Part shown: one piece after another, positions 1 through 64,000 of the stretch | How the letters are laid out: every line of letters begins with the position of its first letter | Position numbering within the stretch: the first letter of the stretch is position 1 | Source of the DNA: Shigella phage ESh15 | Sequence record: ON528725 | DNA length: 64,000 bases | Reading direction: 5' to 3' (one strand) | Notes under the pieces: generated by a model | Databases searched by the model: none | What the model saw: the letters and a program-made list of their open reading frames with translations, nothing else | Told to the model about the DNA's origin: nothing | Translations under genes and position numbers: made by a program

Positions 1-2
1 GA

Positions 3-1385
3 GGCACCTCTCTTGAAGTAATTGAGAACGCAATACCTGTTAAAGTGGTTGAGAACGAAACTTCTGATGAGTTGTTTAAAGCATTACCTACACCTGAAAA
101 GATTGATAATAAGCCAGACGAAGATTTCTTCCCAGCGCCGGTTCAAGAAAGTGCTAATTCTACTTCAGATCCTAAAGGTGGAATTAGCTTTAAATTGAGT
201 GATAAAATTGCAATGCTCACCAAAACAGTTCAAGCCGGGTTTAATAAATCAATATCAATTTCAGACAGAATTGCTGGAATGCTTTTCAAATACACTATAA
301 CGGCTGCTATTGAAGCAGCAAAAATGGCCGCACTTATTCTTGGTATTGTTATCGGTATTGATTTATTGATAGTCCATTTCAAATATTGGACAGACAAGTT
401 CACTTCTGCCTGGGATTTATTTGATGAAAACTTTACTAAATTCTCCGATGAAGCTAAAGAGTGGGGTAAATTCTTAAGTGATATATTCACTTCTATTGAC
501 TCGATAAAACAATTGTGGGAAGCTGGAGACTGGGGTGGTTTAACCGTTGCTATTGTCAAAGGTGTAGGAACAGCATTAATGAACTTAGGTGAACTAATTC
601 AATTAGGAATGGCTAAACTCTCCGCGTCTATATTGCGTGCTATAGGTTTTGGTGATACTGCGGACGAAATAGAAGGACGTGCTTTGGAAGGATTCCAAGA
701 AACTACTGGGAACAAATTAAAGAAAGAAGACCAAGAGAAAGTCGCTAAATATCAAATGAAGCGTGACGATGGGGAATTAGGAACCGTTTCTAAAGGTCTT
801 GATATGTTACAACGCGGCAAAACATTCGTTACTAACTGGGTTCGTGGTAATGACAATAAAGAAGAGTTTAGTACAAGCGATGAGCGTGCTGCGGAATCGG
901 CAAAATTAAAAGAGTTACCTGAAGAGGAACGTAAAGAGGCATACATAAAAGCGAATGAAACTCGTGCGGCACTGGTTAGATTTGAGGATTATATCGATAA
1001 AATCGATATGACTAATCCGGAAAATGCTAAAAACGTCGAGAAGTCTTATGCTGATTTAAGTAAACTTATTAAAGACCCTGAACTTAATAAAACTCCTGTT
1101 GTTAAAAAGGAAATAGATGCTAGATTTGAAAAGCTAAATAATAAAATGGCTGAAGCCAAAAAGGCTCAGACAACAGTTAAGCCTGAATCTTCGACTAAAT
1201 CTCCTGAAGCAAAACAAGTTCAGTCAATAGAGAAAGGACGTGCTTCTGAATCTAAACAACAGCAACCGGTAGCGGCGATTAGTAACACAAATAATGTCGT
1301 CAAAAAGAATACCGTAGTCCAGAATATGACCCCTGTAACAAGTACAACGGCTCCTGGAATTTTCCATGCCACCGGTGTTAATTAA
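3..1385 (+). CDS. 29: Tail tube length determinator / baseplate hub protein gp29, C-terminal part (5' end lies outside the window)
   Basis: Reading frame open to window start (track ORF begins at GTG 45); helical, low-complexity tape-measure-like sequence; sits immediately upstream of gp48 and gp54 as in T4. Confidence 0.7.
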   Translation, partial: GTSLEVIENAIPVKVVENETSDELFKALPTPEKIDNKPDEDFFPAPVQESANSTSDPKGGISFKLSDKIAMLTKTVQAGFNKSISISDRIAGMLFKYTITAAIEAAKMAALILGIVIGIDLLIVHFKYWTDKFTSAWDLFDENFTKFSDEAKEWGKFLSDIFTSIDSIKQLWEAGDWGGLTVAIVKGVGTALMNLGELIQLGMAKLSASILRAIGFGDTADEIEGRALEGFQETTGNKLKKEDQEKVAKYQMKRDDGELGTVSKGLDMLQRGKTFVTNWVRGNDNKEEFSTSDERAAESAKLKELPEEERKEAYIKANETRAALVRFEDYIDKIDMTNPENAKNVEKSYADLSKLIKDPELNKTPVVKKEIDARFEKLNNKMAEAKKAQTTVKPESSTKSPEAKQVQSIEKGRASESKQQQPVAAISNTNNVVKKNTVVQNMTPVTSTTAPGIFHATGVN

Positions 1386-1393
1386 GGATTATT

Positions 1394-2503
1394 ATGATTA
1401 GTGTAAAAGAAATAGTAGTAGATGCAAAGGATTTAAATAAAGCAATCCCAGTCTCAGAAAGTGCTGGGCAAAGCACTAAAACCGAAACAACTACTAAAAC
1501 TTATGTCGCTCAATTTCCTACAGGAAGAGCAGCCGGAAATGACTCCACAGGAGACTTCCAGGTAACAGACCTTTATAAGAATGGATTATTATTTACCGCG
1601 TACAATATGTCTGCACGCGATTCAGGATCCCTCAGGAATTTACGTCCGGCATACGCCGGGACTTCATCTAATGGTATCATATCAGATTTAACTGATAATG
1701 TGAAAGATGCAGTGACTAAATTCTCAAATGGGTTGCTTCCTGCCGGAGCTAATAAACCTACTATAAATAAAACTCCTGTTGCTAATATACTTTTGCCACG
1801 TTCCAAATCTGACGTTGATACAACTTCACATCGTTTTAATGATATCGGTGATAGCCTTATTACTAAAGGTGGAGGTACTGCTACAGGTGTTTTAAGTAAC
1901 ATTGCTTCTACTGCAGTCTTTGGTGCATTAGATTCTATTACTCAAGGGCTTATGGCTGATAATAACGAACAGATTTATACGACTTCTCGTAGTATGTATG
2001 GTGGTGCTGAGAACCGTACTAAAGTCTTTACATGGGATTTAACTCCGCGTTCAACTGAAGACCTTATGGCTATTATAAACATTTACCAGTATTTTAACTA
2101 TTTCTCATATGGTGAGACCGGTAAATCACAGTATGCCCAAGAGATTAAAAGTTATTTAGACGAATGGTACCGTTCAACGTTTATTGAGCCTATGACACCA
2201 GACGATGCAGTAAAAAATAAGACATTGTTTGAAAAGATTACTGCGTCATTAACAAACGTATTAGTTGTAAGCAACCCTACAATTTGGATGGTTAAAAACT
2301 TTGGTTATACGTCTAAATTTGATGGATTAACTGACGTATTTGGCCCATGTCAAATACAAAGCGTACGTTTTGATAAAACTCCAAATGGACAATTTAATGG
2401 TCTCGCTGTTGCTCCTAACTTACCGTCAACATTTACGTTAGAGATAACAATGCGAGAAATTATTACATTAAACCGTTCTTCACTTTATGCGGGGACTTTC
2501 TAA
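1394..2503 (+). CDS. 48: Baseplate tail tube cap protein gp48
   Basis: 369 aa (T4 gp48 about 364 aa); position between 29 and 54; same strand as late structural genes. Confidence 0.8.
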   Translation: MISVKEIVVDAKDLNKAIPVSESAGQSTKTETTTKTYVAQFPTGRAAGNDSTGDFQVTDLYKNGLLFTAYNMSARDSGSLRNLRPAYAGTSSNGIISDLTDNVKDAVTKFSNGLLPAGANKPTINKTPVANILLPRSKSDVDTTSHRFNDIGDSLITKGGGTATGVLSNIASTAVFGALDSITQGLMADNNEQIYTTSRSMYGGAENRTKVFTWDLTPRSTEDLMAIINIYQYFNYFSYGETGKSQYAQEIKSYLDEWYRSTFIEPMTPDDAVKNKTLFEKITASLTNVLVVSNPTIWMVKNFGYTSKFDGLTDVFGPCQIQSVRFDKTPNGQFNGLAVAPNLPSTFTLEITMREIITLNRSSLYAGTF

Positions 2504-3465
2504 TGTACTCTTTAGAAGAATTTAATAACCAAGCTATAAATGCAGATTTCCAACGAAACAATATGTTTAGTTGTGTATTTGCTACTACCCCATCGACCAA
2601 ATCATCTTCACTAATTTCGTCAATTGGTAGTTTTGCTTATAATAACTTAGGGTTGGATTCCGATTGGTTAGGATTAACTCAAGGTGATATCAATCAGGGC
2701 GTAACAACCCTGATTACAGCAGGAACACAGAAATTAATTCGAAAATCAGGTATAAGTAAATATCTGATTGGAGCAATGAGCCAACGTACGGTACAAAGCT
2801 TGTTAGGTGAGTTCACGGTAGGATCTTATCTGATAGATTTCTTCAATATGGCATATAATAATACAGGTTTAATGATTTATTCTGTAAAAATGCCTGAGAA
2901 CCGATTATCGTATGAAACAGATTTCAACTATAACTCCCCGAACATCCGAATTACCGGCCGTGAAATGGACCCGTTAGTAATAAGCTTTAGAATGGATTCC
3001 GAAGCATCTAACTTTAGAGCAATGCAAGACTGGGTAAACTCAGTCCAAGACCCTGTAACAGGTCTTCGCGCTTTACCACAAGACGTCGAAGCAGATATTC
3101 AGGTTAATTTACATGCACGAAATGGTTTACCACATACCGCTGTCATGTTCACTGGATGTATTCCTGTTAGTGTCTCTTCTCCTGAGTTAACGTATGATGG
3201 TGATAATCAGATAACAGTTTTTGACGTAACATTTGCTTATCGCGTTATGCAATCAGGTGCTGTAAATAGACAGGCTGCTTTAGAATGGCTGGAATCAGGA
3301 CTTATTAGTAGTGTTTCAGGAATGTTCGGAAATAATCAAAATGATTCTGGGCTAGGAAGTGCAGTATCAAGACTTTCTAGATTAGGTGGGACTGCTGGAG
3401 GTGTGTCTAATATAAACACATTGACAGGTGTGGTGAATTCTGCATCAAGAGTTTTAGGTCTATAA
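2503..3465 (+). CDS. 54: Baseplate tail tube initiator gp54
   Basis: 320 aa, same length as T4 gp54; start overlaps gp48 stop; followed by a hairpin terminator. Confidence 0.8.
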   Translation: MYSLEEFNNQAINADFQRNNMFSCVFATTPSTKSSSLISSIGSFAYNNLGLDSDWLGLTQGDINQGVTTLITAGTQKLIRKSGISKYLIGAMSQRTVQSLLGEFTVGSYLIDFFNMAYNNTGLMIYSVKMPENRLSYETDFNYNSPNIRITGREMDPLVISFRMDSEASNFRAMQDWVNSVQDPVTGLRALPQDVEADIQVNLHARNGLPHTAVMFTGCIPVSVSSPELTYDGDNQITVFDVTFAYRVMQSGAVNRQAALEWLESGLISSVSGMFGNNQNDSGLGSAVSRLSRLGGTAGGVSNINTLTGVVNSASRVLGL

Positions 3466-3469
3466 GAAA

Positions 3470-3492
3470 AAGGGAGACAACGTCTCCCTTTA
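3470..3492. terminator. Hairpin terminator between convergent gene 54 and the alt-side ORF (possibly bidirectional)
   Basis: GGGAGAC-AAC-GTCTCCC flanked by A-run upstream and T-run downstream. Confidence 0.6.
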
Positions 3493-3497
3493 GGGGT

Positions 3498-3791
3498 TTA
3501 TTTACGGAATGAAAGGAATGCTGGTGCTCGGAATGGAGTATCATCTTTAGAGTATTTAACTAATACGACCATTGGTACCTCTGTTTCTAAATGACCTGTC
3601 AGTACACCGATAAAAATTTGATCAGTGTGCTCAGGGTCACGAAAGTTTTTAAGAGGTTCCATAGCAATATGGAATGCACCCGGGAATACTCGATTCAATT
3701 CGTCAATCACAGCTTCGTTAAAAGCATCATCCGCTGGGATAGCATCTTCAACTACTAGTTCTTGACCATTAAAGCGAAGCATAGATTTCAT
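3498..3791 (-). CDS. Hypothetical small protein downstream of alt (probable start at internal Met, MKSMLRF)
   Basis: Minus-strand ORF; the longer track ORF would overlap the alt start, so the internal ATG is more likely. Confidence 0.4.
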   Translation of the reverse strand: MKSMLRFNGQELVVEDAIPADDAFNEAVIDELNRVFPGAFHIAMEPLKNFRDPEHTDQIFIGVLTGHLETEVPMVVLVKYSKDDTPFRAPAFLSFRK

Positions 3792-3849
3792 AACGTTTTC
3801 CTCATGTTGTTGATGGGATGATAGTATCACACATCCATGTGCTTGTAAA

Positions 3850-5937
3850 CTATCCTTGAACAAATTTAAACGGAACCGATTCTAAATCCATTAAAGATGC
3901 TAACAGTTTCAATCCTTTAGGTGCACTAGTTTTTTCTACAAATGAGGCAAAAGATACCGGCTCATCTGATTCGATTTCACCAGTCATAGCAACCACCTCG
4001 CCTGTTTCCATGAGAACATCACCATCGTAAATGACTGCTTCATCCAACTGGTCTGAGGACATGACTTCAGCTTGAATAAATTTAAGGTTGGATTCTAAAC
4101 CTGCACCAGTATCAGATGACGCATCTGTAATTTTATTTATCTGCAAGAGAATGCCTCTAGGCAAAATAATTTCTTGCTCATTAGGGTGATTACTCAACTG
4201 TCCTGGGTAAATCACGTTAACTTTATGAGCACCATCAATAGCCCATCCAACGTTAACACGGATTTGTTCTGGTGCATGCATAGCTGTTCTTACTTGACTA
4301 GGAGAAATAGTAACACCTTCGTCATTATTGTCAATGTTAAGCTCTTTGCGAACTTCTTCAGGAGCAAGTCCAAGGGCAACGTTCTCTTTAAACCCGCCGA
4401 AAATAATAGGAGCTAATGAAGTAGAAACATAGTTTCTGAAGTAGAATACCTTATTTTTAACCATTGCTTCGTAAATAGGCATTCTGATAGACTGAGCTCT
4501 ATATAACGTTAGTCCTTCAGGTAAACGGTCTCCATTTAAAAACGCTGAATCAAGACCATCAATAGCGCGTTTAACTTCATCTTCATCTGCAACATCATAA
4601 AAATCCGGTTTATAACGACCTAACAACATATTATTGATATCGGTATACGCAGAAGAGGCATATTCACGAATAGCTCGTTTTTCAGCAACAGAGTATTGTT
4701 TAGGGTCACGATTCATTGTTATATTAAAGGTGCCTCTAGCCGATTCTCGTGCATAAGTATACATCACATTAGACAAGAACGCCGATTTACGTTGTTTCCA
4801 AGTTTTTTCAGATACTTCAGCTAAAACGTCGTCAGCCAGTTGGAAATTATCTCGTCTAAAATCTTCAAACCATTCGTCTTTAATAGAGTCTGCAATTTCG
4901 TTTGCAGCTTCAACAAAAGCAGCTAATGCTTTAACAGATGTTGTTTTTTCGGTTTTAATTTTCTTAGCAAACTTTTCTAAAGACGGCTTAATAACACTAC
5001 CATAAGAAACTTCATCAGCAAATCTAAAGGATTCATCAATACGATTATAAATCTTATTTTCGATATCAGCAACTAAAGTGCCTTTTGCTGTGGACGATGC
5101 TTGGGCTAGTACGATTTCATATGCTTCAGGAAGTAATTCGGCTGTAGCCGGGCCACTAACTTCTTTAGCAGAATTTTCGTATTTCTGGAATAACTCGCCT
5201 TCTTGGCGGTCAGCTTCTAAAGATTGACTTGCTGCAATAGCACGACGAGAAATTTTAGTACGAGCAATAACAGGCTTATCTTTACGTTTTTCTTCTACAG
5301 CAGCAATAGAACCAGCGATAGCCGTTTCTTTGGTGACCTTTTCGCCAGTCTTTTTACTCACATAAACTTCGCCAACATCAGAATCTACTTTCGTGTACAA
5401 CTCTGTGTTAATGTTAGGGATGCCTTTAATATCTTCAATGTTGGCATTTTTACGAACCATCATCACATATGTGTGTTTACCTGTGAATTGATACATTGCA
5501 GACAGTACTTTAAAACGACCACCAGTTTTAGTAGAAACTAAACGAGCAAGAAGAGTTTGAAGCTGTTGTCCACGTCCTTTCAATTTCTTGGTAGGGAATC
5601 GGAACAAAACTGCATCCATACGAAGAGCTTTAACCTGTTCATACACTGTATTGAAAATGGTGTTGATTGCATCAATAGGAGCAGGACCAAGGCCATTTTT
5701 CAATTCAGCGAGATTACCCTTTTCAGACAGACTCATAATAACGACATGAGCGTATTTGTCGCCGAGTTTAACTTGTTTTACAGCATCGCCTTCGGAAAGG
5801 TAAGAGAATAAACGAACTACAATATTTGTATCGATATCACCAATTTTCCAGACTTGTGGAACTTTAGCTTTAGGGTTCAAATTGACGACAGGAAGACTGC
5901 CTTCAGATTCAAACACTTCATTTAATTGTTCAGACAT
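3850..5937 (-). CDS. alt: Alt ADP-ribosyltransferase (packaged, modifies host RNA polymerase)
   Basis: 695 aa (T4 Alt 682 aa); N-terminal sequence closely matches remembered T4 Alt; located between gene 54 and DNA ligase as in T4. Confidence 0.88.
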   Translation of the reverse strand: MSEQLNEVFESEGSLPVVNLNPKAKVPQVWKIGDIDTNIVVRLFSYLSEGDAVKQVKLGDKYAHVVIMSLSEKGNLAELKNGLGPAPIDAINTIFNTVYEQVKALRMDAVLFRFPTKKLKGRGQQLQTLLARLVSTKTGGRFKVLSAMYQFTGKHTYVMMVRKNANIEDIKGIPNINTELYTKVDSDVGEVYVSKKTGEKVTKETAIAGSIAAVEEKRKDKPVIARTKISRRAIAASQSLEADRQEGELFQKYENSAKEVSGPATAELLPEAYEIVLAQASSTAKGTLVADIENKIYNRIDESFRFADEVSYGSVIKPSLEKFAKKIKTEKTTSVKALAAFVEAANEIADSIKDEWFEDFRRDNFQLADDVLAEVSEKTWKQRKSAFLSNVMYTYARESARGTFNITMNRDPKQYSVAEKRAIREYASSAYTDINNMLLGRYKPDFYDVADEDEVKRAIDGLDSAFLNGDRLPEGLTLYRAQSIRMPIYEAMVKNKVFYFRNYVSTSLAPIIFGGFKENVALGLAPEEVRKELNIDNNDEGVTISPSQVRTAMHAPEQIRVNVGWAIDGAHKVNVIYPGQLSNHPNEQEIILPRGILLQINKITDASSDTGAGLESNLKFIQAEVMSSDQLDEAVIYDGDVLMETGEVVAMTGEIESDEPVSFASFVEKTSAPKGLKLLASLMDLESVPFKFVQG

Positions 5938-5977
5938 AGTGTTTTCCTTTTAGTAATAATTTATATTTATGCCAAAA

Positions 5978-5993
5978 AGAGCCCGAAGGCTCT
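5978..5993 (-). terminator. Hairpin terminator upstream of alt
   Basis: AGAGCC-CGAA-GGCTCT with U-run in the minus-strand transcript. Confidence 0.5.
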
Positions 5994-6202
5994 TAATCCA
6001 CAATCGGAAGCAAAGTACGATAAACTTCAAAATTAGGGCCTTTTTCGTACTTATCAAAATTGTCCATAAAAATATGATAGGAATCGTTATTAGGAAAATC
6101 TAATACAATTTGGGAACAAGAGGTGGAAACATCTCCACCATCCTTCTTAGCTACAATAACTGTTTCTAAATAAGCTTTCATTATAAACCTGTCTGGGACC
6201 AC
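5993..6202 (-). CDS. Hypothetical small protein between ligase and alt
   Basis: Minus-strand ORF, 69 aa in track; start uncertain. Confidence 0.35.
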   Translation of the reverse strand: MVPDRFIMKAYLETVIVAKKDGGDVSTSCSQIVLDFPNNDSYHIFMDNFDKYEKGPNFEVYRTLLPIVD

Positions 6203-7674
6203 GGTCCAAATACGTCTTCAAATGAATCCGCTTCTGTTTTATCAAAACGGAACCCTTTAATAATTGGAAGGAAAATACCTACAGTACCTTCACGGCCTTT
6301 AGAATGAACCCAACCATTACATTCACAATCAGCGATACGTCCAATTAATTTACCTTCACGAGCTTCAGTCATTAATCGTTCACGGTCTAAATCATGACGC
6401 TCGTCTAAAGGAATAAGAACCTTTACACCGTCAACTGTTTTATGAGTTGTATCTTTAAAACCTGAACCACAATCGGTTGTAATACGACGACAACGTGATA
6501 CGAGTTCGACACCACCTAATTTGTTAGGGTCCTTAGAGTGTTCATAGTATCCTACAACTTCTAAAGCGATATCAATAACTTCTTTAAATTTAATTAGGTT
6601 CTTAGAGCGTTTGTTTTCCCAATATGAATCACGGTTTTTAAGGATAATACCTTCAAGACCTTGGTCAACATATTTTTTATAAACCACTTTAGCTTCGTCA
6701 AGATTATGAACTAACTGATTTTCAATTGGCTCAATTCGTTTAAAGCCTTCAGCCATATTTTCAAGAGCAGCAAAACGAACATCATATTTCTGACCTTTAA
6801 TTTTGCCATCAGAATAGACTTCATCTAAAGGAACATAGTCCCAGGCTTGAAGAACCATACCTTCAGCTTCTTTAGGAGAAATAGTCCCTTGAAGAGATTT
6901 ATTTGCTAAACCGTTTGAAGTGCTACGGTCCGCAACTTGTACTTCTTCGGATTCTTCATTATCACCAAATAAGAACGACAGGTCATTTCCTGAGCTCACA
7001 GCCTTTTTAATATCAAATGAATGGTAAACTAATTCACCGTCGATTAAAACCCCATTAGGGTGTCTTTCACGGGCTTCTTTAGTCATTTCCATTAGTTCAT
7101 CCGCTAATAGAGTAAGACCATGGTATTCATTACCAGCACGAGAAAAGAATTGAACACCATCATCGCGAACTTCAGCGAAACAACGAGCACCATCTGCTTT
7201 TAATTGGGCAAATGCGGGCCATTTAATATTTTTAGTAATCAATTTCTCATCATATGCGGATGCTAACATCTGTGGTTGCAATTGAATAAGTCCAGGCCAT
7301 ACCTTATTCGCGATAGACACTGAAGCACCTACTTCAAGGTCGCGCATCATTACACGACGAAGGACTTCTACATCATCAGGTTTACCGTCAGCGATATAAC
7401 CCATGAGCTCTTTAATTGCTGCATTACCGGTGAGTTTACGAGTGGCCAATGTGAACTCAATAAAATCCAACATGTCATCTAATTCAAGAAGACCATACGC
7501 TTGAGACCTTTCACCTGGTCCTGGCCATTTCTTAATATAATACTGGATACCACGTGCATATGTTAAACGATACACACGTTCAAGTAATTTGTTGTCCTTA
7601 TTTTTCTTAAGGATTTCCTGTTTTGTTTTAGTAGAACCGATCGCAGCTATTTGGTTTAAAATATCTAAAATCAT
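6181..7674 (-). CDS. 30: ATP-dependent DNA ligase gp30
   Basis: 497 aa (T4 ligase 487 aa); adenylation motif KADGAR present (FAQLKADGARCFAEV). Confidence 0.95.
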   Translation of the reverse strand: MILDILNQIAAIGSTKTKQEILKKNKDNKLLERVYRLTYARGIQYYIKKWPGPGERSQAYGLLELDDMLDFIEFTLATRKLTGNAAIKELMGYIADGKPDDVEVLRRVMMRDLEVGASVSIANKVWPGLIQLQPQMLASAYDEKLITKNIKWPAFAQLKADGARCFAEVRDDGVQFFSRAGNEYHGLTLLADELMEMTKEARERHPNGVLIDGELVYHSFDIKKAVSSGNDLSFLFGDNEESEEVQVADRSTSNGLANKSLQGTISPKEAEGMVLQAWDYVPLDEVYSDGKIKGQKYDVRFAALENMAEGFKRIEPIENQLVHNLDEAKVVYKKYVDQGLEGIILKNRDSYWENKRSKNLIKFKEVIDIALEVVGYYEHSKDPNKLGGVELVSRCRRITTDCGSGFKDTTHKTVDGVKVLIPLDERHDLDRERLMTEAREGKLIGRIADCECNGWVHSKGREGTVGIFLPIIKGFRFDKTEADSFEDVFGPWSQTGL

Positions 7675-7940
7675 TTGATGTCCTCGATTTTGGTTACGGT
7701 TCTATTATAAGCCACTTCATCTAGAAGCGATTTCAGCGTTTTCTGATAAGTAGTAATCCATTTACCGAGTCCTTCAACATAGTATTCTGAAATGTAGATG
7801 AACCCTTGTTCAACACACTCTTTAAATACTTCTGCGTCTTTTACTGAACGAAACAATGGCCAGTCTCGAAAGAACATGTTAACATGACCGTAGTCACGTG
7901 TGGTGTTTTTGCCATCTGTAATATCATGAACTACAAACAT
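7671..7940 (-). CDS. Hypothetical protein (30.1-position)
   Basis: 89 aa ORF whose stop overlaps the ligase start. Confidence 0.5.
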   Translation of the reverse strand: MFVVHDITDGKNTTRDYGHVNMFFRDWPLFRSVKDAEVFKECVEQGFIYISEYYVEGLGKWITTYQKTLKSLLDEVAYNRTVTKIEDIK

Positions 7941-7949
7941 AATTAACCC

Positions 7950-8774
7950 TTAACAATTTATAGACCAAGTCCATTTAGACGAATCTAAAGGAAAGTTTTG
8001 AATCGTCCACCACGGCTGCATATCAGTTGGTCCTGGGGTTCGCCAGGTATATGGAGTACGTGTTGTCGAGGGGCCACCAATTTGATTAGGCCATGCGCCT
8101 GGACTTGTTGCACCAGATTCTTTAAGCAAATCCGCCAATCGTTTTAAAAGGTCTTCACGATCTGAATCTGAATTATTCTTAGGCAGAACCAAACGAGATT
8201 CAATATCATCCCATGTGTGTACACGTTGTGCAGTACGAGGAATATCATCACGTTCACCACGGGCCAACCAATAAATCGGTACATTAAGAATTTCCGCCGC
8301 ATGGTCACAGTGATGAGCTAAATCGTCAACATAACAAATCACGTTATATTTTGTTTTAGCTAGTTCGAATAATTGTTCTTTTGAAGAATCATGACCACAC
8401 ATCATTACTTCAGAGAAAGCGCCTGGGAACAAAGCATTCAAATTAAATTGTCTATTCAATCGGGCATCAATTGAATCACCTAGCGCCGTCACGGCTACAA
8501 AATTATAGTCTTCTTTTAGTTTATTGATAACTCGAAGAGCATCCGAATAAGGCGCTAAGTAACGAATAAAATCAGAGCGATTATATTTTTCTATTAATTG
8601 TTTACCAAGGTTATCGTCAGTATTGAACAGTTTACCAGGAGAAATAAATTTTTCGTCCTGAATCATTTTTAAAATATGTTCTAATGGAAGATTATATTTT
8701 TGGGCAAAATAAGGAAGTCCAGATTGCCAGCTTAAACATACACCATCAATATCAGTCAAAATAGTAGGCTTCAT
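7950..8774 (-). CDS. HAD-superfamily hydrolase/phosphatase-like protein with a low-complexity C-terminal extension
   Basis: N-terminal DxDG motif (MKPTILTDIDGV) typical of HAD phosphatases and 5'(3')-nucleotidases; ATG overlaps the stop of the upstream NADAR ORF (ATGA). Confidence 0.6.
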   Translation of the reverse strand: MKPTILTDIDGVCLSWQSGLPYFAQKYNLPLEHILKMIQDEKFISPGKLFNTDDNLGKQLIEKYNRSDFIRYLAPYSDALRVINKLKEDYNFVAVTALGDSIDARLNRQFNLNALFPGAFSEVMMCGHDSSKEQLFELAKTKYNVICYVDDLAHHCDHAAEILNVPIYWLARGERDDIPRTAQRVHTWDDIESRLVLPKNNSDSDREDLLKRLADLLKESGATSPGAWPNQIGGPSTTRTPYTWRTPGPTDMQPWWTIQNFPLDSSKWTWSINC

Positions 8775-9229
8775 AAAGAGTCTCTTAATAGGTTTAACAC
8801 ATCAATAAATTCAGCTTCGGTTAGTATTGTATCATCTTTTGTTAGGTGGCTAGCCATGCTGTGCTTCAAAATTTTTCCTTTAGAGGCTTGTAAGGCATCA
8901 CGAAACCCCTTATTTTGGATCGCGGCTTCAAAATATGCATTTGTGTATAATTCTTTCCACGCTTCAGAGTATCTTGAAAATGGAACTCCTAACCAGAAGA
9001 GAGTTCCACGGTCCTGAGCTCTTGCATAAGACCTTCCAGCTTGCTGTGCAGCCAATCCAGACAACCCAAATATACGTCTTTGTTGTTCAACATTTTTCAC
9101 CTTACATCCTTGGAGAAATCCTTCAAGACCTCCGAATTGAATACCATCCATAACAAAAGGCCATTGAGCAAAGTTACTTAATGCACATGACGGCCACTTG
9201 AAATTACTTCTTATTTCTAATTCAGACAT
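8771..9229 (-). CDS. NADAR-domain (YbiA/DUF1768-like) protein, putative ADP-ribose N-glycosidase
   Basis: Motif block FKWPSCALSNFAQWPFVMDGIQFGGLEGFLQGCK resembles the YbiA/NADAR signature (FSNFA..WP..VDG......E..FQ..K); track start is GTG at 9238, first ATG at 9229. Confidence 0.7.
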   Translation of the reverse strand: MSELEIRSNFKWPSCALSNFAQWPFVMDGIQFGGLEGFLQGCKVKNVEQQRRIFGLSGLAAQQAGRSYARAQDRGTLFWLGVPFSRYSEAWKELYTNAYFEAAIQNKGFRDALQASKGKILKHSMASHLTKDDTILTEAEFIDVLNLLRDSL

Positions 9230-9434
9230 CTTTAACACTTATAATTTCAACATCAGCCCAATGACCGTAACTAGGCAGACGGTCTTCAATAGATAAACCA
9301 CCGTCATTTTTAAGCATTTTAATTGTCTTGATAAACGGTTCATCCTGTGGATGAATAGGCGAGCAGTCAGTTACACGATAAGTAACTTCAATCATTTCCG
9401 TACCAAACAATTTCTGGATTAATTTATTCAACAT
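9222..9434 (-). CDS. Hypothetical small protein
   Basis: 70 aa minus-strand ORF in the 30.x block. Confidence 0.4.
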   Translation of the reverse strand: MLNKLIQKLFGTEMIEVTYRVTDCSPIHPQDEPFIKTIKMLKNDGGLSIEDRLPSYGHWADVEIISVKDV

Positions 9435-9621
9435 GTTTTAACCCTTTAATAGGAGACAGCTCTTTACCCATACGTATGTCAGAAGTCCCATCAACCCATT
9501 GAACCGCATACGCTTCATTGATAATACCTGCGCTAGTTTTAAATTCATGGAGAACTTTAAAAATCATCCCAGGGATTCCAACACCTTTTAATTGGACTGT
9601 TTGTGCTATTAAAAATTTCAT
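9424..9621 (-). CDS. Hypothetical small protein
   Basis: 65 aa minus-strand ORF; early promoter cassette immediately upstream. Confidence 0.4.
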   Translation of the reverse strand: MKFLIAQTVQLKGVGIPGMIFKVLHEFKTSAGIINEAYAVQWVDGTSDIRMGKELSPIKGLKHVE

Positions 9622-9641
9622 ATTTTTCCACTTACTAAAGA

Positions 9642-9676
9642 AATCATTATACTCTAATCCATCCTTGGATGTAAAC
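9642..9676 (-). promoter_or_regulatory. T4-type early promoter cassette (GTTTAC -35, TATAAT-like -10)
   Basis: Minus strand reads GTTTACATCCAAGGATGGATTAGAGTATAATG; upstream of ORF 9424-9621. Confidence 0.55.
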
Positions 9677-10293
9677 TACTTAACGAAATTAATTTCTACC
9701 GGATGAACAACAGGTTGAGCAGTGATATATTGAGTAATTGCTTTCATGACTAGAGCTTCAGAACCAGGATTTTTCTCAACGAATTCACGTGCTTGGTTAT
9801 GAGCTTCAAGTTCACTTAGTAAACCGCTTCGTTGGCATCCACGGTCTTGAGTACCCTGTTCAGATAAAAAGACGACGATGTATTTTTCGTCATCATCATA
9901 CGGTTTAGACGGTTGAGCAAATGTTCCTTTACTTCCGAAAGGAGAGTTATGCCGCCACATATCACCGTGAGGAGTTTCAACCTTCGTGTATTCATGCGGT
10001 CCATTTTTCTTAGTTTCTTTCCATGGAACTTCATGGACCTTAGGGTTAGGACATTCAATAAAATGCTCATCTAAATCGGTAGAGAATATTAAAGTAAAAC
10101 AATTACTGAATTTACCAGCACCTGCCTGATAAATTTTACCTTCAGAAGTTCTAATTTCACAAACTGAGCCGGCATCAGTAACTTCTAAAACTTCAAAAGG
10201 CTCGATAAGGTCATATGAGAACATGTTTTTAAGGCGTGGAGTAATATCCCCATTTTTAAAATTCATTTTATAAAAAGTATTAACTTTAAACAT
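9676..10293 (-). CDS. Hypothetical protein, 205 aa
   Basis: Minus-strand ORF with RBS-like GAGGAA upstream; no recognisable motif. Confidence 0.5.
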   Translation of the reverse strand: MFKVNTFYKMNFKNGDITPRLKNMFSYDLIEPFEVLEVTDAGSVCEIRTSEGKIYQAGAGKFSNCFTLIFSTDLDEHFIECPNPKVHEVPWKETKKNGPHEYTKVETPHGDMWRHNSPFGSKGTFAQPSKPYDDDEKYIVVFLSEQGTQDRGCQRSGLLSELEAHNQAREFVEKNPGSEALVMKAITQYITAQPVVHPVEINFVK

Positions 10294-10305
10294 AATTTCC
10301 TCAGT

Positions 10306-10321
10306 GGGAGCCGAAGCTCCC
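10306..10321 (-). other. UUCG-loop hairpin without U-run in the 5' leader of ORF 9676-10293
   Basis: GGGAGC-CGAA-GCTCCC between two co-directional ORFs. Confidence 0.4.
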
Positions 10322-10328
10322 AGTTAAA

Positions 10329-10694
10329 TTAGATATCAAATTCATTAAGAACTACATCAAAGATTGCTTCGAGATGTTCAGGTTTAGCTCGGTTGCTCAG
10401 GATATGACGAATCCAAGTTTTAACCAGAAGTTTACGATTATCACCATTCCAGCAAGGATGAGTACCTAAATCACGCTGACGGAAATCATCATCTAATGCA
10501 ATTTTAAAATTTGAACCTTCCATCGTGATTGAAACCGTGATACCATTTTCAAATCGCATATAAACGTAATTAGGAGTCATGCACTGTTCGATTTCACAAA
10601 CTGTACCGTTTTTGTGTTTCCATAAGCAAATAACTTCAGAAGAACCAGCGATACCGTTAGAAACATATTTACGTTCGAAGTTGATGTAGTTCAT
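10329..10694 (-). CDS. Hypothetical protein, 121 aa
   Basis: Minus-strand ORF preceded by an early promoter cassette. Confidence 0.5.
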   Translation of the reverse strand: MNYINFERKYVSNGIAGSSEVICLWKHKNGTVCEIEQCMTPNYVYMRFENGITVSITMEGSNFKIALDDDFRQRDLGTHPCWNGDNRKLLVKTWIRHILSNRAKPEHLEAIFDVVLNEFDI

Positions 10695-10721
10695 TTTATT
10701 CTCCAGATGTTTAAGTTGTTT

Positions 10722-10764
10722 GTTGGTACAGGTCTATAATAACATAACCTGTACCAAAGTAAAC
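10722..10764 (-). promoter_or_regulatory. Early promoter cassette with inverted repeat (TTGGTACAGG...CCTGTACCAA) around the -10 region
   Basis: GTTTAC -35 on minus strand; upstream of ORF 10329-10694. Confidence 0.5.
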
Positions 10765-10768
10765 TGTT

Positions 10769-11137
10769 TTATGCAACTTTAATCCAATTGTCTAAATTTA
10801 AAACACCTTTGGCTTTCATTTTTTCGATCAGGTTATCTGCTGTAATGCGTCCATTTTGATACCATGTAACATCTTCAGAGTAACCAGTTTCTTCGTCAAC
10901 ATATGTTTCTGAACGAATTTTACCGGTAATAATAGTTTTTAATTCGTATGTGTCACCTGTGAAAAAGTTTGCTAACACAATTTTCCAAGAGAAATCATCA
11001 GAAGGACCTTCAGGGGTCATACAACTTACGATCTCAAATTGCTCTTTGTATAACATCCACTGGAATTCTTTAATTTCGATAGCTTTATAACCGTCGTGGT
11101 CTTTACATTTGATGTATGAGTTCAGATTGATTTTCAT
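10769..11137 (-). CDS. Hypothetical protein, 122 aa
   Basis: Minus-strand ORF preceded by an early promoter cassette. Confidence 0.5.
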   Translation of the reverse strand: MKINLNSYIKCKDHDGYKAIEIKEFQWMLYKEQFEIVSCMTPEGPSDDFSWKIVLANFFTGDTYELKTIITGKIRSETYVDEETGYSEDVTWYQNGRITADNLIEKMKAKGVLNLDNWIKVA

Positions 11138-11169
11138 TTTGTTCTCCAGTTTGTTTTATTGATTAGGTG

Positions 11170-11208
11170 GTACAAGTCTATAGTAACACATCCTACAGGA
11201 GAGTAAAC
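11170..11208 (-). promoter_or_regulatory. Early promoter cassette
   Basis: GTTTAC -35 on minus strand; upstream of ORF 10769-11137. Confidence 0.5.
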
Positions 11209-11244
11209 ATCTTTTTAAACTTTTTCTGCCCTAAACGCACAAAA

Positions 11245-11262
11245 GGGAGACCGAAGTCTCCC
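11245..11262 (-). terminator. Intrinsic terminator with UUCG loop after the small basic protein gene
   Basis: GGGAGAC-CGAA-GTCTCCC followed by a U-run in the minus-strand transcript. Confidence 0.6.
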
Positions 11263-11267
11263 TAAAA

Positions 11268-11447
11268 TTATGCAACAACCTTTCCAAAACGAGAAGCATC
11301 ATCTCGAAGAACTGCACGTGCTCTGCGCATGATCTTCTCAACTGTTTGATTAATACGAGAGTTCGACCCACGCTTGTATCCAGCGCGTTTAGAGATACCA
11401 TCAACTTTCTTTTCAACTGCTTTCTTTGCTTTAGCTTGTTTTGCCAT
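11268..11447 (-). CDS. Small, highly basic protein (59 aa, MAKQAKAKKAVEKK...), not in the ORF track
   Basis: Hand-translated ATG-initiated ORF; Lys/Arg-rich; followed by a UUCG hairpin and U-run; track instead lists an out-of-frame ORF at 11231-11416. Confidence 0.5.
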   Translation of the reverse strand: MAKQAKAKKAVEKKVDGISKRAGYKRGSNSRINQTVEKIMRRARAVLRDDASRFGKVVA

Positions 11448-11612
11448 TATAAATTCTCTTTAAATGAAAATGCAGGACTTATTGACATTGCCTGCGCAAG
11501 CCCTCAAGGGGAACATAGGTTTTTGGATATTTAACGACCAGGATAACCATAAACCCGTCATCATACCAACCACGACTTAGACAGATAACCTTTTTCTGAC
11601 GCGTGATAGCAA

Positions 11613-11861
11613 TTATTTCAAAGTAATAACAAAATGACGAACTGCTTTACGAGCTGCTGAAGCCAAAGGCTTAGCATATTTCAGTTCATCTTTTGCTTCC
11701 AGTTCAGCAGCCAGAGTAGCCTGAGCAGGATTCAGATGTTTGAAATAACGCAGGATTTCCAGTGCTTCGGCTTCAACATCAATTGAAGCGCCGTAGTTTT
11801 CGTGACCGTTATTCCATGCGTTGCGTTGCAGTTCAAGAGCGTGTTGTAATTGTTTAATCAT
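11613..11861 (-). CDS. rIII: rIII lysis-inhibition accessory protein
   Basis: 82 aa, same size as T4 RIII; adjacent to gene 31. Confidence 0.75.
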   Translation of the reverse strand: MIKQLQHALELQRNAWNNGHENYGASIDVEAEALEILRYFKHLNPAQATLAAELEAKDELKYAKPLASAARKAVRHFVITLK

Positions 11862-11985
11862 TTTAAATTCTCAATTCGAGATAATATTTAGTAGCCACGT
11901 TCTTCTGAATTTCACCTTCTTTCGACAAGTCTCTCAGTTGTAGGCTACCGCTTAGAAGAGTGTTCTCTTCATATAGTTATTTATA

Positions 11986-12318
11986 TCACTTATAAAGACA
12001 CGGAATAGCTTTATAGTGGCATGTTACGAATTTCTGTTTAATTTCTTTAGGTTGTTTAAGTCCCAAAGCCACAAATGGATGTGGAACATTTCGAATTTGT
12101 CCAACTGGTAGTGGAGTCAAATCACCGACTTCAACAAAACCTTCAGGAACATCAGGACCTACAGAATGAACTACACATAGTTCAGGAACTTCACCTTGAA
12201 CACGTTTACCAATCACAAGTCCTGATTCGGTAACTTCTTCATCACCTGCTTGAGCAGGTTCAGAAACCAGAATGACATATTCACCAACAGCACGAATTGG
12301 GAGTTGTACTTCAGACAT
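11986..12318 (-). CDS. 31: Co-chaperonin gp31 (GroES-like, capsid folding)
   Basis: 110 aa (T4 gp31 111 aa); position between rIII and cd. Confidence 0.85.
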
Positions 12319-12375
12319 CTTATTTCCTTGTTGTTTGACGATAGATTAATAATACCATACTATTCGTAAAGCATA

Positions 12376-12684
12376 TTACATAAGAAGCAAACGTTCTACC
12401 GGAGTACCATCAACCGAAATTACTTTATCAAGGCGGAAAGAACGCCACTGACCTAACTTGGTATCGAATGCTCGAACTGATTCACGAGGTTCATAACGAA
12501 CTTCTGTTGCCGGATTGTTATTTTCATATTTGACTTCAAGTTCATCGCGCGAAGCAAACATAGTGCGTACCTCACCGTTAGCCTTTTCAAATACAACACA
12601 ATGAACGCCTACAGACAGAATAGTTTTAATACGTTCACGAAGAACCATAGTTTCTTGTTCAGTTAAAATCATATTATTCACCAC
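12376..12684 (-). CDS. Hypothetical protein (31.1-position)
   Basis: 102 aa ORF between gene 31 and cd. Confidence 0.5.
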   Translation of the reverse strand: MVNNMILTEQETMVLRERIKTILSVGVHCVVFEKANGEVRTMFASRDELEVKYENNNPATEVRYEPRESVRAFDTKLGQWRSFRLDKVISVDGTPVERLLLM

Positions 12685-13255
12685 AAAAGTTTCGAATTTG
12701 TTCCCAATTCAGAGAACGAAGATTATTACGAGAGTACTGAATTACTTCAATACCAGCTTGTTTAAGAATGTCTGCCCAATTTTCAGGAGATCGGTCATAT
12801 AATTCTGCATATACAACCTTTTTAATACCTGACTGCGTAATAGCTTTAGTGCAATCAGGACACGGAGAAAGCGTCGTATATAACGTAGCACCTTCAATAG
12901 AATTACCTTTACGAGCTGCAAACAAAATTGCGTTCAGTTCCGCATGGATTTCGTTATTAGCAGACCATGCACTATGAGCGGCCCGGTGTTCTTTAGCCAA
13001 AACAAAATTATCGGCCCGTCCAAATGCTGTAGTGCCTTCTTTATGTCCAGCAACGATGACCGGACTTGGTTTATTCTTCAACCAGCCTTGTTCAGTAGCA
13101 TGGTCACAACAGTTTATACCACCTGAAGGAGAGCCATTATATCCAGTAGAGATAATGCGTCCATCTTTTTCAATGACTGCGCCAACTTTCCATGAACAAC
13201 ATTTTGATTCTTGAGAAATCAGATATGCAATCTGAAGGTATGTGCTAGCTTTCAT
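12674..13255 (-). CDS. cd: dCMP deaminase
   Basis: 193 aa, same as T4 Cd; zinc-binding deaminase motifs HAELNAI and SPCPDC. Confidence 0.9.
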   Translation of the reverse strand: MKASTYLQIAYLISQESKCCSWKVGAVIEKDGRIISTGYNGSPSGGINCCDHATEQGWLKNKPSPVIVAGHKEGTTAFGRADNFVLAKEHRAAHSAWSANNEIHAELNAILFAARKGNSIEGATLYTTLSPCPDCTKAITQSGIKKVVYAELYDRSPENWADILKQAGIEVIQYSRNNLRSLNWEQIRNFCGE

Positions 13256-14247
13256 TATTGAACCTTATTAATATAAGTTAACAGCTCTTTAGTTTGTTCC
13301 CAACTGATGCACGCATCGGTAATGGAAACGCCATAGGACATATTATCAGAAATTTTTTGATTTCCTTCATGTAGGAACGATTCTATCATAATTCCTTTGA
13401 CCAAATCATTAGCTGCTAAATTTTTACCAATACCAATTTGATTGCTATAATGCCCATCAGCGTTTGCATGGCTACAGTCAACCATTACATAATGATTCAG
13501 ACCTACTGCCCTTGCTTTGTTAGAAGCTTCTTGAATATCAGAAGAATGATAGTTTGGGCCATTGGTCCCACCACGCAATACGATATGCGTATTCTGATTA
13601 CCTTCAGCTTCAACAATGCCTACAGTACCATCGACGTCCATACCCATATACCGATGAGGCCAGGCGGCACTATACATCGCGTCTGTAGCTACTTTAATAG
13701 AACCATTGGTTGCGTTCTTAAAGCCTACGCACATCGGTAGACCTGAAGCAATTTCACGATGTGTCTGACTTTCAGTCGTACGGGCGCCAATAGCAACCCA
13801 TGAGAAAATACCAGAAAGATACTTAATCGTGAATGGGTCTAATACTTCAGTTGCTAATGGAAGTCCCATACGTAGAAGTTTACGACACAATGTTCGTGCA
13901 ACTATAAGACCGTGGTTCATATCAAAACTTCCGTCAAGATATGGATCATTTACAAGACCTTTCCAACCTACGGTAGTTCGAGGCTTTTCAAAATAAACGC
14001 GCATCACTAACAGAACATTAGGAAGACGAGTTTGAAGTTCAGCCAGACGTTTGCCGTATTCAACAGCAGCAATAGGGTCATGAATTGAACAAGGACCTAC
14101 AACAATAAGTTTGCGTGGGTCTTCACCGTTCATAATCGAATTAACTTGTTCGCGATGAGAAGCCACTTGTGATGCGTAAGCTTCCGACAAAGGAATAATC
14201 TCAGCCAGTTCTTTTGGAGAAATAAGTTTTCCGACGACAGGTAACAT
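13255..14247 (-). CDS. 3-deoxy-D-arabino-heptulosonate-7-phosphate (DAHP) synthase, class I-alpha, AroG/AroF/AroH-like
   Basis: 330 aa; conserved blocks LIVVGPCSIHD, EKPRTTVGWKG, IGARTTESQ, VLRGGTNGPNY, VDCSHAN, IESFLHEGNQ, SITDACISWE match E. coli AroG; stop overlaps the cd start (TAATG). Confidence 0.85.
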   Translation of the reverse strand: MLPVVGKLISPKELAEIIPLSEAYASQVASHREQVNSIMNGEDPRKLIVVGPCSIHDPIAAVEYGKRLAELQTRLPNVLLVMRVYFEKPRTTVGWKGLVNDPYLDGSFDMNHGLIVARTLCRKLLRMGLPLATEVLDPFTIKYLSGIFSWVAIGARTTESQTHREIASGLPMCVGFKNATNGSIKVATDAMYSAAWPHRYMGMDVDGTVGIVEAEGNQNTHIVLRGGTNGPNYHSSDIQEASNKARAVGLNHYVMVDCSHANADGHYSNQIGIGKNLAANDLVKGIMIESFLHEGNQKISDNMSYGVSITDACISWEQTKELLTYINKVQ

Positions 14248-14367
14248 AACAATCCTTAGGAGATATAAACAGATTCTGATTCAACAATACCTTTAACCGG
14301 ATTAGACAGGCTAAGTTGGTAGTGCTCAGATTTATGACCATTCTCTATAGTAATGAGATAGCTCTCA

Positions 14368-14604
14368 TTATAGTGTTCCATATACTCGAGTTGCTTCAAC
14401 AAGACCATCACTGCCTAATTTAAGATTAGTAATTTGGTCACCATCTTTAGGATTAACGATTATGAGAAAAGAACGTGGAGATTCTTGAATAACTCGTAAT
14501 GTTGCATCCTGGAAACGTTCAGACACTTTATTGATGAGTGCTTGAGCAAATTCTTTTACTTTAATCTGAAATTCGTGTACTGTAATTGGATTTTCACTTA
14601 GCAT
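14368..14604 (-). CDS. Hypothetical small protein
   Basis: 78 aa minus-strand ORF with early promoter cassette upstream. Confidence 0.45.
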   Translation of the reverse strand: MLSENPITVHEFQIKVKEFAQALINKVSERFQDATLRVIQESPRSFLIIVNPKDGDQITNLKLGSDGLVEATRVYGTL

Positions 14605-14624
14605 TTCGATTTCCTCATTTGTTG

Positions 14625-14661
14625 GTAGAGTTATAGTACCACAACTCCACCATGTTGTAAA
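14625..14661 (-). promoter_or_regulatory. Early promoter cassette
   Basis: GTTTAC -35 on minus strand; upstream of ORF 14368-14604. Confidence 0.5.
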
Positions 14662-14664
14662 CCA

Positions 14665-14940
14665 TTAAATTGCTTTGCATTCAATTTTTTGTGTACCGAA
14701 ATTGATATCACATTGGATAACTAAATCGCCGTCAAGATCAAATACCACTATGACGTGTGCAGACCCAGGGAGAAGAGTAATAGCAATAGAATCTACTTGG
14801 TCTGGGAGCAAAGCATTGAGTACATGAGTTAGTTGAGCATGAACTCTGAGTTCGGCTGCATTATCAAGCACTTCAAACATATTATTAGCAATAATCTGAC
14901 TGAAGACTACCTTTACAATTTCAGAATAAGTTGGGAACAT
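14665..14940 (-). CDS. Hypothetical small protein
   Basis: 91 aa minus-strand ORF. Confidence 0.45.
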   Translation of the reverse strand: MFPTYSEIVKVVFSQIIANNMFEVLDNAAELRVHAQLTHVLNALLPDQVDSIAITLLPGSAHVIVVFDLDGDLVIQCDINFGTQKIECKAI

Positions 14941-14947
14941 AATTACC

Positions 14948-15172
14948 TCAGTGCACAGTATTTACTTTAACTCGAACAACAAATCGCTCGGTTGGTTCAC
15001 CTACAGGAACAAACTCTACATGATATTCGCCTTTGTAACGAGTATTCAGATCATTACGAATTCCTGCGAGTTTGTTGATTAATGTAGGACTCATATTAAG
15101 TCCCACTAGTTTACGAAGCATTTTGTATGCTTCATCTTCGATTTCATGATGTTTATCGTACATAGTTTTCAT
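14948..15172 (-). CDS. Hypothetical small protein
   Basis: 74 aa minus-strand ORF. Confidence 0.45.
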   Translation of the reverse strand: MKTMYDKHHEIEDEAYKMLRKLVGLNMSPTLINKLAGIRNDLNTRYKGEYHVEFVPVGEPTERFVVRVKVNTVH

Positions 15173-15343
15173 TTAACCATTCAATTGCCTGGTCGACGTT
15201 ATCAAATATACCACCGTCCAAACGTTCTTCATGCTCATAGTCCAGCACATCAATACCGAACTGTCCATTTACTAAAGGCCAGGCTACAAACAAATATTCT
15301 TTATGCTGTTCGACGGCCTCAATCACTTCATATAATCGTTTCA

Positions 15344-15344
<1 letters not shown>
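15153..15344 (-). CDS. Hypothetical small protein
   Basis: 63 aa minus-strand ORF abutting the pseT stop. Confidence 0.45.
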
Positions 15345-16430
<1,086 letters not shown>

Positions 16431-16431
<1 letters not shown>

Positions 16432-16730
16432 TATTTTATTCCTAAGAAAGCTTCAAGAATACGAATGTTATGTTCGCGCCGGTCTTTATTAATTTCAGCA
16501 ACGTTTTTATTAATTGACGTGCTTCTAACGTTTGAAGAAATAAATTTAATCATATGACTTTTGAGTTGTTGCAAATCCAACCCTTTTTCTTTAGCCGCTT
16601 TACGAAGAGCTTTACCTGCTTCATCTAGTGCCTTTGCAGCATCTTTGTCATAATTGTCGAGTGACATTCCATGGCAGATATCAATATACTCATCAGAACG
16701 TTTGATGTAATTCTCTAGTAATGTTTTCAT
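16431..16730 (-). CDS. Hypothetical protein
   Basis: 99 aa minus-strand ORF with early promoter cassette upstream. Confidence 0.45.
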
Positions 16731-16754
16731 TTAGATTTCCTCAATTATCCATAG

Positions 16755-16789
16755 GAGCATTATACTCTGCTCCCGAGAGTTTGTAAACT
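16755..16789 (-). promoter_or_regulatory. Early promoter cassette
   Basis: Plus strand CATTATACTCTGCTCCCGAGAGTTTGTAAAC; upstream of ORF 16431-16730. Confidence 0.5.
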
Positions 16790-17012
16790 ATTTTACTAAA
16801 GATTCAATATACTCATGAAGAGCTTTAGTCGCTACTGCCCATTTGTTTTGGTATTCATTTTTCAGATTAGCACGAGACTGAACTAACAAGCGGTCATTAG
16901 TCGGAGGCAAAGATTCTAATCGTTGAATCTGGCGCCCATAAATCATAGCCGCCATTTCAGATTCATAGATAAGCCCTTTAATGTATTCATACTGTTCTTT
17001 AGTCATTGGCAT
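16788..17012 (-). CDS. Hypothetical small protein
   Basis: 74 aa minus-strand ORF. Confidence 0.45.
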   Translation of the reverse strand: MPMTKEQYEYIKGLIYESEMAAMIYGRQIQRLESLPPTNDRLLVQSRANLKNEYQNKWAVATKALHEYIESLVK

Positions 17013-17293
17013 TTTTCCTCTTTTAAACCACTACGATAATAACATAACATAGACTTCTGGTCATGTACATATCTTTTTACGTCGTTTAACCAGATACGAA
17101 ATTCTTGAGAGTCTTCAAATGGCATTCCAACCCATGGATTACCATCAATAACCTTTACTTGCCATTTCTGGTTATATTCAACAATAGATTCAGGCCATGG
17201 CGGATGTAAAGTTTCTTTAGGGCTTAAGGGCACATCCTGGGCACATCCAGCCAAAATGCCAATAGATAATACAACTGCGGTTAATTTAATCAT
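17003..17293 (-). CDS. Outer-membrane spanin-like lipoprotein (o-spanin, pseT.2-position)
   Basis: Signal peptide plus lipobox (LAGC), Pro/Trp-rich, 96 aa; overlaps the upstream coiled-coil membrane protein by 4 nt. Confidence 0.6.
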   Translation of the reverse strand: MIKLTAVVLSIGILAGCAQDVPLSPKETLHPPWPESIVEYNQKWQVKVIDGNPWVGMPFEDSQEFRIWLNDVKRYVHDQKSMLCYYRSGLKEEKCQ

Positions 17294-17646
17294 TCTGAGA
17301 GCTTCCTGAGGTCTTCTGCAAAGGAATCAAAGGACCTGTTGATTTGTTTTTCGACCAATCCTGGCTTACTTGCCACCACGTTCTTCTTCTTCGAATCCTG
17401 ACGGAGCTTTTCATTTTCGGCCTTAAGTTGGTCAACTAAAACACGGTTCTTATAAGTCATTTCTTCGATTGACTGATATTGAACTTTGAAGTCGTCTAAT
17501 ACTTTAGCATTGTTTTTAGCAGTCTCTTTAACAGAAGCCAATTCAGTATTCAACGAATCAACTTTGTTGTTTAAGACAACTATTGTTACAGTAGAAACTA
17601 GAGCAAAAGCTGCTACTATAGCGTAAATCGGATTTACTTTAAGCAT
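17290..17646 (-). CDS. Inner-membrane spanin-like protein (i-spanin, pseT.3-position)
   Basis: N-terminal transmembrane segment followed by charged coiled-coil-like region, 118 aa; paired with the lipoprotein. Confidence 0.6.
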   Translation of the reverse strand: MLKVNPIYAIVAAFALVSTVTIVVLNNKVDSLNTELASVKETAKNNAKVLDDFKVQYQSIEEMTYKNRVLVDQLKAENEKLRQDSKKKNVVASKPGLVEKQINRSFDSFAEDLRKLSE

Positions 17647-18134
17647 GTTTTAATAATCTCAATGATTTCATCTCGGGACAATCCATTGATAAGAACGGTT
17701 TTCAAACCATCACACTGGATTTTGTACGATTCAAACAATACACACAACTCTTCTGCTGTATGATATGGACTTGAGATTCCGAGGCGGTTGAATTTGTCGG
17801 TAAGAGGGTCACAAATAATGTAGAATTTTATACCTGCGATATGTACGTTGGGTTGACTAATATTAATGAACACATTAGCATCATATTTAGTCAAATTGTT
17901 TTGAAGAAATTCTACCATAGCATTAACTGCTTCTGGCATCGCTTCGCGTTTCTCTTCAGCATATCGGGTTGAATATTCCTTTTGCTTTAACTTCTTTTTA
18001 GCATTTTTCGCTAGAGTAGTACGAAGGTCCGTAAGATAACCAACTGGACGGCCTTTCTTAAAGACCTGGATTCCATCTGTAGAATCACCAAATGCTGCCA
18101 CAACCATATCGTTAGTAATCAATTGCATATTCAT
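17634..18134 (-). CDS. Putative Alc-like protein (host transcription shut-off); start set at internal ATG (MNMQL)
   Basis: About 166 aa from the ATG with GGAGAAAA RBS (T4 Alc 167 aa); position between spanins and RNA ligase 1; no sequence comparison possible here. Confidence 0.45.
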   Translation of the reverse strand: MNMQLITNDMVVAAFGDSTDGIQVFKKGRPVGYLTDLRTTLAKNAKKKLKQKEYSTRYAEEKREAMPEAVNAMVEFLQNNLTKYDANVFINISQPNVHIAGIKFYIICDPLTDKFNRLGISSPYHTAEELCVLFESYKIQCDGLKTVLINGLSRDEIIEIIKTCLK

Positions 18135-18159
18135 AATTTTCTCCTCGTGTTGTTGACAA

Positions 18160-18194
18160 AAGCCATAGTAACACCATCCTTGGTGTTTGTAAAC
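18160..18194 (-). promoter_or_regulatory. Early promoter cassette upstream of the alc-like gene
   Basis: GTTTAC -35 on minus strand, followed by a GGAGAAAA RBS and ATG. Confidence 0.5.
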
Positions 18195-18196
18195 CA

Positions 18197-19330
<1,134 letters not shown>

Positions 19331-19344
19331 TCAGTTAGTTTTTT

Positions 19345-19377
19345 TTAATTGTACCACAATCCTTGTGGTATGTAAAC
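19345..19377 (-). promoter_or_regulatory. Early promoter cassette upstream of rnlA
   Basis: GTTTAC -35 on minus strand with an inverted repeat (ACCACAA...TTGTGGT). Confidence 0.5.
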
Positions 19378-19787
19378 TACTTTTTCTTATGTTGGATATT
19401 CCAAGGCGGGTTGAACTTTTTGATAAAAAGTGGTTCTTCAAGGTCCATTGTTGCGATGGTCATTGAACCAAGTTCGTTGGTGACTGAAAGGTCAAAACAT
19501 TGGCGGGCCCAGAATTCAACCTTTTTGCCTTGCATTAAGGCATCCAAAATCATAAGTGATTTTCTTGAATCTGAAGTCTGGTCTTTTCGATTTATGGCTG
19601 TTCGATAATAGTTAATGCGTTTCTTTAAATTCTTGGTTTTACCAATATACACAAGTTCGTCATCTATAGCAATAGCGTATATGACATTTTTCTTATTAGG
19701 GACATCAACTGTTTTAATTGTTGCATCTTCTAATAGCTCCAATTCTGTATATTTAATAAAGGAATATTCGGCGGCAATATCTTTCAT
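19377..19787 (-). CDS. denA: Endonuclease II (GIY-YIG family)
   Basis: 136 aa, same as T4 DenA; GIY-YIG motif (VYIGKTKNLKKRINYY). Confidence 0.85.
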   Translation of the reverse strand: MKDIAAEYSFIKYTELELLEDATIKTVDVPNKKNVIYAIAIDDELVYIGKTKNLKKRINYYRTAINRKDQTSDSRKSLMILDALMQGKKVEFWARQCFDLSVTNELGSMTIATMDLEEPLFIKKFNPPWNIQHKKK

Positions 19788-19795
19788 AATAAAGT

Positions 19796-19809
19796 GGGAC
19801 CGAAGTCCC
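19796..19809 (-). other. UUCG-loop hairpin between the nrdB stop and denA start
   Basis: GGGAC-CGAA-GTCCC immediately upstream of the denA RBS. Confidence 0.4.
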
Positions 19810-19813
19810 GTCC

Positions 19814-20992
19814 TTAGAAATATTTTTTGTATGAATTGATTACATTTTGGTCTACATCATTATCAATTTGTGCGACAAGATAAGAACTGATTTCAACTTC
19901 CTGAGGAGCTGCTTGAACTAAATCAGAGTTCAGATATTCACGAATCCAAGGATACGGATGCTTGGTCGGAGCATCAGTGATTGGGCATGGCAAACCACAC
20001 TGTTTCATACGAGACACAGTCAAGTAATCAACAAAAGCGCACATGCTCTGCGTATTGATACCAGGGCATGTACCGTCTTTAAAGAGGTGTGCAGCCCATT
20101 CCTTCTCTTGACTATTTACTTCCATAAAAATGTCAACTGCTTCTTGTTCACATTCTTTAGCAATTTGAACCCACTCATCACCGTCAGTACCAGATTGAAG
20201 TTGACGGATAATGTACTGAGTACCCTTAAGGTGGAGTTGTTCGTCACGAGCAATGAACTTCATAATCTTTGCATTGCCTTCCATAATTTCCATGTTTTTA
20301 TGGAAGTTAAAGGTACATGCGAAAGATACATAAAAACGAATAGCTTCCAAGGCGTTAATTACATGAAGGCAAAGATAAAGAGATTTCATTAGCTCACGCT
20401 TCCAATATGTCTCATGCCCAATAGCATCTTCAATAACGTCTTCGTCTGCATTAATTTCTTTTTGGTATTCGATATCAGCTTTAGCGTTTTCCCAATAACG
20501 AGTTTTAACCAGAACATCATCGTAATATTTACCTATTGATTCAGCTCGTTTCATGATTGCTTCGTCTAATACAATCTCATCAAATACCTTAGATGGATCG
20601 GTATAAAGATTTCGCATAATATGAGTATATGAACGAGAGTGAATAGTTTCACTGAATGTCCATGTTGCAACCCATGTATCTAATGAAGGGTCGGAAATCA
20701 ATGCCATAAGTACCGCAGATGGGGCCCTGCCTTGGATAGAATCTAATAATGATTGATACTTAAGGTTGTTTGTAAAGATGTCCTGTTGGAACTGAGGAAG
20801 CTTATTGAACTGCGCAGAGTCCAACATCAAGTTTACCTCTTCTGGGCGCCAGAAAAACGACAATTGCTTTTCAATAAGTTCTTCAAAAACTTTATGACGC
20901 TGAATATCATACCGTGCAAGACCAAGGCCGGAACCAAAGAACATCGGTTCGTTCAAAACATCGACTTGCTGTGTATTAAAAACTGTACTCAT
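19814..20992 (-). CDS. nrdB: Aerobic ribonucleotide reductase small subunit
   Basis: 392 aa; contiguous ORF with no intron; adjacent to nrdA. Confidence 0.9.
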   Translation of the reverse strand: MSTVFNTQQVDVLNEPMFFGSGLGLARYDIQRHKVFEELIEKQLSFFWRPEEVNLMLDSAQFNKLPQFQQDIFTNNLKYQSLLDSIQGRAPSAVLMALISDPSLDTWVATWTFSETIHSRSYTHIMRNLYTDPSKVFDEIVLDEAIMKRAESIGKYYDDVLVKTRYWENAKADIEYQKEINADEDVIEDAIGHETYWKRELMKSLYLCLHVINALEAIRFYVSFACTFNFHKNMEIMEGNAKIMKFIARDEQLHLKGTQYIIRQLQSGTDGDEWVQIAKECEQEAVDIFMEVNSQEKEWAAHLFKDGTCPGINTQSMCAFVDYLTVSRMKQCGLPCPITDAPTKHPYPWIREYLNSDLVQAAPQEVEISSYLVAQIDNDVDQNVINSYKKYF

Positions 20993-21046
20993 TATATTTT
21001 CTCACTTAGTTATAACTCATCCATGAGTAAATTATAATCAAAAGTC

Positions 21047-23302
21047 TTAAAGCTTACAAGCAGAGCAATCTTCGGCTTTAGGTGTTTCTAATTCGTAGTC
21101 ATCTGTACCTGACCCATCACGAGTGTTATGATAGTAGAGATTTTTTCCGCCAAAGTACCAGAAGTAAAGCAGATCGTCAAGCATTACTGACATTGGCACT
21201 TTACCTTTCTCAAATACTGCAGGGTCATAGTAAGTATTAGCAGAAGCAGATTGGCACACCCATTTCAACATGATAGCAACTTGGGTCAAATAAGGTTTAT
21301 TACCTTTCTTAGCAAGTTTCCACGCGTAGTCGTAAAGACTCATGTTATGTTCGATATTAGGAACAACCTGTCGGAAGTTGCCTTCTTTAGATTCTTTAAT
21401 ACTTACAGGTCCACGAGGTGGCTCTATACCGTTTGTGCTATTTGAGACTTGACTGCTTGATTCGCATGGCATGAGTGCAGACAACGTTGAGTTACGAATT
21501 CCATGTTCTTTGAGTTCAGCTCGAAGTTCTTCCCAGTCACAGACGTAGTTCGGGGCTGCGATTTGGTCAATCTTTTTATTGTACCAGTCGATAGGTAATT
21601 CGCCTCTAGACCATTTAGTGTCTGAATAATACTCACAAGGTCCTTTTTCTTTGGCGAGTTTGATTGAAGCTTTGATAAGGCCATATTGCAATCTCTCAAA
21701 CAATTCATGAGTCAAATCGTTAGCGTCTTCATATGAAGCAAAGTTAGAAGCTAACCATGCAGCATAGTTCGTCACACCAACACCGAGATTTCGACGCTTT
21801 TTAGCTTTTAAAGCTTCTGGAACCGGATAATCTTGATAGTCTAACAGGTTATCAAGTGCACGTACTTGTACTTCAGCAAGTTCATTAATTTTATCTTGGT
21901 CTTGCCAATCAAATTTATCTAATACAAAAGCAGATAACGTGCATAAACCAATTTCAGCATCAGGACCATTCACATCATTAGTTGGAATAGCGATTTCACA
22001 ACATAAGTTACTCTGTCGAATTGGAGCTTTTTCACGAATAAACGGAGTGTAGTTATTCGTATTATCAACAAACTGTGGATAAATTCGAGCAGTACCAGAA
22101 CGTTCAGTCATGAACAGTTCAAAGAGTTCTAGTGCTTTGATTCTTTTCTTTCTGATTGTTGGGTCTTTTTCAGCTTTCTCATAAAGTTCACGGAATTTAT
22201 CTTGATCTTCAAAGAAAGAGTAATATAGTTCGCCTGACATTTCGTGAGGGCTAAATAAAGTAATATAATCATTTTTACCAAGGCGTTCCATCATGAGGTC
22301 ATTAATCTGAATTCCGTAGTCCATATGTCGAATACGGTTTTCATCCACACCTTTGTTATTTTTCAGAACCAACAGGTTCTCTACTTCTAAGTGCCACATC
22401 GGATAATACGCCGTAGCAGCACCACCACGAATACCACCTTGAGAACAAGATTTTACTGCAGTTTGGAAATGTTTCCAGAATGGAATAACACCAGTATGAC
22501 GAACTTCACCCATACCAATCTTAGAACCTTCTGCACGAAGCATACCAACGTTGATACCGATACCAGCTCGTTTAGAAATATATTCAATAATTGATGCTGA
22601 AGTTTTGTTAATAGATTTTAACGAATCACCGGCTTCAATAACTACACAACTAGAGAACTGGCGAGTTGGAGTACGAGCACCTGCCATAATTGGGGTAGGC
22701 AATGAAACTTGATGAGTAGAAACAGCATCATAAAAACGAATAATATGTTTCAAACGGTCATGAGTTTCGTCTTGATGTAAGGCCATACCAATAGCCATGA
22801 TAGCAAACTGTGGAGTTTCATAAATCTTCCCAGTTGTTTTATCTTTAACCAGGTATTTTTCTTTAAGCTGCATAGCACCAGCATAAGTCAGGTCAAAATC
22901 TCGTTCATGTTTAATTTGAGAATCGAGATAAATGATTTCTTCTGCAGAATATCTAGACAATAACTCAGGGTCGTATTTGCCTTCATTAACACAATATGAG
23001 ATATGGTCGATAAAAGCAGGAGGTTCAAACTGTCCATATACGTCTTTACGAAGCGCAAACATTAATCCTTTAGCGGCAACATATTGATAATCAGGTTCTT
23101 CGACAGAAATCGAGTTAGCTGCAACTTTAATACAAATCTTCTGGATATCTTTGGTGCTCATCCCATCAACCAGATGAGTCTTAATTTCTTCATACAATTC
23201 GTATGGGTCAATTTGTGTTCCTTCACATTGCCAAGTTAATACTTGAATAATTTTCTGTGCATCAAAATTTTGGGATACCCCACTGCTCTTAGTTACTTGC
23301 AT
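21047..23302 (-). CDS. nrdA: Aerobic ribonucleotide reductase large subunit
   Basis: 751 aa (T4 NrdA 754 aa); class I RNR motifs including C-terminal CxxC (DCSACKL). Confidence 0.92.
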   Translation of the reverse strand: MQVTKSSGVSQNFDAQKIIQVLTWQCEGTQIDPYELYEEIKTHLVDGMSTKDIQKICIKVAANSISVEEPDYQYVAAKGLMFALRKDVYGQFEPPAFIDHISYCVNEGKYDPELLSRYSAEEIIYLDSQIKHERDFDLTYAGAMQLKEKYLVKDKTTGKIYETPQFAIMAIGMALHQDETHDRLKHIIRFYDAVSTHQVSLPTPIMAGARTPTRQFSSCVVIEAGDSLKSINKTSASIIEYISKRAGIGINVGMLRAEGSKIGMGEVRHTGVIPFWKHFQTAVKSCSQGGIRGGAATAYYPMWHLEVENLLVLKNNKGVDENRIRHMDYGIQINDLMMERLGKNDYITLFSPHEMSGELYYSFFEDQDKFRELYEKAEKDPTIRKKRIKALELFELFMTERSGTARIYPQFVDNTNNYTPFIREKAPIRQSNLCCEIAIPTNDVNGPDAEIGLCTLSAFVLDKFDWQDQDKINELAEVQVRALDNLLDYQDYPVPEALKAKKRRNLGVGVTNYAAWLASNFASYEDANDLTHELFERLQYGLIKASIKLAKEKGPCEYYSDTKWSRGELPIDWYNKKIDQIAAPNYVCDWEELRAELKEHGIRNSTLSALMPCESSSQVSNSTNGIEPPRGPVSIKESKEGNFRQVVPNIEHNMSLYDYAWKLAKKGNKPYLTQVAIMLKWVCQSASANTYYDPAVFEKGKVPMSVMLDDLLYFWYFGGKNLYYHNTRDGSGTDDYELETPKAEDCSACKL

Positions 23303-23389
23303 ATATTCCTCAGTATAGGTTGATAGACATTACTCCAAACGGGATAGTATTTATCCCGTTAATTTATTATATACTTTTAAACTGAAGCG

Positions 23390-23644
23390 TTAATTATTCT
23401 CAGCAATAATTTCTTTATATTCTTTAGGAGTCAAGACCGTGATATCGAAATAAACCAACGGTTCTTTTTCTATACCATAACCACCACAAAATTCACGATA
23501 TTCATAAATTCGTTCATGTGAATGGCAAATGAATCGTTCACCTTTAACTGTGATTTCACTATTTGGTGAAGGGATATCCAGTTCACTTGGATTTTTCATT
23601 TCAAAAATTGTGGTGCCATATGAATTAATAAAACGTAAAATCAT
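23390..23644 (-). CDS. Hypothetical small protein (nrdA.1-position)
   Basis: 84 aa minus-strand ORF between td and nrdA. Confidence 0.45.
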   Translation of the reverse strand: MILRFINSYGTTIFEMKNPSELDIPSPNSEITVKGERFICHSHERIYEYREFCGGYGIEKEPLVYFDITVLTPKEYKEIIAENN

Positions 23645-23645
23645 T

Positions 23646-25341
<1,696 letters not shown>

Positions 25342-25481
25342 TTTATTCTCCTTAACAAGCTTTAATCAAAAGATATAAACAAACTAACATAACCACTGCC
25401 ATAATATAAGGTGCTAACATTTTGATTTCCTCTCATTTGTTTTGATAGGACTACTATAACATAGCCCTATCTTGTTGTATA

Positions 25482-25871
25482 CTACTTTTTAAAAGTTTTT
25501 TGCAAAAGTTCGATGATTTCGTCGACGTTAGTTTCATCTACTACACAATGAATTTTTGTTACACCTAAAACTATGCCTTCGTTAACCGGTTGAGGCTTTT
25601 CTAAAGTTACCTCGTTGAAGTATTTGAATTCTTCAGGGTAAAGTTCAAAATATGTCTCTTCCGGACCACCAGCAGAACATTCTGTGCCATCTTCCATGGT
25701 TACACATACTACGTTTAGGCATCCATCATAATCATGTTCCATTCCATTTACAACAAAACTTGGACCATGCTTCTCAAGCAAATCTAGCATAAAGCCGTTA
25801 TTGTACGGGGCCTCTTCGATGAATTCATCTTTAAATAAAGGGTTAAAGATATAAGTTTTTCCGATTTCCAT
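25482..25871 (-). CDS. Hypothetical protein, tandem paralogue A
   Basis: 129 aa; shares GKTYI, DLLE/DLIELHGPSFVV, TMEDGTE/TMQDGTE and YFELY blocks with the adjacent ORF. Confidence 0.5.
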   Translation of the reverse strand: MEIGKTYIFNPLFKDEFIEEAPYNNGFMLDLLEKHGPSFVVNGMEHDYDGCLNVVCVTMEDGTECSAGGPEETYFELYPEEFKYFNEVTLEKPQPVNEGIVLGVTKIHCVVDETNVDEIIELLQKTFKK

Positions 25872-25900
25872 TTTGATTTCCTCGTTTGTTGATTAATAAA

Positions 25901-26263
25901 TTATTTTATTCCAAAAATTTCTTTAATTTCTGCAATCACATCTCGAGCATTTTCTACAGTAACTTCAAAGATGAGTGACTGTTTAGAAATAGACTCTGGA
26001 GATACCTCGATGAAGTGTTTGAACTCATCATCGTAAAGCTCAAAATATGAACCTGGAGGACCATCAAAACCAAATTCAGTACCGTCTTGCATAGTTACGC
26101 TGGTTACGCATTTATCATCATCGTACTCAGTGTTCATGTCCTTTACAACAAAACTAGGACCATGGAGCTCAATCAAATCCAACATATCAGCATTTTGTGG
26201 GCATTCATTGGCAAATGCAGCTTTACATTCTGGATTGATGATGTACGTTTTTCCAATTTTCAT
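25901..26263 (-). CDS. Hypothetical protein, tandem paralogue B
   Basis: 120 aa; paralogous to 25482-25871. Confidence 0.5.
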   Translation of the reverse strand: MKIGKTYIINPECKAAFANECPQNADMLDLIELHGPSFVVKDMNTEYDDDKCVTSVTMQDGTEFGFDGPPGSYFELYDDEFKHFIEVSPESISKQSLIFEVTVENARDVIAEIKEIFGIK

Positions 26264-26284
26264 TTCGATTTCCTCATTTGTTTT

Positions 26285-26322
26285 GATAGGTCTATAGTAT
26301 CATATCTCAAGGAGAAGTAAAC
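26285..26322 (-). promoter_or_regulatory. Early promoter cassette
   Basis: Plus strand GATAGGTCTATAGTATCATATCTCAAGGAGAAGTAAAC; upstream of ORF 25901-26263. Confidence 0.5.
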
Positions 26323-26353
26323 AACTTTTTCGGTAATTTACAGATACTCAAAA

Positions 26354-26371
26354 GGGAGACCGAAGTCTCCC
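26354..26371 (-). terminator. Intrinsic terminator after gene 32
   Basis: GGGAGAC-CGAA-GTCTCCC followed by UUUUG in the minus-strand transcript. Confidence 0.65.
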
Positions 26372-26377
26372 GATTTA

Positions 26378-27280
26378 TTATAGACCGGCTAACAGGTCAT
26401 CGAGGTCACCATCATCAGAGGATGAGGTAGAGCTCATGAAGTCATCTTCAGTTTTTGCAGAGCTAAAGGCTTCCATGTCTTTATCAAAATCGTCAAGGTC
26501 AGAAGCAACTTTATCTGCAACAGAAGCTGCTGCGGCTGCTGCACCACCAAGAGCGGCAGTACCAAGAACCTTAGCGAAAGATTCATTTAATTTTTCAAAG
26601 GATTTGAACTGGTCTTTAGCCGTCAAAGTAGTAAGGTCTACCATCTGGTCATATAGTTCTTTCTGGAATGCTTCGTCATTAATACGAGGAATTTCAGATT
26701 GACCCAAGAATTTAGATTCGTCATAGTTGCTAAAACCGGAAACCTGCTTAGCTTTCAGAACGAAGTTAGCACCTTCAAACGGACAAGTAACATCAACTGG
26801 AGTTTCACCCATTTCGGTATCAACTGCAATCATTGCATTGATTTTGTCCCAAATCTTTTTACCGAAACGATATTTAAATACTTTACCTTCGTTATCTGGA
26901 GCTTGAGGGTCTTTAACAACCAGAATATTAGCCCAATAAGAAGTTTTACGTTTCAGTTGAGAATATTCAGTTTTGTTTGTATTGTACAGGTCATTTTTAC
27001 TAATGTACTGACATACAGGACAAGAGTCGTAATCACCATGTGTAGAAGAGCAATTTTCAATATACCATTTACCATTTTTCTTGAAACCGTGGTTAACAAG
27101 AATTGCAAATGGTAGTGCATCATCAGTTTTTGCTGGCAAGAAACGAATTACCGCTTGACCATTACCTGATGCATCTAGCTTCAGCTTCCATTCGCCTTTA
27201 TCTTCTGAAGAGAAACCTTTGTTACCGTTCAGTTTAGCCATTTGAGCAGCGAGGTCAGCAGTAGATTTACGTTTAAACAT
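26378..27280 (-). CDS. 32: Single-stranded DNA-binding protein gp32
   Basis: 300 aa (T4 gp32 301 aa); acidic C-terminal tail; zinc-binding Cys/His region. Confidence 0.92.
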
Positions 27281-27359
27281 TATATTTACCTTTATTTAGA
27301 TTATTTAATTTATTTACAGTTGGTTGCTACGACACTTATACCTCGTAGCTGGTATGATT

Positions 27360-27367
27360 TATTTATA
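27360..27367 (-). promoter_or_regulatory. Possible late promoter upstream of gene 32
   Basis: Reverse complement TATAAATA about 80 nt upstream of the gp32 start. Confidence 0.45.
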
Positions 27368-27396
27368 AAGTAATTTTAACACACAAGAAATAAAGC

Positions 27397-28050
27397 TTAA
27401 TACTTACATGATTTGATTGTTTCTATGAACAATTTCTTAGCAGCATTTCCATCGATTTGAAGTATTTTTCGATATGCCTTTAATTTGGTAGAATAATTTT
27501 GCCAGACTAAATTGTCAGTAAGTTCGTCATGCTTATCTATAATATTCAAGAATGAATCCAACAACAAGAAGGTTTCAAATGAAATTATATTGCTTTGTAG
27601 CAATTTAAATATGTAGCTCGACTGAACTTTATTATTATAATCAAATATCTCTTGAAGCGCACTAACTTCCACTTTCTTACTAAAATAGTAGATGTTACGT
27701 ACATCTTCAGCAAACGTCTCCTTGGCTTGTTTGAGACGTCCAATATATTCCCTATAGAAAACTAATGCATCAGCGTCTGATATCTCACCAATCCATGCAT
27801 CTTGGTTAGCAACTAAGTTGCTTATGAATATTAAGGTGAGTTCCTTTAACTTATATTTCTCTGCTAGTTTCTCAAAGAAATATTTATCTCGGCGTTTTTG
27901 ATACGCATTATCCGAAACACGCATGCACCAGTTATATTTGATTACGTCATACCGACCATTAAAATGTTGTTTGCACATCAAGTATAGTTTGTATACCGAT
28001 TTTCCGTTAATATAACGTTCTCCATCAGGAGGCATGCGTATTTTAATCAT
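27397..28050 (-). CDS. 59: Helicase loader gp59
   Basis: 217 aa, same as T4 gp59; near-identical to remembered T4 sequence over most of its length. Confidence 0.9.
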   Translation of the reverse strand: MIKIRMPPDGERYINGKSVYKLYLMCKQHFNGRYDVIKYNWCMRVSDNAYQKRRDKYFFEKLAEKYKLKELTLIFISNLVANQDAWIGEISDADALVFYREYIGRLKQAKETFAEDVRNIYYFSKKVEVSALQEIFDYNNKVQSSYIFKLLQSNIISFETFLLLDSFLNIIDKHDELTDNLVWQNYSTKLKAYRKILQIDGNAAKKLFIETIKSCKY

Positions 28051-28385
28051 AATAAGAAATCTAACGTATTAGTTTTTTCACCACGAGCAACTGATGGGCG
28101 AAGCATGTTTTCGTCAATTGCTTCACTTGTAATTTTTTCAACAATTCCTGTAGGAATAAATTTAGCGAATTGTGTTTCTGGAATAGAATTTTCTTCCAAG
28201 AAAGCAGTTGTTGCTTCTAAATAAGACATACCAAATTGTTCAACCATGGATTCGATAATGAACCCGTTTTCTTGACGGTCAAGCAATTTAGCGATATCAT
28301 CTTTATCATGTTTTACTGCTAATTCTTGTTCAGATAAACCGGCCTCATCAACCGGTTTAATATCACTTAGTGAAAACTGTGTCAT
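28047..28385 (-). CDS. 33: Late transcription co-activator gp33
   Basis: 112 aa, same as T4 gp33; position between 59 and dsbA. Confidence 0.8.
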   Translation of the reverse strand: MTQFSLSDIKPVDEAGLSEQELAVKHDKDDIAKLLDRQENGFIIESMVEQFGMSYLEATTAFLEENSIPETQFAKFIPTGIVEKITSEAIDENMLRPSVARGEKTNTLDFLL

Positions 28386-28632
28386 AAAGCTCGACTACCT
28401 CTTCGTTTTCAGCTTCAAATTGGTCACGAGCATCTTTATGATAAAGAGCTAACAAACGATTAAACATTTTTCCATCAACGCCAAGCTCTTCTTTAGCACG
28501 AGTACGAATGTCTTTAATCAGTTCATTATAACCAGAAATTTTAAGTTTGTTATCGGAAGCTTCCTTGACTAGTTTAGCCAGTTCTTCACCATGCACATCT
28601 TGATTAAATTCAACTGCTTCTTTCTTAGCCAT
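28363..28632 (-). CDS. dsbA: dsDNA-binding protein DsbA (late transcription enhancer)
   Basis: 89 aa from internal ATG (MAKKEAVEF), same size as T4 DsbA; position between rnh and 33. Confidence 0.7.
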   Translation of the reverse strand: MAKKEAVEFNQDVHGEELAKLVKEASDNKLKISGYNELIKDIRTRAKEELGVDGKMFNRLLALYHKDARDQFEAENEEVVELYDTVFTK

Positions 28633-28639
28633 GTTTACC

Positions 28640-29557
28640 TCAGAATTCATTAATTACACTTGTTAATTTAGAAAGACCAGATTTTACAAAGTATGAATAA
28701 ATCTTGCCTTTAGGTTGTTGTTTATATGAGTTATAATACTCTATAATGGTTGAAGCAATATTATCAGGGATATAATCAAAATCAATGAGAACCAAATTTT
28801 CTTGGTACCGTTTATATTCTTCTGCACTTAATAATACTTTAGCTTGAGAACGGTCATTAGCAATTGCTTCAATAATCGTTGTTTTCATGCTCGGAGTTCG
28901 TTCACCTTCAACTCGAGTAAACCAGAAATCACCACGAACTCGAACAGACGCAACACCATCCTTACGGTCGCCTTTAAGAATTTTAGTCATGCAATCAATT
29001 TCAGCAGAACCGTTCTTAATTTTAACCCATTTTTTCTGTGGTGGCGACCACTGTTTAACGTTAGGATATTTGTGTAATTGTGTAAAGTCACCATCTGATG
29101 CAACAATACATACCTTATGACCAGCTAATGACAAATATTTAGTTAATACACCAATATGGTCATCCGCTTCATACTTGTCAATATCCATTACAACGTATGG
29201 CATGTATTTCTTAATCTCATCAACAACTTGATGGAGTGCAGTAAAATATCCTTCCCAATCCCACTTTGAAGCTTCACGATCGGTTTTACGATTTTTCTTA
29301 TAATAGTAAGCAAAGTCACGTCGCCAATAACCTGAAGTAGCATTATCCATACACAATACAAATTTTGTATAGCCTTGCTTACGGAACATCACTACGTTTT
29401 TACGAATTGAATTCAAGATTACATGCCGAACCATTGGAACAGTAATTTTATCGCCGTCTTCAAAGTTGTTTAATGCGGCGGCCAATGCAATGTTACTAAA
29501 GTCGGCAAGTGCAATACCTTCTTTGTAATCTTCATCCAACATCATTTCTAAATCCAT
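28640..29557 (-). CDS. rnh: RNase H / 5'-3' exonuclease (flap endonuclease family)
   Basis: 305 aa, same as T4 RNase H; position before the tail-fibre operon. Confidence 0.9.
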   Translation of the reverse strand: MDLEMMLDEDYKEGIALADFSNIALAAALNNFEDGDKITVPMVRHVILNSIRKNVVMFRKQGYTKFVLCMDNATSGYWRRDFAYYYKKNRKTDREASKWDWEGYFTALHQVVDEIKKYMPYVVMDIDKYEADDHIGVLTKYLSLAGHKVCIVASDGDFTQLHKYPNVKQWSPPQKKWVKIKNGSAEIDCMTKILKGDRKDGVASVRVRGDFWFTRVEGERTPSMKTTIIEAIANDRSQAKVLLSAEEYKRYQENLVLIDFDYIPDNIASTIIEYYNSYKQQPKGKIYSYFVKSGLSKLTSVINEF

Positions 29558-29584
29558 ATGAACCTCTTGTTCAGTTAGTCAACT

Positions 29585-29619
29585 TGACTATAGTAACACA
29601 CTCATTTGAAAGCGTAAAC
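29585..29619 (-). promoter_or_regulatory. Early promoter candidate upstream of rnh
   Basis: GTTTAC on minus strand about 55 nt upstream of the rnh start, back-to-back with the gene 34 late promoter. Confidence 0.45.
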
Positions 29620-29622
29620 TGG

Positions 29623-29630
29623 TATAAATA
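29623..29630 (+). promoter_or_regulatory. Late promoter TATAAATA for gene 34
   Basis: Exact TATAAATA about 30 nt upstream of the gp34 start. Confidence 0.7.
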
Positions 29631-29660
29631 AGTATTATTGAAACAATAAAGGAAAAACGA

Positions 29661-32600
29661 ATGGCCGACATCAAACGTAAGTTCAGAGCCGAAGACGGTC
29701 TGGACGCCGGTGGCGACAAGATTGTTAACGTAGCATTAGCCGACCGTACAGTAGGTACTGATGGCGTAAACGTTGACTTCCTTGTACAAGAAAACACCGT
29801 TCAAGTATATGATTCTACGCGTGGATATAACAAAGGATTTGTTGTTCTTTATGACAACCGTTTATATCAAGCAATAAATGATATCGTGTCTCCTTCCGGG
29901 GCATTTAACCTTTTACAATGGCGTGCAGTTCGTACTGATGCACAATGGATAACTGTAGCTTCTGGGGCTTATCAACTTTCTTCAGGTGAATCGATTTCGG
30001 TTAACACTGGTGCCGGCAATGATATGGTTTTCACGTTGCCAAATACTCCGGTTGATGGTGATACTGTTGTTTTGGCTGATATTGGTGGACGAACCGGGAC
30101 AGTTAAAGTACAGATTAACGCGTCTGTACAGAGTATTTTAAACTTTAGAGGTGAACAAGTTCGTACAGTTTTAATGACGCGCCCACGTTCACAACTATTG
30201 TTTGTGTTTAGTAATCGTTTGTGGCAGATGTATATTACCGATTATGGTAAAGAATCAATCACTGTTACACCTGCGACACCATATCAAGCACAAGCAAATG
30301 ATTTTATCGTTCGTCGTTTTACTAGTGCAGCACCAATCAACATTACACTTCCACGTAATGCTAACAATGGTGATATAATCAGCCTAGTCGATTTAGATAG
30401 ATTAAACCCACTGTATCATACATTTGTTAAAACATTTGATGATACAACGTCTATTGGTGAAGTCGGGACTCATATTGCCGAAGGCAGAAATGACTCTGAC
30501 GCGTTTTTTGTTTTTGATGCTGCAAATAGTTTATGGCGTATATGGGAAGGAGACCAGAAATCGCGTCTTCGTATTATCCGTGCGGATTCAAATATTCGAC
30601 CAAATGAAGAAGTTCTTATTTTTGGCACAAATAACGCTACACACGGAACTATTAATCTTACGCTGCCTTCCGGAATTTTGAGCGGTGACACTGTTAAAAT
30701 TTCAATGAACTACATGCGTAAAGGCCAAACGGTAAAAATTAAAGCTGCCGAAGGTGATACAATTGCTTCTTCTGTCGCATTACTTCAGTTCCCTAAACGT
30801 TCTGAATATCCACCTGATGCTCAATGGGTCTCTGTTACTGAACTAGAATTCAATGGTACTACTTCATATGTTCCTGTATTAGAATTAGCGTATATCGAAG
30901 ACACCGTTGCTGGTACACGCTATTGGGTTGTTCAACAAAACGTCCCAACTGTAGAACGTGTCGATGCTGGAACTGATACAACTAGAGCTCGTGTAGGTGT
31001 TATTGCTCTTGCAACTCAGGCACAGGCAAATGTTGATTTTGAAAATTCTCCGGCTAAAGAAGTTGCTATTACTCCGGAAACATTGGCAAATCGTACAGCA
31101 ACTGAAGCTAGACGTGGTATCGCTAAAATTGCTACAACAGCACAAGTTAACCAGAATTCCACAGCATCATTTGTGGACGATACTATTGTTACGCCTAAAA
31201 AACTAAATGAGCGTACAGCAACTGAAACTCGTCGTGGTCTTGCTGAAATTGCTACTCAGGTTGAAACCGATGCTGGTCTTGATGACACAACGATTATTAC
31301 ACCTAAGAAATTACAGGCACGTCAGGGTTCTGAAACACTATCTGGTATAGTTAAATATGTATCAACTACTTCTGCTACTCCTGCTGAAACTCGTGGGGCC
31401 GCAGGCACTAATGTTTATAATAAAACCGTAAATAATTTAACTATTTCTCCTAAAGCCCTTGACCAATATAAAGCAACTTATGCTCAACAAGGTGCAGTAA
31501 TTTTAGCTGTTGATAGTGAAGTAATTGCTGGTCAATCTCAAGCAGGTTATTCTCATGCTGTAGTAACTCCTGAAACACTACATAAGAAAACTTCTACTGA
31601 TGGACGTATTGGTTTAATTGAAATTGCTACGCAAGCAGAAACTAATGCTGGGACTGATTATACACGTGCAGTAACGCCTAAGACGTTAAATGATAGGAAA
31701 GCTACGGAAGGATTATCCGGCATAGCCGAAATTGCTACGCAAGTTGAATTTGATACTGGAACTGATGATACTCGTATCTCGACTCCACTGAAAATTAAAA
31801 CTCATTTTGATTCTTCTGACCGTACCAGTGTTAATTCTGATTCCGGACTTATTGAAGAAGGAACCTTGTGGAACCATTATACTCTTGATATTTCTAAAGC
31901 AAATGAAACACAACGTGGTACACTTCGCGTAGCGACCCAGGCAGAATCTAATGCAGGAACTTTAGATGATGTTCTTATTACTCCTAAAAAGCTTTTAGGG
32001 ACTAAGTCCACTGAAACGTCTGAAGGTGTAATTAAGGTTGCTACTCAGGCTGAAACTGTAACAGGAACTTCTACTAATACTGCTGTATCTCCTAAGAATT
32101 TAAAATGGATTGTCCAGAATGAACCAACATGGGCTGCTACCACAGCAATTCGTGGATTCGTTAAAACTTCATCCGGTTCTATTACATTTGTTGGTAATGA
32201 TACAGTCGGTTCAACGCAACCTTTAGAATCATATGAAAAAAATAGCTATGCTATATCTCCATATGAATTAAACCGTGTACTTGCTAACTATTTGCCATTA
32301 AAAGCAAAAGCTGCTGACGCAAATTTATTAGATGGTCTAGATTCATCTCAGTTCATTCGTAGGGATATTGCACAGACGGTTAATGGTTCACTAACCTTAA
32401 CCCAACAAACGAATCTGAGTGCCCCTCTTGTATCATCTAGTACTGCTACGTTTGGTGGTTCAGTTTCGGCAAATAGTACATTAACTATTTCTAATACCGG
32501 AACAGCTACTCGTCTGATTTTTGAGAAAGGACCTCAAACTGGAACTAACCCAGCGCAGACGATGAGTATCAGAGTTTGGGGAAATCAGTTTGGTGGCGGT

Positions 32601-33536
32601 TCAGATACAACACGTTCTACTGTATTTGAAGTTGGCGATGAAACGTCTAATCATTTTTATTCTCAACGTAATAAAGATGGGAATATAGCGTTTAGCATTA
32701 ATGGCACTGTAATGCCAATAAACATTAATGCTTCCGGCTTGATGAATGTGAATGGTGTTGCAACATTCGGCCGTTCAGTTACAGCCAATGGTGAATTCAT
32801 TAGCAAGTCTGCAAATGCTTTCAGAGCAATAAGTGGTGATTACGGATTCTTTATTCGTAATGATGCTGCTAATACCTATTTTATGCTTACTGCATCTGGT
32901 GATCAGACCGGTGGATTTAATGGATTACGTCCTTTGGCTATTAATAATGCATCTGGCCAAGTAACGATTGGTGAAAGCTTAATCATTGCTAAAGGTGCTA
33001 CTATAAATTCAGGTGGTTTAACTGTTAACTCGAGAATTCGTTCTCAGGGTTCTAAAACTGCTGATTTATACACTCGTGCTCCTACTGCTGATACAGTCGG
33101 ATTCTGGTCAATCGATATTAACGATTCAGCCACTTATAATCAGTTCCCGGGTTATTTTAAAATGGTTGAAAAAACTAATGAAGTGACTGGGCTTCCATAC
33201 TTAGAACGTGGTGAAGAAGTTAAATCTCCTGGTACATTGACTCAATTTGGTAATACGCTTGATTCTCTTTACCAAGATTGGATTACTTATCCAACGACAC
33301 CAGAAGCGCGTACCACTCGCTGGACACGTACATGGCAGAAAACCAAAAACTCATGGTCGAGTTTTGTTCAGGTATTTGATGGTGGAAACCCTCCTCAACC
33401 TTCTGATATTGGTGCTTTACCTTCCGATAATGCAACAATCGGAAACTTGACAATAAGGGATTTCTTAAGGATTGGTAATGTTCGCATTATTCCAGACCCT
33501 GTGAATAAATCTGTTAAATTCGAGTGGATTGAATAA
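29661..33536 (+). CDS. 34: Long tail fibre proximal subunit gp34
   Basis: 1291 aa (T4 gp34 1289 aa); N-terminus MADIKRKFRAEDGLDAGGDKI matches T4; TATAAATA late promoter about 30 nt upstream. Confidence 0.92.
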   Translation: MADIKRKFRAEDGLDAGGDKIVNVALADRTVGTDGVNVDFLVQENTVQVYDSTRGYNKGFVVLYDNRLYQAINDIVSPSGAFNLLQWRAVRTDAQWITVASGAYQLSSGESISVNTGAGNDMVFTLPNTPVDGDTVVLADIGGRTGTVKVQINASVQSILNFRGEQVRTVLMTRPRSQLLFVFSNRLWQMYITDYGKESITVTPATPYQAQANDFIVRRFTSAAPINITLPRNANNGDIISLVDLDRLNPLYHTFVKTFDDTTSIGEVGTHIAEGRNDSDAFFVFDAANSLWRIWEGDQKSRLRIIRADSNIRPNEEVLIFGTNNATHGTINLTLPSGILSGDTVKISMNYMRKGQTVKIKAAEGDTIASSVALLQFPKRSEYPPDAQWVSVTELEFNGTTSYVPVLELAYIEDTVAGTRYWVVQQNVPTVERVDAGTDTTRARVGVIALATQAQANVDFENSPAKEVAITPETLANRTATEARRGIAKIATTAQVNQNSTASFVDDTIVTPKKLNERTATETRRGLAEIATQVETDAGLDDTTIITPKKLQARQGSETLSGIVKYVSTTSATPAETRGAAGTNVYNKTVNNLTISPKALDQYKATYAQQGAVILAVDSEVIAGQSQAGYSHAVVTPETLHKKTSTDGRIGLIEIATQAETNAGTDYTRAVTPKTLNDRKATEGLSGIAEIATQVEFDTGTDDTRISTPLKIKTHFDSSDRTSVNSDSGLIEEGTLWNHYTLDISKANETQRGTLRVATQAESNAGTLDDVLITPKKLLGTKSTETSEGVIKVATQAETVTGTSTNTAVSPKNLKWIVQNEPTWAATTAIRGFVKTSSGSITFVGNDTVGSTQPLESYEKNSYAISPYELNRVLANYLPLKAKAADANLLDGLDSSQFIRRDIAQTVNGSLTLTQQTNLSAPLVSSSTATFGGSVSANSTLTISNTGTATRLIFEKGPQTGTNPAQTMSIRVWGNQFGGGSDTTRSTVFEVGDETSNHFYSQRNKDGNIAFSINGTVMPININASGLMNVNGVATFGRSVTANGEFISKSANAFRAISGDYGFFIRNDAANTYFMLTASGDQTGGFNGLRPLAINNASGQVTIGESLIIAKGATINSGGLTVNSRIRSQGSKTADLYTRAPTADTVGFWSIDINDSATYNQFPGYFKMVEKTNEVTGLPYLERGEEVKSPGTLTQFGNTLDSLYQDWITYPTTPEARTTRWTRTWQKTKNSWSSFVQVFDGGNPPQPSDIGALPSDNATIGNLTIRDFLRIGNVRIIPDPVNKSVKFEWIE

Positions 33537-33544
33537 GAGGTATT

Positions 33545-34672
33545 ATGGAAAAATTTATGGCTAAGTTTGGACAAGGATACGTCCAAACGCCATTTTTATC
33601 GGAAAGCAATTCAGTACGATTTAAATTAAGCATAGCGGGCTCTTGTCCGCTATCAACATCTCCTACTTATATTAAGTTCCAAGATAATCCACTTGGGTCT
33701 CAGGTTTTTTCTGTTGGATTAAATGTTCGTGTAATAAATCCTACAACAGGTGCAGTAGTTGAATCTAAGTCATATAATTTCTCTACTGAAAACGACGCCA
33801 CGTCAAGTGCATTTGTTACTTACATGGACACATATGCTTCTAATTTTATATTTGCTCTTGTTACTAACGCTAAAACAAACTTTCCTCCTGAAGTTCTTGC
33901 ATGGTTTACTAAAGCTGGAAGTTCTGTTATTCCATTAGCACAACAAGTTTTAAATATAGTGGACATTTCTTATTCGGCATTTTATATTTCCGGTAAGAAT
34001 GCTATAGCACTAGAACATATTAAGTATAGTAATAAGAAAACTTCAACTGACTATAGTACACCACTTGATGTTGTGTACGACACTATCAATGATATTGGTG
34101 CTACCGGCTTCCCTAGTCGTACGTATGAATCGACAGACACATTTTTATCTGCTGTTGGTGGTACTAATAATGAAATTAAAAGGATGCCTACAACGTCCAT
34201 TATTACACCTCTCGCTGGGTATAAATTGAAGCCTGGAGATTTCCTTTATATGAAATTCCAACTAATGGCCGATGCTGATTTGTTAGCACAAGGGACGACA
34301 CGACTTTCTATTCGTTTCTTTAAATCTCCTTCTACTTCACCTATTTCATTTAAGGATATAAACTTTGATGGGGATGCAGGTGAATGGAAGATATATGAAG
34401 ACTACATAGAAATTCCTGCTGGTGCTGACGGGTTCACGATTTATTGTTATCGTACAGCTCCAGTCGGGCAAGGCGGATTAAGAAACGTTATATTCACTGA
34501 AGTATCATGTAATGGAAGCGTTTCAAAACCTGCTGAGTTTGGTATAAATGGTATTCGTGTAAATTATGTTTCAGAATCTTTAAGTGCCCCGGACATAATG
34601 TCATTACCTACTCAATCTTCAACCGATACTGGTAAGGTATTTGGACAAGAATTTAAAGAAGCATCAGAATAA
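33545..34672 (+). CDS. 35: Long tail fibre hinge connector gp35
   Basis: 375 aa (T4 gp35 372 aa); position. Confidence 0.85.
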   Translation: MEKFMAKFGQGYVQTPFLSESNSVRFKLSIAGSCPLSTSPTYIKFQDNPLGSQVFSVGLNVRVINPTTGAVVESKSYNFSTENDATSSAFVTYMDTYASNFIFALVTNAKTNFPPEVLAWFTKAGSSVIPLAQQVLNIVDISYSAFYISGKNAIALEHIKYSNKKTSTDYSTPLDVVYDTINDIGATGFPSRTYESTDTFLSAVGGTNNEIKRMPTTSIITPLAGYKLKPGDFLYMKFQLMADADLLAQGTTRLSIRFFKSPSTSPISFKDINFDGDAGEWKIYEDYIEIPAGADGFTIYCYRTAPVGQGGLRNVIFTEVSCNGSVSKPAEFGINGIRVNYVSESLSAPDIMSLPTQSSTDTGKVFGQEFKEASE

Positions 34673-34677
34673 ATTTA

Positions 34678-34695
34678 GGGAGACTTCGGTCTCCC
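34678..34695 (+). terminator. Intrinsic terminator after gene 35
   Basis: GGGAGAC-TTCG-GTCTCCC followed by ATTTTTG. Confidence 0.65.
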
Positions 34696-34702
34696 ATTTT
34701 TG

Positions 34703-34710
34703 TATAAATA
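34703..34710 (+). promoter_or_regulatory. Late promoter TATAAATA for gene 36 (36-37-38 transcription unit)
   Basis: Exact TATAAATA about 25 nt upstream of gp36, just after the gene 35 terminator. Confidence 0.7.
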
Positions 34711-34734
34711 TGGTATACATATAAGGAGACAACT

Positions 34735-35400
34735 ATGGCCGATTTAAAAGCTGGTAGTACAACTGGCGGTGCCGTTATATGGCATCAAGGTAATTTCCCT
34801 TTAATGCCAGCAGGTGATGACGTCCTGTATAAAACGTTTAAACTCTATTCAGAATATAATAAACCACAAGCTGCTGATAACGATTTCGTTTCTAAAGCTA
34901 ATGGTGGTACGTATGCCGCTCGAGTAACATTTAATAACGGTGTGCAAATACCTTATGCCATAAATAACACAAATCAAAGTGGTATTTTCCCAGGCAACGG
35001 TGACAATGCAACATATGATATGGCAAACATCGATATTGTTTCATGGTATGGCATTGGATTTAAATCTTCTCAAGGTTCTGCATTACGTACTGTGGTTATT
35101 AACACTCGTACCGGTGATATCAGCACTAAGGGCGGTCTTTATGCAACTGGTCCTGTCCGTTCTAACGCTACTGCTCCTATAGCAGCAAATGACCTTACTC
35201 GTAAAGATTATGTTGATGGACGAATAAATATTGTTACGGATAACGCAAATTCCCGTGTATTGCGTAAAGGCGATACCATGACTGGTACTTTAACAGCACC
35301 AAACTTTTTCTCACAGAATCCGGCCTCCGAGGCTAATCATGTTCCTCGTTTCGACCAGATTGTAATTAAAGATTCTGTTCAAGATTTCGGCTATTATTAA
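34735..35400 (+). CDS. 36: Long tail fibre distal connector gp36
   Basis: 221 aa, same as T4 gp36; late promoter upstream. Confidence 0.85.
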
Positions 35401-35408
35401 GAGGACTT

Positions 35409-38400
35409 ATGGCTACATTAAAACAGATACAATTTAAAAGAAGCAAAGTAGCAGGAGTTAATCCTACTGCAGCACAATTAGCCGAAGGCGAATTAGCGAT
35501 AAACTTAAAAGATCGAACTCTTTTTACTAAAGATGACCTCGGTAATATTATTAGCCTAGGCTTTGCTAAGGGTGGTGATATTAACGGTAATGTAACTCAA
35601 ACCGGCGATTATTTACAAAACGGCACATATAATCTTAATGGAAATCAGTTCGTTTATGCAGGAAAGTATATTGAATTTTTGCCAAAAACTGCTGGAAATG
35701 GCGCTTGGGCTAACCAACACACAAATAAAGCCCCTATCTTTACAGATTTGAGTTCAACTACTTCAACTTCTGAATACCACCCTTTGATTAAGCAACGTTA
35801 TAAAGACGGTACTTTTTCAGTAGGTACATTAGTAAGCGAAGGCTCATTTAGAGTTCATTATATTGATTCTACAGCTCCAGACAATTCTAAACACTGGGTC
35901 TTTAACCGTAATGGTAATTTTATTGTAGATTCTGGTAGTATTGAGGTCCGCGCAGGTAATATTTCTGCGTCAGGCAATATTAACTCCGCTAATGGTATAG
36001 TTTCTGCTCCACAAGTTAATACGAAAACCATTGTTTTAGACACAAAAGCATTCGGACAATATGATTCACAGTCATTAGTTCAATATGTTTATCCTGGAAC
36101 AGGTGAAGAAAACGGTATAAACTATCTTCGTAAAGTTCGAGCTAAATCAGGCGGAACTATTTACCATGAAATCGCTTCGGCTCAAACTGGTAAGAATGAT
36201 GAAATTTCTTGGTGGACCGGAAATACACTTACTACTAAATTAATGGGTCTTCGTAATGATGGCGCAATGGTATTACGTCGTTCACTTGCTATTGGCACAA
36301 TTACCACTGATGAAAATACTAACAACTACGGTTCTCCTACTCCAATGGGAGAAAGATATATTGCTTTGGGCGATGCTGCAACCGGTTTAAAATACATTAA
36401 GCAGGGTGTTTATGATTTAGTAGGTAATTGGAATTCTGTTGCGTCTATTACTCCAGATAGTTTCCGTAGTACTCGTAAAGGTATATTTGGTCGTTCTGAG
36501 GACCAAGGCGCAACTTGGATAATGCCTGGTACAAATGCTGCTCTCTTGTCTGTTCAAACACAAGCTGATAATAACAACGCTGGAGACGGTCAAACTCATA
36601 TTGGGTACAATGCTGGCGGCAAAATGAGTCATTATTTCCGCGGTAAAGGCAAAACTAATATTAATACTCAGGAAGGTGTAGACGTTAACCCAGGTATATT
36701 GAAGTTAACCACCGGCGGTGAAAGTATTAGCTTTAATGCCGCAACTGGAAGTATTAATTCTACATTAGCTTTTCGTCTTAATAAAGGCATAATTATTGAT
36801 GGACCTGATAATCAGGGATTCCAGTTTAACGCTCCGACGGCTGCAGATGGTACTAGAAGTATATACTGGAACAGTGGTACTCGCCCAGGTCAAAACAAAA
36901 GCCCTGTTACAGTTAAAGCATGGGGTAATTCATTTAATGCCACCGGTGATAAATCTCGTGAAACCATTTTTGAAATTGGTGACGGCCAAGGGTATCATTT
37001 TTACTCTCAACGTGCCGCGCCTACAAATGATGAAACTGTTGGCCCTGTATTAATGCAAGTTTCAGGTTCTTTAAATGCAAAAGGAACATTGACCGCCACT
37101 GGCAACCTTTATGTGGGAGGATTGAGTACACATGAAGGTGCTGTGACCATGAATAATGGACTTAATTTAACTGGTGGTTCTTCTATTACTGGCCAAGTTA
37201 AAATCGGTGGAACAGCAGATGCATTGAGAATTTGGAACGCTAAATACGGTGCTATTTTCCGTCGTTCAGAAGATTCGTTGTATATAATTCCAACTCCGCG
37301 GGATGCTGGTGAATCAGGTGGTATTTCTAATTTGCGTCCGTTCTATATTTCATTAAGTGATGGTAAAGTCAGCATGGATCATGATGTTGATATCGGTGGT
37401 GGAAGATTTAAAGTAGAAACTAGTGGAACAACATCAGGGCAACGTATTACAGTTAATACTGCCTCCGATGCTATTAGAATAAATGCCCCAACACAAGAAT
37501 CTTCTAACTTCATCCAAGGACGTAAAGCAGATGTTCCGAAATGGTATTTAGGTATTGGCGATGGCGGCAACGTCGTTCGTATGCACAGTTACACCTACTC
37601 CCATGGTATTGCATTAAACTCTGATACGGTTGATATAGCTAAACCTCTTAGAATAGGTTCAACCCAGATTGGTACTGATGGTAACATAACTGGCGGCACT
37701 GGTAATTTTGCTAACTTGAATACCACAATAAATAACCTTAAGACAGATATCGTCTCGAGTTACCCAATTGGTGCTCCGATTCCTTGGCCTACTGATACAC
37801 CTCCTGAAGGTTATGCCATAATGGAAGGTCAAACATTTGATGCTGGCTTGTATCCTAAGTTAGCTGCGGTGTATCCTTCCGGCGCTCTGCCTGATATGCG
37901 TGGACAAACGATTAAAGGTAAACCATCTGGGCGTGCTGTATTAAGTACAGAAGCAGACGGTGTTAAGTCACACACTCATAGTGCAAGTGCATCAAGCACA
38001 GATTTGGGTACTAAGACCACTTCTAGTTTTGATTACGGTAGCAAAACGACTTCAAGCTTTGATTATGGTACTAAGACCAGTAATACCACTGGCAACCACA
38101 ACCATACAGTGAGTGGTAATACTAGTTCAGCAGGAGCTCACCAACACGCTCGTTCAGGCCCTCAAATGCAAGGCGGCATACCCACTAGCATATTCTATGA
38201 TGGATACAATAGCGCGGGTCCAAACGGCAACGCTAAAATCACTGGAACCGTGAGTGGTGCTACTGCATCGTCGAATATGGCCAAAACTTCTTCAGACGGT
38301 GCCCACACCCATAGTTGGTCAGGAACTACTAGCTCTACGGGTAACCATGCTCATACTGTGGGTATTGGTGCTCATACCCATTCGGTAGGTATTGGTGCTC

Positions 38401-38516
38401 ATTCTCATACTGTTGCAATTGGTTCCCATGGACATACAATAACTGTAAATGCCACAGGAAATACAGAAAACACAGTTAAAAACATTGCTTTTAACTATAT
38501 CGTTCGTTTAGCATAA
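35409..38516 (+). CDS. 37: Long tail fibre distal subunit / receptor-binding protein gp37
   Basis: 1035 aa (T4 gp37 1026 aa); C-terminal His-X-His repeats ([33 protein letters not shown]) and T4-like C-terminus [11 protein letters not shown]. Confidence 0.9.
38007..38080 (+). repeat. In-frame tandem repeat within the gp37 tip domain
   Basis: Two and a half copies of a 30-nt unit encoding [10 protein letters not shown] / [10 protein letters not shown] / GTKTS. Confidence 0.6.
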
Positions 38517-38523
38517 GGAGAAG

Positions 38524-38537
38524 GGACTTCGGTCCCT
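38524..38537 (+). terminator. Hairpin after gene 37 (attenuator/terminator)
   Basis: GGGAC-TTCG-GTCCC followed by TTTTTAT. Confidence 0.55.
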
Positions 38538-38546
38538 TTTTATAAT

Positions 38547-39098
38547 ATGAAACTCTATCACTATTATTTTGACACTAAAGAATTTTACAAAGAAGAAAAT
38601 TATAAACCATTAAAAGGCGTAGGATTTCCGGCTCATTCGACACCAAAAAAACCTTTAGACCCTAAAGAAGGCTATGCTGTTGTATTTGACGAACGCGAAC
38701 AAGAATGGGTATATGTTGAAGACCATCGTGGAAAAACAGTATGGACATATGATAAGCAAAAAATTGTTATTGACACTCCAGGTGCTCTTCAAAATGTTAC
38801 TACAGAAGAACCTGGTGAATTTGACATTTGGACCGACGACGGGTGGAAGGAAGATGAAGCATATAAACGCGTAGTTCAACGTGATAAGAAAATTCATGAA
38901 CTCTATAAATTATTCAGTGTTTTAAGTTCTCTTATTGACGCAGAGGTTGCTAATAGAGAAGAAAAACGAAAATTTAAAGAGCTCAAAAAATTCTTTGCCC
39001 TTTTAGAAAAACATGAACATCTTGGCGGCGAATTCCCTAAATTCCCTGACCTTGAAAACAAATCTATTGTCAAAGCGATTATAAATATCTTTAAGTAA
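38547..39098 (+). CDS. 38: Tail fibre assembly chaperone gp38
   Basis: 183 aa, same as T4 gp38; N-terminus MKLYHYYFDTKEFYKEENYKP. Confidence 0.8.
   Translation: MKLYHYYFDTKEFYKEENYKPLKGVGFPAHSTPKKPLDPKEGYAVVFDEREQEWVYVEDHRGKTVWTYDKQKIVIDTPGALQNVTTEEPGEFDIWTDDGWKEDEAYKRVVQRDKKIHELYKLFSVLSSLIDAEVANREEKRKFKELKKFFALLEKHEHLGGEFPKFPDLENKSIVKAIINIFK
39080..39087 (+). promoter_or_regulatory. Late promoter TATAAATA for holin t
   Basis: Exact TATAAATA about 20 nt upstream of the t start, inside the 3' end of gene 38. Confidence 0.65.
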
Positions 39099-39107
39099 GG
39101 AGGTATT

Positions 39108-39767
39108 ATGGCAACACCAAAAGTGTCATTTTCGCCTAGTGATATTCTATTTGGGTTGCTAGATCGTATTTTCAAAGATAACGCTACTGGAAAGGTTTTA
39201 ATGTCCCGAGTAGCGGTAATTATTCTTTTGTTCCTAATGGCACTAATATGGTACAAAGGAAGTATTTTGCTGGATTATTATGTAAGATCTAAGTATGATA
39301 CTTATACTGAAATAATCCAAAAAGAACGAGCTTTACGTTTTGAATCTGCGGCTCTAGAACAACTGCAAATAGTTCATATCTCATCTGGTGCAGATTTTAG
39401 TGCTGTGTATTCTTTCAGACCTAAAAACTTAAATTATTTCGTCGACCTTATAGCTTATGAAGGCAAACTACCTAGCACAATTTCTGAAAAGTCTCTTGGT
39501 GGATTCCCGGTGGATAAAACGGCCAATGAATATATAATTCATTTAAGTGGCCGTCATTTCTCGTCTAAATCAGAATTTGCATTTTTGCCTACAAAATCTA
39601 AGACTGCCGAACTTTCTTATATGTATAGTTGTCCATACTTTAATTTGGATAACATCTATGCTGGAACTGTGACGATGTATTGGTATAAGGGGAATAATAT
39701 ACTTGAGGAAGACCGCTTAGCGGCTATATGCAACCAAGCGGTCCGAATACTAGGAAGGGCTAAATAA
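39108..39767 (+). CDS. t: Holin (lysis-inhibition sensor) T
   Basis: 219 aa (T4 T 218 aa); N-terminal region and single transmembrane segment closely match T4 holin; late promoter upstream. Confidence 0.9.
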   Translation: MATPKVSFSPSDILFGLLDRIFKDNATGKVLMSRVAVIILLFLMALIWYKGSILLDYYVRSKYDTYTEIIQKERALRFESAALEQLQIVHISSGADFSAVYSFRPKNLNYFVDLIAYEGKLPSTISEKSLGGFPVDKTANEYIIHLSGRHFSSKSEFAFLPTKSKTAELSYMYSCPYFNLDNIYAGTVTMYWYKGNNILEEDRLAAICNQAVRILGRAK

Positions 39768-40040
39768 TTAGTTGTTAGAATACATCGCTAAATGACGATA
39801 AATATTTTCAAAACCTTCATTGAATTCACTAATCAGTGTTTTCTTTTCTTCGGCAGTTAAATTTGTAATTAGTTTTCTGAACGAATTCTGATTTAGCTGC
39901 CGACCATCTTTTTTAATTCCAATCTCATTCAAGAATCCGATGAAACTTGCTCGGTCTTCAACAATATCTTCCCTAGAGAATTTAATCAAAATAGAAGCAA
40001 TAGTAATAATTTCACGTACGATTTCAATATCTTTATTCAT
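39768..40040 (-). CDS. asiA: Anti-sigma70 factor AsiA
   Basis: 90 aa, same as T4 AsiA; most of the sequence matches remembered T4 AsiA. Confidence 0.9.
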   Translation of the reverse strand: MNKDIEIVREIITIASILIKFSREDIVEDRASFIGFLNEIGIKKDGRQLNQNSFRKLITNLTAEEKKTLISEFNEGFENIYRHLAMYSNN

Positions 40041-40086
40041 AACGTTTTATTCATTCCACTTAATTGATAGGAGTATAATACCATTA

Positions 40087-40302
40087 TCAGTGTTGATTGT
40101 AAACGGCTTTTTCTACGCTTTTAACGTAATCAATGTAGTCTTCCTGTTCGTACGAGTTTAAGGCTAAAAACGAGGCTAATAGTTCATTATAGACTAAAGC
40201 CTCACGCTCACGTTCGGCCTCTACTACGTTCTGAAGATTATGACTCATATCGTTCCTTATAACTATCAATGTAGTCCTGTATGTCAAAGAATGACATTTC
40301 AT
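40087..40302 (-). CDS. Hypothetical small protein (arn-region)
   Basis: 71 aa minus-strand ORF next to asiA; partly overlaps the next ORF, start uncertain. Confidence 0.4.
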   Translation of the reverse strand: MKCHSLTYRTTLIVIRNDMSHNLQNVVEAEREREALVYNELLASFLALNSYEQEDYIDYVKSVEKAVYNQH

Positions 40303-40537
40303 ATTCTAGGACATTAAGAGCCCGTTCTTCAGTATAGTCAGAACCAAAGACGATAGTTATTTCACCAGGCTTCATATGGTTGAAATCAACACTAAAAGGA
40401 ATACGAGAACATACTTCGTCTGCCATATCTACGATAACACTACGACACACTTCTCGGTTAACCTGATAAAGCTCTGCAAGTTCTTCACAACGAATAACAA
40501 GTTCAGTGGCAGGATTTTCTTTGATTTTAGTAAGCAT
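40238..40537 (-). CDS. Hypothetical acidic protein (arn-region)
   Basis: 99 aa, acidic; T4 encodes the DNA-mimic anti-restriction protein Arn in this interval, identity not verifiable here. Confidence 0.45.
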   Translation of the reverse strand: MLTKIKENPATELVIRCEELAELYQVNREVCRSVIVDMADEVCSRIPFSVDFNHMKPGEITIVFGSDYTEERALNVLEYEMSFFDIQDYIDSYKERYES

Positions 40538-40611
40538 AGTCTTTACCCTTATGTTTTTGTTTGCGTTTAGATTGAAGTTCTGATTTCTTCTTGTCCTTAT
40601 GGACAGAAGCC

Positions 40612-40839
40612 TTATTGAAATCGTGTTTTGCTACAAGATTGTTCATAATGATTTATAACCTCATTTAAACATTTGTCTGTGAAAGAAAACTTTTTAGCCA
40701 CAGAACATTCGATAATGTGCTCTTTCAAATCTTTAGAGTCAGTATAACCCATCTCAGTAATAAAGTGGCGAATTAAAGCTTTATTCTTATCATTAACAGA
40801 ATTAAAATAATCTGCTTTAGAATCAATTATTCTCATCAT
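40612..40839 (-). CDS. Hypothetical small protein
   Basis: 75 aa minus-strand ORF. Confidence 0.45.
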   Translation of the reverse strand: MMRIIDSKADYFNSVNDKNKALIRHFITEMGYTDSKDLKEHIIECSVAKKFSFTDKCLNEVINHYEQSCSKTRFQ

Positions 40840-41104
40840 CTAATTTCCTTAATTGATATTGCAACGAGCTAATAATTTCTTCGTTCATTTTAATATACAT
40901 GTCGCGCAAGAAAGGTTTTAACCCATCACGAATAATTGCTAACGTATCACCTTTACATAAATTAACCAAATAAGGATGGTCTAAAGCGTCCCAACCAGGC
41001 TGATTAGCGTACATACCATAATTTTCTTCCATCATAGCATTCAGGCGTTTGATATGATTAATGTGGGCTTCAATAGCATCAATCTGGAGTTGTTTAAGAT
41101 TCAT
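40823..41104 (-). CDS. Hypothetical protein
   Basis: 93 aa minus-strand ORF. Confidence 0.45.
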   Translation of the reverse strand: MNLKQLQIDAIEAHINHIKRLNAMMEENYGMYANQPGWDALDHPYLVNLCKGDTLAIIRDGLKPFLRDMYIKMNEEIISSLQYQLRKLDDENN

Positions 41105-41565
41105 TAGTAAAGGTCCTCAGAGTAAAGTTCTTTTTCATTACCACCACGTTCAATACGTACTTGTCCAGCGTAAGTTGCAATAATCATTGCTTCTTCACGT
41201 GTCCAATAATTACTATATTGGTCAATAAACCCTTGGTCATCATCACAAACTTGTTGAGTAACTAATTGAGGTTTAACTACATCTAAAACTTCTGCCATAT
41301 CTTTAGAATAATGACGAGCACCTGGAATAATAAGAGTTCGTCCATCTTTTAATTTAAAACGGTTGGCTGCACAGACAATTCGTCGTTGATACTTTTGGTT
41401 TTCATCCCAATACAAAGTCTGCCAACAGATTTCAGGAACTTCATCTAAAACATTTTGTTCTGTATATTCACCACCATAAGAAGCTAATTTAGCAGCCAGA
41501 CTTTCCGGGGTCTCACGCGACAAAGCTTTATCTAACAGAGCTAAACGTTCTTTAAAAGTTTTCAT
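41104..41565 (-). CDS. Hypothetical protein, 153 aa
   Basis: Minus-strand ORF; stop overlaps next start; no recognisable motif. Confidence 0.5.
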
Positions 41566-41891
41566 TTAAACCATCCTTTAATACGTTGCCAAATAGATTT
41601 TTGTGATTGTTTATTTACACCAATCGAACGAATAACCGGTTGTGACTGCTGATATTCTTTATAATCTTCTTTATAGATTTCGTAAGCTGCATCAACAAAT
41701 GAACTGATCGCTGCCATGTAGTTTTTACGAAGGCCAAATGGCGCGTCATTATTTTCACGAATAACCGTATATTGGCCTGCTTTAATCTTTACAATTGTCC
41801 CTAAATAAGCCCCGTGGTACCAAATATCCCATCCTTCCTGAGTAGGTTCTGCACATTTACGAAGTTCGTTAATAATATTCAGCTTATTCAT
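41562..41891 (-). CDS. Hypothetical protein, 109 aa (motA.1-position)
   Basis: Minus-strand ORF immediately downstream of motA. Confidence 0.5.
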
Positions 41892-41901
41892 TATGTATTC
41901 C

Positions 41902-42534
41902 TCACAGTACGTTAGTTACAAGGGTAATGATTTCTTTGGACACATTAGGGAAGTCAATGTAAGTATATTTACCACCGATTTTAATCTTAACATCATTTTC
42001 AAGAGAAGTAAACAGCTTTGATTCAGTTTCTGACATGTTGTATGCAAAGATTCTAAGAGCGCCATCTCGTCGAATTTCAATTTGGCGAATACCTAGAACT
42101 CGTTTTGCAAATCGAACTTCCAAGTTACTACGGTTTTCACCAATTTCTTTAACTTCAACTTTATCTTTAATATTTTCAAAAACAAAGTTTGCTAATTCAT
42201 GCATTTCAGGAGTAACTCCACGTGCTTTTCTGGTGTTACGTTTCTGAAGAAGTTCTGGAGCATTTTCTTGGGCAAAGAGGTCTGCAGCTTTTTGGATAAT
42301 ATCCATTGCTTCGCCTGTTGCTACAAGTCCATCACCGGATTTTTCGACTAAACCTTTCTTAATCAATACACCAATGTTAGAGTTAACAACTGATGCATTG
42401 TATTCTGCTTCCAGAGCTTCACGGACATTGGCAGCAGTGGTGAAGTTGTTCTTAATGATATAAACCATTATTGCAGCAGTTTTTTCATTCAGAGCGTTTT
42501 CAGAAGCTTTGATGATGTAAGTAACTTTAGACAT
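41902..42534 (-). CDS. motA: Middle-promoter transcription activator MotA
   Basis: 210 aa (T4 MotA 211 aa); N-terminal MSKVTYIIKAS and NSNIGVLIKKGLVEKSGDGL match T4 MotA. Confidence 0.9.
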   Translation of the reverse strand: MSKVTYIIKASENALNEKTAAIMVYIIKNNFTTAANVREALEAEYNASVVNSNIGVLIKKGLVEKSGDGLVATGEAMDIIQKAADLFAQENAPELLQKRNTRKARGVTPEMHELANFVFENIKDKVEVKEIGENRSNLEVRFAKRVLGIRQIEIRRDGALRIFAYNMSETESKLFTSLENDVKIKIGGKYTYIDFPNVSKEIITLVTNVL

Positions 42535-42600
42535 TTTATTTCTCCAAATTAGTATTTGTTTTGATAGGTCTATAATATCATGTTTGAAGCAAAAGTAAAC
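42529..42600 (-). repeat. Direct repeat copy 1: motA promoter plus leader
   Basis: About 70 bp nearly identical to 42848-42921. Confidence 0.7.
42565..42600 (-). promoter_or_regulatory. Early promoter cassette upstream of motA
   Basis: Plus strand GATAGGTCTATAATATCATGTTTGAAGCAAAAGTAAAC. Confidence 0.55.
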
Positions 42601-42637
42601 TTTATTTTGGGCTCTTTTTCAAAAGCCCTGGTAAAAT

Positions 42638-42853
42638 TTACAAACTCATTTCTTTAATAAGGCTAATAAGTTTTGCCTTTTTAGAACGAAGCTTTTCTAA
42701 ATGATGTCCATTTGAACCGCGAACAACTAAAGAATTGATTTCAACTTCTAAGAAATTTAATTCTTCAACAAGTGCTTTACGTAGAGCATTCATACCAGGT
42801 TTAACTTTACCGAAACGAGTAGTTGTGTTTTGGGTTAATTTCATTTTAGACAT
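42638..42853 (-). CDS. Hypothetical small protein behind a duplicated motA-type promoter and leader
   Basis: 71 aa; leader and first codons (MSK) are copies of the motA leader. Confidence 0.45.
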   Translation of the reverse strand: MSKMKLTQNTTTRFGKVKPGMNALRKALVEELNFLEVEINSLVVRGSNGHHLEKLRSKKAKLISLIKEMSL

Positions 42854-42921
42854 TTTATTTCTCCAATTTGGTTGTTTTGTTTTGATAGGTCTATAATATC
42901 ATGTTTGAAGCACATGTAAAC
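42848..42921 (-). repeat. Direct repeat copy 2: duplicated promoter plus leader
   Basis: About 70 bp nearly identical to 42529-42600. Confidence 0.7.
42886..42921 (-). promoter_or_regulatory. Duplicate of the motA promoter cassette, upstream of ORF 42638-42853
   Basis: Near-identical copy of 42565-42600. Confidence 0.55.
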
Positions 42922-42947
42922 TGTTTTGTGAGAAAAAATGCACAAAA

Positions 42948-42963
42948 GGGAGCCGAAGCTCCC
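42948..42963 (-). terminator. Intrinsic terminator after gene 52
   Basis: GGGAGC-CGAA-GCTCCC followed by a U-run in the minus-strand transcript. Confidence 0.6.
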
Positions 42964-43039
42964 TAATCGCGATTGTCCAACCAATACAGCCAAATCACTA
43001 GTACAGCTATTGCACCGAGAAATCCTAAGGCTAGGGCAC

Positions 43040-44365
43040 TCAAAGTGCCTCCAAGTCTTTAGTGTACTCTGTCACAACATCAGTAGACTTCCAATACTCA
43101 TTTTCTTCTTTCTTAGCTTTAGCTTCTTCTGCTAGTTTACGTGCTTCATCGGAAGTGATATGGAAGATGTTAAGACCTACCAGTTTATCGACATGTTCTT
43201 TATACATTTCTATTTGTGCTAGCTCTTCAGTCAAAGCTTTACGAGTCTTGCCCTGAATCACAATTTCGCCATTGATAACTTTTTTGATGAAGTGTGCCTT
43301 AGCAAAAGCAAGTTTAAATGCTTTTTCAGATTCAAGGATTTTGTTGTCAATACGTTTCTGAACGTAAGTCTTACGGACTTCAACAAAATCTTTGATTAAG
43401 TCTACTACATTATCGTAGACCGCTAATTTACCCTTTTCATTAATCACTGTGATGTTTTGTGAACGACGTTCGATGAGGCTAAAATCTTTCATGATTTTTT
43501 CATGACGTAGCTCTTCATCGTCTGGAAGCGAGTACTCTTTACGGAACTTCACCTTAAACCCAAAGCCGTGTTCACCACAATCATCTTCCCATGAGATTAG
43601 ACCTTTATCTTCTAATGGGTCAAGAACCTTACTCACATACGTTTCACGGTCGAATTTATATGGTATTTCGGTTATCTGCATTTGAGTACGAGATGTGAAC
43701 TTATATGTTCCGTGAATCTCATAACGCCCATCAACTTCATGCACTTCACCACGGAATTCTGGAAATTCAACTTTTGGCTTAGCGACATTTTTACCTTGAA
43801 GAGCTTGTAATACAGCCTTTTTGACAGATTTAAAACTATGAGGCAGAATATTTGTTGCGTAACCGGTTGCAATACCAGAGACACCATTCAAAAGAACTGT
43901 CGGAATAATAGGAAGATAGAATTTTGGTGGAACGTGTTCTTTATCTTCATGAGCTGGAGCATATTCAGTATCTTTATAGACATTATAGAAATTTTTACTT
44001 ACACGAGCAAAAATATAACGAGATGCTGCAGCTTTTTGGACTGTTCGAGAACCAAAGTTGCCTTGACCATCTAATAGTGGATAGTTGTTATTCCATGTGT
44101 TAGCCATCAATGCACCTGCATCTTGTGCAGAAGATTCACCATGGTGATAACCTAAATCTGCAACACCGCCTGCAATTGACGCAAGTTTATGAAATTTTTC
44201 TTTATTACCACGAGCCAAATCTAATGCACGATGAACCACAAAACGTTGAACCGGCTTAAATCCATCAATCATATTTGGGATTGCACGGTTTTCAACGGTG
44301 TACATCGCATATGCTAAGGCTTCGTTATCAATAATACTTTTTAGATTACGAGAATTCAATTGCAT
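43040..44365 (-). CDS. 52: DNA topoisomerase II medium subunit gp52 (GyrA-like)
   Basis: 441 aa (T4 gp52 442 aa); GyrA N-terminal signature (AMYTVENRAIPNMIDGFKPVQRF). Confidence 0.92.
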   Translation of the reverse strand: MQLNSRNLKSIIDNEALAYAMYTVENRAIPNMIDGFKPVQRFVVHRALDLARGNKEKFHKLASIAGGVADLGYHHGESSAQDAGALMANTWNNNYPLLDGQGNFGSRTVQKAAASRYIFARVSKNFYNVYKDTEYAPAHEDKEHVPPKFYLPIIPTVLLNGVSGIATGYATNILPHSFKSVKKAVLQALQGKNVAKPKVEFPEFRGEVHEVDGRYEIHGTYKFTSRTQMQITEIPYKFDRETYVSKVLDPLEDKGLISWEDDCGEHGFGFKVKFRKEYSLPDDEELRHEKIMKDFSLIERRSQNITVINEKGKLAVYDNVVDLIKDFVEVRKTYVQKRIDNKILESEKAFKLAFAKAHFIKKVINGEIVIQGKTRKALTEELAQIEMYKEHVDKLVGLNIFHITSDEARKLAEEAKAKKEENEYWKSTDVVTEYTKDLEAL

Positions 44366-44474
44366 ATTTTCACCATATTAATGAACGAATATCCATTATA
44401 ACATCTGAAATGAAAAGCACTACTTGGATTAGTCCAAACATCACACCGTAGTACAGAACCGTAAGCAACAACAA

Positions 44475-44488
44475 GAGCCCGAAGGCTC
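44475..44488 (-). terminator. Hairpin terminator after the ac-like small gene
   Basis: GAGCC-CGAA-GGCTC followed by a U-rich tract in the minus-strand transcript. Confidence 0.5.
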
Positions 44489-44502
44489 CTGCTAAGATTT
44501 TC

Positions 44503-44655
44503 TTAATCATTACTCGCCTTTTAACACGTTAAAAAGAGCTAAGACCGCTAAGGTGCCTTGTGATACGGCCTGTTGAAATACCGTTGTTTCGCCTGTAACT
44601 AAAGTGTTAACGAATAAAAACGACCAACACAACAATGCAATAATCCATGATACCA
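44503..44655 (-). CDS. Small hydrophobic membrane protein (50 aa), not in the ORF track; occupies the position of T4 ac
   Basis: Hand-translated ATG ORF with GAGGT RBS; MVSWIIALLCWSFLFVNTLVTGETTVFQQAVSQGTLAVLALFNVLKASND; followed by a hairpin and U-run. Confidence 0.45.
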
Positions 44656-44708
44656 TTTTAATTACCTCAAAAATAAATTAAAGGCCTAACTTAATAGGCC
44701 TGTATAAA

Positions 44709-45155
44709 TTAGTAACTCTGCAGAATGAATTTGAAATTATCGGCCAGAAGACGGTTCATTTCAGTGAGTGTTTGATATTCTGATGTATGGTTGCGAGTGA
44801 ACGCTAGAGCCAATTGTCCTTTACCATAACCAGTAGTCAGAGGTTTCATGTTCTTAGCTGAAACAAAGATTACATCGTATTCAATATTGTTAGTGCCCAT
44901 GGTACGAGCCAGTTGTGAACGGCCTTGACGAATGTGAGAAAGAATTGCATCCAACCCTTGTTTAGAACGTTGACGTCCTACAAAGAATCGTGCTGCTACT
45001 TGACGCCAGTCAGATGAACCTTTAACAAAGAAGTAAAAACCTTCACGAGAACGAAACTCTTTAGAAACTTCAGAACCATATTCGCCATTACGAACTACTG
45101 CAACAACTTCACCGCCAACTGCCAGAAGGTCTTTACGAGTTAAATATTTGGTCAT
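44709..45155 (-). CDS. ndd: Nucleoid disruption protein Ndd
   Basis: 148 aa (T4 Ndd 151 aa); long matches to remembered T4 Ndd ([64 protein letters not shown]). Confidence 0.85.
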
Positions 45156-45231
45156 GCTAATTTCCTCAATTGATTAATGTTTTTGTAATCCATGAGAGCA
45201 TTATACTCTGCTCTCAAGAGTTTGTACAATT

Positions 45232-45432
45232 TTATTCAGTAATATCAGAACGTTCAAAAAGCTCTTCAACAGTTAAACATTCGGTGTCATCTTCAATAAA
45301 GAATCGAGTCCAACACGTTGGGGCGATACAGTTATGAGTTTGTCCTGCGATAGAAGCTACACGAATAAGCTGCTGACCATTATTCAGAACAAATTTTTCA
45401 CCAATTTCAACATCTTTAAAAAGCTTAGCCAT
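45232..45432 (-). CDS. Hypothetical small protein
   Basis: 66 aa minus-strand ORF with early promoter cassette upstream. Confidence 0.45.
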   Translation of the reverse strand: MAKLFKDVEIGEKFVLNNGQQLIRVASIAGQTHNCIAPTCWTRFFIEDDTECLTVEELFERSDITE

Positions 45433-45449
45433 TTTGTGTTCCTCATGTT

Positions 45450-45490
45450 TTGATAGGACTACTATACCATAATCCTACCGTAATGTAAAC
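45450..45490 (-). promoter_or_regulatory. Early promoter cassette
   Basis: Plus strand GATAGGACTACTATACCATAATCCTACCGTAATGTAAAC; upstream of ORF 45232-45432. Confidence 0.5.
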
Positions 45491-45682
45491 AATTAAATTA
45501 CGTTAAAATATGTTAAAGCCAACCATGTTCCAGTGAACGAACATGCAATGTAAAAACCAGTATCACAAATTGTTCTTAGTACAATAAGAAGTGCATTTTT
45601 CATAAGTACCTCAATGCAATTGAAAATATTATACAAATCATAGGGATACTAAGCAACCATATTCCGATCCACATTTTAGAAC

Positions 45683-45946
45683 TCATATCTCAACTTCCGC
45701 GAGTTCCATATATCCTTTGTTGATAACCTCTTTAAGGTCTTTAGAAAGAATAACACCAAAATGGTCGTTCATATGTCCATTAACCAGACGAGTTATTTCG
45801 GCTTCAGATGACATATAAGGCACGTCCGAGTCCCAATGAGATAGACCTAAATGGGTATAAATCATCCCTTCGTCATCTGCGGTGTTGTACATTGAAACAA
45901 ATTCGCCGGTTACTTTATGTTTTGCGTAGAAAAATTTAAATTTCAT
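45683..45946 (-). CDS. Hypothetical small protein
   Basis: 87 aa minus-strand ORF with early promoter cassette upstream; two coupled micro-ORFs follow. Confidence 0.45.
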   Translation of the reverse strand: MKFKFFYAKHKVTGEFVSMYNTADDEGMIYTHLGLSHWDSDVPYMSSEAEITRLVNGHMNDHFGVILSKDLKEVINKGYMELAEVEI

Positions 45947-45964
45947 GATGTTATCCTCTTTTAG

Positions 45965-46002
45965 ATAGGACTACTGTATCATAGTCCTACTTAGTTGTAA
46001 AC
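45965..46002 (-). promoter_or_regulatory. Early promoter cassette
   Basis: Plus strand GATAGGACTACTGTATCATAGTCCTAC...GTAAAC; upstream of ORF 45683-45946. Confidence 0.5.
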
Positions 46003-46014
46003 ACTTTTATGAAA

Positions 46015-46572
46015 TTAAAGTTGAAGATACCATCCGTTGTAGTTGCTCTTGCGGACGATTTTCTTTAGGTCTTCATGGTCTCCCACGAACTTTATAGAAT
46101 AAGAGAAGACGTCAGGTGAGGTTTCTTTGACATTCAATATAATAATACAGTCTGCAACTCGATGATTCAGGAAGGGCCCTATGTTGATTCCGTTGCCACC
46201 TGGATAATCACCGCTGTATCCTGTGGTAACAGAAATCCATTTAGAATCCATCTGATGTGTCTTGACTTCTACACGAATTCCACAATATTTAGGATGGGCT
46301 AACACGTCCCACGCATATGTGTACGGGTCTTCTACGTCTTCATTACCTTTATTAACATATCCGTCTAGCCAATTTGCTACTACATACTCTGCAAAGACTG
46401 CAACCTTACAACGTCGAACTACATCTTCTTTGTTTTGGTCTGGATTTTGGCTCAGGGAATACCGAGCAGTGTCAGCAATCTTCACTTTCATTTCACTAGT
46501 CAAAAACTCATTCGACAGGATAAATGTCGGAAGATTCTTCAGTCTCAACAGTCCCAAGTTCGTCTTTACCAT
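46015..46572 (-). CDS. Putative endonuclease IV (DenB-position); start set at internal ATG giving 185 aa
   Basis: Position between ndd and rIIB and length equal to T4 DenB; sequence identity not verifiable from memory. Confidence 0.45.
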   Translation of the reverse strand: MVKTNLGLLRLKNLPTFILSNEFLTSEMKVKIADTARYSLSQNPDQNKEDVVRRCKVAVFAEYVVANWLDGYVNKGNEDVEDPYTYAWDVLAHPKYCGIRVEVKTHQMDSKWISVTTGYSGDYPGGNGINIGPFLNHRVADCIIILNVKETSPDVFSYSIKFVGDHEDLKKIVRKSNYNGWYLQL

Positions 46573-46834
46573 AGATACCTCTGATGTGTAGTTCGCCAAA
46601 ATAAATGCGGTCACCTTCTTCAAGATATTCAGCATCTACAGGTGGAATTTCATTAACAACTTCGTCACATTCTAACCAGCCATAGTGTGCATCACCAGGA
46701 TGTTTTACTAATTTAGCACAATAAACTGATTTACACTTATGATGACCACGAAGATTAGCAATTTTGGATTCTGATACGTCAAATGGATGAATCATAATTA
46801 CCCCTAAAGAAAAAAAGGGGACCGAAGTCCCCAA
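46508..46834 (-). CDS. Possible small protein between rIIB and the DenB-like gene
   Basis: 108 aa track ORF overlapping the 5' end of the DenB-like ORF; boundaries unresolved. Confidence 0.3.
   Translation of the reverse strand: MGTSVPFFSLGVIMIHPFDVSESKIANLRGHHKCKSVYCAKLVKHPGDAHYGWLECDEVVNEIPPVDAEYLEEGDRIYFGELHIRGIYGKDELGTVETEESSDIYPVE
46816..46831 (-). terminator. Strong intrinsic terminator after rIIB
   Basis: GGGGAC-CGAA-GTCCCC followed by UUUUUUU in the minus-strand transcript. Confidence 0.7.
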
Positions 46835-46837
46835 TTA

Positions 46838-47785
46838 TTATTCTGCAAATAATTCAGTAACGTCTGAAATTACTTCATAACGACAAGTACGCATCTTAGC
46901 ATCACCGTAGTCAACCGGGATTGATACAACATCACGTGGATGAACTTTAACCTTAACAACTTTATCTGAGCTTGAACCAAAGTGGCGAATATAAGATTTA
47001 GCACAAACATGTAGACCACGGGAACAAGTTTGAGTATCATCATCGTTAACACGAGTACGAGGCATTGAAACAACTTTACCTGGGGAGTTATCAAATGTAC
47101 CACTATAACAGTCTAAATAGTCCTTACGAACTACTTTCCACGCATAGAAATACCCATCTTCAGTGATTTCAATATCATTTGCAACCAAGAAGTCGAATAA
47201 ACGTTGTACAGCTTTTTCGCTTGGGTTTTCTAACAGGTTTTCAAGGAACGGCAGATAGAATTTAAAGTCTTCGCCTTTTTCCATGGAATCAATAATACGA
47301 TTAACCAGTCCTGAACGAATTTCTATACCTTGATAAAATAAACTACCACCTTCAATAGTAACATTACCATCAACAAACTTACTAATAGCTTTCTTGATGT
47401 TAATAAGTTCGACAGCTTTACTAAGGTTTCCTGCGACCAGATTAGCTTTAATTTCTTCAAAATTTGCATGGCTTGATGGGGTCGCATTGTATGCTACGCG
47501 TCCTTCAATAATTGAAATAAATTTAGATGACGCGTTCCATACGATTTCAGGACGATGTCCGCCGATAATAGGTTCATCATTTTCTGGAACTTCTTCGATT
47601 ACATAAGAGGCATCGTTTGCTTCAGGGACAACGCCTTCTGCTTTAAAATTCTTAACAATCTTACGAAGAGTATCTGTTGAAATGTCGAAGTAATCGGCAA
47701 TTTCTTTACGAGTCCATTTGCCTGATTCAACCAGGCCGTAAGCTTCTAACTGTTCTTCTTGGGACAAGCATTTGATATTGTACAT
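46838..47785 (-). CDS. rIIB: rIIB protein (membrane-associated, counteracts Rex-type exclusion)
   Basis: 315 aa (T4 rIIB 312 aa); immediately downstream of rIIA; strong terminator follows. Confidence 0.85.
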   Translation of the reverse strand: MYNIKCLSQEEQLEAYGLVESGKWTRKEIADYFDISTDTLRKIVKNFKAEGVVPEANDASYVIEEVPENDEPIIGGHRPEIVWNASSKFISIIEGRVAYNATPSSHANFEEIKANLVAGNLSKAVELINIKKAISKFVDGNVTIEGGSLFYQGIEIRSGLVNRIIDSMEKGEDFKFYLPFLENLLENPSEKAVQRLFDFLVANDIEITEDGYFYAWKVVRKDYLDCYSGTFDNSPGKVVSMPRTRVNDDDTQTCSRGLHVCAKSYIRHFGSSSDKVVKVKVHPRDVVSIPVDYGDAKMRTCRYEVISDVTELFAE

Positions 47786-47794
47786 AATGTTTCC

Positions 47795-50008
47795 TTATTT
47801 GGCCGCTTCTACGGCCTTCATGAATTTAACGATTTGAGCGACCTGTTCTTTAGAAAGAGTACCACGTCGTCCCATGTATTCTGACACAATATGATAATTG
47901 GTTTCGAATTCAATAACCATTTTATCATCATTATCGTAAGCATTATCTTTAAGCTTATCGAAAATTTTAGCACACAATTCTAACTTCCTGTTAAGGTCTC
48001 TGTTATCAGCACCTGCGAATCGATTCCATCCCCAACGATTATTTACTGTTGAGAGTTTTGCAAAATCTTTACTGATTTCTTTGTTTTTAGAGCTAAAATA
48101 CTTACTAAGGAAGTTAAGCTCTTCATTACGAGTAATATGATTCAAATAAGGTTGAGCTCTACGACTTGGTGATACATACTCATCATAATCCACTTTATCG
48201 ATTAGCGTAATATAGTCATTAATTGATTTTTCGAACAAGCATTCTACTTCACCAAGTTTACGAACTTTCTTAGCAATCTGTGGACGAACTACAGTGAACT
48301 CTTTAATACCTGACAAATCAGCAATACGAGTCAAGAAATTGGAGTCATAGTTCAACCAACCTTTATCTGCATCAAGACATTCAGCATTAGAACGATTACG
48401 AACTATAGCATAACCTTGGATTTCATCTGCTTCACTCGCCGGAATAAAGAGGTCTTCTGATACCCAAACATTGTTTTCATTCTTAAAGAATCGATGAGCA
48501 CTTGGCGATTTAGGACGAGGCTCATTAGTCCGTTTCCTGACTTCAATCCATGGCTTAACGATTTGTAAAAGCTCTGAAGTCTTGTACATGTTAATGTTGT
48601 CGCCATCAAAGATAACTTTAAGGCGTTCCAGAAGTTTCATTGCATCTTCGTCTGTAGGGTCAACGAATAGTACGCTTTTACCAAAACCGCGTGGAACTTT
48701 ACCAGTTAATTTAACCTCGTCTTTAGACATTTCAATTGAATTAAGAGCTCGCATTAATGGAACGCGTCCCTTAACGTCGTCAATAACAATTTCAACATTT
48801 TTAATGTTAATGCCAATCAGACTGTTAATTGAAATGGTTGCCGTTGAGCTACCGCTTTCACGAATACGACGAAGACGAGGGGATTCAACGATATCGTATA
48901 CGACACCAAGATTACACCACTCAGGCCCCATTTTAAAACGTTTATACAACTCAGAATAAGTTAGTTGTTCTTTAGAGTATTTCAGTGATTCAATATTAGA
49001 CCCGGCCTTTTCCATGTATTTACGAGCGGTATAGCCAAGAGAATCAATTTCACGGAACACATGACGTGGGTATTTACAATCAATCCATTTCTTAGAATCT
49101 TCAGCGAACAATTTAGCATCGATTTCTGCAACGCGTTTATGGATATTTGCTACTGTACGTTTATCAAATGACAATGCTTCACGAGACGGAGCTACATCTA
49201 GTTCACCCATAGGGAATTTAATATAAGCTGTAGTGCATCGTGTCATCATCCATGTTTGTTCTTTAATAACACTTCCGATTGGATATACAATACCGCCATA
49301 AACAGCCATGATATTACCACGTTCACCCCATGGAGCTTCCTTGGCCAAATATACATCGTCAAATTCAGGGAAGTATTTAATATCTTTAACACCACGAACT
49401 TCTGCAATATCACCTAGAGGACGCATAACATATGCAATTTCGGATGCGAACTTTTCAAAATCTTCTGGGTTAACCGGTACAACTACTTCTACACCTGTAC
49501 GGTCGTCAGGACCCATCTTATCTACAAAGGTCGGCTTAATTTGTGGACCTGTGTCATCTTGGTAGATTACGTAACCACGAACTTCACCGTTGTGATAAGA
49601 CGTAAGGTTAAACGTATCGGTATATGCTAGCGGAGCTTTAGAACCGAGTCCGAATCCACCAATGAAATCGTTACTAGATGTTTTAGTTGAAGCAAAATAT
49701 GAGTTATAGATTCCTGGCTCTTCGTCATTACCTCTAATGGTGAAATCGCTCATACCAGGACCAAAGTCTCGAACTACAAAGCGTGGGTCTAAACGACCTG
49801 GAGCCTGAACAATAAACTTATCAGTGCAACCATTAAGAATTTGTCCATCAATACAGTTTGTGATTAATTCACGTACACAAGCCAATTCTTTGTTTGTATA
49901 AAGGTCATTAGACAAAATCTTATAAACTTTGCTATTGCCTTGAATAGTGAATGCTGTGCTCTTACCGCCTGAACCAATAATCGTTTCTTTAGACGTTTCA
50001 ATAATCAT
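47795..50008 (-). CDS. rIIA: rIIA protein
   Basis: 737 aa (T4 rIIA 725 aa); GHKL-type ATPase-like N-terminal region; adjacent to rIIB. Confidence 0.9.
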   Translation of the reverse strand: MIIETSKETIIGSGGKSTAFTIQGNSKVYKILSNDLYTNKELACVRELITNCIDGQILNGCTDKFIVQAPGRLDPRFVVRDFGPGMSDFTIRGNDEEPGIYNSYFASTKTSSNDFIGGFGLGSKAPLAYTDTFNLTSYHNGEVRGYVIYQDDTGPQIKPTFVDKMGPDDRTGVEVVVPVNPEDFEKFASEIAYVMRPLGDIAEVRGVKDIKYFPEFDDVYLAKEAPWGERGNIMAVYGGIVYPIGSVIKEQTWMMTRCTTAYIKFPMGELDVAPSREALSFDKRTVANIHKRVAEIDAKLFAEDSKKWIDCKYPRHVFREIDSLGYTARKYMEKAGSNIESLKYSKEQLTYSELYKRFKMGPEWCNLGVVYDIVESPRLRRIRESGSSTATISINSLIGINIKNVEIVIDDVKGRVPLMRALNSIEMSKDEVKLTGKVPRGFGKSVLFVDPTDEDAMKLLERLKVIFDGDNINMYKTSELLQIVKPWIEVRKRTNEPRPKSPSAHRFFKNENNVWVSEDLFIPASEADEIQGYAIVRNRSNAECLDADKGWLNYDSNFLTRIADLSGIKEFTVVRPQIAKKVRKLGEVECLFEKSINDYITLIDKVDYDEYVSPSRRAQPYLNHITRNEELNFLSKYFSSKNKEISKDFAKLSTVNNRWGWNRFAGADNRDLNRKLELCAKIFDKLKDNAYDNDDKMVIEFETNYHIVSEYMGRRGTLSKEQVAQIVKFMKAVEAAK

Positions 50009-50020
50009 ATTTTTCTCTCA

Positions 50021-50221
50021 TCACAAGTTACGTTTAAAAATTTCTGCTACTTCAAGAAGTTCTTCTTTAGTAGCTGTATCGGTTTGTATTTTATATCGAA
50101 TTTCTTTAAAGCGTTCTTTAAAGGACTCTGCTGACTCGATATCAAAAAATCTTTGGATAAGCCGGAATTCCCGGAGTACTGCTTTATCAAAAAGTTCCAA
50201 GTCCACGTTATATGTTCTCAT
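50021..50221 (-). CDS. Hypothetical small protein (rIIA.1-position)
   Basis: 66 aa minus-strand ORF upstream of rIIA. Confidence 0.45.
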   Translation of the reverse strand: MRTYNVDLELFDKAVLREFRLIQRFFDIESAESFKERFKEIRYKIQTDTATKEELLEVAEIFKRNL

Positions 50222-50313
50222 AATATTCTCTTCAGTAGATTCCTAGGGCACTATTACTAAAGACCATATAATCTATCATCTTATGTGTAATAGTGCCTCA
50301 GGCTATTCAGGAT

Positions 50314-51414
50314 TTACGCTGTGAAGATTTTATCCCACATCGCAACAACTGCATCTCGGTTATACTTCTTCCATACGGCTTCAGCACGTTTAACTCGAGC
50401 TTCGTATGTGTCAGTGAATTCTAATACAGCTTTTGTGTAAAGCGCAACTACTTCTTTCTTAGGAGTAGAGGAATCAATTTCTACACGCACAGTATCTGGG
50501 TCATATTCGAATGTCGCGTGCGGATAATCCTTAAAAACTAACTGAATCACAGGTACACCTTTAGAGATGGCTTCAATAGAACTATTCTCTACCGTACCCG
50601 TGTCAGGACACGTATTGATAAGTGCTTTAGCTGTTTTAAGACGTTCCATAATTTCACTGTGTGGAGCATCAATAATAACAGGATACTTGGCCGGTGGTGC
50701 CCATTTGCTTGGACAGTATCCTGCGCCATTTTCGCCTAATGCTTTAATCGCTTCAAGAGCAACATCAGTACGACGCATCTTAGTGTCATAACGTTGAGCA
50801 CTAATAATCAAATCAGTTGCTGGAAGAACTTCAGGTTTCTCATTCAAACAAATAACCGGATAATCTTCGGCTTCAAACAACGGATTTGCTCGCCAATAAT
50901 CATAATCAATTTTGTCAGTCAGTCCTGAAGTCATATAACAATATTTGCGTTCAAATTCACGGAAGGCTTTAGTAGGAGCATAACTCTTACCACCGTTCTT
51001 ATGAATTTGAATAGTCTGGTCCCAAATTTGAACAATGCCACGAGATACCGGTTCAAATGGTGTCGCCATAAAATTCTTATGAACTTTAGAGAGACCTGCG
51101 TCTTTAATTGCCTGAACGGTTAGTTTGGTCGGTTCCATTGTAACAACGAAATCGTACTCATTGATGCCGGCTAGTTCAACAATCTTACGAGCCATAGTAT
51201 AACTCATACCTAGACTGAATTTAGTCAGATGACCAACAGGATGATGATTAACCTTCCAGTCACCAAACGTGTCATTATCAAAACCGATATAATCAATATC
51301 AGCACCGATGGACACAAGATATTTCAATACATTTAAATGTACTGCTTCAAGACCACCTTGTACACGTTCAGGATTAAATGGGACTGCACGAGATGGGATA
51401 AACATAACTTTCAT
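50314..51414 (-). CDS. GT-B fold (GT4-like) glycosyltransferase, candidate DNA sugar-modification enzyme
   Basis: 366 aa; N-terminal Rossmann-like start with GGLE motif (MKVMFIPSRAVPFNPERVQGGLEAV) and C-terminal donor-binding-like block (GTVENSSIEAISKGVPVIQ) typical of retaining GT-B transferases. Confidence 0.6.
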   Translation of the reverse strand: MKVMFIPSRAVPFNPERVQGGLEAVHLNVLKYLVSIGADIDYIGFDNDTFGDWKVNHHPVGHLTKFSLGMSYTMARKIVELAGINEYDFVVTMEPTKLTVQAIKDAGLSKVHKNFMATPFEPVSRGIVQIWDQTIQIHKNGGKSYAPTKAFREFERKYCYMTSGLTDKIDYDYWRANPLFEAEDYPVICLNEKPEVLPATDLIISAQRYDTKMRRTDVALEAIKALGENGAGYCPSKWAPPAKYPVIIDAPHSEIMERLKTAKALINTCPDTGTVENSSIEAISKGVPVIQLVFKDYPHATFEYDPDTVRVEIDSSTPKKEVVALYTKAVLEFTDTYEARVKRAEAVWKKYNRDAVVAMWDKIFTA

Positions 51415-51441
51415 AATTAAGCCTTATTAAAATTAAAATGA

Positions 51442-51457
51442 AGCTCCCGAAGGAGCT
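51442..51457 (-). terminator. Hairpin terminator at the 3' end of gene 39
   Basis: AGCTCC-CGAA-GGAGCT followed by a U-rich tract in the minus-strand transcript. Confidence 0.55.
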
Positions 51458-53274
51458 TAGGACATCCATTCTTTACGAAGTTCTGAATCATCACCCATCA
51501 ACATTTCAAAGAGTTCTTTCCAATTTTCAGGAAGTTTAACTACGTCGTACACAGGGTTCTGAATCATTTCACGATATTCTGACTTTTCAAGGGAGCCTAA
51601 TCCCTTGATGTATCGAATACTATGCTTAGGCAGCGTATCTTTAGCTTCTTCGTACTCAGCTACAGTATAAAACCATTTTTGAGTTTTGCCGATTTGTGCA
51701 ATAATTACAGGTGTTTTAACAAAGCGAATACGTCCTTGTTCAAACAATTCAGGCCAATTACTAAAGAAAGCAAGCAAAGCCGGATAGATACTTCCAAGAC
51801 CGTCATGATCGGCATCGGTCATAATTGCAATATTACGATAGTTCGTATTCTCTGCTTTTTCACCAAGAATAAGACCTGTGATAGCACAGATATCAAAGAG
51901 CTCTTTGTTCTTCATCATATCAGCATATGACATACCCCAGCTATTCATCACCTTACCACGTAATGGGAATCCGCCATGTAGTTCACGGTCACGAACATCA
52001 ATGAGATATCCAATTGCCGAATCACCTTCTGTTAAGAACAATGTCGTATCTGCGTCTTTACCGCATTGGTTAGCTTTAATATGCTTATGAACCTTAGCTT
52101 TAGTGGCCTTTTTAGCTGCTTTAGTTTCTGCAGCCTTTTCTGCTGCCAATTTACGAGCTAATGCTGCTTCAACAATAGGCATAATCAAGGCTTCGTTTTT
52201 AAGAAGTGCCTGAGCAATTTTCTTAGCATCTAATTGGATATGATTACGAATATCACCATATGTTGACGTTAAACGTTCTTTAGTCTGAGAATCAAAACGC
52301 ATGTTACTCATGTCTCTAATAAACATCAACATTGTGAGGCATTCTTTAACACGAGCTTTAGTGACTTCAATACCCTTATATTTCTTTTTAATACCTGGCA
52401 AAAGATGTTCGCAGATATCGTCCATTACACATTCAACATGATGTCCACCATTTTTAGTATGGATGTTATTCACATAAGTTAAATGACGGAAGCCATCTGG
52501 TGATGTTGTGAATGCTATAGAGACTTTATCATTTTCTTGAATGATGTTATCTTCACCAAATTGTTTAGCAAATCGTTTAAAATTACCATCAACCTTTTTA
52601 CCATTAAATGTGAACTTGATATCAGGATAAACGACTGCCAATGTTTGAAGTCGGTCTAAAGTAATATCTAAATAAATTTGAGATAAATTATGCTCTTCAA
52701 ATGAAGAGAAATCAGGAGTGAAGATTACTTTAGTGCCTTTACCTTTAGATTTCTTAGAAGACCATGATTTGTTTTCCATTCCGTTTGAACAGTTAACAGT
52801 GATTTCATTTTCGCCATCTGACGTGATGCCTGTAAACAACGTAGAGAAGATATTAGTTAAACTACTCCCGACGCCGTTCATACCACCAGTCTTGCGTTCA
52901 GAGTCATCACCAAAGTTACCACCGGCCTTTGGAATAGTCCAGGCTGCTACAGGCCCAGGAATTTGTTCACCTGTTTGGTCGGTAACTAAACCTTGAGGAA
53001 TACCACGTCCGTTATCTTCCACAGAAACTTGATTATTTTTAATTTGCACATCAATTTTATTTGCAAACTTAAATGATGTACGAATAGCTTCATCAACCGA
53101 GTTGTCAATAATCTCATCGATTAATTTAACCAGACCAGGAACATATTCAACTTGTTGATATTTACCAAACAAAAAACGCTCATGTGCTTCTTTGGCCGAA
53201 GAACCAATATACATACCACTACGTTTCTTAATATGTTCTACATCCGACAATACCTTAATTTCATTTTTAATCAT
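51457..53274 (-). CDS. 39: DNA topoisomerase II large subunit gp39, unsplit (includes the gene-60-equivalent C-terminal part)
   Basis: 605 aa (T4 gp39 plus gp60 about 516+160 aa); GyrB ATPase and TOPRIM motifs; no bypass element or split. Confidence 0.92.
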   Translation of the reverse strand: MIKNEIKVLSDVEHIKKRSGMYIGSSAKEAHERFLFGKYQQVEYVPGLVKLIDEIIDNSVDEAIRTSFKFANKIDVQIKNNQVSVEDNGRGIPQGLVTDQTGEQIPGPVAAWTIPKAGGNFGDDSERKTGGMNGVGSSLTNIFSTLFTGITSDGENEITVNCSNGMENKSWSSKKSKGKGTKVIFTPDFSSFEEHNLSQIYLDITLDRLQTLAVVYPDIKFTFNGKKVDGNFKRFAKQFGEDNIIQENDKVSIAFTTSPDGFRHLTYVNNIHTKNGGHHVECVMDDICEHLLPGIKKKYKGIEVTKARVKECLTMLMFIRDMSNMRFDSQTKERLTSTYGDIRNHIQLDAKKIAQALLKNEALIMPIVEAALARKLAAEKAAETKAAKKATKAKVHKHIKANQCGKDADTTLFLTEGDSAIGYLIDVRDRELHGGFPLRGKVMNSWGMSYADMMKNKELFDICAITGLILGEKAENTNYRNIAIMTDADHDGLGSIYPALLAFFSNWPELFEQGRIRFVKTPVIIAQIGKTQKWFYTVAEYEEAKDTLPKHSIRYIKGLGSLEKSEYREMIQNPVYDVVKLPENWKELFEMLMGDDSELRKEWMS

Positions 53275-53325
53275 GTTGTCTCCTCGTTATGAAGGTATTC
53301 TATCATCCGAAATCTAAAGCAAAAA

Positions 53326-53337
53326 GGGCCGGAGCCC
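53326..53337 (-). terminator. Hairpin terminator after ORF 53338-53784
   Basis: GGGC-CGGA-GCCC followed by UUUUUG in the minus-strand transcript. Confidence 0.5.
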
Positions 53338-53784
53338 TTATTTAAATTTAATTTTCTGAAGTGTATCAATTGCAGCTAAACGCCCTTGTTCACTTTTAAC
53401 CGTAATGACCACATCACCTGATACGATCACCGAACCATCAACAAATTCTATAGAGCCTTTTTTGAAATCGACAGCTGTATCTGGTTCCGGAACTTCTTCA
53501 AAGAATTTAAATTCTGCACCATAAATCAGAATATCACCTTGCATACTATGAATAGTTCGGCCATAATCGCCTACGGCTTCTACAGCAATCACTGAAACAC
53601 CATAACCAATCATCTCTTCCACAATAAAATCTTTAGACAATAAAGTAGTATGCAGATTAGTATTAAGACGTTTACCAGTCGTATTAAGAATTCTCAAGAA
53701 ATTATCTTCCTGTCCTTTGATAATACGATATTTCTTACCAACTTCAAAACCTTTAAAACCTTTAAAAGACGTATTAAAAGCCAT
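53338..53784 (-). CDS. Hypothetical protein, 148 aa
   Basis: Minus-strand ORF followed by a hairpin terminator. Confidence 0.45.
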   Translation of the reverse strand: MAFNTSFKGFKGFEVGKKYRIIKGQEDNFLRILNTTGKRLNTNLHTTLLSKDFIVEEMIGYGVSVIAVEAVGDYGRTIHSMQGDILIYGAEFKFFEEVPEPDTAVDFKKGSIEFVDGSVIVSGDVVITVKSEQGRLAAIDTLQKIKFK

Positions 53785-53786
53785 AA

Positions 53787-53966
53787 TTAACCCTTCTTAA
53801 GTAAGTCGTAAAAACCACCGTTCACATGTTTAGGAGCAGAAACCCGACGAGTAGACAGACGATGACATTCAGGGCAAACATCGTTTTCTCGTTCAGAAAT
53901 CCTTTTAATTTTTTCATATTCATGACCACAATCTTCAGATTGACATTTATAGTCGTATAACGGCAT
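53787..53966 (-). CDS. Zinc-ribbon protein (FmdB-like CxxC...CxxC), 59 aa, not in the ORF track
   Basis: Hand-translated MPLYDYKCQSEDCGHEYEKIKRISERENDVCPECHRLSTRRVSAPKHVNGGFYDLLKKG; tightly packed between flanking ORFs. Confidence 0.5.
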   Translation of the reverse strand: MPLYDYKCQSEDCGHEYEKIKRISERENDVCPECHRLSTRRVSAPKHVNGGFYDLLKKG

Positions 53967-53968
53967 TA

Positions 53969-54397
53969 TTATTCCTTAAAATGTGCTTTCAACATTTGAT
54001 ACAAAGACCATGCCTGGTCGTTATTTTCGATAGTAATCGTCATCACAGGAAATTCAGACAATTCGTCAAGTTCACTAGAATCTTGCTCTTCAGACGCTTG
54101 ATATGGATTTCCAACTTCGTCAAAGAACTCTGCTTCATTCGTGGAGAGCCAGATAAAGTTTTCATCAAGAATATCACCGCCTGTTGCGTATCCAACCATA
54201 CCAGTAGATGTCACAATTTTAGTAGGTCGTCCAAGATGGTCAACATCTAATACTTTAAATGGTTCCATGCCAAGACGTCGTGCATAAATCCCATTATCAG
54301 TGTGGTTTTTAATAAACTCTTCTTGGGCACGTTTATCTTTAAATTGGTACCATGAGTTAACGCGGAATTTATTAGCCATTAGTAAGTTTCCTTCCAA
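53969..54397 (-). CDS. Hypothetical acidic protein, 142 aa (goF-position)
   Basis: Size and position similar to T4 GoF (141 aa); identity not verifiable. Confidence 0.4.
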
Positions 54398-54606
54398 TAA
54401 GTTGTACCATTTTCAGTGATTTCACGGAAGATACCATAGATAGGCATTTCATCACCGAGTTTTTCGTAAACGTAAACCACTTCAGTGTAGCATAAAAATT
54501 CAGTCCAGTTTTTCTGTACAACAACTAAATCAGGATTAAACAGAACATCTTCAAACTCATCGATGTTTGAATCAGTAGTTACGTTTTTAATGATTTGACG
54601 TTTCAT
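54379..54606 (-). CDS. Hypothetical small protein (start at internal ATG, MKRQII)
   Basis: Track ORF start would lie inside the promoter cassette; internal ATG has a GGAGAA RBS. Confidence 0.4.
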
Positions 54607-54663
54607 AATATTCTCCTCTTGTTTTGATAGGTCTATAGTATCATAGACCATAGTTGTTGTACA

Positions 54664-55188
54664 TCATTTTAGCAAAATAAAATCAACTTGTTCTGCCAAT
54701 GAACGTCTGAACATTAATTGACAACTTCCGAGGATGAAATCAGGTGCTTCATAGACCGCGATGTAGTATCCTTTAGCTTTCAAGAGTTCAACATCCACCT
54801 GGTCATCAAACCATGCATAAACCGCGTCAACACTTTCAAATCCAAAATAGAACCCTTGAGCCCAATCTTCACTCAATTCAAATGTGTGCTCAATTCTATA
54901 GTATCTTAAGATATTTTGTTCAAGGAGTTTATCTTCATTTACTGTAGGACGATTAGGGACATTATAGTTGTCGCCGTGATGGTAGAAATTACCTGAGAGT
55001 ATTCCATGTTTATCAAGGAACTCCCATGTTTCTTCAGAGTTGTCGGTGCCTGACCAACCGTAAGGTGAGCGAGGTTCTTTATTCCAAGAGGTTTCCCAAA
55101 TTCTGACGGCTTTACCGTCTTCGATGGCAATTCCTGGTAATGATTCACGTTGAGTACAAAAACTACGTTCTACGCGGTAAACTAACAT
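54664..55188 (-). CDS. Hypothetical protein, 174 aa
   Basis: Minus-strand ORF with early promoter cassette upstream. Confidence 0.45.
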   Translation of the reverse strand: MLVYRVERSFCTQRESLPGIAIEDGKAVRIWETSWNKEPRSPYGWSGTDNSEETWEFLDKHGILSGNFYHHGDNYNVPNRPTVNEDKLLEQNILRYYRIEHTFELSEDWAQGFYFGFESVDAVYAWFDDQVDVELLKAKGYYIAVYEAPDFILGSCQLMFRRSLAEQVDFILLK

Positions 55189-55204
55189 ATTATTCTCCTC
55201 TAGT

Positions 55205-55243
55205 CGATAGATTTATAGTATCAAAACTAGAGGAGAAGTAAAC
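55205..55243 (-). promoter_or_regulatory. Early promoter cassette
   Basis: GTTTAC -35 on minus strand; upstream of ORF 54664-55188. Confidence 0.5.
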
Positions 55244-55247
55244 AACT

Positions 55248-55667
55248 TTATGCAAAAGATGCTGGACAATATTTTTTGATTTGGAACTCAGGAACTACCA
55301 TGAACTGTCCAGCGAAAACGATGTTATAAAGCTTAACACCATCTTCTACCCATTGGTCGCTAATAAATCCGGCGATTTGCTTAGTTTTCCATGGCGTTCC
55401 ATCAGTTGCAGAAGCAATAGTAAATTCATGGTCTTTTACAACTAAAACAGACCTGCATAGTCCCCATTTGAACGCTTTTTCTTCTGGTTCAATGAATTGG
55501 CTTGAGACGTAGCCAATGTTGCCATCAGCATCACGAACTTTAACTTGATGCGGACTAAAGAGTCCACAACTTACAGAAAGAACTTCAACCAACTTCCCAG
55601 CAACTTTAGAGCGAGAAGCAACAGGTACATATACGTAATCACCTGTAGAGAGATTTGCAATATTCAT
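55248..55667 (-). CDS. Paralogue family member 1 (C-terminal GFISDQWVEDGxKLYNIVF motif)
   Basis: 139 aa; shares N- and C-terminal blocks with 55677-56162 and the C-terminal block with 56225-56716. Confidence 0.5.
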   Translation of the reverse strand: MNIANLSTGDYVYVPVASRSKVAGKLVEVLSVSCGLFSPHQVKVRDADGNIGYVSSQFIEPEEKAFKWGLCRSVLVVKDHEFTIASATDGTPWKTKQIAGFISDQWVEDGVKLYNIVFAGQFMVVPEFQIKKYCPASFA

Positions 55668-55676
55668 AATAATTCC

Positions 55677-56162
55677 TTAAGCTTTACGAGGAGACACATA
55701 GCGAGTGATTTCAGATTCTTCAACAACTCGGAAGTCACCTAAGAATACAATATTGTATAGCTTTTTACCATCTTCAACCCATTGGTCGCTGATGAAGCCG
55801 CACATAGTATCAGTTTTGCTTGGATAACCATATTCGTCGATGAAATCAAATTCTTTATCAGTCTGGAATTCAACGCCTTTGCAAAGGGCCCATTTGAACT
55901 GTGCATTATGCTCTGTAGATTCAACTTTTTCTCTTGAAGCAAAAGCACTACTCACAGGCGTTTCCAAGAACTTTGCACGAACATAAGCAAATTGGGTTTC
56001 CTGTGTCCCAAAACTAGGAATAATACGAACTTTTACCTCAGAATCTTCATCTTTAACGCCTTCTTTAAGTTGAATACTTACAACTTCGACCAATTTTCCT
56101 GCGGCTTTAGAACGAGATTTGTTAGATACGCGAACGATTTCACCAATAATACCAAGATTCAT
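55677..56162 (-). CDS. Paralogue family member 2 (start at internal ATG, MNLGII)
   Basis: 161 aa from ATG with GAGAGAAA RBS; SRSKAAGKLVEV and GFISDQWVEDGKKLYNIVFLGDF blocks shared with member 1. Confidence 0.5.
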   Translation of the reverse strand: MNLGIIGEIVRVSNKSRSKAAGKLVEVVSIQLKEGVKDEDSEVKVRIIPSFGTQETQFAYVRAKFLETPVSSAFASREKVESTEHNAQFKWALCKGVEFQTDKEFDFIDEYGYPSKTDTMCGFISDQWVEDGKKLYNIVFLGDFRVVEESEITRYVSPRKA

Positions 56163-56224
56163 AATTTCTCTCTCTTTGTTTAAATTGAATTCACTATACT
56201 CCATCCATCCTTGGATGTACAACA

Positions 56225-56716
56225 TTAATTTAGAATATTAACCACAGCACTACGTGGAACTACACTAAAATCACCGGCATGAACAACGTTCAGAAGTTCA
56301 ACCCCATCTTCAATCCACTGGTCAGTTACCCAGCCACTTACTGGACCAGCGAATGGGCGTCGAATTGAAACAGCTTTACACAACAAATCAGTAGGCTCAA
56401 TAGGCTTAATCAGAGTACCATACATACAAGCGATATCCATATCAAAGATGTCTTTAACTGGTTCTACTTCTTCAATCAACAGTTCAAAGTCGGTGCTTGG
56501 AAGGGCGGTAGTAGAAATTGTACCGTATGAATTTTTAATTTCTAAGAATAACCAAGGGCCTTCAGCTTGTTTGATGAAGTTAACAATAGTGAAACTATTA
56601 CCTTGAGTGGCACCTAAAATTTCACAAAACTTTTCGTAAGCTCGCACTGAAGCACCGTACCAGTTGATTTGTTTTTCGTCTTTCAGGATGTAAGTAGCCA
56701 TAGCAGTGATATTCAT
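56225..56716 (-). CDS. Paralogue family member 3 (dexA.1/motB-region)
   Basis: 163 aa; C-terminal GWVTDQWIEDGVELLNVVHAGDFSVVP block shared with members 1 and 2. Confidence 0.5.
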   Translation of the reverse strand: MNITAMATYILKDEKQINWYGASVRAYEKFCEILGATQGNSFTIVNFIKQAEGPWLFLEIKNSYGTISTTALPSTDFELLIEEVEPVKDIFDMDIACMYGTLIKPIEPTDLLCKAVSIRRPFAGPVSGWVTDQWIEDGVELLNVVHAGDFSVVPRSAVVNILN

Positions 56717-56739
56717 AATGTTTTTCCTGTTTGGTTAAG

Positions 56740-56777
56740 ATAGATTCATTATACTCCAACCATCCTTGGTTGTAAAC
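56740..56777 (-). promoter_or_regulatory. Early promoter cassette
   Basis: Plus strand CATTATACTCCAACCATCCTTGGTTGTAAAC; upstream of ORF 56225-56716. Confidence 0.5.
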
Positions 56778-56782
56778 TGTTT

Positions 56783-57460
56783 TTATCGCTGTTTTACACT
56801 TAACGGGTCAGGATTCTCAGGGACATCTTCAAGGCCAAGCGCATAACGCTGAGCATATTTTAACATCAAAATATCTTTAGCACAATCGTGAATACTATCA
56901 TGGGCAACGAATCCTTTTAGCGCACCCATCGGTAATGGACACATACTTAATCCTCGTGTCAACGAGTAAGCTTCGATTGCCGTACGAATATCGCGTTGAG
57001 CCCAGAATTTAACAGGTTCTAATTTATCAGTATCAATATCTGGTTCAAGAACACCTTCATCACGATAGAGGTCACGAATCAAATCGACCAATATCGGGAA
57101 GTCAAAGCTCATACCACGGCACCACATCTGTGATTTCCATTGGTCAACTTTATTAGCTCGACAATAATCTAAAAAGATTTTAATGCCTTCAAGCGTAGTG
57201 ACATCGTCTTCAGACGGAGCCAGGTTTTTACGTGCTTCTGCTGATTGTTCTTTCCACCATTTCATAGTGGATTTAGCGAAAACTCGCTTCCCTTTCTGAG
57301 AAGCTAAATTAAATTTAATTCGCTTACCTCGTTGAACAAGTTCTTCGAATGTTTCAACAACTTCAGGGTCGGAATTATATGCAATAACCGCCAGGTCAAT
57401 AACAGCCGCTTTTGATGTATTGCCGAATGTTTCAAAATCTATAATAACATCAGTGCTCAT
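56783..57460 (-). CDS. dexA: Exonuclease A (DEDD-type 3'-5' exonuclease)
   Basis: 225 aa (T4 DexA 227 aa); N-terminal DFETFG motif; adjacent to dda. Confidence 0.85.
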   Translation of the reverse strand: MSTDVIIDFETFGNTSKAAVIDLAVIAYNSDPEVVETFEELVQRGKRIKFNLASQKGKRVFAKSTMKWWKEQSAEARKNLAPSEDDVTTLEGIKIFLDYCRANKVDQWKSQMWCRGMSFDFPILVDLIRDLYRDEGVLEPDIDTDKLEPVKFWAQRDIRTAIEAYSLTRGLSMCPLPMGALKGFVAHDSIHDCAKDILMLKYAQRYALGLEDVPENPDPLSVKQR

Positions 57461-57469
57461 AATTTTCTC

Positions 57470-58783
57470 TCAAATAAAATGGACGTCAAAACGACCACGA
57501 GTCGTGCCGACATACAATAACTGTTTAGCTAATTCTGAATCGGCATAATGGATACACGGTGTATAAACAAAGGCCGTGTCAACAGACATACCCTGGGCCT
57601 TATGGAAGGTTGATACTGGTAGTGCCTTTACCTTAGTGAACATACGTTTAGCATCCCAGAATTCACTCCATGGAGCTTTACCACCTTTATTCCAGAATTT
57701 GTATGTTTCTGCTGTCTTAGCCAAAAACAAATTGAATTTATAAAGCTCTTCTTCAGAAGAAATAACCTTTATATCCTCGCGGACGTATTCTTCATCATCA
57801 CCGTATGTTTCTACTGTAAGATTCCAGTATCGTATCATATATTCGCCTGAAACACCACGTGCTTTAACGAATGTAGACGTTTCTACAGCGTCTCGAATAC
57901 GAACGAATTGCCCGTTATTGAAAAGCATTTCGGTCATATTTTTGCCATCTAGCTTATATGTCTTAGTAAATGGCTCTTGTAGAACAATGACTTCGTCTTT
58001 AATAAATGGTTTTTCTGTTTCAAGAAGTTTTCGGCGAATAATTGAATTTAACTTGTCCACCGACTTATTTGTGAATGCCATCATTCGATTTTCGAAAAGG
58101 TCTTCAGGAGTTTTAACGACATTAAAATAGTTCATCATATACGATTTAAGGTCTGTATATCTATGAACACCGTGCCCGTCAACTACTTTATCGTAAATCC
58201 ATTTGCCATTACGAATATCAGTCGCAACATCAATAATTGGTGCATTGCTACGTTTAACTTCTGTAAGGTTGCATTGCACGAAGTCTTTGTGAGTGAAGAA
58301 AGGACTTAGATACGCAGTTGATTCGCCTGGGTCTACCGGTCGAATCTGGCATCTGTCGCCGATTCCAATTACTGTACACCATTTAGGGATACTAGCTAAC
58401 ATTATTTTAAACAGAGAACGGTCACACATTGACGCTTCATCAAATAACAGTACACGGCACAAGGCTAAGTCTGGAACCTTTTTCTGTTCAAATAATACGT
58501 TTTCTTCGTATGTAGTTGGGTTGATTTTAAGAATGCTATGAATAGTCGATGCTTCTTGACCTGCAAGTTTGCTTAGAACCTTTTTAGCAGCGTGTGTTGG
58601 TGCTGCTAAAATAATACCTGATTCTCCAGAAGAAATAAGGGCTTCAACGATGAATCTAGTAAGGGTTGTTTTACCTGTACCTGCAGGTCCATTAATAGTT
58701 ACGTGATGTTTCTTTTCTTTAATAGCTTTCATAACAACGTTGAAGGCGTTTTTCTGGCCTTCAGTCAAGTCATCAAATGTCAT
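57470..58783 (-). CDS. dda: Dda DNA helicase (SF1B)
   Basis: 437 aa (T4 Dda 439 aa); Walker A GPAGTGKTT, Walker B LLFDEASM, C-terminal YVGTTRG. Confidence 0.92.
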   Translation of the reverse strand: MTFDDLTEGQKNAFNVVMKAIKEKKHHVTINGPAGTGKTTLTRFIVEALISSGESGIILAAPTHAAKKVLSKLAGQEASTIHSILKINPTTYEENVLFEQKKVPDLALCRVLLFDEASMCDRSLFKIMLASIPKWCTVIGIGDRCQIRPVDPGESTAYLSPFFTHKDFVQCNLTEVKRSNAPIIDVATDIRNGKWIYDKVVDGHGVHRYTDLKSYMMNYFNVVKTPEDLFENRMMAFTNKSVDKLNSIIRRKLLETEKPFIKDEVIVLQEPFTKTYKLDGKNMTEMLFNNGQFVRIRDAVETSTFVKARGVSGEYMIRYWNLTVETYGDDEEYVREDIKVISSEEELYKFNLFLAKTAETYKFWNKGGKAPWSEFWDAKRMFTKVKALPVSTFHKAQGMSVDTAFVYTPCIHYADSELAKQLLYVGTTRGRFDVHFI

Positions 58784-59091
58784 CGTAAAGTCCCTGCAAT
58801 TGGAATACTAACAATACGGCCGGTATCTAGAATTCGTTGATACAATCTTTGCGTCTCTGCATCTAGTTTAACGTGTTTCATTTCAAGCTTATTAAACCAG
58901 AACTTACGCGGAGTTTCGACCATTCTTAGAACTCCCATTTTTAAATCTGTTTTATACTGTGTTTTCAAAGTATCGAAAACTTTATCTGCAATATCCTTTC
59001 TAAAAAATACTGCAGGACGATGTTCATCAAGTGGAACCGGGACAGTAAATCCTTCCATATCTCGATAAACTATTGCATATACATAAACCAT
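58780..59091 (-). CDS. Hypothetical protein (dda.1-position)
   Basis: 103 aa ORF overlapping the dda start by 4 nt. Confidence 0.45.
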   Translation of the reverse strand: MVYVYAIVYRDMEGFTVPVPLDEHRPAVFFRKDIADKVFDTLKTQYKTDLKMGVLRMVETPRKFWFNKLEMKHVKLDAETQRLYQRILDTGRIVSIPIAGTLR

Positions 59092-59093
59092 AA

Positions 59094-59840
59094 TTAACCT
59101 TTAATCAGTTGGAATAATGATGCGCTAAGTGGTAAGCCACGTTTCAATTTTAATTTACCAATGAAACCAATCTTTTCAAAACGTTGCAGACCTTGGATAA
59201 CTTTATCATATGTATCGAAAAGCGATTCAGCGTCAGTTAATTTAGTTTTAGTTTTCCAGTCAGAGCCTTTAAGAAGAACGTTGAGTTTAGTAAGTTCATG
59301 GCCTTCTGCTTGGTGTGAGCCATTAATGCGTGCTTTCAAAGCAACAATTCTAAGTTTAGATTCGTTGGATAAAGGTTGATTTTTCATCATGTTCGCCATA
59401 TGCTTAACACGATTTTCACGTTTTGCTCGGATTTTTAAAATAGTGCCATAAACCTTTTTAATTTGGGCCCATTTCTTCTCGTCGAGATTAAGTTTCTCTA
59501 CTTTACGGACAGAAGGATTAGCGATACGTCTTGCAATGGCATCACGTTTCTCAATAAGTTCTTCTAATGTTAAATCAGAACGGGCCGTGTTATATTTTTT
59601 CTTAACTGGGATAACATTACCTTTAATGTAGCCGATATCGTTATCAAAACGTTCTAAGGATAATTTCTCACCTTCAACAGAGTTATTGAAAGATTCACCT
59701 GAGTAAGCGCAGACCTTTTGATCAAGAATGTTTTTAAGGTAATTAAAGTCTAAGTTAAAATCCTTAGAGCGTCTCTTCGCAGAAGCTCTGGTGTGGTCAA
59801 GACGACGATTGATTTTGTTAATTTTATTATTTGATAACAT
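59094..59840 (-). CDS. Putative Srd-like protein (basic, sigma-similarity protein position)
   Basis: 248 aa basic protein immediately upstream of dda.1/dda as in T4; assignment by position and size only. Confidence 0.45.
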   Translation of the reverse strand: MLSNNKINKINRRLDHTRASAKRRSKDFNLDFNYLKNILDQKVCAYSGESFNNSVEGEKLSLERFDNDIGYIKGNVIPVKKKYNTARSDLTLEELIEKRDAIARRIANPSVRKVEKLNLDEKKWAQIKKVYGTILKIRAKRENRVKHMANMMKNQPLSNESKLRIVALKARINGSHQAEGHELTKLNVLLKGSDWKTKTKLTDAESLFDTYDKVIQGLQRFEKIGFIGKLKLKRGLPLSASLFQLIKG

Positions 59841-59991
59841 AATATTTTCCTCTGTCTTACGGACGTTAGGTCATTTAGCTGATAAGCTTATAATATCATG
59901 CCCTCAGGTAGTGTACACTCTTTTTCGTAAAATGCTTTAATTTTTTATGTGTTATAATGGTTCTGAGTTCCATCCGGTTATTCCAATCCAG

Positions 59992-60600
59992 TCAGTAACT
60001 GACAATAGTCAGATTCCAGATTGTATAATTTCCGTCTTGAATAATAGAATCTACACGCAGTGTAGTCCCTATAGGGAGCATAAATTCACATTCGTCAGAT
60101 ATAAGTCTAGCATTAGACCGTCTTGTCGCTTCAGGGAAAGCTCCATTGAACTCACAAGATGGCGCAGCCAGAATCATGTTAAGCATATGTTCACGGAAGT
60201 TGAAAGCAAATGGTGCATCTTTGATACAGAACATATTAAATGTTCCGTAAAAATTATACGAAGCGAAGTTACGTGCTACACCGAACACCGGGCTGAAGCT
60301 CATTACTCTGTCAAATTTAATAATACTACCAATGCCTTTATCAACGAGTGTGGCCATAGTTTTCTTAGAGATTCCACGATACATTGTCTCAGGAACAGAA
60401 GACGTCCAATTTCTACGAACGATTGAACTTAACTCCTGTTGAATACAGTCTGGCTTGTTTTCCATACACTGCCACAGTATACTTTGTTCAATGTCGCTGA
60501 ATTGACTATCAATTTCGTACTGCAATACATCTTGATATTCGGGGTTTTGAGCACGACGAACCATTTCTTCAATTTCACACTCGTTATACGGCATAAACAT
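59992..60600 (-). CDS. ModA/ModB-like mono-ADP-ribosyltransferase
   Basis: 202 aa (T4 ModA 200, ModB 207); R-S-E triad candidates (YRGISKK, SFSP, ISDECEFMLP); position upstream of the Srd-like gene. Confidence 0.7.
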   Translation of the reverse strand: MFMPYNECEIEEMVRRAQNPEYQDVLQYEIDSQFSDIEQSILWQCMENKPDCIQQELSSIVRRNWTSSVPETMYRGISKKTMATLVDKGIGSIIKFDRVMSFSPVFGVARNFASYNFYGTFNMFCIKDAPFAFNFREHMLNMILAAPSCEFNGAFPEATRRSNARLISDECEFMLPIGTTLRVDSIIQDGNYTIWNLTIVSY

Positions 60601-60811
60601 TTAGGTTTCTCCTGTGGTTGATAAAGGTATAGTATCATCATCGGAAGAGTTTGTACACTAAAAATTCAACATTTTTAAATGAATGATTTTGTATAATCGA
60701 GATAAAGGGTCATATTCTAAGTCTTCAATTTCCACAATCTCAAATCGAGAGATGCCTGAGACCATGTACTCTTGTTCAGATTGACATGTCATGATAGACC
60801 TCCATTTAAAG

Positions 60812-60848
60812 ATAAGCCTATCATAACACGAGAGGAGGGAATGTAAAC
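60812..60848 (-). promoter_or_regulatory. Early promoter cassette
   Basis: GTTTAC -35 on minus strand; upstream of a small unlisted ORF (about 60795-60646). Confidence 0.45.
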
Positions 60849-61189
60849 TACTTTTTAAGCTTTCCGACTAAAGGTCCATCAGGGCCAGGTTGTTCTATCA
60901 TGAATAAGGATGCTTTAAGAAGCAATGCTAACCCTTTCACCATTCGATACCATATCTCAAAGTCCTTTTTCTTGGTTTCCACTAAGAATTGCTCTTTCAA
61001 ATGCTCTTTCATTTCCAAGGACTCCATGGTGGTGGGTCGTCATAATAAGAGGCTAGGTCTTTCAGGACTTCTAATGGTAAACTAAAACCATGGCGTTGTA
61101 TAATACTATCAATTTCATTGACAAGATCACCACGTTGTTCTTTAGGAGCCTTGACTTCAGGCTCATCAAACATACTCATCAAGTCCATA

Positions 61190-61654
61190 TTATTCACCGA
61201 GATAAAAACTAGCCGGTTCAGAGAATGTTTCTAGTGCTATACCTTTTGTCTTAAAAAATTTCCAAATAGCTCGTTGCAAATGGATTAAATCTGCTAATGA
61301 TGTAATAAAGTATTTTTTGGCAAAATACTTATGGTCTCGCTTTTCAAACAGGTCTAAACGCTTTTCAGGATTCACATAAACAGCATTTTCTGTAGATTCG
61401 TACCCTAAATCCTTTATGCCTTCTTCAAGACTAAACGGAGAATTTTTAGAATGAGTAATAGCTCCAACTCGCTCTACACGAATTTTGTAACCTTTAGGAA
61501 TCTGCAATTTGCAGAATTCTTCTACGATATATTGCGGATTATTTAGACTTTTGTTAATGAGAATAGCTATTTCTAGTGGAGTCTTATCTTCTACTGGTAT
61601 ATGTTTAAATGACTTGGCTTCAAGCAAATACATTTTAAATAACATAGCATCCAT
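61190..61654 (-). CDS. Hypothetical protein, 154 aa
   Basis: Minus-strand ORF between the Mod-like gene and soc. Confidence 0.45.
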   Translation of the reverse strand: MDAMLFKMYLLEAKSFKHIPVEDKTPLEIAILINKSLNNPQYIVEEFCKLQIPKGYKIRVERVGAITHSKNSPFSLEEGIKDLGYESTENAVYVNPEKRLDLFEKRDHKYFAKKYFITSLADLIHLQRAIWKFFKTKGIALETFSEPASFYLGE

Positions 61655-61860
61655 TATAATTTCCTCAATGGTTCACCCATATAAAGTTTTACAATACGTT
61701 CGCCTTCATCTTCGACGAGCTTTTCTTCATGTTTCTGGAATTCTTTAGCCATATTCTCTTCAATAACATCCAGCCAATCTTCTGGACCGACACCATCGTC
61801 CCAGCTTTTAAACCATTTAACTATCTTGTTCATTCGCAGCTCCCTGAGCTTGAACCACAA
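61654..61860 (-). CDS. Hypothetical small protein
   Basis: 68 aa ORF whose stop overlaps the next start. Confidence 0.4.
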   Translation of the reverse strand: MWFKLRELRMNKIVKWFKSWDDGVGPEDWLDVIEENMAKEFQKHEEKLVEDEGERIVKLYMGEPLRKL

Positions 61861-62043
61861 TCAGAATAACTTGACCCGGAATCACCAGGCCAAGACGATA
61901 CGTATGAATGATTATAACTTGAAGAGCTTGAAGCATTAACCTGTTTTGTTTTTGGACGAATAACTTCTTCCATCATGCCGTCACCAATGTATTCCCAACT
62001 TTTTTCATGTGTATCAGGAATAGGCATCATCCCTTCGCCTGGT

Positions 62044-62271
62044 TTAACAGCAAACAACTTCTTCAGTATCGTAAGCATTAATTGTTCCTCGAACAAAACG
62101 AACACCACCATCATCCCAACGGATTTCGGCATTAAATTTGACGTCTTCACCATCCATCATGAATGAGTGTACGACTACATCATCGTAATATCCAAGACCG
62201 TATTTCAACGAAACTTCTTGAGCAATCAAAGCACCTAATGTGTTATTAGGTTTAATCCAACGATTTAACAT
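62044..62271 (-). CDS. Hypothetical small protein (start at internal ATG, MLNRWIKP)
   Basis: Internal ATG has a GAGGAGAA RBS; the longer track ORF would run into the promoter cassette. Confidence 0.4.
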   Translation of the reverse strand: MLNRWIKPNNTLGALIAQEVSLKYGLGYYDDVVVHSFMMDGEDVKFNAEIRWDDGGVRFVRGTINAYDTEEVVCC

Positions 62272-62291
62272 ATTGTTCTCCTCTTGAGTAA

Positions 62292-62329
62292 GTAAGAATA
62301 TCTTAACACAGTTTTTAGTGGTTGTAAAC
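62292..62329 (-). promoter_or_regulatory. Early promoter cassette
   Basis: GTTTAC -35 on minus strand; upstream of ORF 62044-62271. Confidence 0.5.
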
Positions 62330-62344
62330 TGTAGAAACAAAAAA

Positions 62345-62364
62345 AGGAATCCCGAAGGATTCCT
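62345..62364 (-). terminator. Intrinsic terminator after soc
   Basis: AGGAATCC-CGAA-GGATTCCT followed by UUUUUUUG in the minus-strand transcript. Confidence 0.65.
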
Positions 62365-62372
62365 TAAATTAT

Positions 62373-62609
62373 TTAACCACTTACTGGTGTAGGGGTAAAC
62401 ATTGCAGCGTTCTTAGTTTTCCAAGTTGCTGCATCAGAAACGACATCAGAATACGCTGCCTTTTCTGATGGAAAGATTTGGTAATGAGAATCTGCAATCC
62501 GATGTTCGTTTGAATAAATCTCAAACGGAACAGAAACTTCCATACCTTTAACTTCTTTGCCTTCACCAGCAGGATGCGTAAAGGTTTTGATGTTTACATA
62601 ACCACCCAT
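62373..62609 (-). CDS. soc: Small outer capsid protein Soc
   Basis: 78 aa (T4 Soc 80 aa); GYVNIKTF and HYQ.FPSEKAAYS blocks match T4 Soc; TATAAATA late promoter upstream. Confidence 0.8.
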   Translation of the reverse strand: MGGYVNIKTFTHPAGEGKEVKGMEVSVPFEIYSNEHRIADSHYQIFPSEKAAYSDVVSDAATWKTKNAAMFTPTPVSG

Positions 62610-62640
62610 AATTAACTCCTTTGTTGTTTAATTACAGGTG

Positions 62641-62648
62641 TATTTATA
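62641..62648 (-). promoter_or_regulatory. Late promoter TATAAATA for soc
   Basis: Plus strand reads TATTTATA (reverse complement TATAAATA) about 32 nt upstream of the soc start. Confidence 0.65.
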
Positions 62649-62654
62649 ACTTAA

Positions 62655-63176
62655 TTAGTAACCATTATCCTGACGTTCAAAGTTGTGTTGGTTTTTCAAG
62701 TAATACAGTTTAAAGATTTCTTCAGCCGAAAGACCTAGACCTTGGAACATATTCAGAACAAAGTGGAGGATATCAATCATCTCGAATTTAATTTCAAGCT
62801 GGTCTTCAGGAGACAGTTCATCGATACGTCGATTTCGATATTCAGCATGTTGTGCTTTCCAAGGCTTCCATACACTGCTGGCGGCTTTTTCACCATTGCT
62901 CATACCACCAAGTGAAGTCAGCAGTTCACGGAATTCATCATCAATATAATCTTTCTGATTACGCAGCCAATCAACAACATCACCAGCAGTAGCCAATTCA
63001 TCAGGATGTTTGTTATGTTCAGGCTTGTCATTTGCCAGACGAACCTGTAAAGATTTCTGCATATCAAGCATAACTTGCAGTGGGTCTTTATCTTCGTGAA
63101 TCAGAGCATTAAAATAAGCTTCTTCTGCTTTATCAACACCAGAAATAAGTTGTGAACATTCGTTAAAGTGTGCCAT
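62655..63176 (-). CDS. 56: dCTPase/dUTPase gp56 (MazG-like dCTP pyrophosphatase)
   Basis: 173 aa from internal ATG (MAHFNEC), T4 gp56 171 aa; long near-identical stretches (DKDPLQVMLDMQ, TAGDVV.W.R.QKD.IDDEFRELLTSLG, SPEDQLEIKFE, HFVLNMF.GLG, EEIFKLYYLKN). Confidence 0.88.
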   Translation of the reverse strand: MAHFNECSQLISGVDKAEEAYFNALIHEDKDPLQVMLDMQKSLQVRLANDKPEHNKHPDELATAGDVVDWLRNQKDYIDDEFRELLTSLGGMSNGEKAASSVWKPWKAQHAEYRNRRIDELSPEDQLEIKFEMIDILHFVLNMFQGLGLSAEEIFKLYYLKNQHNFERQDNGY

Positions 63177-63265
63177 TATTTTTCCTTTCAATTCAGTAAT
63201 AAGTGAGTTAATTCTAACATTAATTTTATAAAGCGTAATAAATAATAGGTAACTAAGGAGATATT

Positions 63266-63463
63266 ATGTTTAAACTTCCATCGTTAATCAACGCTATTAA
63301 AGGCAATAAAAAGAAAACTGCTATCGCTGCAATAGTTGTAGGCGGCATTATTTCATGGAACTTCGGGATTGCACCATTGTTAGTTGCCCATGGTGTTATA
63401 GTTCCTTCTGTTCCATTGGATACTGTAGTTGATTTGGCCTTTGCTATTATAGGGCTTGTTTAA
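63266..63463 (+). CDS. Small hydrophobic membrane peptide (65 aa) on the opposite strand to its neighbours
   Basis: Strong RBS AAGGAG 6 nt before ATG; basic N-terminus then about 45 hydrophobic residues with GG and G-x-x-x-A patterns. Confidence 0.4.
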   Translation: MFKLPSLINAIKGNKKKTAIAAIVVGGIISWNFGIAPLLVAHGVIVPSVPLDTVVDLAFAIIGLV

Positions 63464-63999
63464 ATCTTCGAATAACGAGATAATCTCATTTTAGCATGCA
63501 ACCCACTTGAAATATTCTGTTTCATATATTCTAAAATTTCTTGTGGTGTTGCATTTTCTTTCATTACCATATCATTCACATCCTTTGATCTCCACGGAGC
63601 TCGGTCCCAGAACATGACACGTTCGCCTGCATCAACTAATCGCTTCATGCGAGCTATAGTATCCGGATGCCTAGGTTCATTATCCATTACCCATACCCGA
63701 CGTTCTTTAAATGGTACCACATCTAAATCTATTGAGCCGCCTGTAATAGCGATTGCATTGGGTATGAATAAACTATCAATAGGGCCTTCCATTACCCAGA
63801 CGTCTCCTTCCTTAACACGTTCAACACCATAAATTTTTGTTGCAGACTCAAACGCTTTAATAGTGATATATTTTTGAGGAGCATCTTTGCGAAGTGCACG
63901 TCCTTGGAATGACTCGGCCTTCCCGTCTTTATTAAAAATAGGAATCACTAAACGTGGTTCGGGAATCTCTTTCTTATACGTACCAGGTTGAATCTTGTT
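63460..63999 (-). CDS. 61: DNA primase gp61, C-terminal part (5' end lies beyond the window end)
   Basis: Frame open to the window end (track start is GTG); TOPRIM-like motifs (VMEGPID, VMDNEP); position upstream of gene 56. Confidence 0.65.
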   Translation of the reverse strand, partial: NKIQPGTYKKEIPEPRLVIPIFNKDGKAESFQGRALRKDAPQKYITIKAFESATKIYGVERVKEGDVWVMEGPIDSLFIPNAIAITGGSIDLDVVPFKERRVWVMDNEPRHPDTIARMKRLVDAGERVMFWDRAPWRSKDVNDMVMKENATPQEILEYMKQNISSGLHAKMRLSRYSKI

Positions 64000-64000
64000 G

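Follow-up and report, generated by a model that had tools for sequence, protein, structure and literature searches.

Phage NADAR proteins that reverse DarT-type DNA ADP-ribosylation represent a real and important form of counter-defence, which is already known and was published in 2024-2025 for a T4 gene near-identical to the one described here. The product of this T4 gene, gp30.3, was renamed AdfN (anti-DarT factor NADAR) by Johannesman et al. [quoted passage not shown] The allele of RB69, shorter by 15 residues and without the C-terminal helix, is defective, with reduced activity, and DarTG2 is not countered by AdfN (PMC11825919). Although AdfN is active in T-even infection, its co-expression gives no rescue from DarT1 toxicity in uninfected cells, and phages T5 and Bas25 are barely rescued by it; a further factor supplied by T-even phages is suspected by the authors (PMC11825919). 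An independent study reported guanine-specific de-ADP-ribosylation in vitro and described a His in the last strand as typical of phage NADARs (Toxins 2024, PMC11125620).

The sequence of events shown for T4 would be expected to apply to the locus presented here as well. In an infected DarTG1 host, guanines of the phage DNA would be ADP-ribosylated by the DarT1 toxin, and replication would be blocked. AdfN, a stand-alone NADAR, would cleave the N-glycosidic bond by means of E36, K43 and the clade-specific H123, releasing ADP-ribose, and this removal would restore phage replication.

The stretch of DNA analysed here (the window) comprises 64,000 nucleotides of Shigella phage ESh15 (ON528725), a T4-like phage (Tequatrovirus) whose bases 7600-9700 share 96-98% identity with many Escherichia phages. 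A first-pass annotation had singled out two neighbouring ORFs, a small NADAR-type protein and a HAD-type hydrolase, as a candidate module for the reversal of ADP-ribosylation. Both are indeed present on the minus strand, where the genes follow each other in the direction of transcription as 30.5, 30.4, 30.3, 30.2, 30.1 and 30 (Table 1). The pair had been placed downstream of the ligase gene; relative to transcription, it lies upstream. From 30.5 through 30 the junctions are spaced by -11, -8, -4, +9 and -4 nt. The ATGA overlap of the pair was confirmed at 8774..8771, read from the sequence, but its reading as a sign of special coupling, or as the mark of a dedicated pair, was rejected because start and stop codons overlap at four of the five junctions (30.5/30.4, 30.4/30.3 and 30.1/30 in addition to 30.3/30.2). 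The promoter match just upstream of 30.5 is a candidate that fits a single early transcript running from 30.5 through 30.4, adfN, 30.2 and 30.1 into the ligase gene; the total count of sigma-70 consensus matches across the region was not higher than in shuffled sequence.

Table 1. Features of the 30.x region; positions are those of the window, except in the last row, where they refer to the individual loci.
Feature	Position	Strand	Remark
alt	3850..5937	-	
Gene 30, ATP-dependent DNA ligase	6181..7674	-	Conserved downstream neighbour of 30.2
Gene 30.1, DUF3045, 89 aa	7671..7940	-	Between 30.2 and the ligase gene; PF11243, E 3.4e-26
Gene 30.2, 274 aa	7950..8774	-	
Gene 30.2, C-terminal tail	7950..8111	-	Residues 222-274 and stop codon
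Gene 30.2, HAD catalytic core and helical C1 cap (predicted)	8112..8774	-	Residues 1-221
Gene 30.2, HAD motif I	8753..8745	-	D8-x-D10-G
ATGA overlap	8771..8774	-	30.3 TGA stop / 30.2 ATG start; T4 has the same overlap
Gene 30.3 (adfN), 152 aa	8771..9229	-	ATG start, as in the T4 annotation
Gene 30.3 from in-frame GTG, 155 aa	8771..9238	-	
Gene 30.3, catalytic codons	E36 9124..9122; K43 9103..9101; H123 8863..8861	-	
Gene 30.4, 70 aa	9222..9434	-	Stop codon overlaps 30.3 start by 8 nt
Gene 30.5, 65 aa	9424..9621	-	First of the tightly packed string
Candidate early promoter, sigma-70-like	9646..9675	-	TTTACA / 18-nt spacer / TATAAT; 11/12 positions match the consensus
NADAR loci outside the T-even group	L080 6001-6462; L081 6007-6462; L082 6001-6444; L083 5995-6513		

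Two further differences from T4 were observed in this region. A 205-aa ORF at 9676..10293 (-), which matches phrog_17531 and carries no Pfam match, stands where T4 carries the 95-aa gene 30.6, and represents a lineage-specific replacement within the variable 30.x block. In addition, a 75-aa gene, 30.3', is annotated in T4 records in an alternative frame inside 30.3. In the phage described here the matching frame (8989..9093, minus strand) stays open over no more than 34 codons, an argument against the conservation of 30.3' as a gene.

Judged by its sequence, gene 30.3 of the window is adfN and would encode a NADAR-fold DNA guanine ADP-ribosylglycohydrolase, a function assigned from its 97% identity to the T4 protein, its full length and its intact catalytic residues. 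The two proteins are identical at 147 of 152 residues and of equal length, with no truncation, and the five substitutions (window residue first: K11R, E89P, I120V, M125I and H128G) all fall outside conserved positions. The C-terminus is identical to that of T4, and the full-length C-terminal helix is kept. The peptide ALSNFAQWPFVMDG...EGFLQGCK, quoted in the first-pass annotation, was found in the product; E36 and K43 of its E-G-F-L-Q-x-x-K segment are invariant among 44 members of the gp30.3 family, and H123, within the predicted strand 120-123, is likewise invariant in the family alignment. The T4 NADAR construct described in the Methods of PMC11125620 spans residues 1-208, compared with the 152-aa gp30.3 of T4 and of the window, and its boundaries or phage source may differ from the annotated gp30.3.

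The NADAR assignment of the small ORF stood with respect to profile and fold, but not with respect to the Pfam model of that name. A profile search with the gp30.3 family matches YbiA (2b3w, E 1.1e-3), and gp30.3 has a YbiA-type alpha+beta fold, by which the NADAR relationship can be seen. PF08719 (NADAR) was not matched by gp30.3, whose sole Pfam match up to E 0.1 is PF08010 (Phage_30_3, E 1.9e-69), and a direct search of gp30.3 against PDB sequences gave no match. PF08010 is a phage-specific model for the same fold as PF08719, and a distant gp30.3 homolog (P0180) carries both. The anti-DarT activity proposed for the small ORF has been demonstrated, by deletion and with purified enzyme, for the 97%-identical T4 protein; the central hypothesis of the first-pass annotation was therefore right, yet already known from the published T4 AdfN work. 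One of the checks it suggested, rescue from DarT toxicity by co-expression, also has a published answer, which for uninfected cells is negative.

The product of gene 30.2 starts with MKPTILTDIDGV and reads as a HAD phosphatase of the C1-capped type that retains each of the four catalytic motifs, an ordinary-looking phage HAD enzyme. The DxDG motif already noticed in the first pass consists of D8 and D10 (motif I, D8-I-D10-G-V), both invariant among 38 close relatives and in an 84-sequence alignment of distant relatives. Motif II (T96) is at least 90% conserved, motif III (K132) is invariant, and motif IV (D150-D151) is invariant among close relatives. W16 and R108 are conserved in the wider family, W16 nearly invariantly. 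While the HAD call is borne out by these four motifs and by a Rossmann-like HAD core fold with a large helical C1 cap, it was not reproduced at Pfam gathering level: the best score of the window protein was 15.5 bits for HAD_2, below the cutoff of 23.8, no Pfam model reached its gathering score for this protein, and the best generic-HAD E-value among gp30.2 family members was 3.5e-4. A search of NCBIfam gave nothing useful, that of PHROGs matched only families of unknown function, and comparison with PDB sequences yielded non-significant matches only, the family profile performing no better. A literature search found no paper on gp30.2.

To characterize the family further, an exhaustive HMMER profile search was carried out, which recovered 1143 cluster representatives at E <=1e-3 and went further than a word-indexed homolog search with the gp30.2 alignment, which stayed inside the close phage family. 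Pfam NT5C (PF06941) was matched by seven of the 38 close relatives (best E 0.0029) and by 35 of 83 distant members sharing 20-30% identity (best E 4.2e-10), among which generic HAD models were matched by 17 and 16. One distant member scores above the NT5C gathering threshold, and the same protein matches the gp30.2 profile at E 1.9e-21; window gp30.2 itself gave no match to PF06941. By profile comparison, the wider gp30.2 family thus grades into the 5'(3')-deoxyribonucleotidases (Pfam NT5C). A weak direct alignment of gp30.2 to the mouse deoxyribonucleotidase 2jao spans the DxDGV...W stretch, and weak HMM alignments pair W16 with a Phe of 2jao, which we take to be the equivalent of the base-stacking Phe49 in the mitochondrial enzyme mdN. 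Dtm of Bacillus phage PBS1, a member of PF06941, is a proven dTMP phosphatase (PMC12697855). Given the NT5C matches of the distant members and the example of Dtm, gp30.2 is probably an NT5C-like phosphomonoesterase acting on a small nucleotide, predicted to be Mg-dependent and of the HAD superfamily with a helical C1 cap. As NT5C proteins are its nearest characterised relatives, a small molecule of the nucleoside monophosphate type would be its most likely substrate. Several distant relatives are fusions in which the gp30.2-like HAD domain is accompanied by long N- or C-terminal regions (P0285, 591 aa; P0329, 660 aa; P0230, 430 aa; P0270, 365 aa), and these extra regions gave no Pfam match.

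The C-terminal tail of gp30.2 (residues 222-274) contains 17% Thr, 15% Pro and 11% Trp, in agreement with the Pro/Trp/Thr-rich tail recorded in the first pass. It is modelled with low confidence (pLDDT about 46-59) and predicted to be disordered. The tail is missing in many homologs, including some close relatives, and hypervariable in the rest, across which a motif W-(R/K)-T-P-G recurs; a second element, IGTGIEY...QPT, is common in many phages but not present in this one. About 146 phage records carry a tail of the window type (>=95% identity), and about 586, including T4, T4T and T6, fall in the 60-80% identity band. An origin of the window tail by frameshift from the T4 tail was considered and rejected because the DNA itself has diverged. 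Speculatively, this disordered and hypervariable tail may serve as an interaction handle.

The contributions of the two genes can be compared in T4, from which all functional data on 30.2 and 30.3 derive and whose gp30.2 tail differs from that of the window. In a T4 transposon screen (HIDEN-SEQ, bioRxiv 10.1101/2025.11.20.689424, Extended Data Table 6, sheet S6), only 30.3 and 30.4 were significant on DarTG1. Insertions in 30.3 were lost (log2FC -7.25, adjusted p 0) and those in 30.4 depleted (log2FC -1.79, adjusted p 0.014), whereas insertions in 30.2 were neutral (log2FC -0.12, p 0.61, adjusted p 1.0, 71 sites) (10.1101/2025.11.20.689424). In the same study, 30.2 was non-essential on K-12, with 72/72 sites hit, and neutral in minimal medium (HIDEN-SEQ). 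The DarTG1 screen was run on a single host with a single DarTG1 plasmid in rich medium and would therefore overlook a redundant or conditional role of 30.2. A functional partnership of the HAD gene with the NADAR finds no support in these results, in which 30.2 mutants stay fit on DarTG1 while 30.3 mutants vanish.

The gene context was surveyed in 78 IMG/VR loci with a 30.2 homolog. A DNA ligase gene is found at most 1.7 kb downstream of 30.2 in 72 of these loci, whereas 30.3 abuts 30.2 in 16, all from T4/RB69-like phages; another 21 loci have 30.3 at a distance of 31-1300 nt upstream, separated from 30.2 by further genes, and 37 have no 30.3 in an upstream flank of at least 5 kb. A distance of about 59 kb separates 30.3 from 30.2 in Citrobacter phage Merlin. 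Adjacency of the supposed module is therefore limited to T4/RB69-like phages, and it is the ligase gene that represents the conserved neighbour of 30.2. Beside the gp30.3-family NADARs of CcrColossus, phiM12, RSP15 and Merlin (four loci), no HAD neighbour was found. Outside the T-even group, an RNA ligase adjoins the NADAR in Caulobacter phage CcrColossus and Sinorhizobium phage phiM12, a CCA-adding enzyme is encoded near it in phiM12, and in Merlin and Ralstonia phage RSP15 the NADAR lies within tRNA gene arrays. Such surroundings may point to a role connected with the repair of RNA or tRNA, or with ADP-ribosylation of RNA and not of DNA.

Taken together, these data point with good confidence to two functionally separate early genes, AdfN (30.3) and an NT5C-like HAD phosphatase (30.2), of which the latter is required neither for growth nor for counter-defence against DarTG1. 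The ATGA overlap would then reflect ordinary operon compaction, with no dedicated two-enzyme pathway behind it. Other activities are conceivable for each protein. For gp30.3, a preference for soluble substrates over DNA, be they intermediates of the riboflavin pathway, as with E. coli YbiA, or ADP-ribose signals of low molecular weight, would agree with the shared YbiA fold, with an earlier comparative-genomics paper that favoured soluble ADP-ribose derivatives as targets of phage NADARs, and with the DarT1 toxicity that persists in uninfected cells despite AdfN. For T4 gp30.3 this has already largely been refuted by the removal of ADP-ribose from DNA in vitro, the impaired catalytic mutants and the loss of plaquing on DarTG1 after adfN deletion, and we consider it extremely improbable. 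For gp30.2, one such activity would be that of a DNA-end 3'-phosphatase, similar to the PNKP phosphatase domain, that cleans nicks for the ligase encoded just downstream; such a role was set aside given the large cap and the NT5C affinity, and appears unlikely. If the NT5C likeness reflected cap architecture only, gp30.2 could also be a phosphomutase or a HAD phosphatase for non-nucleotide substrates, i.e. sugar phosphates such as ribose-5-phosphate. This is conceivable but doubtful, as NT5C outnumbers every other specific family in the matches of the distant members, with one above the gathering score, the near-invariant W16 stands opposite a Phe of 2jao in the weak HMM alignments, and dTMP phosphatase activity has been proven for one phage member of PF06941.

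The extension of the anti-DarT idea to 30.2 is probably wrong. In the module envisaged, gp30.2 would aid AdfN against DNA ADP-ribosylation, either by processing a phosphorylated product derived from ADP-ribose or by being itself the T-even-specific factor. Several observations are compatible with this: 30.3 and 30.2 overlap in T4/RB69-like phages, in 37 of the 78 loci 30.3 precedes 30.2 by at most 1.3 kb, AdfN fully works only during T-even infection, where its authors suspect an extra protein, and RB69, which is rescued by AdfN, has 30.2 too. They are outweighed by the neutrality of 30.2 insertions on DarTG1, where 30.3 insertions are lost, by the loci without 30.3 upstream and the wide separation in Merlin, by the related NADARs without HAD neighbour, and by the overlaps found throughout this operon. 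Moreover, it is established chemistry that ADP-ribose, the product of the NADAR reaction, offers a HAD phosphatase no phosphomonoester to act on. A module of this kind is thus very unlikely. It is also improbable that gp30.2, as a phosphatase of nucleotides or of ADP-ribose-derived phosphates with its tail docked on the ligase or the replication machinery, aids counter-defence or underlies the T-even dependence of AdfN under conditions beyond those of the single published screen.

The need of AdfN for a T-even-specific factor leaves formal room for a phage-encoded helper, and on this point the genetics point away from gp30.2 and, with less weight, towards 30.4 or a polar effect. As the stop codon of 30.4 overlaps the adfN start, which has a poor Shine-Dalgarno sequence, the depletion of 30.4 insertions could be a polar or translational-coupling effect on adfN. 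Alternatively, 30.4 may genuinely assist AdfN, and it is a possibility that the missing factor is encoded on the other side of adfN, as the 70-aa gp30.4. Homologs of gp30.4 were detected only in loci where 30.3 abuts 30.2, and no similarity to gp30.4 was seen in the small ORFs that directly precede the gp30.3-like genes of distant phages.

Since the T4 gene has already been published, the window adds one more allele of adfN and no new biology in that respect. Of modest value is the description of gp30.2 as a widespread NT5C-like phosphatase kept beside DNA ligase across T4-like phages. In comparison with the NT5C enzymes of PF06941 (human cdN and mdN; PBS1 Dtm), window gp30.2 and its close relatives score below the gathering thresholds of NT5C and of all HAD models, and gp30.2 has an added amphipathic helix and a disordered, aromatic/Pro-rich tail. 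We know of no need, in the T4-like phages that keep 30.2, for a monophosphatase to remove a canonical nucleotide. The HAD phosphatase domain of T4 polynucleotide kinase/3'-phosphatase (PseT) is capless, with polynucleotide ends as its substrates; gp30.2, in contrast, carries a large helical cap and lacks a kinase domain.

With regard to gp30.3, similarity to the DarT1-associated NADAR antitoxins (DarG1; Geobacter lovleyi NADAR, PDB 8bat) and to E. coli YbiA (2b3w) is found at the profile level only, and the third catalytic residue is a His in gp30.3 but an Asp or Glu in NADARs of the DarG1/YbiA type. Unlike DarG1, gp30.3 is encoded by an orphan gene without a linked toxin, and AdfN cannot stand in for DarG1 in uninfected cells. 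The closest described protein is T4 AdfN, with an allele five substitutions away from that of the window, whose activity we infer from this likeness; both have E36, K43, H123 and the C-terminal helix, and in both phages the gene is flanked by 30.4 and 30.2 and shares the ATGA overlap with the latter.

Follow-up and report, generated by a model that had tools for sequence, protein, structure and literature searches.

Shigella phage ESh15 carries on one strand a family of T4-type early promoters, many of which contain or adjoin a stem-loop that may act on the message of the upstream gene. We analyzed a window of 64,000 nucleotides from this phage (record ON528725), a Mosigvirus, i.e., an RB69-like T-even phage. 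The elements are very probably sigma-70-dependent immediate-early promoters of the T4 'Pe' class, used by the host polymerase, and their sequences predict promoter activity in vivo in ESh15. Each would initiate transcription of a short early unit, always on the minus strand. We regard it as likely that this identity, an RNA-level role of the hairpins and recombination as a by-product together account for the elements. Their biology is already known, and early promoters were previously catalogued for RB69.

A two-block PWM, trained on the window itself, was used to scan both strands with an early-promoter cut-off of S≥10. It detected 26 sites on the minus strand, from 3850 to 62329, and none on the plus strand of the whole window even at S≥8; dinucleotide shuffles of the window yielded 0.5–2.2 sites. 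The same matrix found 27 of the 29 independently published sites in the syntenic region of RB69 (Nolan et al. 2006, Virol J 3:30, Additional file 3). Motif discovery, which the sequence-only reading had proposed as a check, gave the same elements: an unbiased repeat search of the window placed them in the top direct-repeat families (D1, D2, D3, and D6). The sites consist of an A-rich UP region, GTTTAC(A/T), a spacer of 17–18 nt (24/26 sites), TGn (21/26), and TAnnAT, with the SD and ATG 24–49 nt downstream. T4 Pe promoters have the UP/-35/TGn/-10 arrangement with extra consensus (Hinton 2010). This layout, the strand bias, and the orthology with RB69 and T4 bear out the earlier label of T4-type early promoters. 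However, the cassettes are not near-identical as had been claimed, but form a family, with a median pairwise identity of 50% over 58 nt and at least 80% in one pair only. The long shared stretch described for six sites was exact as the 24-mer GTTTTGATAGGTCTATANTATCAT at 26280, 42558, 42879, and 54621 (expected number, 0), whereas the sites at approximately 45450 and 45965 are members of a related subfamily, GATAGGACTAC..., in which the quoted string was unmatched within 3 mismatches. Nor do the elements precede most small ORFs. Early promoters were found upstream of 26/93 minus-strand genes (28%); among the 25 promoters assigned by computation, to which P56222 was added by reading the sequence upstream of motB, 17/59 genes of <150 aa and 8/34 larger genes had one.

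The sites corresponded one for one to the early promoters reported for RB69 in 2006, with the Pe name of Nolan 2006 equal to the -35 start of the PWM hit +14. In T4, the hit L005:14382 gave a start at 133295, which is the annotated Pe133295; at least nine promoter positions, including this one, are conserved with T4. The T4 and window promoters share the UP region, -35, spacer, TGn, TAnnAT, downstream conserved bases, minus-strand location, and position 5' of early genes. However, the downstream consensus of the window is RB69-like (AGnCCTATCAAAAC) rather than T4-like (ACAACTATCAACTACTGA), and the modB|modA and pseT.1|ORF231c junctions have a promoter in the window and none in T4; opposite cases also occur. 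The window differs from RB69 in having two promoters, P42921 and P42600, in place of the single Pe:162713, and in P9676, which lies in a cassette that RB69 lacks. In the study of Nolan et al. (2006), 45 RB69 early promoters preceded T4 orthologues and only 13 preceded novel ORFs; stem-loops were not discussed.

From high to low coordinates, all on the minus strand, P62329 (62300–62329; orthologue of RB69 Pe:14950) is located at the soc|mrh.2 junction, which is kept in T4, and a canonical terminator (GGAATCC-TTCG-GGATTCC+T7, 62339–62363) lies directly upstream. P60848 (60820–60848; RB69 Pe:13466) precedes a truncated modB remnant (60658–60792). P60658 (60629–60658; Pe:12829) and P59918 (59890–59918; Pe:12088), both with a GTGTAC -35, precede modA and srd, respectively. 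P56777 (56748–56777; Pe:8947) is upstream of the first motB-family paralogue (56225–56716), and the weak early-type promoter P56222 (56193–56222; TTGTAC -35; S=10.2; Pe:8387, published score 6.2) is upstream of motB. These are followed by P55243 (55197–55243), P54664 upstream of cef (54630–54664; ATGTAC -35), P46002 at denB|ORF270c (45965–46002; Pe:165795), P45490 upstream of ndd.1 (45452–45490), and the early-type P45229 upstream of ndd (45194–45229; TTGTAC -35), which forms the D6 subfamily with P16788. P40104 (40075–40104; Pe:160217) precedes asiA, P29619 (29590–29619; Pe:149309) precedes rnh in a region divergent from gene 34, and P26322 (26294–26322; Pe:146013) lies downstream of gene 32 near a terminator (GGGAGAC-TTCG-GTCTCCC+T4, 26350–26371). 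P25482 (25444–25482; GTATAC -35; Pe:145300) is followed by a 22-codon hydrophobic ORF (25352–25420) and then frd.1. P19377 (19348–19377) and P18194 (18165–18194; Pe:138093) occupy denA|rnlA and rnlA|alc, P16788 (16754–16788; Pe:136687) precedes two ORFs that T4 lacks (16240–16730), and P14662 (14623–14662), at cd.3|cd.2, is the orthologue of T4 Pe133295. The site at 12376 (12349–12376), upstream of gene 31, had a block A score of 5.1; judging from a MotA-box-like TGCTTTA that replaces its -35, it is probably a middle promoter rather than an early one. P11208 (11180–11208; Pe:132117), at 30.9|30.8, has a terminator nearby (GGGAGAC-TTCG-GTCTCCC+T4, 11241–11262), and P10764 (10723–10764), at 30.8|30.7, is kept in T4 and L024–L028. 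P9676 (9646–9676) lies inside a replacement cassette consisting of ORF205, the promoter, and a 30.5-like ORF, which is absent from RB69 and PhAPEC2. P3850 (3821–3850; Pe:125323), at alt|alt.-3, is beyond the range covered by the earlier reading.

One locus fits what is expected of a mobile cassette. ORF71 (42638–42853, minus strand; phrog_6200 in PHROGs), which is absent from RB69 and T4, is the cargo of a 321-bp promoter + ORF unit at 42600–42921 that is present in approximately 75 related genomes and missing from approximately 90. The unit is flanked by direct repeats of 75–77 nt. The upstream copy (42845–42921) comprises P42921, the 5'UTR, and the first three codons, and the downstream copy (42526–42600) comprises P42600, the 5'UTR, and the start of motA; a 36-nt core is identical at 42555–42590 and 42876–42911. 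A terminator (GGGAGC-TTCG-GCTCCC+T4, 42944–42963) lies near P42921 and a hairpin without a T-run (42609–42628) near P42600. RB69 has exactly one hybrid repeat copy and no ORF at this locus. As read from these sequences, ORF71 is the one clean PeSL-type event.

A PeSL joins an early promoter to a stem-loop, which usually occupies the interval from -35 to -10 or overlaps the -10 (Arbiol 2010). The strong form of this model, in which mobile cassettes mainly mediate the insertion, deletion, or exchange of the accessory ORFs that they flank and thereby mark differences in gene content, is backed by experiments and comparisons in other T4-like phages (Arbiol 2010; Comeau 2014). ORF71 fits its recombination scheme exactly. 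Moreover, the D6 subfamily recurs at loci that are not orthologous (16747, 45188, and the region preceding T4 motB), near-identical promoter copies occur in T4 itself (L005:4144 and 17387), the gene order around motB is permuted compared with T4 and each junction there has a promoter, and one orthologous junction carries different cassette types in different phages. The earlier claim that the motB paralogue trio is flanked by promoters also held, with promoters on both sides. However, the cassettes do not flank exactly the ORFs that differ from T4: synteny breaks occurred at 15/25 promoter junctions and 34/66 promoter-free junctions (OR 1.4, p=0.49). Breakpoints against four Mosigvirus relatives were not enriched either (7/25 vs 11/66, p=0.25). 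Among approximately 10 indel events against the four close relatives, both breakpoints fell in cassettes for ORF71 only; the others were homing-endonuclease or intron insertions, an internal modB deletion, the soc/56 hot spot, and tail-fibre swaps. The DAHP synthase block (13255–14341), which was said to be flanked by cassettes, has no promoter at either boundary, and the ORF003c, ORF005c, and ORF227c blocks also lack flanking promoters. A NADAR block was likewise named, but Pfam and PHROGs identified no NADAR ORF in the window. Together with the promoter positions conserved with T4, these results make the strong model unlikely for ESh15.

The statement that an inverted repeat is often present was correct in part. 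A significant stem-loop was embedded between -35 and +1 in approximately 11/26 sites (~40%); the two repeats originally quoted exist, at 10723–10757 and 54630–54649. Five further sites have a hairpin directly upstream, and with a total of approximately 16/26 (~60%), "PeSL-like" is a fair label; a convincing hairpin was missing in approximately 10/26. The embedded stems have two geometries. In the first, the arms lie either side of the -10 hexamer (z -3.2 to -6.4), as in P54664 (GGTCTAT/ATAGACC, 54630–54649; z -3.2, 0/200 shuffles) and P46002 (45965–45990; z -3.3). Further embedded stems are those of P45490 (45452–45479, with two G.U pairs; z -4.7; sense -13.7 vs antisense -3.7 kcal/mol), P25482 (25444–25471; z -6.4), P14662 (13 bp, 14623–14652; z -3.9), and P10764 (TTGGTACAGG/CCTGTACCAA, 10723–10757; z -4.3), and P45229 (GAGAGC/GCTCTC, 45194–45215; z -3.8) and P16788 (GGGAGC/GCTCC, 16754–16774; z -2.5) also have stems. 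In the second, the hairpin lies wholly in the spacer and is individually weak (z about -2), as in P19377 (CCACA-AGGAT-TGTGG, 19354–19368; z -2.0) and P18194 (ACACC-AAGGAT-GGTGT, 18171–18186; z -1.7). The mean fold energy was -7.7 kcal/mol for native promoters and -5.0 kcal/mol for chimeras, and the native mean was reached in 0/5000 permutations. At least 8/10 fixed-register pairs formed in 7/25 promoters (p=2e-4). Over 70 promoters, two-sided changes occurred in 81 cells, compared with 54.6 in shuffles (0/500). At the cd.3|cd.2 promoter, compared across orthologues, 99/99 cells were paired, with 3/9 pairs compensatory, 9 G.U cells, and 0 A.C cells. The sense strand folded better than the antisense strand. 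The ratio of G.T to A.C was 18:6; among the independent sequences only (window and T4), this asymmetry was 8:2 (p=0.11) and is only suggestive.

Action at the DNA level, with the inverted repeats as palindromic operators bound by a protein of the phage or the host (e.g., in early shut-off) or as cruciform or melting elements tuning initiation at -10, appears improbable. The dyad axis is fixed between -12 and -11 in the class flanking -10, and the mechanism of T4 early-promoter shut-off is unknown (Hinton 2010). However, a sequence-specific binder is excluded because the arms differ completely between promoters (GGAGC, TAGGACT, GGTACAGG, GGTGGAGTT) and yet stay complementary. A cruciform needs both strands paired, whereas the one-sided changes are sense-strand G.U, with no A.C at the best-sampled orthologue. 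In relatives, the corresponding junction retains a hairpin with a different geometry or with no promoter present, and embedded stems are found only where the intergenic space is short. That the stems are functionless, arising from a self-complementary consensus (TGn/TAnnAT, ...CCTATC) and the shared ancestry of duplicated promoters, is very improbable: promoter conservation supplies the inner 2–4 pairs (T-15:A-8, G-14:T-9), 3' arms frequently fit the family consensus AGnCCTATC, and the paired fraction over all 70 promoters was 46.6% vs 44.2% in shuffles, but outer non-consensus positions co-vary, promoters form either 8–10 pairs or 6 and fewer in a bimodal distribution, orthologues have compensatory double changes, and slid-register controls were far lower, such that chimera folding, fixed-register pairing, and cd.3|cd.2 covariation largely refute this explanation.

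Among promoters lying <25 nt from the stop of the preceding gene, 11/17 had an embedded hairpin, whereas those at ≥25 nt had none (0/7; p=0.006); T4 showed the same trend. Intergenic spacers are hairpin-rich whether or not a promoter is present, and the hairpin is kept in relatives in which the promoter type has changed or the promoter is absent. Co-variation of the stems, sense-strand G.U, and the restriction of stems to sites next to an upstream gene end point to an RNA-level intercistronic element. We speculate, at about even confidence, that the hairpin acts at the RNA level, on the upstream message.

Promoter-enclosing hairpins reportedly control the translation of T4 genes e, 49, and I-TevI. 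The long-range stem at P55243 (CCTCTAG...CTAGAGG, 55197–55233) is similar in that its 3' arm overlaps the SD of motB.2, and a compensatory pair, CCTCTGG/CCAGAGG, is present in the RB69 orthologue. Read-through RNA would mask the ribosome-binding site, whereas RNA started within the hairpin would expose it. However, the known cases involve late or middle promoters, and this geometry is predicted at 1/26 sites here. Window cassettes and the PeSLs of RB49/phi1, PST/T4, and nt-1/KVP40 (Arbiol 2010; Comeau 2014) share the order of AT-rich region, early promoter, stem-loop, SD, and ATG, stems between -35 and -10, overlapping -10, or just upstream, G.T pairs in the stems, and, in one case, an ORF flanked by two cassettes that is variably present among close relatives. 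The window differs in that stem-loops are confined to approximately 60% of sites, their stems vary and are rich in A and T rather than polyG/polyC, and there is no significant association with indels. The ORF71 unit, and P16788 with its two-ORF unit, also resemble lambdoid 'morons' (promoter-ORF-terminator insertions) as self-contained cassettes between conserved genes. However, the window insertion is explicable by homologous recombination between the phage's own repeated promoters, and the terminator of the unit is common to its neighbours.

Since transcription would start within the 3' arm or beyond it, only read-through RNA from the upstream unit could form the stem. The embedded stems are not canonical intrinsic terminators because no U-tract follows (typical continuation, ...CCUAUCAAAAC). 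For the upstream message, their role may instead be that of an attenuator between cistrons, an insulator, or a stabiliser of the 3' end. When the preceding gene stops well before the promoter, an ordinary terminator hairpin lies upstream of the promoter; when it stops within a few bases of the -35, the hairpin is displaced into the promoter itself. The cassettes are direct repeats of 45–90 nt and can therefore occasionally undergo homologous recombination, the ORF71 unit being an example. Such recombination is probably a by-product of elements whose main role lies elsewhere.

Megablast placed the window in the genus Mosigvirus, the RB69-like T-even phages, with 96–97% identity to APCEc01, SHSML-52-1, LF82-41, and about 150 other records. 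The gene order starts with the baseplate genes 29/48/54, followed by alt, 30, 31, cd, pseT, rnlA, nrdAB, td, frd, 32, 59, and rnh. A plus-strand tail-fibre block (34–38/t) comes next, and then asiA, motA, 52, ndd, denB, rIIB/A, 39, motB, dexA, dda, srd, modA, and soc, up to 56/61. The minus strand is the coding strand except at 1–3465 and 29661–39767. Genes were called from the first ATG and corrected manually from the annotation of relatives; the choice of starts by the Shine-Dalgarno (SD) motif was discarded because several genes came out truncated.

A regular-expression scan and, after it, a weight matrix of two blocks separated by a variable spacer (score S) detected 26 minus-strand sites at S≥10, from 3850 to 62329, and no plus-strand site in the window at S≥8. 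Dinucleotide shuffles yielded 0.5–2.2 sites. An unbiased repeat search led to the same elements, which ranked as the top direct-repeat families (D1, D2, D3, and D6). The consensus of the 26 sites was aaaaAataGTtTACa ... taTGnTAttATa..ccTATc.aaaa. The -35 element was an exact GTTTAC in 19 sites and differed by one or two substitutions in six (GTGTAC, TTGTAC, ATGTAC, and GTATAC); it is thus the GTTTAC(A/T) of T4 early (Pe) promoters, distinct from TTGACA. The single exception, site 12376, has the MotA-box-like TGCTTTA at the -35 position and looks like a MotA-dependent middle promoter. The -10 element was extended by TG at -15/-14 in 21 of the 26 sites, which gives the TGn and TAnnAT of Pe promoters at a spacing of 17–18 nt; this spacing was found in 24 sites (17 nt in 8 and 18 nt in 16). 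The 22 nt upstream of -35 were 75% A+T and 41% A (consensus aaaaAataGTtTAC), consistent with the UP element of Pe promoters. All 26 sites were on the coding strand with an ATG 24–49 nt after the -10, also a Pe position. T-12 and T-7 were invariant and A-11 was present in at least 90% of the 70 distinct promoters from the window, T4, and RB69. A generic sigma-70 consensus scan of the window returned 60 sites against 64 expected and is, therefore, uninformative for this promoter class.

The same matrix was run on the syntenic 72 kb of RB69 and T4 (loci L003–L006), and it detected 29 minus-strand sites and one plus-strand site at S≥10 in RB69 and 22 sites in T4. Early promoters of RB69 were predicted by Nolan et al. 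(2006), with 29 published sites in the syntenic region; for 27 of these 29, the published name equals the -35 start of a matrix site plus 14. The T4 site L005:14382 has a predicted start at 133295, which is the early promoter Pe133295 of the T4 RefSeq record. Its positional orthologue in the window is P14662 (promoters are named by P and their window coordinate) at cd.3|cd.2, the junction between these consecutive genes. The window sites also fit the UP/-35/TGn/-10 pattern of T4 early promoters, which a review by Hinton (2010) described together with additional conserved positions. The agreement with the Nolan sites, Pe133295, and the Hinton description argues that these elements are ordinary immediate-early promoters of the RB69-like lineage, and orthology suggests that they are active in vivo. 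The T4-type early promoters proposed by the sequence-only reading were, thus, borne out by architecture, the RB69 list, and T4 orthology; this reading is already published for RB69 (Nolan et al., 2006). In T4, early-promoter cassettes that exceed 60 nt and are almost identical to each other lie at two distant loci (L005:4144 and L005:17387, upstream of alt.-3 and alc).

The elements are less uniform and less general than had been claimed. They had been called near-identical; their median pairwise identity was 50% over 58 nt, and only one pair reached at least 80%. They had also been placed upstream of most small ORFs; a promoter preceded 26 of the 93 minus-strand genes, with automated assignment giving 17 of 59 genes shorter than 150 aa and 8 of 34 larger genes. 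The 26th promoter, P56222, upstream of motB, was added to these 25 by reading the sequence. A 24-mer quoted as recurring was found exactly at 26280, 42558, 42879, and 54621 (0 expected by chance), but not at the two other places listed for it, near 45450 and 45965; these belong to a sister subfamily without a match to the 24-mer within three mismatches. The quoted inverted repeats are present at 10723–10757 and 54630–54649.

In RB49/phi1, Arbiol et al. (2010) described the promoter-early stem-loop (PeSL), in which an AT-rich region is followed by an early promoter, a stem-loop, and the SD and ATG; the stem-loop most commonly lies between -35 and -10 or overlaps -10. They reported terminator activity for one stem and mini-circles from recombination between flanking copies. 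Comeau et al. (2014) extended the PeSL to PST/T4 and nt-1/KVP40, put the stem immediately before the promoter, and suggested such cassettes for all T4-like phages. This composite fits about 16 of the 26 window sites, namely, approximately 11 with embedded and 5 with upstream hairpins; the remaining 10 are plain promoters. The label "PeSL-like", therefore, applies to about 60% of the sites only.

The region from -18 to +22 around each -10 folded at -8 kcal/mol or lower in 10 of the 26 sites and at -12 or lower in 7, a value reached by 1.65% of random 40-mers. Exchanging 5' and 3' halves between promoters lowered stability (mean of -7.7 for native sequences vs -5.0 for chimeras), and none of 5000 permutations reached the native mean. 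In class A stems (minus strand; 10764, 14662, 16788, 25482, 45229, 45490, 46002, and 54664), the arms flank the -10 hexamer, with a fixed dyad axis that falls between -12 and -11. At least eight of the ten outer pairs were formed in this register in 7 of 25 promoters (permutation p=2e-4), with a bimodal distribution. The z values of class A were -2.5 to -6.4, and seven of the eight sites were at -3.2 or lower with 0 of 200 shuffles. Class B stems (minus strand; 18194 and 19377, weaker at 9676, 56222, and 56777) are short, lie wholly in the spacer, and have the loop AAGGAT (z about -2). Class C is a single long-range minus-strand stem at 55197–55233, CCTCTAG...CTAGAGG, which encloses P55243. 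The stem pairs with the motB.2 SD, which its 3' arm overlaps; in RB69, the arms are changed in a compensatory way to CCTCTGG/CCAGAGG. In T4 genes e and 49, the SD is hidden in read-through RNA. By analogy, the stem around P55243 may hide the SD of motB.2 in read-through RNA.

The arms vary between promoters yet stay complementary (GGGAGC/GCTCC, GAGAGC/GCTCTC, TAGGACT/AGTCCTA, and GGTACAGG/CCTGTACC; GGGACC/GGTCCC in T4). The evidence for the stems comes from the outer positions of the arms, since the inner two to four pairs are formed by conserved promoter bases and carry no information. A single repressor operator was considered and rejected because the arm sequences differ, arguing against a sequence-specific operator. 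The embedded stems are also not canonical intrinsic terminators because no U-tract follows them (tails are AUCAAAAC and similar). A GC-rich hairpin with a U-tract was found only at four upstream hairpins: 62339–62363, 42944–42963, 26350–26371, and 11241–11262. The last two, on the minus strand downstream of genes 32 and 30.9, are identical 22-nt terminators (GGGAGACTTCGGTCTCCCTTTT). The terminator scan that came with the generic sigma-70 scan over-extends stems and missed the gene 52 terminator. Rfam 15 had no match at the gathering threshold in the whole window.

Among the 70 promoters, 81 cells had changes on both sides of a pair vs 54.6 in shuffles (0 of 500), and register 0 outscored every slid register. 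The paired fraction in the fixed register was 46.6% vs 44.2% in shuffles, a modest signal because more than half of the promoters do not have a class A stem. Per-promoter bimodality and orthologue alignment are more informative than this count. We aligned 11 distinct sequences of the cd.3|cd.2 junction; besides the window and T4, they came from four Mosigvirus genomes and from IMG/VR contigs with protein identities as low as 47%. Each of the 99 cells of the stem was a standard pair, against 23–54% in slid registers. Compensatory double changes occurred in three of the nine pairs (A-U to G-C, G-C to A-U, and U-A to C-G), and all nine single-sided changes gave G.U on the sense strand with no A.C. 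The ratio of G.T to A.C was 18:6 across all stems (8:2 in the window and T4 alone, p=0.11). Folding energies of the sense and antisense strands were -13.7 vs -3.7 kcal/mol at 45490, -16.0 vs -8.9 at 25482, and -16.9 vs -8.1 at 14662. These data favour the sense strand as the one that would form the structure. A cruciform was rejected because the wobble pairs are strand-asymmetric.

Transcription is predicted to start 6–8 nt after the -10. A transcript from an embedded promoter would, therefore, lack the 5' arm, and the stem would form only in read-through RNA. Further observations speak for an intercistronic role. An embedded hairpin (-8 or lower) was found in 11 of 17 promoters in which fewer than 25 nt separate the -35 from the stop codon of the preceding gene vs none of 7 with more room (Fisher p=0.006); T4 showed the same trend (8 of 12 vs 2 of 8). 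Of the roomier promoters, four have a canonical terminator with a UUCG loop, and a further one is immediately preceded by a hairpin. Inside the promoter, z was about 0 in four of these five, and the fifth, P11208, had a weak fold (-5.5 kcal/mol). The stem may also outlast its promoter class. At denA|rnlA (window 19348–19377), T4-like IMG/VR contigs (L038–L042) keep the CCACA...TGTGG stem with the MotA-box-like TGCTT for GTTTAC; the promoter class appears to have changed without loss of the stem. Distant relatives have a class B hairpin in place of class A at cd.3|cd.2, and at 30.8|30.7 other relatives have a GGCC-UUCG-GGCC hairpin with no promoter, placed after the stop codon and before the SD. 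Hairpins of -12 kcal/mol or lower occurred in 38% of intergenic spacers of at least 25 nt vs 9.5% of length-matched coding controls, and the presence of a promoter made little difference to their share.

Taken together, the compensatory changes, the excess of G.U on the sense strand, and the exchange of embedded stems for upstream terminators indicate, by sequence comparison, that the stem-loop half of the PeSL is under selection as RNA. The G.U bias and complementary hairpin distribution indirectly support a terminator or attenuator role, and an embedded stem may act as an attenuator, 3'-end protector, or insulator for the upstream message. Tentatively, and with slightly more doubt than confidence, we speculate that the stem-loop is a selected intercistronic RNA element that most T-even early junctions require. 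Tight packing would make it share nucleotides with the promoter, its arms placed around the -10 in an overlapping DNA/RNA code; it would be kept when the promoter switches from early to MotA-dependent or vanishes, and would insulate neighbouring early messages by decoupling their stability or translation.

The cassettes had also been said to flank exactly the ORFs that differ from T4. We compared APCEc01, AV110, PhAPEC2, RB69, and T4 by blastn and tblastn over 91 minus-strand gene junctions, 25 with a promoter. Synteny with T4 was broken at 15 of the 25 promoter junctions vs 34 of the 66 others (OR 1.4, p=0.49); among these 15 breaks, at least modA|srd is probably an artefact of paralogy. Breaks relative to any of the four Mosigvirus relatives occurred at 7 of 25 vs 11 of 66 (OR 1.9, p=0.25). 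The association is not significant, and a weak one is possible in this small sample. At least nine promoter positions are conserved with T4, and Nolan et al. (2006) counted 45 early promoters in RB69 that precede orthologues of T4 genes and 13 that precede novel ORFs. The DAHP synthase block (13255–14341, minus strand), which APCEc01, AV110, and PhAPEC2 share and RB69 and T4 lack, has no promoter at either boundary, contrary to the proposed flanking; likewise, none was found at either boundary of ORF227c, ORF003c, ORF005c, and ORF024c/025c. The block consists of the DAHP synthase gene and a 46-codon ORF between cd.2 and cd, translationally coupled to their neighbours, and its insertion has an 18-bp overlap at the RB69 junction. 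The proposed NADAR block was not found: among the 20 ORFs scanned with Pfam and PHROGs, none had a match named NADAR. The paralogue trio is bracketed by promoters as described: it comprises three motB-family ORFs (55248–56716) in a region permuted relative to T4. Overall, the original observation was largely real and its promoter reading correct; it was overstated, and the flanking of variable genes was unsupported.

Roughly ten indels separate the window from close relatives, most with causes other than cassettes: the td intron and homing endonuclease in AV110, an internal modB deletion in the window, the soc/56 hot spot, and tail-fibre exchanges. The modB deletion removes about 439 bp relative to RB69, APCEc01, AV110, and PhAPEC2, with a 9-bp overlap (microhomology) at the junction (60774–60782). 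It leaves a 44-codon remnant (60658–60792) behind an intact early promoter. At 11609–11613, the window is without about 100–135 nt of the rIII-30.9 intergenic spacer of RB69 (L003:14904–15007). Part of this spacer (11280–11564) is about 95% identical between the window and T4, and RB69 and APCEc01 also conserve it well, an unusually high level for a non-coding stretch; no Rfam match was found in the window or the conserved RB69 spacer. Two tandem FRD2-family paralogues (25482–25871 and 25901–26263, minus strand) align to a single frd.2 copy in relatives, RB69 and AV110 have an extra ~260 bp at this position (ORF245c in RB69), and a frd.2 search of viral contigs returned one locus only. A 22-codon hydrophobic ORF (MLAPYIMAVVMLVCLYLLIKAC; 25352–25420, minus strand) with its own SD lies between P25482 and frd.1; it had no tblastn match in the four Mosigvirus relatives and is too short for this to be informative. 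The minus-strand ORF205 (9676–10293), part of the cassette that replaces 30.6 in RB69 and PhAPEC2, and ORF148 (53338–53784) both match phrog_622 and may be distant paralogues.

Promoter subfamilies recur at non-orthologous loci (16747/45188 with T4 motB, and the T4 pair at L005:4144/17387), indicating that cassettes have been copied between loci. One clean case is the 321-bp ORF71 unit (42600–42921), in which ORF71 (42638–42853, minus strand) lies between P42921 and P42600. These two copies have 75–77 nt in common, which run from GTTTAC as far as the third codon and include an identical core of 36 nt. RB69 is without ORF71 and has one hybrid copy that joins the upstream context of P42921 to the downstream context of P42600. 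The region is full in 75 related records and lacks exactly about 320 bp in about 90 at 95–97% identity, the latter number being an estimate from the count at 95–99% identity and the matches listed. The repeats, hybrid copy, and presence/absence split are predicted by recombination between two cassettes, and, as far as sequence can tell, the unit fits the PeSL recombination model exactly.

The present finding is mainly annotation, giving an RB69-like phage 25 predicted early starts and one that is probably a middle start. It also corrects the idea that early promoters mark accessory genes. The ORF71 unit varies among about 165 sequenced relatives and looks like a clean natural case of gene gain or loss through recombination between repeated promoters. 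What is new here is of a quantitative kind: the stem-loops show covariation, seem to be RNA structures of the sense strand, and swap with upstream terminators according to gene spacing. The embedded hairpins are of some wider interest, and the apparent selection on the stems as RNA makes the attenuator/insulator idea directly testable.

Follow-up and report, generated by a model that had tools for sequence, protein, structure and literature searches.

An AroF-lineage DAHP synthase with a rebuilt inhibitor site beside the dCMP deaminase gene of Mosigvirus

AroF from Escherichia coli (PDB 6AGM/6AGL) is the solved structure that best matches the phage protein described here (E 7e-105), and the two are 51% identical across the entire length. 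Residues 8–327 of the phage synthase align to AroF 17–344, and in the sequence comparison the AroG, Neisseria, Francisella, and yeast structures align too. The metal ligands (Cys, His, Glu, and Asp) and the PEP/E4P residues of AroF are identical in the phage synthase, which also shares the Tyr-type Gly at the AroG-211 position and the Pro at 147. However, there are several differences between the two enzymes. The phage protein lacks ~9 residues at its N-terminus, ends earlier at its C-terminus, and has two small internal deletions, and residues of the AroF inhibitor site are replaced by others in the phage form (P151→I, Q152→K, D156→G, S181→P, and F210→Y).

Feedback-resistant DAHP synthases are known from laboratory work (AroG P150L, S180F, and D146N; AroF N-terminal variants), and catalysis is kept in those variants. 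P150L and S180F are feedback-resistant, and the main chain of the inhibitor is contacted by Q151/Q152 and S180/S181 (PMC9529685). The phage changes lie at the positions where such variants become insensitive to Phe or Tyr (PMC9529685). In contrast to the laboratory enzymes, the phage form is natural, combines 5 or 6 substitutions with an N-terminal deletion, and is fixed clade-wide; its insensitivity is predicted.

T4 ribonucleotide reductase is not shut off by dATP. The T4 dCMP deaminase, cd, is activated by hm-dCTP according to the T4 annotation. The synthase would follow the same logic, a host gatekeeper enzyme whose phage version no longer obeys the signals of the host. Both T4 enzymes act in another pathway and have another fold; the parallel is one of analogy only.

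The phage synthase gene is already catalogued through GenBank annotation, as PHROG 5045, and in two papers that list it as an auxiliary metabolic gene “of unknown function”. A literature search for functional, structural, expression, or phenotype studies of phage DAHP synthases yielded only passing annotation remarks. The protein studied here is a member of the PHROG 5045 phage family (five genera) and differs from it in nothing of substance. The present analysis adds the monophyly of the clade, a six-column inhibitor-site signature, the missing N-terminal cap, a parallel in Aeromonas phage HJ05, and an insertion scar with a donor-type cd.2 fragment.

Gene neighbourhood and the insertion at the cd.2–cd junction

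The window, i.e., the whole 64-kb stretch of Shigella phage ESh15 DNA that was analysed (64,000 nucleotides of record ON528725), comes from a Mosigvirus, a phage related to T4 and RB69. Its features are collected in Table 1.

Table 1. Features of the synthase locus in the window.
Feature	Position	Strand	Remarks
dCMP deaminase (cd)	12674..13255	(-)	downstream of synthase; ATG overlaps synthase TAA by one base
Right 12-nt direct repeat, TAATGAAAGCTA	13246..13257	(-)	covers synthase stop and cd start; right insertion boundary
DAHP synthase CDS	13255..14247	(-)	330 aa, ATG start; class I-alpha, AroF lineage
Insertion, 1113 bp	13258..14370	(-)	no counterpart at the RB69 cd.2–cd junction, which is otherwise collinear; consists of cd.2' fragment and DAHP synthase
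AAGGA Shine-Dalgarno	14253..14257	(-)	precedes synthase ATG; overlaps stop codon of 41-aa ORF; read from sequence
41-aa ORF (cd.2'), MEHYNESYLITIENGHKSEHYQLSLSNPVKGIVESESVYIS	14256..14381	(-)	fills apparent 120-nt spacer; Kanagawavirus/Marfavirus-type cd.2 3' half
Left 12-nt direct repeat, TAATGAGAGCTA	14359..14370	(-)	at cd.2 stop; left insertion boundary relative to RB69
cd.2 homolog (DUF7320)	14368..14604	(-)	65% identical to T4 cd.2; recipient-type copy
Sigma-70-type early promoter	14633..14661	(-)	GTTTACA, 17 nt, TACTAT, extended TG; between cd.3 and cd.2

A reading made beforehand from the letters alone (the sequence-only reading) had placed the gene between dCMP deaminase and the cd/pseT small-ORF block, had assigned only small ORFs to this site in T4, and had pointed out a stop/start overlap with cd. 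All of this is borne out. The homologs of cd.2, cd.3, and pseT lie upstream and cd downstream, the T4 annotation has the small ORF cd.1 alone at the same position, and the TAA of the synthase (13257..13255) shares a base with the cd ATG (13255..13253) in CAATAATGAAA. As judged from this layout, the synthase is translationally coupled to cd. The first in-frame stop 5' of the synthase ATG is 12 codons off.

The early promoter is the ortholog of the T4-annotated cd.3/cd.2 early promoter, being conserved in the T4 alignment; cd.2, cd.2', the DAHP synthase, and cd are probably transcribed from it. Synthesis early in infection is likely because the synthase is the third reading frame after this conserved T4-type promoter and is coupled to cd. 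A consensus scan of the 120-nt spacer 5' of the synthase finds no promoter or terminator, and the predicted RNA fold of the spacer is no better than that of shuffled sequence (z = -0.41). Scans of the window for tRNAs and Rfam families found nothing. No other shikimate genes occur in the first 50 kb of phage APCEc01, where frd, td, and nrdAB are nearby.

RB69, a phage of the same genus, keeps an empty cd.2–cd junction, and the insertion is therefore shown directly. The 12-nt repeat that marks both boundaries has two matches only in the 64 kb, with 0.01 expected by chance. Along its entire length, the 41-aa ORF matches phrog_15876 (E 1.9e-32); a second match (E 1.8e-5) is to phrog_1504, the cd.2 family, in its C-terminal half. 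It is 41–54% identical to the cd.2 proteins of Kanagawavirus and Marfavirus, as opposed to 26–28% to those of the window, RB69, and T4, and the homology to donor-type cd.2 is also seen in the DNA. By these comparisons, the ORF came from the donor, where it was the 3' half of cd.2. It may still be coding: all three polymorphisms found in the spacer are synonymous in its frame. A remnant of T4 cd.1 was considered as its source and rejected, as there is no similarity. In the favoured reading, recombination at the cd.2–cd junction brought the accessory cassette into an ancestral Mosigvirus, with a Kanagawavirus/Marfavirus-like relative as the donor.

Identity, lineage, and distribution of the synthase

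The synthase is recognized by Pfam DAHP_synth_1 (PF00793; 252.6 bits, cutoff 25.5, E 4e-75), by the NCBIfam aroFGH equivalog TIGR00034 (427.9 bits, cutoff 173.2), and by the PRK12755 subfamily (455.3 bits, cutoff 343). PHROG 5045 matches it in full length (606 bits), residues 1–330 corresponding to profile positions 8–337 of 341. The profile search that had been proposed for this ORF thus gives a clear match, and the class I-alpha signature blocks CSIHD, KPRTT, GARTTESQ, CSHAN, ESFLHEGNQ, and ITDAC, listed earlier from the letters, are all present in the translation.

The active site harbors C53, H260, E289, and D311 to bind the metal ion (AroG C61, H268, E302, and D326), and R83, K88, P89, R90, T91, T92, G154, A155, R156, K177, and R225 as PEP/E4P residues, with K177 and R225 being the equivalents of AroG K186 and R234. 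On proper alignment, the metal ligands and substrate residues hold their places, as had been anticipated, and they are invariant in the window protein, five phage genera, and 24 more phage-clade clusters; the metal ligands show no change in any of the 30 phage-clade sequences. By sequence, the ORF encodes a class I-alpha DAHP synthase with all metal, PEP, and E4P residues conserved; it is intact and apparently catalytically competent, and the reaction assigned to it is PEP + erythrose-4-phosphate → DAHP.

The AroG-type label of the sequence-only reading has to be replaced. The AroG equivalog of NCBIfam, NF006723, gives 363.4 bits, below its cutoff of 568, and the AroH model NF009396 gives 386.9 bits, below its cutoff of 463. 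Gly202 sits at the position of AroG Ser211 and Pro138 at that of AroG Met147, and the partner-subunit residues Asp6/Asp7 are absent, such that the Phe-type pocket of AroG is not found in the phage protein. Ser211, Met147, and Asp6/Asp7 are reportedly the subtype-defining pocket residues (Shumilin 2002; Hartmann 2003). A neighbor-joining (NJ) tree recovers the phage sequences as one clade in 30 of 30 bootstraps, and the sister of this clade is a gammaproteobacterial group with E. coli AroF and Pasteurellaceae AroF. In the phylogenetic comparison that had been suggested, the clade thus falls beside AroF; by tree and pocket residues, the synthase belongs to the AroF (Tyr-type) lineage.

The gene is present in ~210 GenBank phage records, mostly annotated. 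Annotated proteins that share 98–100% identity with the window synthase include those of PhAPEC2, APCEc01, and Shf125875. The order pseT-cd.2-DAHPS-cd is common to Mosigvirus, Kanagawavirus, Marfavirus, Winklervirus, and Bragavirus. A survey of T-even relatives, one of the checks put forward at the outset, finds the site filled in these five genera; within Mosigvirus, ~139 records carry the gene and ~11, RB69 among them, do not. Any benefit is therefore conditional. The gene had been called unusual for a coliphage, a view that does not survive these counts, with ~139 Mosigvirus records and at least four related genera carrying it. The composition of the synthase gene (GC 40.9%, GC3 28.7%) is like that of cd, compared with 51.8% and 50.4% for E. 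coli aroF. Two Kanagawavirus copies give a dN/dS of 0.16, and the synthase is under purifying selection; within Mosigvirus, dN/dS scatters between 0.2 and 2.7, with only 5–14 differences per pair, too few for these values to be informative.

The inhibitor site

An unbiased scan of 329 alignment columns, comparing 30 phage-clade with 98 bacterial sequences, finds fixed differences in six (AroG P150→I, Q151→K, D155→G, S180→P, F209→Y, and T223→A), which are I141, K142, G146, P171, Y200, and A214 in the window protein. Five of the six are inhibitor-site or feedback-resistance positions on the list from PMC9529685 (Fisher p = 4e-7). Where the signature ends, phage gene context also gives way to bacterial gene context.

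Phage N-termini have 5–9 residues ahead of AroG position 16, whereas all bacterial relatives have at least 13; AroG D6/D7 and AroF N8 are therefore absent. The N-terminus reportedly plays a role in inhibition (Shumilin 2002; Jossek 2001). The intact Tyr site of AroF, composed of P151, Q152, D156, S181, F210, and an N-terminal cap with N8 and I11, is not found in the phage synthase. A short N-terminus and possible deregulation had already been proposed from the letters; with ~9 residues missing relative to AroF, this idea is now much better supported than at first reading because the allosteric pocket itself is rebuilt. These changes suggest a loss of the feedback brake of the host enzyme, and aromatic amino acids probably no longer switch the phage enzyme off.

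In phages, the allosteric positions vary less than the remaining positions do (entropy 0.37 vs 1.01, p = 0.017), and conservation reaches at least 97% at the six clade-specific residues among phage sequences that are only 56–98% identical to the window protein. Pocket residues D146, P147, L179, and G211 (AroG numbering) are kept in the phage clade. As the site is conserved rather than decaying and retains these residues, the pocket could still bind a ligand. Altered sites occur in some bacteria too, e.g., in Cobetia-type enzymes, and are therefore not unique to phages.

Aeromonas phage HJ05 (79 kb) encodes a further synthase in which all catalytic residues are kept. Positions 150, 151, 155, 180, and 209 (AroG numbering) are A, H/S, P, P, and V in the HJ05 lineage, compared with mostly P, Q, D/E, S, and F in its 116 nearest cellular relatives. 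On this evidence, HJ05 represents an independent, unrelated lineage that has changed the same allosteric positions, including S180→P. In contrast to the window synthase, to which it is just 37.5% identical, the HJ05 enzyme is nearer to its own cellular relatives (40–46%), is extended at the N-terminus by a long His-rich stretch rather than truncated, and resides in another genomic context. A contig labelled as Acinetobacter phage MD-2021a was rejected as a further independent case: its neighbours are bacterial (cobS, ribazole phosphatase), its site is canonical, and it is probably mislabelled. It was left out of the evidence, as was the unverified and unannotated fecal contig MT837410.

Proposed role and alternative explanations

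The reading that we favour, and regard as reasonably probable, is that of a working, feedback-free DAHP synthase of the AroF lineage that is made early, supplies chorismate, and came in an accessory cassette from a Kanagawavirus/Marfavirus-like relative. After the phage has shut off host transcription, the synthase would keep carbon entering the remaining host shikimate enzymes, and this flux would be independent of both TyrR/TrpR repression and inhibition by Tyr, Phe, and Trp in the host. The chorismate thus formed could serve aromatic amino acids and chorismate-derived cofactors (pABA/folate, quinones), a metabolic purpose that we infer, entirely so for the specific downstream product.

An ordinary Tyr-sensitive isozyme of the AroF type, adding capacity under host-like regulation, would agree with the lineage, with the Tyr-type Gly at AroG-211 and Pro at 147, and with the preserved overall fold and pocket scaffold. 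We consider it unlikely, as the Gln and Ser that hold the main chain of the inhibitor have become Lys and Pro, Ile stands at the P150 position (P150L being a known feedback-resistant variant), Gly replaces D155, the N-terminus is truncated, and the combination occurs in 0 of ~98 bacterial relatives. Somewhat less doubtful is a pocket that remains allosteric and has been re-specified for a new effector, such as a nucleotide, a folate-related or other phage-relevant metabolite, or chorismate/prephenate. The near-invariance of the six clade residues among otherwise divergent phages, a conservation exceeding that of the rest of the protein, the retention of D146, P147, L179, and G211, and the polar and charged groups brought in by Lys142 and Tyr200 all speak for such a pocket, as does the changed effector specificity of T4 cd and T4 ribonucleotide reductase. 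However, the site lies next to both the active site and the dimer interface, such that its conservation could be structural alone; the N-terminal cap is deleted, the sequence offers no candidate ligand, and the different replacements in HJ05 (A, H, P, P, and V) fit loss of the site better than a shared new specificity.

The enzyme might also act as an unregulated sink for E4P and PEP, in which the drain on E4P pulls transketolase and transaldolase toward pentose phosphates for phage DNA and chorismate is incidental. Speaking for it are the location among early genes of nucleotide metabolism, the coupling to cd, and the presence of frd, td, and nrdAB ~10 kb off; the phage supplies the committing step only; deregulated DAHP synthases make DAHP accumulate; and a comparable end has been proposed for cyanophage transaldolase genes. 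This proposal is pure inference and improbable in our view, since the location may be just a permissive insertion hot spot (cd.1 in T4, nothing in RB69, synthase and cd.1 in X20) and the use of PEP is costly. Taken more broadly, namely that the six substitutions re-tune the pocket either for a phage-relevant effector or for an unregulated E4P/PEP sink toward ribose-5-phosphate via the non-oxidative pentose phosphate pathway, the notion is a shade less improbable; if true, T-even nucleotide metabolism would have recruited a shikimate enzyme, explaining its weld to dCMP deaminase. Much further from likely is a different substrate, arabinose-5-phosphate (A5P), in a KDO8P-like reaction feeding a sugar for DNA or surface modification; the sequence-only reading had raised an arabinose-5-phosphate-type reaction for DNA modification. 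Although PF00793 spans DAHP as well as KDO8P synthases, the NCBIfam matches at E ≤ 0.001 are DAHP synthase models only, with no KdsA families among them and the aroFGH equivalog far over its cutoff. The idea is thus unsupported, because KPRTT, the E4P motif, and every other class I-alpha substrate residue are invariant and only DAHP synthase models match; the 51% identity to AroF over the full length also stands against it. Hardly credible, finally, is a neutral or non-functional passenger recently picked up from a host. The gene is accessory and missing in ~11 Mosigvirus records, but the filled site is far commoner (~139 vs 11 records), the protein is only 51% identical to host AroF, the composition is fully phage-like, and the clade is monophyletic over at least five genera with catalytic residues intact and a dN/dS of 0.16.

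For the favoured feedback-free, chorismate-supplying enzyme, the comparative analysis yields a sharp and cheaply testable hypothesis, namely that T-even relatives carry a naturally feedback-insensitive shikimate gatekeeper. If true, this would be a clear non-marine case in which a virus overrides the allosteric control that the host exerts on amino acid or cofactor synthesis, and aromatic-compound bioproduction would gain a DAHP synthase scaffold whose feedback resistance evolved in nature. Phages with an empty site (RB69, moha, JK42, and JK36) and with a filled site (mobillu, mogra, and JK45) form natural pairs with and without the gene, making the phenotype directly accessible.

Family and lineage of the synthase

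The 330-codon DAHP synthase ORF begins with an ATG that follows an AAGGA. Because the reading frame is closed by a stop 12 codons 5′ of this ATG, the N-terminus cannot be extended. All signature motifs named in the sequence-only reading are found in the translation, and DAHP synthase models match decisively: Pfam DAHP_synth_1 (E 4.3e-75), the NCBIfam aroFGH equivalog TIGR00034 (428 bits, cutoff 173), the subfamily PRK12755 (455 bits, cutoff 343), and PHROG 5045, "phospho-2-dehydro-3-deoxyheptonate aldolase" (606 bits across the full length). The ORF is real, and the core of that reading is right. Among solved structures, the best match is to AroF of E. coli (6AGM; E 7e-105, residues 8-327 aligned), followed by AroG (E 3e-91).

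Alignment with E. coli AroF, AroG, and AroH (MG1655) and five phage orthologs shows that the four metal ligands (C53, H260, E289, and D311) and all PEP/E4P residues (R83, K88-P-R-T-T92, G154-A-R156, K177, and R225) are conserved; they are also kept in 24 of 24 further phage-clade clusters from a large protein database. Sequence comparison thus agrees with the earlier judgement that the enzyme is probably catalytically competent. Its proposed AroG subtype is not borne out. Identity is 51% to AroF, 47% to AroG, and 44% to AroH, and the NCBIfam AroG and AroH models score below their own cutoffs. The position of AroG Ser211, which divides Tyr-type from Phe-type enzymes, is Gly as in AroF. A neighbor-joining tree built from 128 sequences recovers the phage clade as monophyletic (30/30 bootstraps), next to a gammaproteobacterial group that includes AroF. 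On the basis of identity, cutoffs, Gly, and tree, the synthase belongs to the AroF lineage.

The composition of the gene is phage-like (GC 40.9%, GC3 28.7%): cd (dCMP deaminase) has 40.2% and 25.8%, whereas aroF of E. coli has 51.8% and 50.4%. Bacterial proteins reach at most ~55% identity to the synthase, and a pair of Kanagawavirus copies gives a dN/dS of 0.16. The gene has thus long been maintained by selection in T-even relatives and was not captured recently from the host.

By tblastn, the protein occurs in 212 phage records. The 139 that are at least 95% identical belong to Mosigvirus, a genus of T4 relatives, and the region has ~98% DNA identity to the Mosigvirus phages APCEc01, Shf125875, and mar005p1. 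Identity is ~77% in Kanagawavirus (Enterobacter and Edwardsiella phages), 67-70% in Marfavirus, other Klebsiella phages, and Winklervirus (Serratia and Erwinia phages), and 58-59% in Bragavirus (Proteus phages). The notion of an unusual auxiliary metabolic gene is therefore dropped, the proposed survey of T-even relatives having found it widespread, in five genera. Because most records label it DAHP synthase, aroF, or AroG and papers mention it, its existence is already known and the gene is not new: papers on Mosigvirus (bioRxiv 10.1101/2020.01.19.911818) and on a Kanagawavirus (PMC11845039) count it among auxiliary metabolic genes whose function is unknown, and PMC8022965 mentions the domain alone. 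A literature search found no functional study of the phage synthase. A 13-kb contig, CAKLQH020000056.1 ("Acinetobacter phage MD-2021a"), carries aroF beside cobS, a histidine phosphatase, and an alpha-ribazole phosphatase, and looks like a piece of bacterial chromosome wrongly labelled as phage.

Locus and insertion

The 3′ neighbor of the synthase is cd, and the claimed overlap of its stop with the cd start is seen. On the 5′ side lie homologs of T4 cd.2 (65% identity), T4 cd.3 (79% identity), and pseT. T4 was said to have only small ORFs here, and the 112-aa cd.1 is indeed the sole occupant between its cd.2 and cd. The order pseT, small ORFs, cd.2, DAHPS, (0-2 small ORFs), cd, 31.x, 31, rIII is kept in five genera, and the interval between cd.2 and cd acts like a hot spot at which genes are gained and lost. 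Serratia phage X20 (Winklervirus) has a cd.1 homolog (4498-4836; E 2e-10) between synthase and cd, and the start of this homolog overlaps the synthase ORF end by 20 nt. Proteus phage PM2 (Bragavirus) has two small ORFs in that interval (4457-5016) and a homing endonuclease directly downstream of pseT.

Features of the synthase locus in the window
Feature	Coordinates	Strand	Remarks
Sigma-70-type promoter	14661..14633	-	GTTTACA, 17 nt, TACTAT, extended TG
41-aa ORF	14381..14256	-	first 120 nt of the insert; not a spacer
Direct repeat, 12 nt	14370..14359	-	TAATGAGAGCTA, left end of insertion
Synthase ORF	13255..14247	-	330 codons
Synthase codon 6	14232	-	Gly6; Arg in four other Mosigvirus copies (MLPVVGK vs MLPVVRK)
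Direct repeat, 12 nt	13257..13246	-	TAATGAAAGCTA, right end of insertion
Synthase stop (TAA)	13257..13255	-	one base in common with the cd ATG, CAATAATGAAA
T4 31.1 homolog	12376..12684	-	WYL_2 / SH3 beta-barrel, PHROG 1086

The promoter aligns with one that is annotated as early in T4 and lies between cd.3 and cd.2 there, and no promoter- or terminator-like sites were found between it and the synthase. The conserved early promoter and the lack of an intervening signal make early co-transcription of cd.2, synthase, and cd likely. The nearby 31.1 homolog is labelled "tail fibers protein" in many GenBank records, apparently via a weak phrog_10657 match; the label is probably a propagated misannotation. 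No tRNA genes or Rfam families at gathering threshold occur in the whole window (1..64000), so a tRNA cluster of the T4 type is either missing or located beyond it.

RB69, of the same genus, has a cd.2 of the same type and a 95% identical cd. It lacks the synthase, and its cd.2 stop overlaps the cd start, CTATAATGAAAGCTAGC. Genome alignment reveals a clean 1113-bp insertion in the window, flanked by the 12-nt repeats; their pattern, TAATGA(G/A)AGCTA, has just these two matches in 64 kb (0.01 expected by chance), and the empty junction of RB69 (around 6240..6260) holds a single copy. The 120-nt stretch that opens the insert was considered as a spacer and rejected, as it holds a cd.2-type ORF of 41 aa. 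This ORF matches phrog_15876 over its full length, as well as the C-terminal half of the cd.2 family, with 41-54% identity to Kanagawavirus/Marfavirus cd.2 C-termini versus 26-28% to cd.2 of the window, RB69, and T4. It is a recombination scar of donor-type cd.2, and its cd.2 homology is visible at the DNA level up to the synthase start codon. Both features show that the Mosigvirus cassette was imported from a Kanagawavirus/Marfavirus-like relative, which fits the 77% synthase identity. The left crossover fell at a microhomology shared by the start of the recipient's cd and an internal part of the donor's cd.2, and the right crossover fell within cd. Among five Mosigvirus genomes, three of three polymorphisms in the 41-aa ORF are synonymous in frame, weakly suggesting that it may still be translated; some records annotate it, and a separate PHROG (15876) exists for it.

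Searching for the junction recovers the empty site from ~11 Mosigvirus records (RB69, ECO111 5-P, several vB_Eco_mar005P1, JK42, JK36, and moha) and also from less closely related phages, WG01 and QL01 among them. The filled site occurs in ~139 records, with APCEc01, OZ035759, mobillu, mogra, and JK45 among the carriers. On these counts the synthase is accessory yet strongly prevalent, varying even within the nominal species mar005p1.

Inhibitor site and proposed role

A scan of 329 alignable columns for residues at least 90% conserved in 30 phage-clade sequences and at least 85% conserved, but different, in 98 bacterial sequences retains six: AroG P150, Q151, D155, S180, F209, and T223, which are I141, K142, G146, P171, Y200, and A214 in the window protein. 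Five of the six are on a published list of inhibitor-site and feedback-resistance positions (PMC9529685), an enrichment with Fisher p = 4e-7 against the 14 positions listed. P150L, S180F, F209A, and F209S are resistant variants, the Phe/Tyr main chain is bound by the side chains of Q151/Q152 and S180/S181, and D155/D156 forms a stabilising salt bridge (PMC9529685).

The N-terminus is, as noted earlier, shorter than that of E. coli AroG: 5-9 residues precede AroG position 16 in phage proteins and at least 13 in every bacterial relative, so AroG D6/D7 and AroF N8, which cap the site from the partner subunit, are absent. Work by Shumilin in 2002 and Jossek in 2001 reportedly concerns the role of these capping residues. 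The Gly6/Arg difference among Mosigvirus copies falls within the shortened segment.

The boundary of the signature is also that between phage and bacterial gene contexts. Of three related synthases, P0020 has the signature and lies on a T4-like contig (rnlA-alc-pseT-DAHPS-cd), P0022 is a partial intermediate adjoining a T4-type gene, and P0024, which of the proteins whose site is canonical is the nearest, adjoins metH and nfuA. As a caveat, site positions vary less within the phage clade than other positions of the protein do (entropy 0.37 vs 1.01, p = 0.017). The pocket is thus not drifting but fixed in an alternative state; structural demands could lock it open, or it could bind something new.

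The sequence shows, then, a synthase with its catalytic residues intact that is under purifying selection, sits within an early operon, and was acquired by horizontal transfer between phages, with an inhibitor site rebuilt at laboratory feedback-resistance positions and its N-terminal cap deleted. Such an enzyme would be insensitive to Tyr, Phe, and Trp. Made early, it would keep sending PEP and E4P to the shikimate enzymes that the host still has once host transcription has ceased, whatever the host's regulatory state, and so provide chorismate to make aromatic amino acids and possibly also pABA/folate or quinones. A link to folate is speculative, though frd, td, nrdAB, and cd, neighbors of the synthase in a related genome, make it attractive.

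There are rival readings. The pocket may be re-specified to recognise a new effector, the enzyme may be an ordinary Tyr-sensitive isozyme, or it may serve as a sink for E4P and PEP and so raise the supply of pentose phosphates. A different substrate is poorly supported by the data: arabinose-5-phosphate, suggested in the sequence-only reading, lacks support since KDO8P-synthase models do not match the synthase and the E4P motif is intact. The data likewise lend little support to a neutral passenger. The analysis adds a specific, cheaply testable claim, that of a DAHP synthase that is natural, convergently evolved, and feedback-insensitive, along with a precisely mapped insertion that has natural empty-site comparators.

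The Aeromonas phage HJ05 enzyme

The enzyme of Aeromonas phage HJ05, which has an unrelated 79-kb genome, and the related proteins P0121-P0123 share 37.5% identity with the window protein. The HJ05 enzyme is nearer to its own bacterial relatives, and, as in the window protein, every catalytic residue is kept. At positions 150, 151, 155, 180, and 209, the HJ05 lineage nevertheless has A, H/S, P, P, and V, where its 116 nearest cellular homologs have overwhelmingly P, Q, D/E, S, and F; the site changes in the HJ05 and T-even synthases look convergent, in support of a rebuilt allosteric site. The HJ05 gene (2899-4059) encodes a 387-aa DAHP synthase that is labelled only as a hypothetical protein and has a His-rich N-terminal extension (MDNHHNKHH...).

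Follow-up and report, generated by a model that had tools for sequence, protein, structure and literature searches.

The question raised by this locus is how a small open reading frame of 71 codons (ORF71) came to lie between gene 52 and motA behind what looks like a second copy of the motA early promoter, and why the two copies are so alike. We addressed it in a stretch of 64,000 nucleotides from Shigella phage ESh15 (ON528725), referred to here as the window. The window phage is a Mosigvirus, an RB69-like T4-type coliphage, and phages LH01, SHSML-52-1 and SA79RD match the locus at 98-99%. The original prediction for this DNA held that a duplication of the motA promoter, leader and first codons had created ORF71 as a second small early gene, leaving a footprint of promoter-mediated recombination.

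A precedent for such recombination exists in T4-type phages. In a PeSL cassette, an early promoter is combined with a stem-loop and a Shine-Dalgarno sequence, and an ORFan that lies between two PeSLs in phage RB49 corresponds to one chimeric PeSL in phi1 (PMC2839356). In that work, excised mini-circles were detected by inverse PCR, promoter and terminator activities were shown for selected cassettes, the stem-loop was described at five positions in or near the promoter, upstream of the -35 among them, and the resulting model permits both excision and insertion (PMC2839356). The scheme has been extended to T4/PST and KVP40/nt-1 (Comeau et al. 2014, PMC4122927), and neither motA nor RB69 is mentioned in Arbiol et al. 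2010 (PMC2839356) or Comeau et al. 2014 (PMC4122927).

Layout of the gene 52-motA interval

This part of the window has all its genes on the minus strand, in the order gene 52, ORF71, motA and an arn.4-like gene. ORF71 has a promoter of its own and begins 187 nt past the stop codon of gene 52; the features of the interval are as follows.

43040-44365, minus strand: gene 52, encoding the medium subunit of topoisomerase II, 441 aa (ORF list; named gp52 in the annotation of relatives); it is conserved and bounds the variable slot on the left
42963-43043, minus strand: hydrophobic micro-ORF of 26 aa (translation), whose TTG start and the stop of gene 52 overlap in TTGA
42933-42964, minus strand: hairpin A, the predicted gene 52 terminator and stem-loop of cassette A, GGGAGC-UUCG-GCUCCC followed by UUUUGUGCAUUUUUU (RNA fold)
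42845-42921, minus strand: copy A, with -35 GTTTAC at 42916-42921, TG-extended -10 TATTAT at 42893-42898, GGAG at 42861-42864 and the ORF71 start ATG TCT AAA (alignment; promoter scan 10/12 with TG)
42638-42853, minus strand: ORF71 (phrog_6200), an early ORFan of 71 aa and pI 10.35, conserved yet dispensable (ORF list, tblastn, PHROGs, dN/dS 0.21-0.25, AlphaFold model)
42609-42628, minus strand: hairpin B, the stem-loop of cassette B, GGGCUUUU-GAAA-AAGAGCCC, lying past the ORF71 stop and ahead of motA's -35 (RNA fold)
42526-42600, minus strand: copy B, with -35 GTTTAC at 42595-42600, -10 TATTAT at 42572-42577, GGAG at 42542-42545 and the motA start ATG TCT AAA (alignment; promoter scan 9/12 with TG)
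41902-42534, minus strand: motA, activator of middle transcription, 210 aa (ORF list, tblastn), the conserved right flank

The predicted open reading frame at 42638-42853, a basic protein of 71 residues that shares its MSK start with MotA, is correctly described. The micro-ORF translates as MSALALGFLGAIAVLVIWLYWLDNRD if its TTG is read as Met, and is left without annotation in most Mosigvirus records. It occupies the position of T4 motA.1 (49 aa, with an ATGA overlap) and of a 34-37-aa version in Dhakavirus and in G2285.

The T4 motA region resembles that of the window phage in having gene 52, a small membrane ORF, a terminator, an early promoter, a GGAG and a motA starting MSKV, but it has one cassette and no ORF71, and the sequence of its promoter spacer and leader bears no relation to that of the window phage. 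Because motA.1, a predicted membrane or periplasmic ORF, lies in the same 52-motA interval, ORF71 was considered as its counterpart. This was rejected, since ORF71 is basic and soluble-looking, has its own promoter and does not overlap gene 52, and since the micro-ORF fills the motA.1 position. In IME523 (Kanagawavirus), the place directly upstream of motA (664-819 of the locus) is taken by an unrelated ORF of 51 aa, which has a T4-type early promoter to itself. Together with T4 motA.1, this ORF indicates that the slot before motA is variable in several genera.

The two promoter copies compared with the early promoters of the window

We aligned copy A (42921 to 42845) with copy B (42600 to 42526) on the minus strand using MAFFT. 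The two are identical in 70 of 77 columns, the remainder being five mismatches and one 2-nt indel, so that the prediction of two near-identical copies of about 70 bp at these places was borne out. The identity is concentrated in two exact blocks, one of 37 nt, which spans the promoter spacer, the -10 and the transcript start (36 nt of it being GCTTCAAACATGATATTATAGACCTATCAAAACAAA, at 42555-42590 and 42876-42911), and one of 22 nt, TTGGAGAAATAAAATGTCTAAA (42526-42547 and 42845-42866), which reaches from the ribosome-binding site through the third codon. Even when three mismatches are allowed, either block is found exactly twice in the 64 kb, against an expectation of zero from 100 shuffles.

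Since early promoters of T4 type resemble one another, the copies were also judged against all 153 pairs among the 18 such promoters of the window, taking 78 nt of each. The promoters of this family share GTTTAC, TAYTAT and a conserved stretch past the -10, and both copies align with the 16 others, displaying the -35, the -10 and the AT-rich upstream sequence of a PeSL promoter. In each copy, 17 nt separate GTTTAC from a TATTAT that is TG-extended; the leader measures about 35 nt, and the GGAG lies 7 nt ahead of the ATG. A consensus scan recovers both as sigma-70 promoters with an extended -10 (A 10/12, B 9/12). Over the 78 nt the A/B pair is 88% identical, whereas the median of the 153 pairs is 59% (sd 5%) and the next-best pair reaches 76%; likewise, the longest exact run is 37 nt in the A/B pair and 22 nt in the next. 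The likeness of A and B is therefore real, and beyond both chance and the family consensus. Indeed, the identity runs on through the non-consensus spacer, the leader, the ribosome-binding site and three codons. The alignment and the promoter scan also agree with the assignment of the upstream copy to ORF71 and of the downstream copy to motA.

The second most alike pair of early promoters (-35s at 10764 and 11208, minus strand; 76% over 78 nt) lies 444 nt apart, flanks a 122-aa ORF (10769-11137) and precedes a 121-aa ORF (10329-10694); the ORF at 10769-11137 may be another cassette-flanked variable gene. Furthermore, the promoter at 26322 (minus strand) has an exact run of 21 nt, ATAGACCTATCAAAACAAAT, in common with copy B and one of 22 nt in common with the promoter at 14662, runs that point to exchange between further early promoters or to strong constraint on them. 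A scan of IMG/VR for the repeat core returned only 8 contigs, and the GenBank phage set is the better sample.

ORF71 is an old gene found in two genera

ORF71 has a PHROG family of its own, phrog_6200, of unknown function. Searching relatives by tblastn, we found it conserved in 93 phage records, about 75 of them Mosigvirus at 95% identity or more and 17 at 72-77%; those of the latter that were inspected (JS98, VR5, ABTNLsp5) are Dhakavirus. In JS98, VR5 and a Salmonella Dhakavirus, ORF71 is found in exactly this slot, again with the hairpin and accompanied by a second copy of the promoter. It measures 216 nt in three lineages, with a dN/dS of 0.21-0.25 and a dS of about 1.1 (1.13), values like those of motA (dN/dS 0.23, dS 1.05). 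The constant length and the motA-like rates thus indicate that ORF71 and motA co-diverged in place under purifying selection. No copy was found at another locus: each tblastn record has one ORF71, and all that were inspected lie between 52 and motA, so there is no sign of movement between loci.

The distribution of MotA is wider. It matches 1143 phage records by tblastn, including T4 motA, and is present at 95% identity or more in 153, as against about 75 with ORF71 at that level, from which it follows that roughly half of Mosigvirus lacks ORF71. Among phages with MotA at 60-80% identity, ORF71 occurs in 17 of 95 records. By these comparisons ORF71 is a real and old gene under purifying selection, yet dispensable.

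It is here that the original prediction fails in one respect, namely that duplication of the motA promoter created the gene. ORF71 is old and selected, sits in the same slot in two genera and has diverged at synonymous sites as motA has; moreover, in Dhakavirus the leader, the ribosome-binding site and an MNK start are ORF71's own, the Mosigvirus leader and first codons reflecting a later conversion, as described below. In ECCR664, an incomplete 134-kb assembly, an ORF71 variant (1301-1504 of the locus) has a frameshifted C-terminus and a length of 68 aa (ending ...KLRSKRQNLLALLKK); this may be a real variant or a sequencing error.

Relatives without ORF71 carry single, chimeric cassettes

To follow the fate of the repeats, we compared RB69 and 10 more ORF-less Mosigvirus genomes with 8 ORF71 carriers (SA79RD included) and with the Dhakaviruses JS98 and MX01, typing three copy-distinguishing sites in Mosigvirus. 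RB69 lacks ORF71, and its motA-52 spacer is 185 bp, compared with 505 bp in the window, which is shorter by one repeat period. Its single cassette combines the upstream context and spacer of copy A with the leader of copy B. The junctions of the ORF-less Mosigviruses are of the following types, listed with the place of the crossover where one was deduced.

RB69: A-type spacer and B-type leader; crossover in the 37-nt core
PTE-Eco05, ECO111 5-P, F27, mogra, phiC120, FL18, G2285 and ESCO47: A-type spacer and A-type leader joined to the motA codons; crossover in the 22-nt block from ribosome-binding site to ATG
mar008P4 (ORF-less, of the same species as the carrier APCEc01): private variants of APCEc01 copy A; crossover downstream of the leader
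F2: B-type spacer and A-type leader, unlike all other types

The single cassettes thus point to crossovers at no fewer than three different places, and the locus shows the PeSL pattern, in which the ORF lies between two cassettes in one phage and a close relative has just a single, chimeric one. In line with this, the predicted footprint of promoter-mediated recombination is upheld by the alignment, by the chimeric cassettes of the relatives and by the promoter scan.

The Dhakavirus MX01 also lacks ORF71, and there a JS98-type copy A continues through the ORF71 leader and ATG and is fused to motA codon 2. The homology at this junction is AAAATG only, 6 nt, so this event was perhaps mediated by microhomology and not by the cassettes. 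The MX01 motA start (about 790-915 of the locus) has the ORF71-type leader and ribosome-binding site GGAGAUACAAA in place of the usual motA site GGAGAUUAAAA, and the deletion therefore altered motA's own translation start and its putative RegB site.

In neighbour-joining (NJ) trees of both flanks, carriers and non-carriers of ORF71 are fully interleaved, and the two most basal Mosigvirus samples of the left-flank tree, ESCO47 and G2285, are both without the ORF. We infer that ORF71 was deleted independently two or more times in Mosigvirus and at least once in Dhakavirus. These numbers are minima, because ordinary recombination between co-infecting phages may have shuffled existing alleles.

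Evidence for conversion between the copies

Several observations suggest that the two copies of one genome have not evolved independently. One position of the 41-nt core is C in both copies of all 8 Mosigviruses and T in both copies of all 3 Dhakaviruses, and private variants are likewise present in both copies (C/C in JS98, A/A in its close relative VR5, G/G in NHEP11). Differences between A and B within a genome (means of 2.5 and 1.0) are fewer than those at the same position between the genera (4.1 and 3.4). Furthermore, there are mosaics, with a B-type spacer in copy A of APCEc01, UGJNEcP1 and SA79RD and an A-type leader in copy B of UGJNEcP1 and NHEP11. Taken together, these patterns are moderate evidence for gene conversion keeping the copies alike, moderate because the variable sites are few and the 41-nt core is also under functional constraint.

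The beginning of ORF71 itself bears the mark of such an exchange. All homologues outside Mosigvirus have an MNK start with their own leader and ribosome-binding site (GGAGACACAAA in JS98), and the MSK start is confined to the Mosigvirus version. The start region (TIR) TTGGAGAAATAAAATGTCTAAAGTTACT also serves motA in a Klebsiella phage without an ORF71 match, and is therefore native to motA. The ribosome-binding site and first codons of Mosigvirus ORF71 are thus best read as a conversion tract from motA, changing MNK to MSK.

Stem-loops and the comparison with PeSL cassettes

As in PeSL cassettes, a stable hairpin is predicted by RNA folding ahead of each -35 (A, -17.2 kcal/mol, z -2.9; B, -15.3 kcal/mol, z -4.0). 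Hairpin A has a U-rich tail and has been called a rho-independent terminator in the annotation of SA79RD and PhAPEC2 by others. Hairpin B is without a U-tract; a WebGeSTer terminator call exists for it in SA79RD. Its stem keeps 8 of 8 pairs in 10 phages, with one compensatory change from G-C to A-U and one G-U intermediate, the remaining variation being confined to the loop. Our terminator scan of the window called neither hairpin, and its single call was on the opposite strand, inside ORF71. Hairpin B may serve in termination, in attenuation or in RNA stabilisation only.

The locus shares with PeSLs the composite of an upstream stop codon, a stem-loop, an AT-rich stretch, a sigma-70-like early promoter, a Shine-Dalgarno sequence and the start of a small ORFan, and also the setting, a variable intergenic slot among early genes where two cassettes of one phage correspond to a single chimeric cassette in a close relative. 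All sequence-level features of PeSLs are present, and by this comparison the locus is a new example of the mechanism already described for T4-type phages. It differs in that motA, a conserved regulatory gene, owns one of the cassettes, in that conversion carried the homology three codons into coding sequence, and in that many genomes reveal several crossover points along with concerted evolution.

Expression signals common to ORF71 and motA

The RegB/S1 target is an 11-nt single-stranded GGAGRAYARAA, and RegB sites have been mapped in RB69 (PMC1702504). In T4, the motA mRNA is cut by RegB within the Shine-Dalgarno GGAG, which confines the making of MotA to a burst in the first minutes (PMC2988021). 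Both copies of the window phage read GGAGAAAUAAA, which is A-rich, contains no C and matches 9 of the 11 positions of the consensus (A instead of Y at 7, U instead of A at 8); the T4 site is GGAGAUUAGAA. This makes GGAGAAAUAAA a plausible RegB target in both ORF71 and motA. The original prediction that ORF71 is probably co-regulated with motA at the onset of infection is sound as a reading of the sequence, given that promoter, leader, ribosome-binding site and start codon are present in both copies. With these signals near-identical and a plausible shut-off site in GGAGAAAUAAA, ORF71 and motA are probably turned on, and later shut off, in step.

Both copies also have the core of a MotA box, TGCTTCA, in the spacer between -35 and -10 (42576-42594 and 42897-42915, minus strand), which reads TGCTTTA in JS98 and VR5. 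The box-like sequences, TTTTGCTTCA in copy B and CATGTGCTTCA in copy A, end 7 bp before TATTAT. No motif of this type was found in the other 16 early promoters of the window or in the T4 motA promoter. In middle promoters, the MotA box (a/t)(a/t)(a/t)TGCTTtA lies 12 +/- 1 bp upstream of the -10 (PMC2988021), and neither copy has an alternative TAnnnT at 11-13 bp from the box-like motif. That the copies are MotA-dependent middle promoters was therefore rejected, the box lying 7 bp and not 12 +/- 1 bp from the -10 and the T4 motA promoter being without the motif.

The ORF71 protein

The ORF71 protein is basic (14 K+R against 6 D+E) and non-hydrophobic, and its AlphaFold model (pLDDT 76) has a disordered basic tail (residues 1-22) followed by a helical hairpin (23-44 and 50-70). 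No match was found in Pfam (best E 0.079), and a search of 5.8 billion proteins returned 8 clusters, all of its own family. A profile search against 1.84 billion representatives returned its own family and two long repetitive proteins, which we took as coiled-coil noise. With Foldseek, nothing in the PDB scored below E 0.6, and among viral models the only matches were the Bp7 orthologue and two weak ones, to small uncharacterised T4-like proteins. ORF71 is in this sense an ORFan restricted to two genera, which, with its GGAG and ATG, stands downstream of its cassette as ORFans do in PeSLs.

The suggestion that ORF71 is a regulator or host-takeover factor stays a guess, since about half of the genus does without it. 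A more specific version, in which ORF71 is a functional partner of the early-to-middle switch, made in a MotA-like burst and proportion and acting on RNA polymerase, on AsiA/MotA or on nucleic acid through its basic tail and hairpin, we regard as a long shot. If it were true, the TGCTT(C/T)A in both promoters could be an autoregulatory site common to ORF71 and motA.

A model for the locus and its alternatives

Very probably, two cassettes of PeSL type bracket ORF71, and recombination homogenises the copies and deletes the ORF. Each cassette, with its stem-loop, early promoter, leader and GGAG, would be an autonomous immediate-early unit serving either ORF71 or motA, and the direct repeats, 320 bp apart, would be substrates for the phage's homologous recombination. 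Non-reciprocal exchange would keep the copies alike and, in Mosigvirus, would have extended the homology through the motA ribosome-binding site and three codons into ORF71. A crossover between the copies would drop ORF71 and leave one chimeric cassette before motA, the state of RB69 and of about half the genus. In principle, a 320-bp circle could also re-insert and so reverse the step.

The polarity could also be the opposite, with the ORF-less, RB69-like state ancestral and ORF71 inserted, once or several times, by a promoter-carrying mini-circle whose footprint the repeats would be. The PeSL model runs both ways (PMC2839356), the basal samples ESCO47 and G2285 lack ORF71, and so do most phages with MotA at 60-80% identity, which would all fit an insertion. 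Against it, slot, hairpin and cassette layout are identical in two genera, in which the dS of ORF71 (1.13) is on a par with that of motA (1.05), and MX01 and most ORF-less Mosigviruses have an ORF-type leader on motA. Simple integration into a genome of this kind would give copy B an ORF-type leader, unlike that of JS98 or of the window, and the motA-type TIR is ancestral to motA. An original insertion is thus unlikely, and recent re-insertions of ORF71 within a genus are possible.

The tandem arrangement might instead be kept mainly for the dosage of motA, transcripts from copy A reading through past a weak hairpin B with ORF71 as incidental cargo. Such a role would be in keeping with the missing U-tract of hairpin B and with the need for MotA only as an early burst (PMC2988021), but purifying selection on ORF71 is as strong as that on motA, which is not expected of incidental cargo, and half of the genus manages with one promoter; we consider this explanation very improbable. 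Convergence of the copies on the early-promoter consensus, with no recombination at all, is scarcely credible. GTTTAC, TAYTAT and the stretch past the -10 are common property of these promoters, and the promoter at 26322 has its 21-nt run with copy B. Nevertheless, the A/B identity is 88% where the median of 153 pairs is 59%, and it extends beyond the consensus into spacer, leader, ribosome-binding site and codons. The mosaics, the private variants that single genomes carry in both copies, and the chimeric single cassettes of ORF-less relatives also speak against convergence. Recombination between two cassettes that bracket ORF71 is the reading we prefer.

Implications for T4-type phages

The mechanism itself is not of a new kind, and the moderately interesting features of the locus are the involvement of motA's own expression signals, a conversion tract that reaches into coding sequence and several independent deletion junctions. 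The dozens of sequenced relatives reveal several crossover points, conversion and a tract that rewrote the translation start of another gene. ORF71 (phrog_6200) emerges as a conserved but dispensable early gene wired like MotA, and as a reasonable, if low-priority, candidate for functional work. The locus is a clear case from nature of small early genes being gained, lost and homogenised in T4-type phages by way of the phages' own promoter cassettes.
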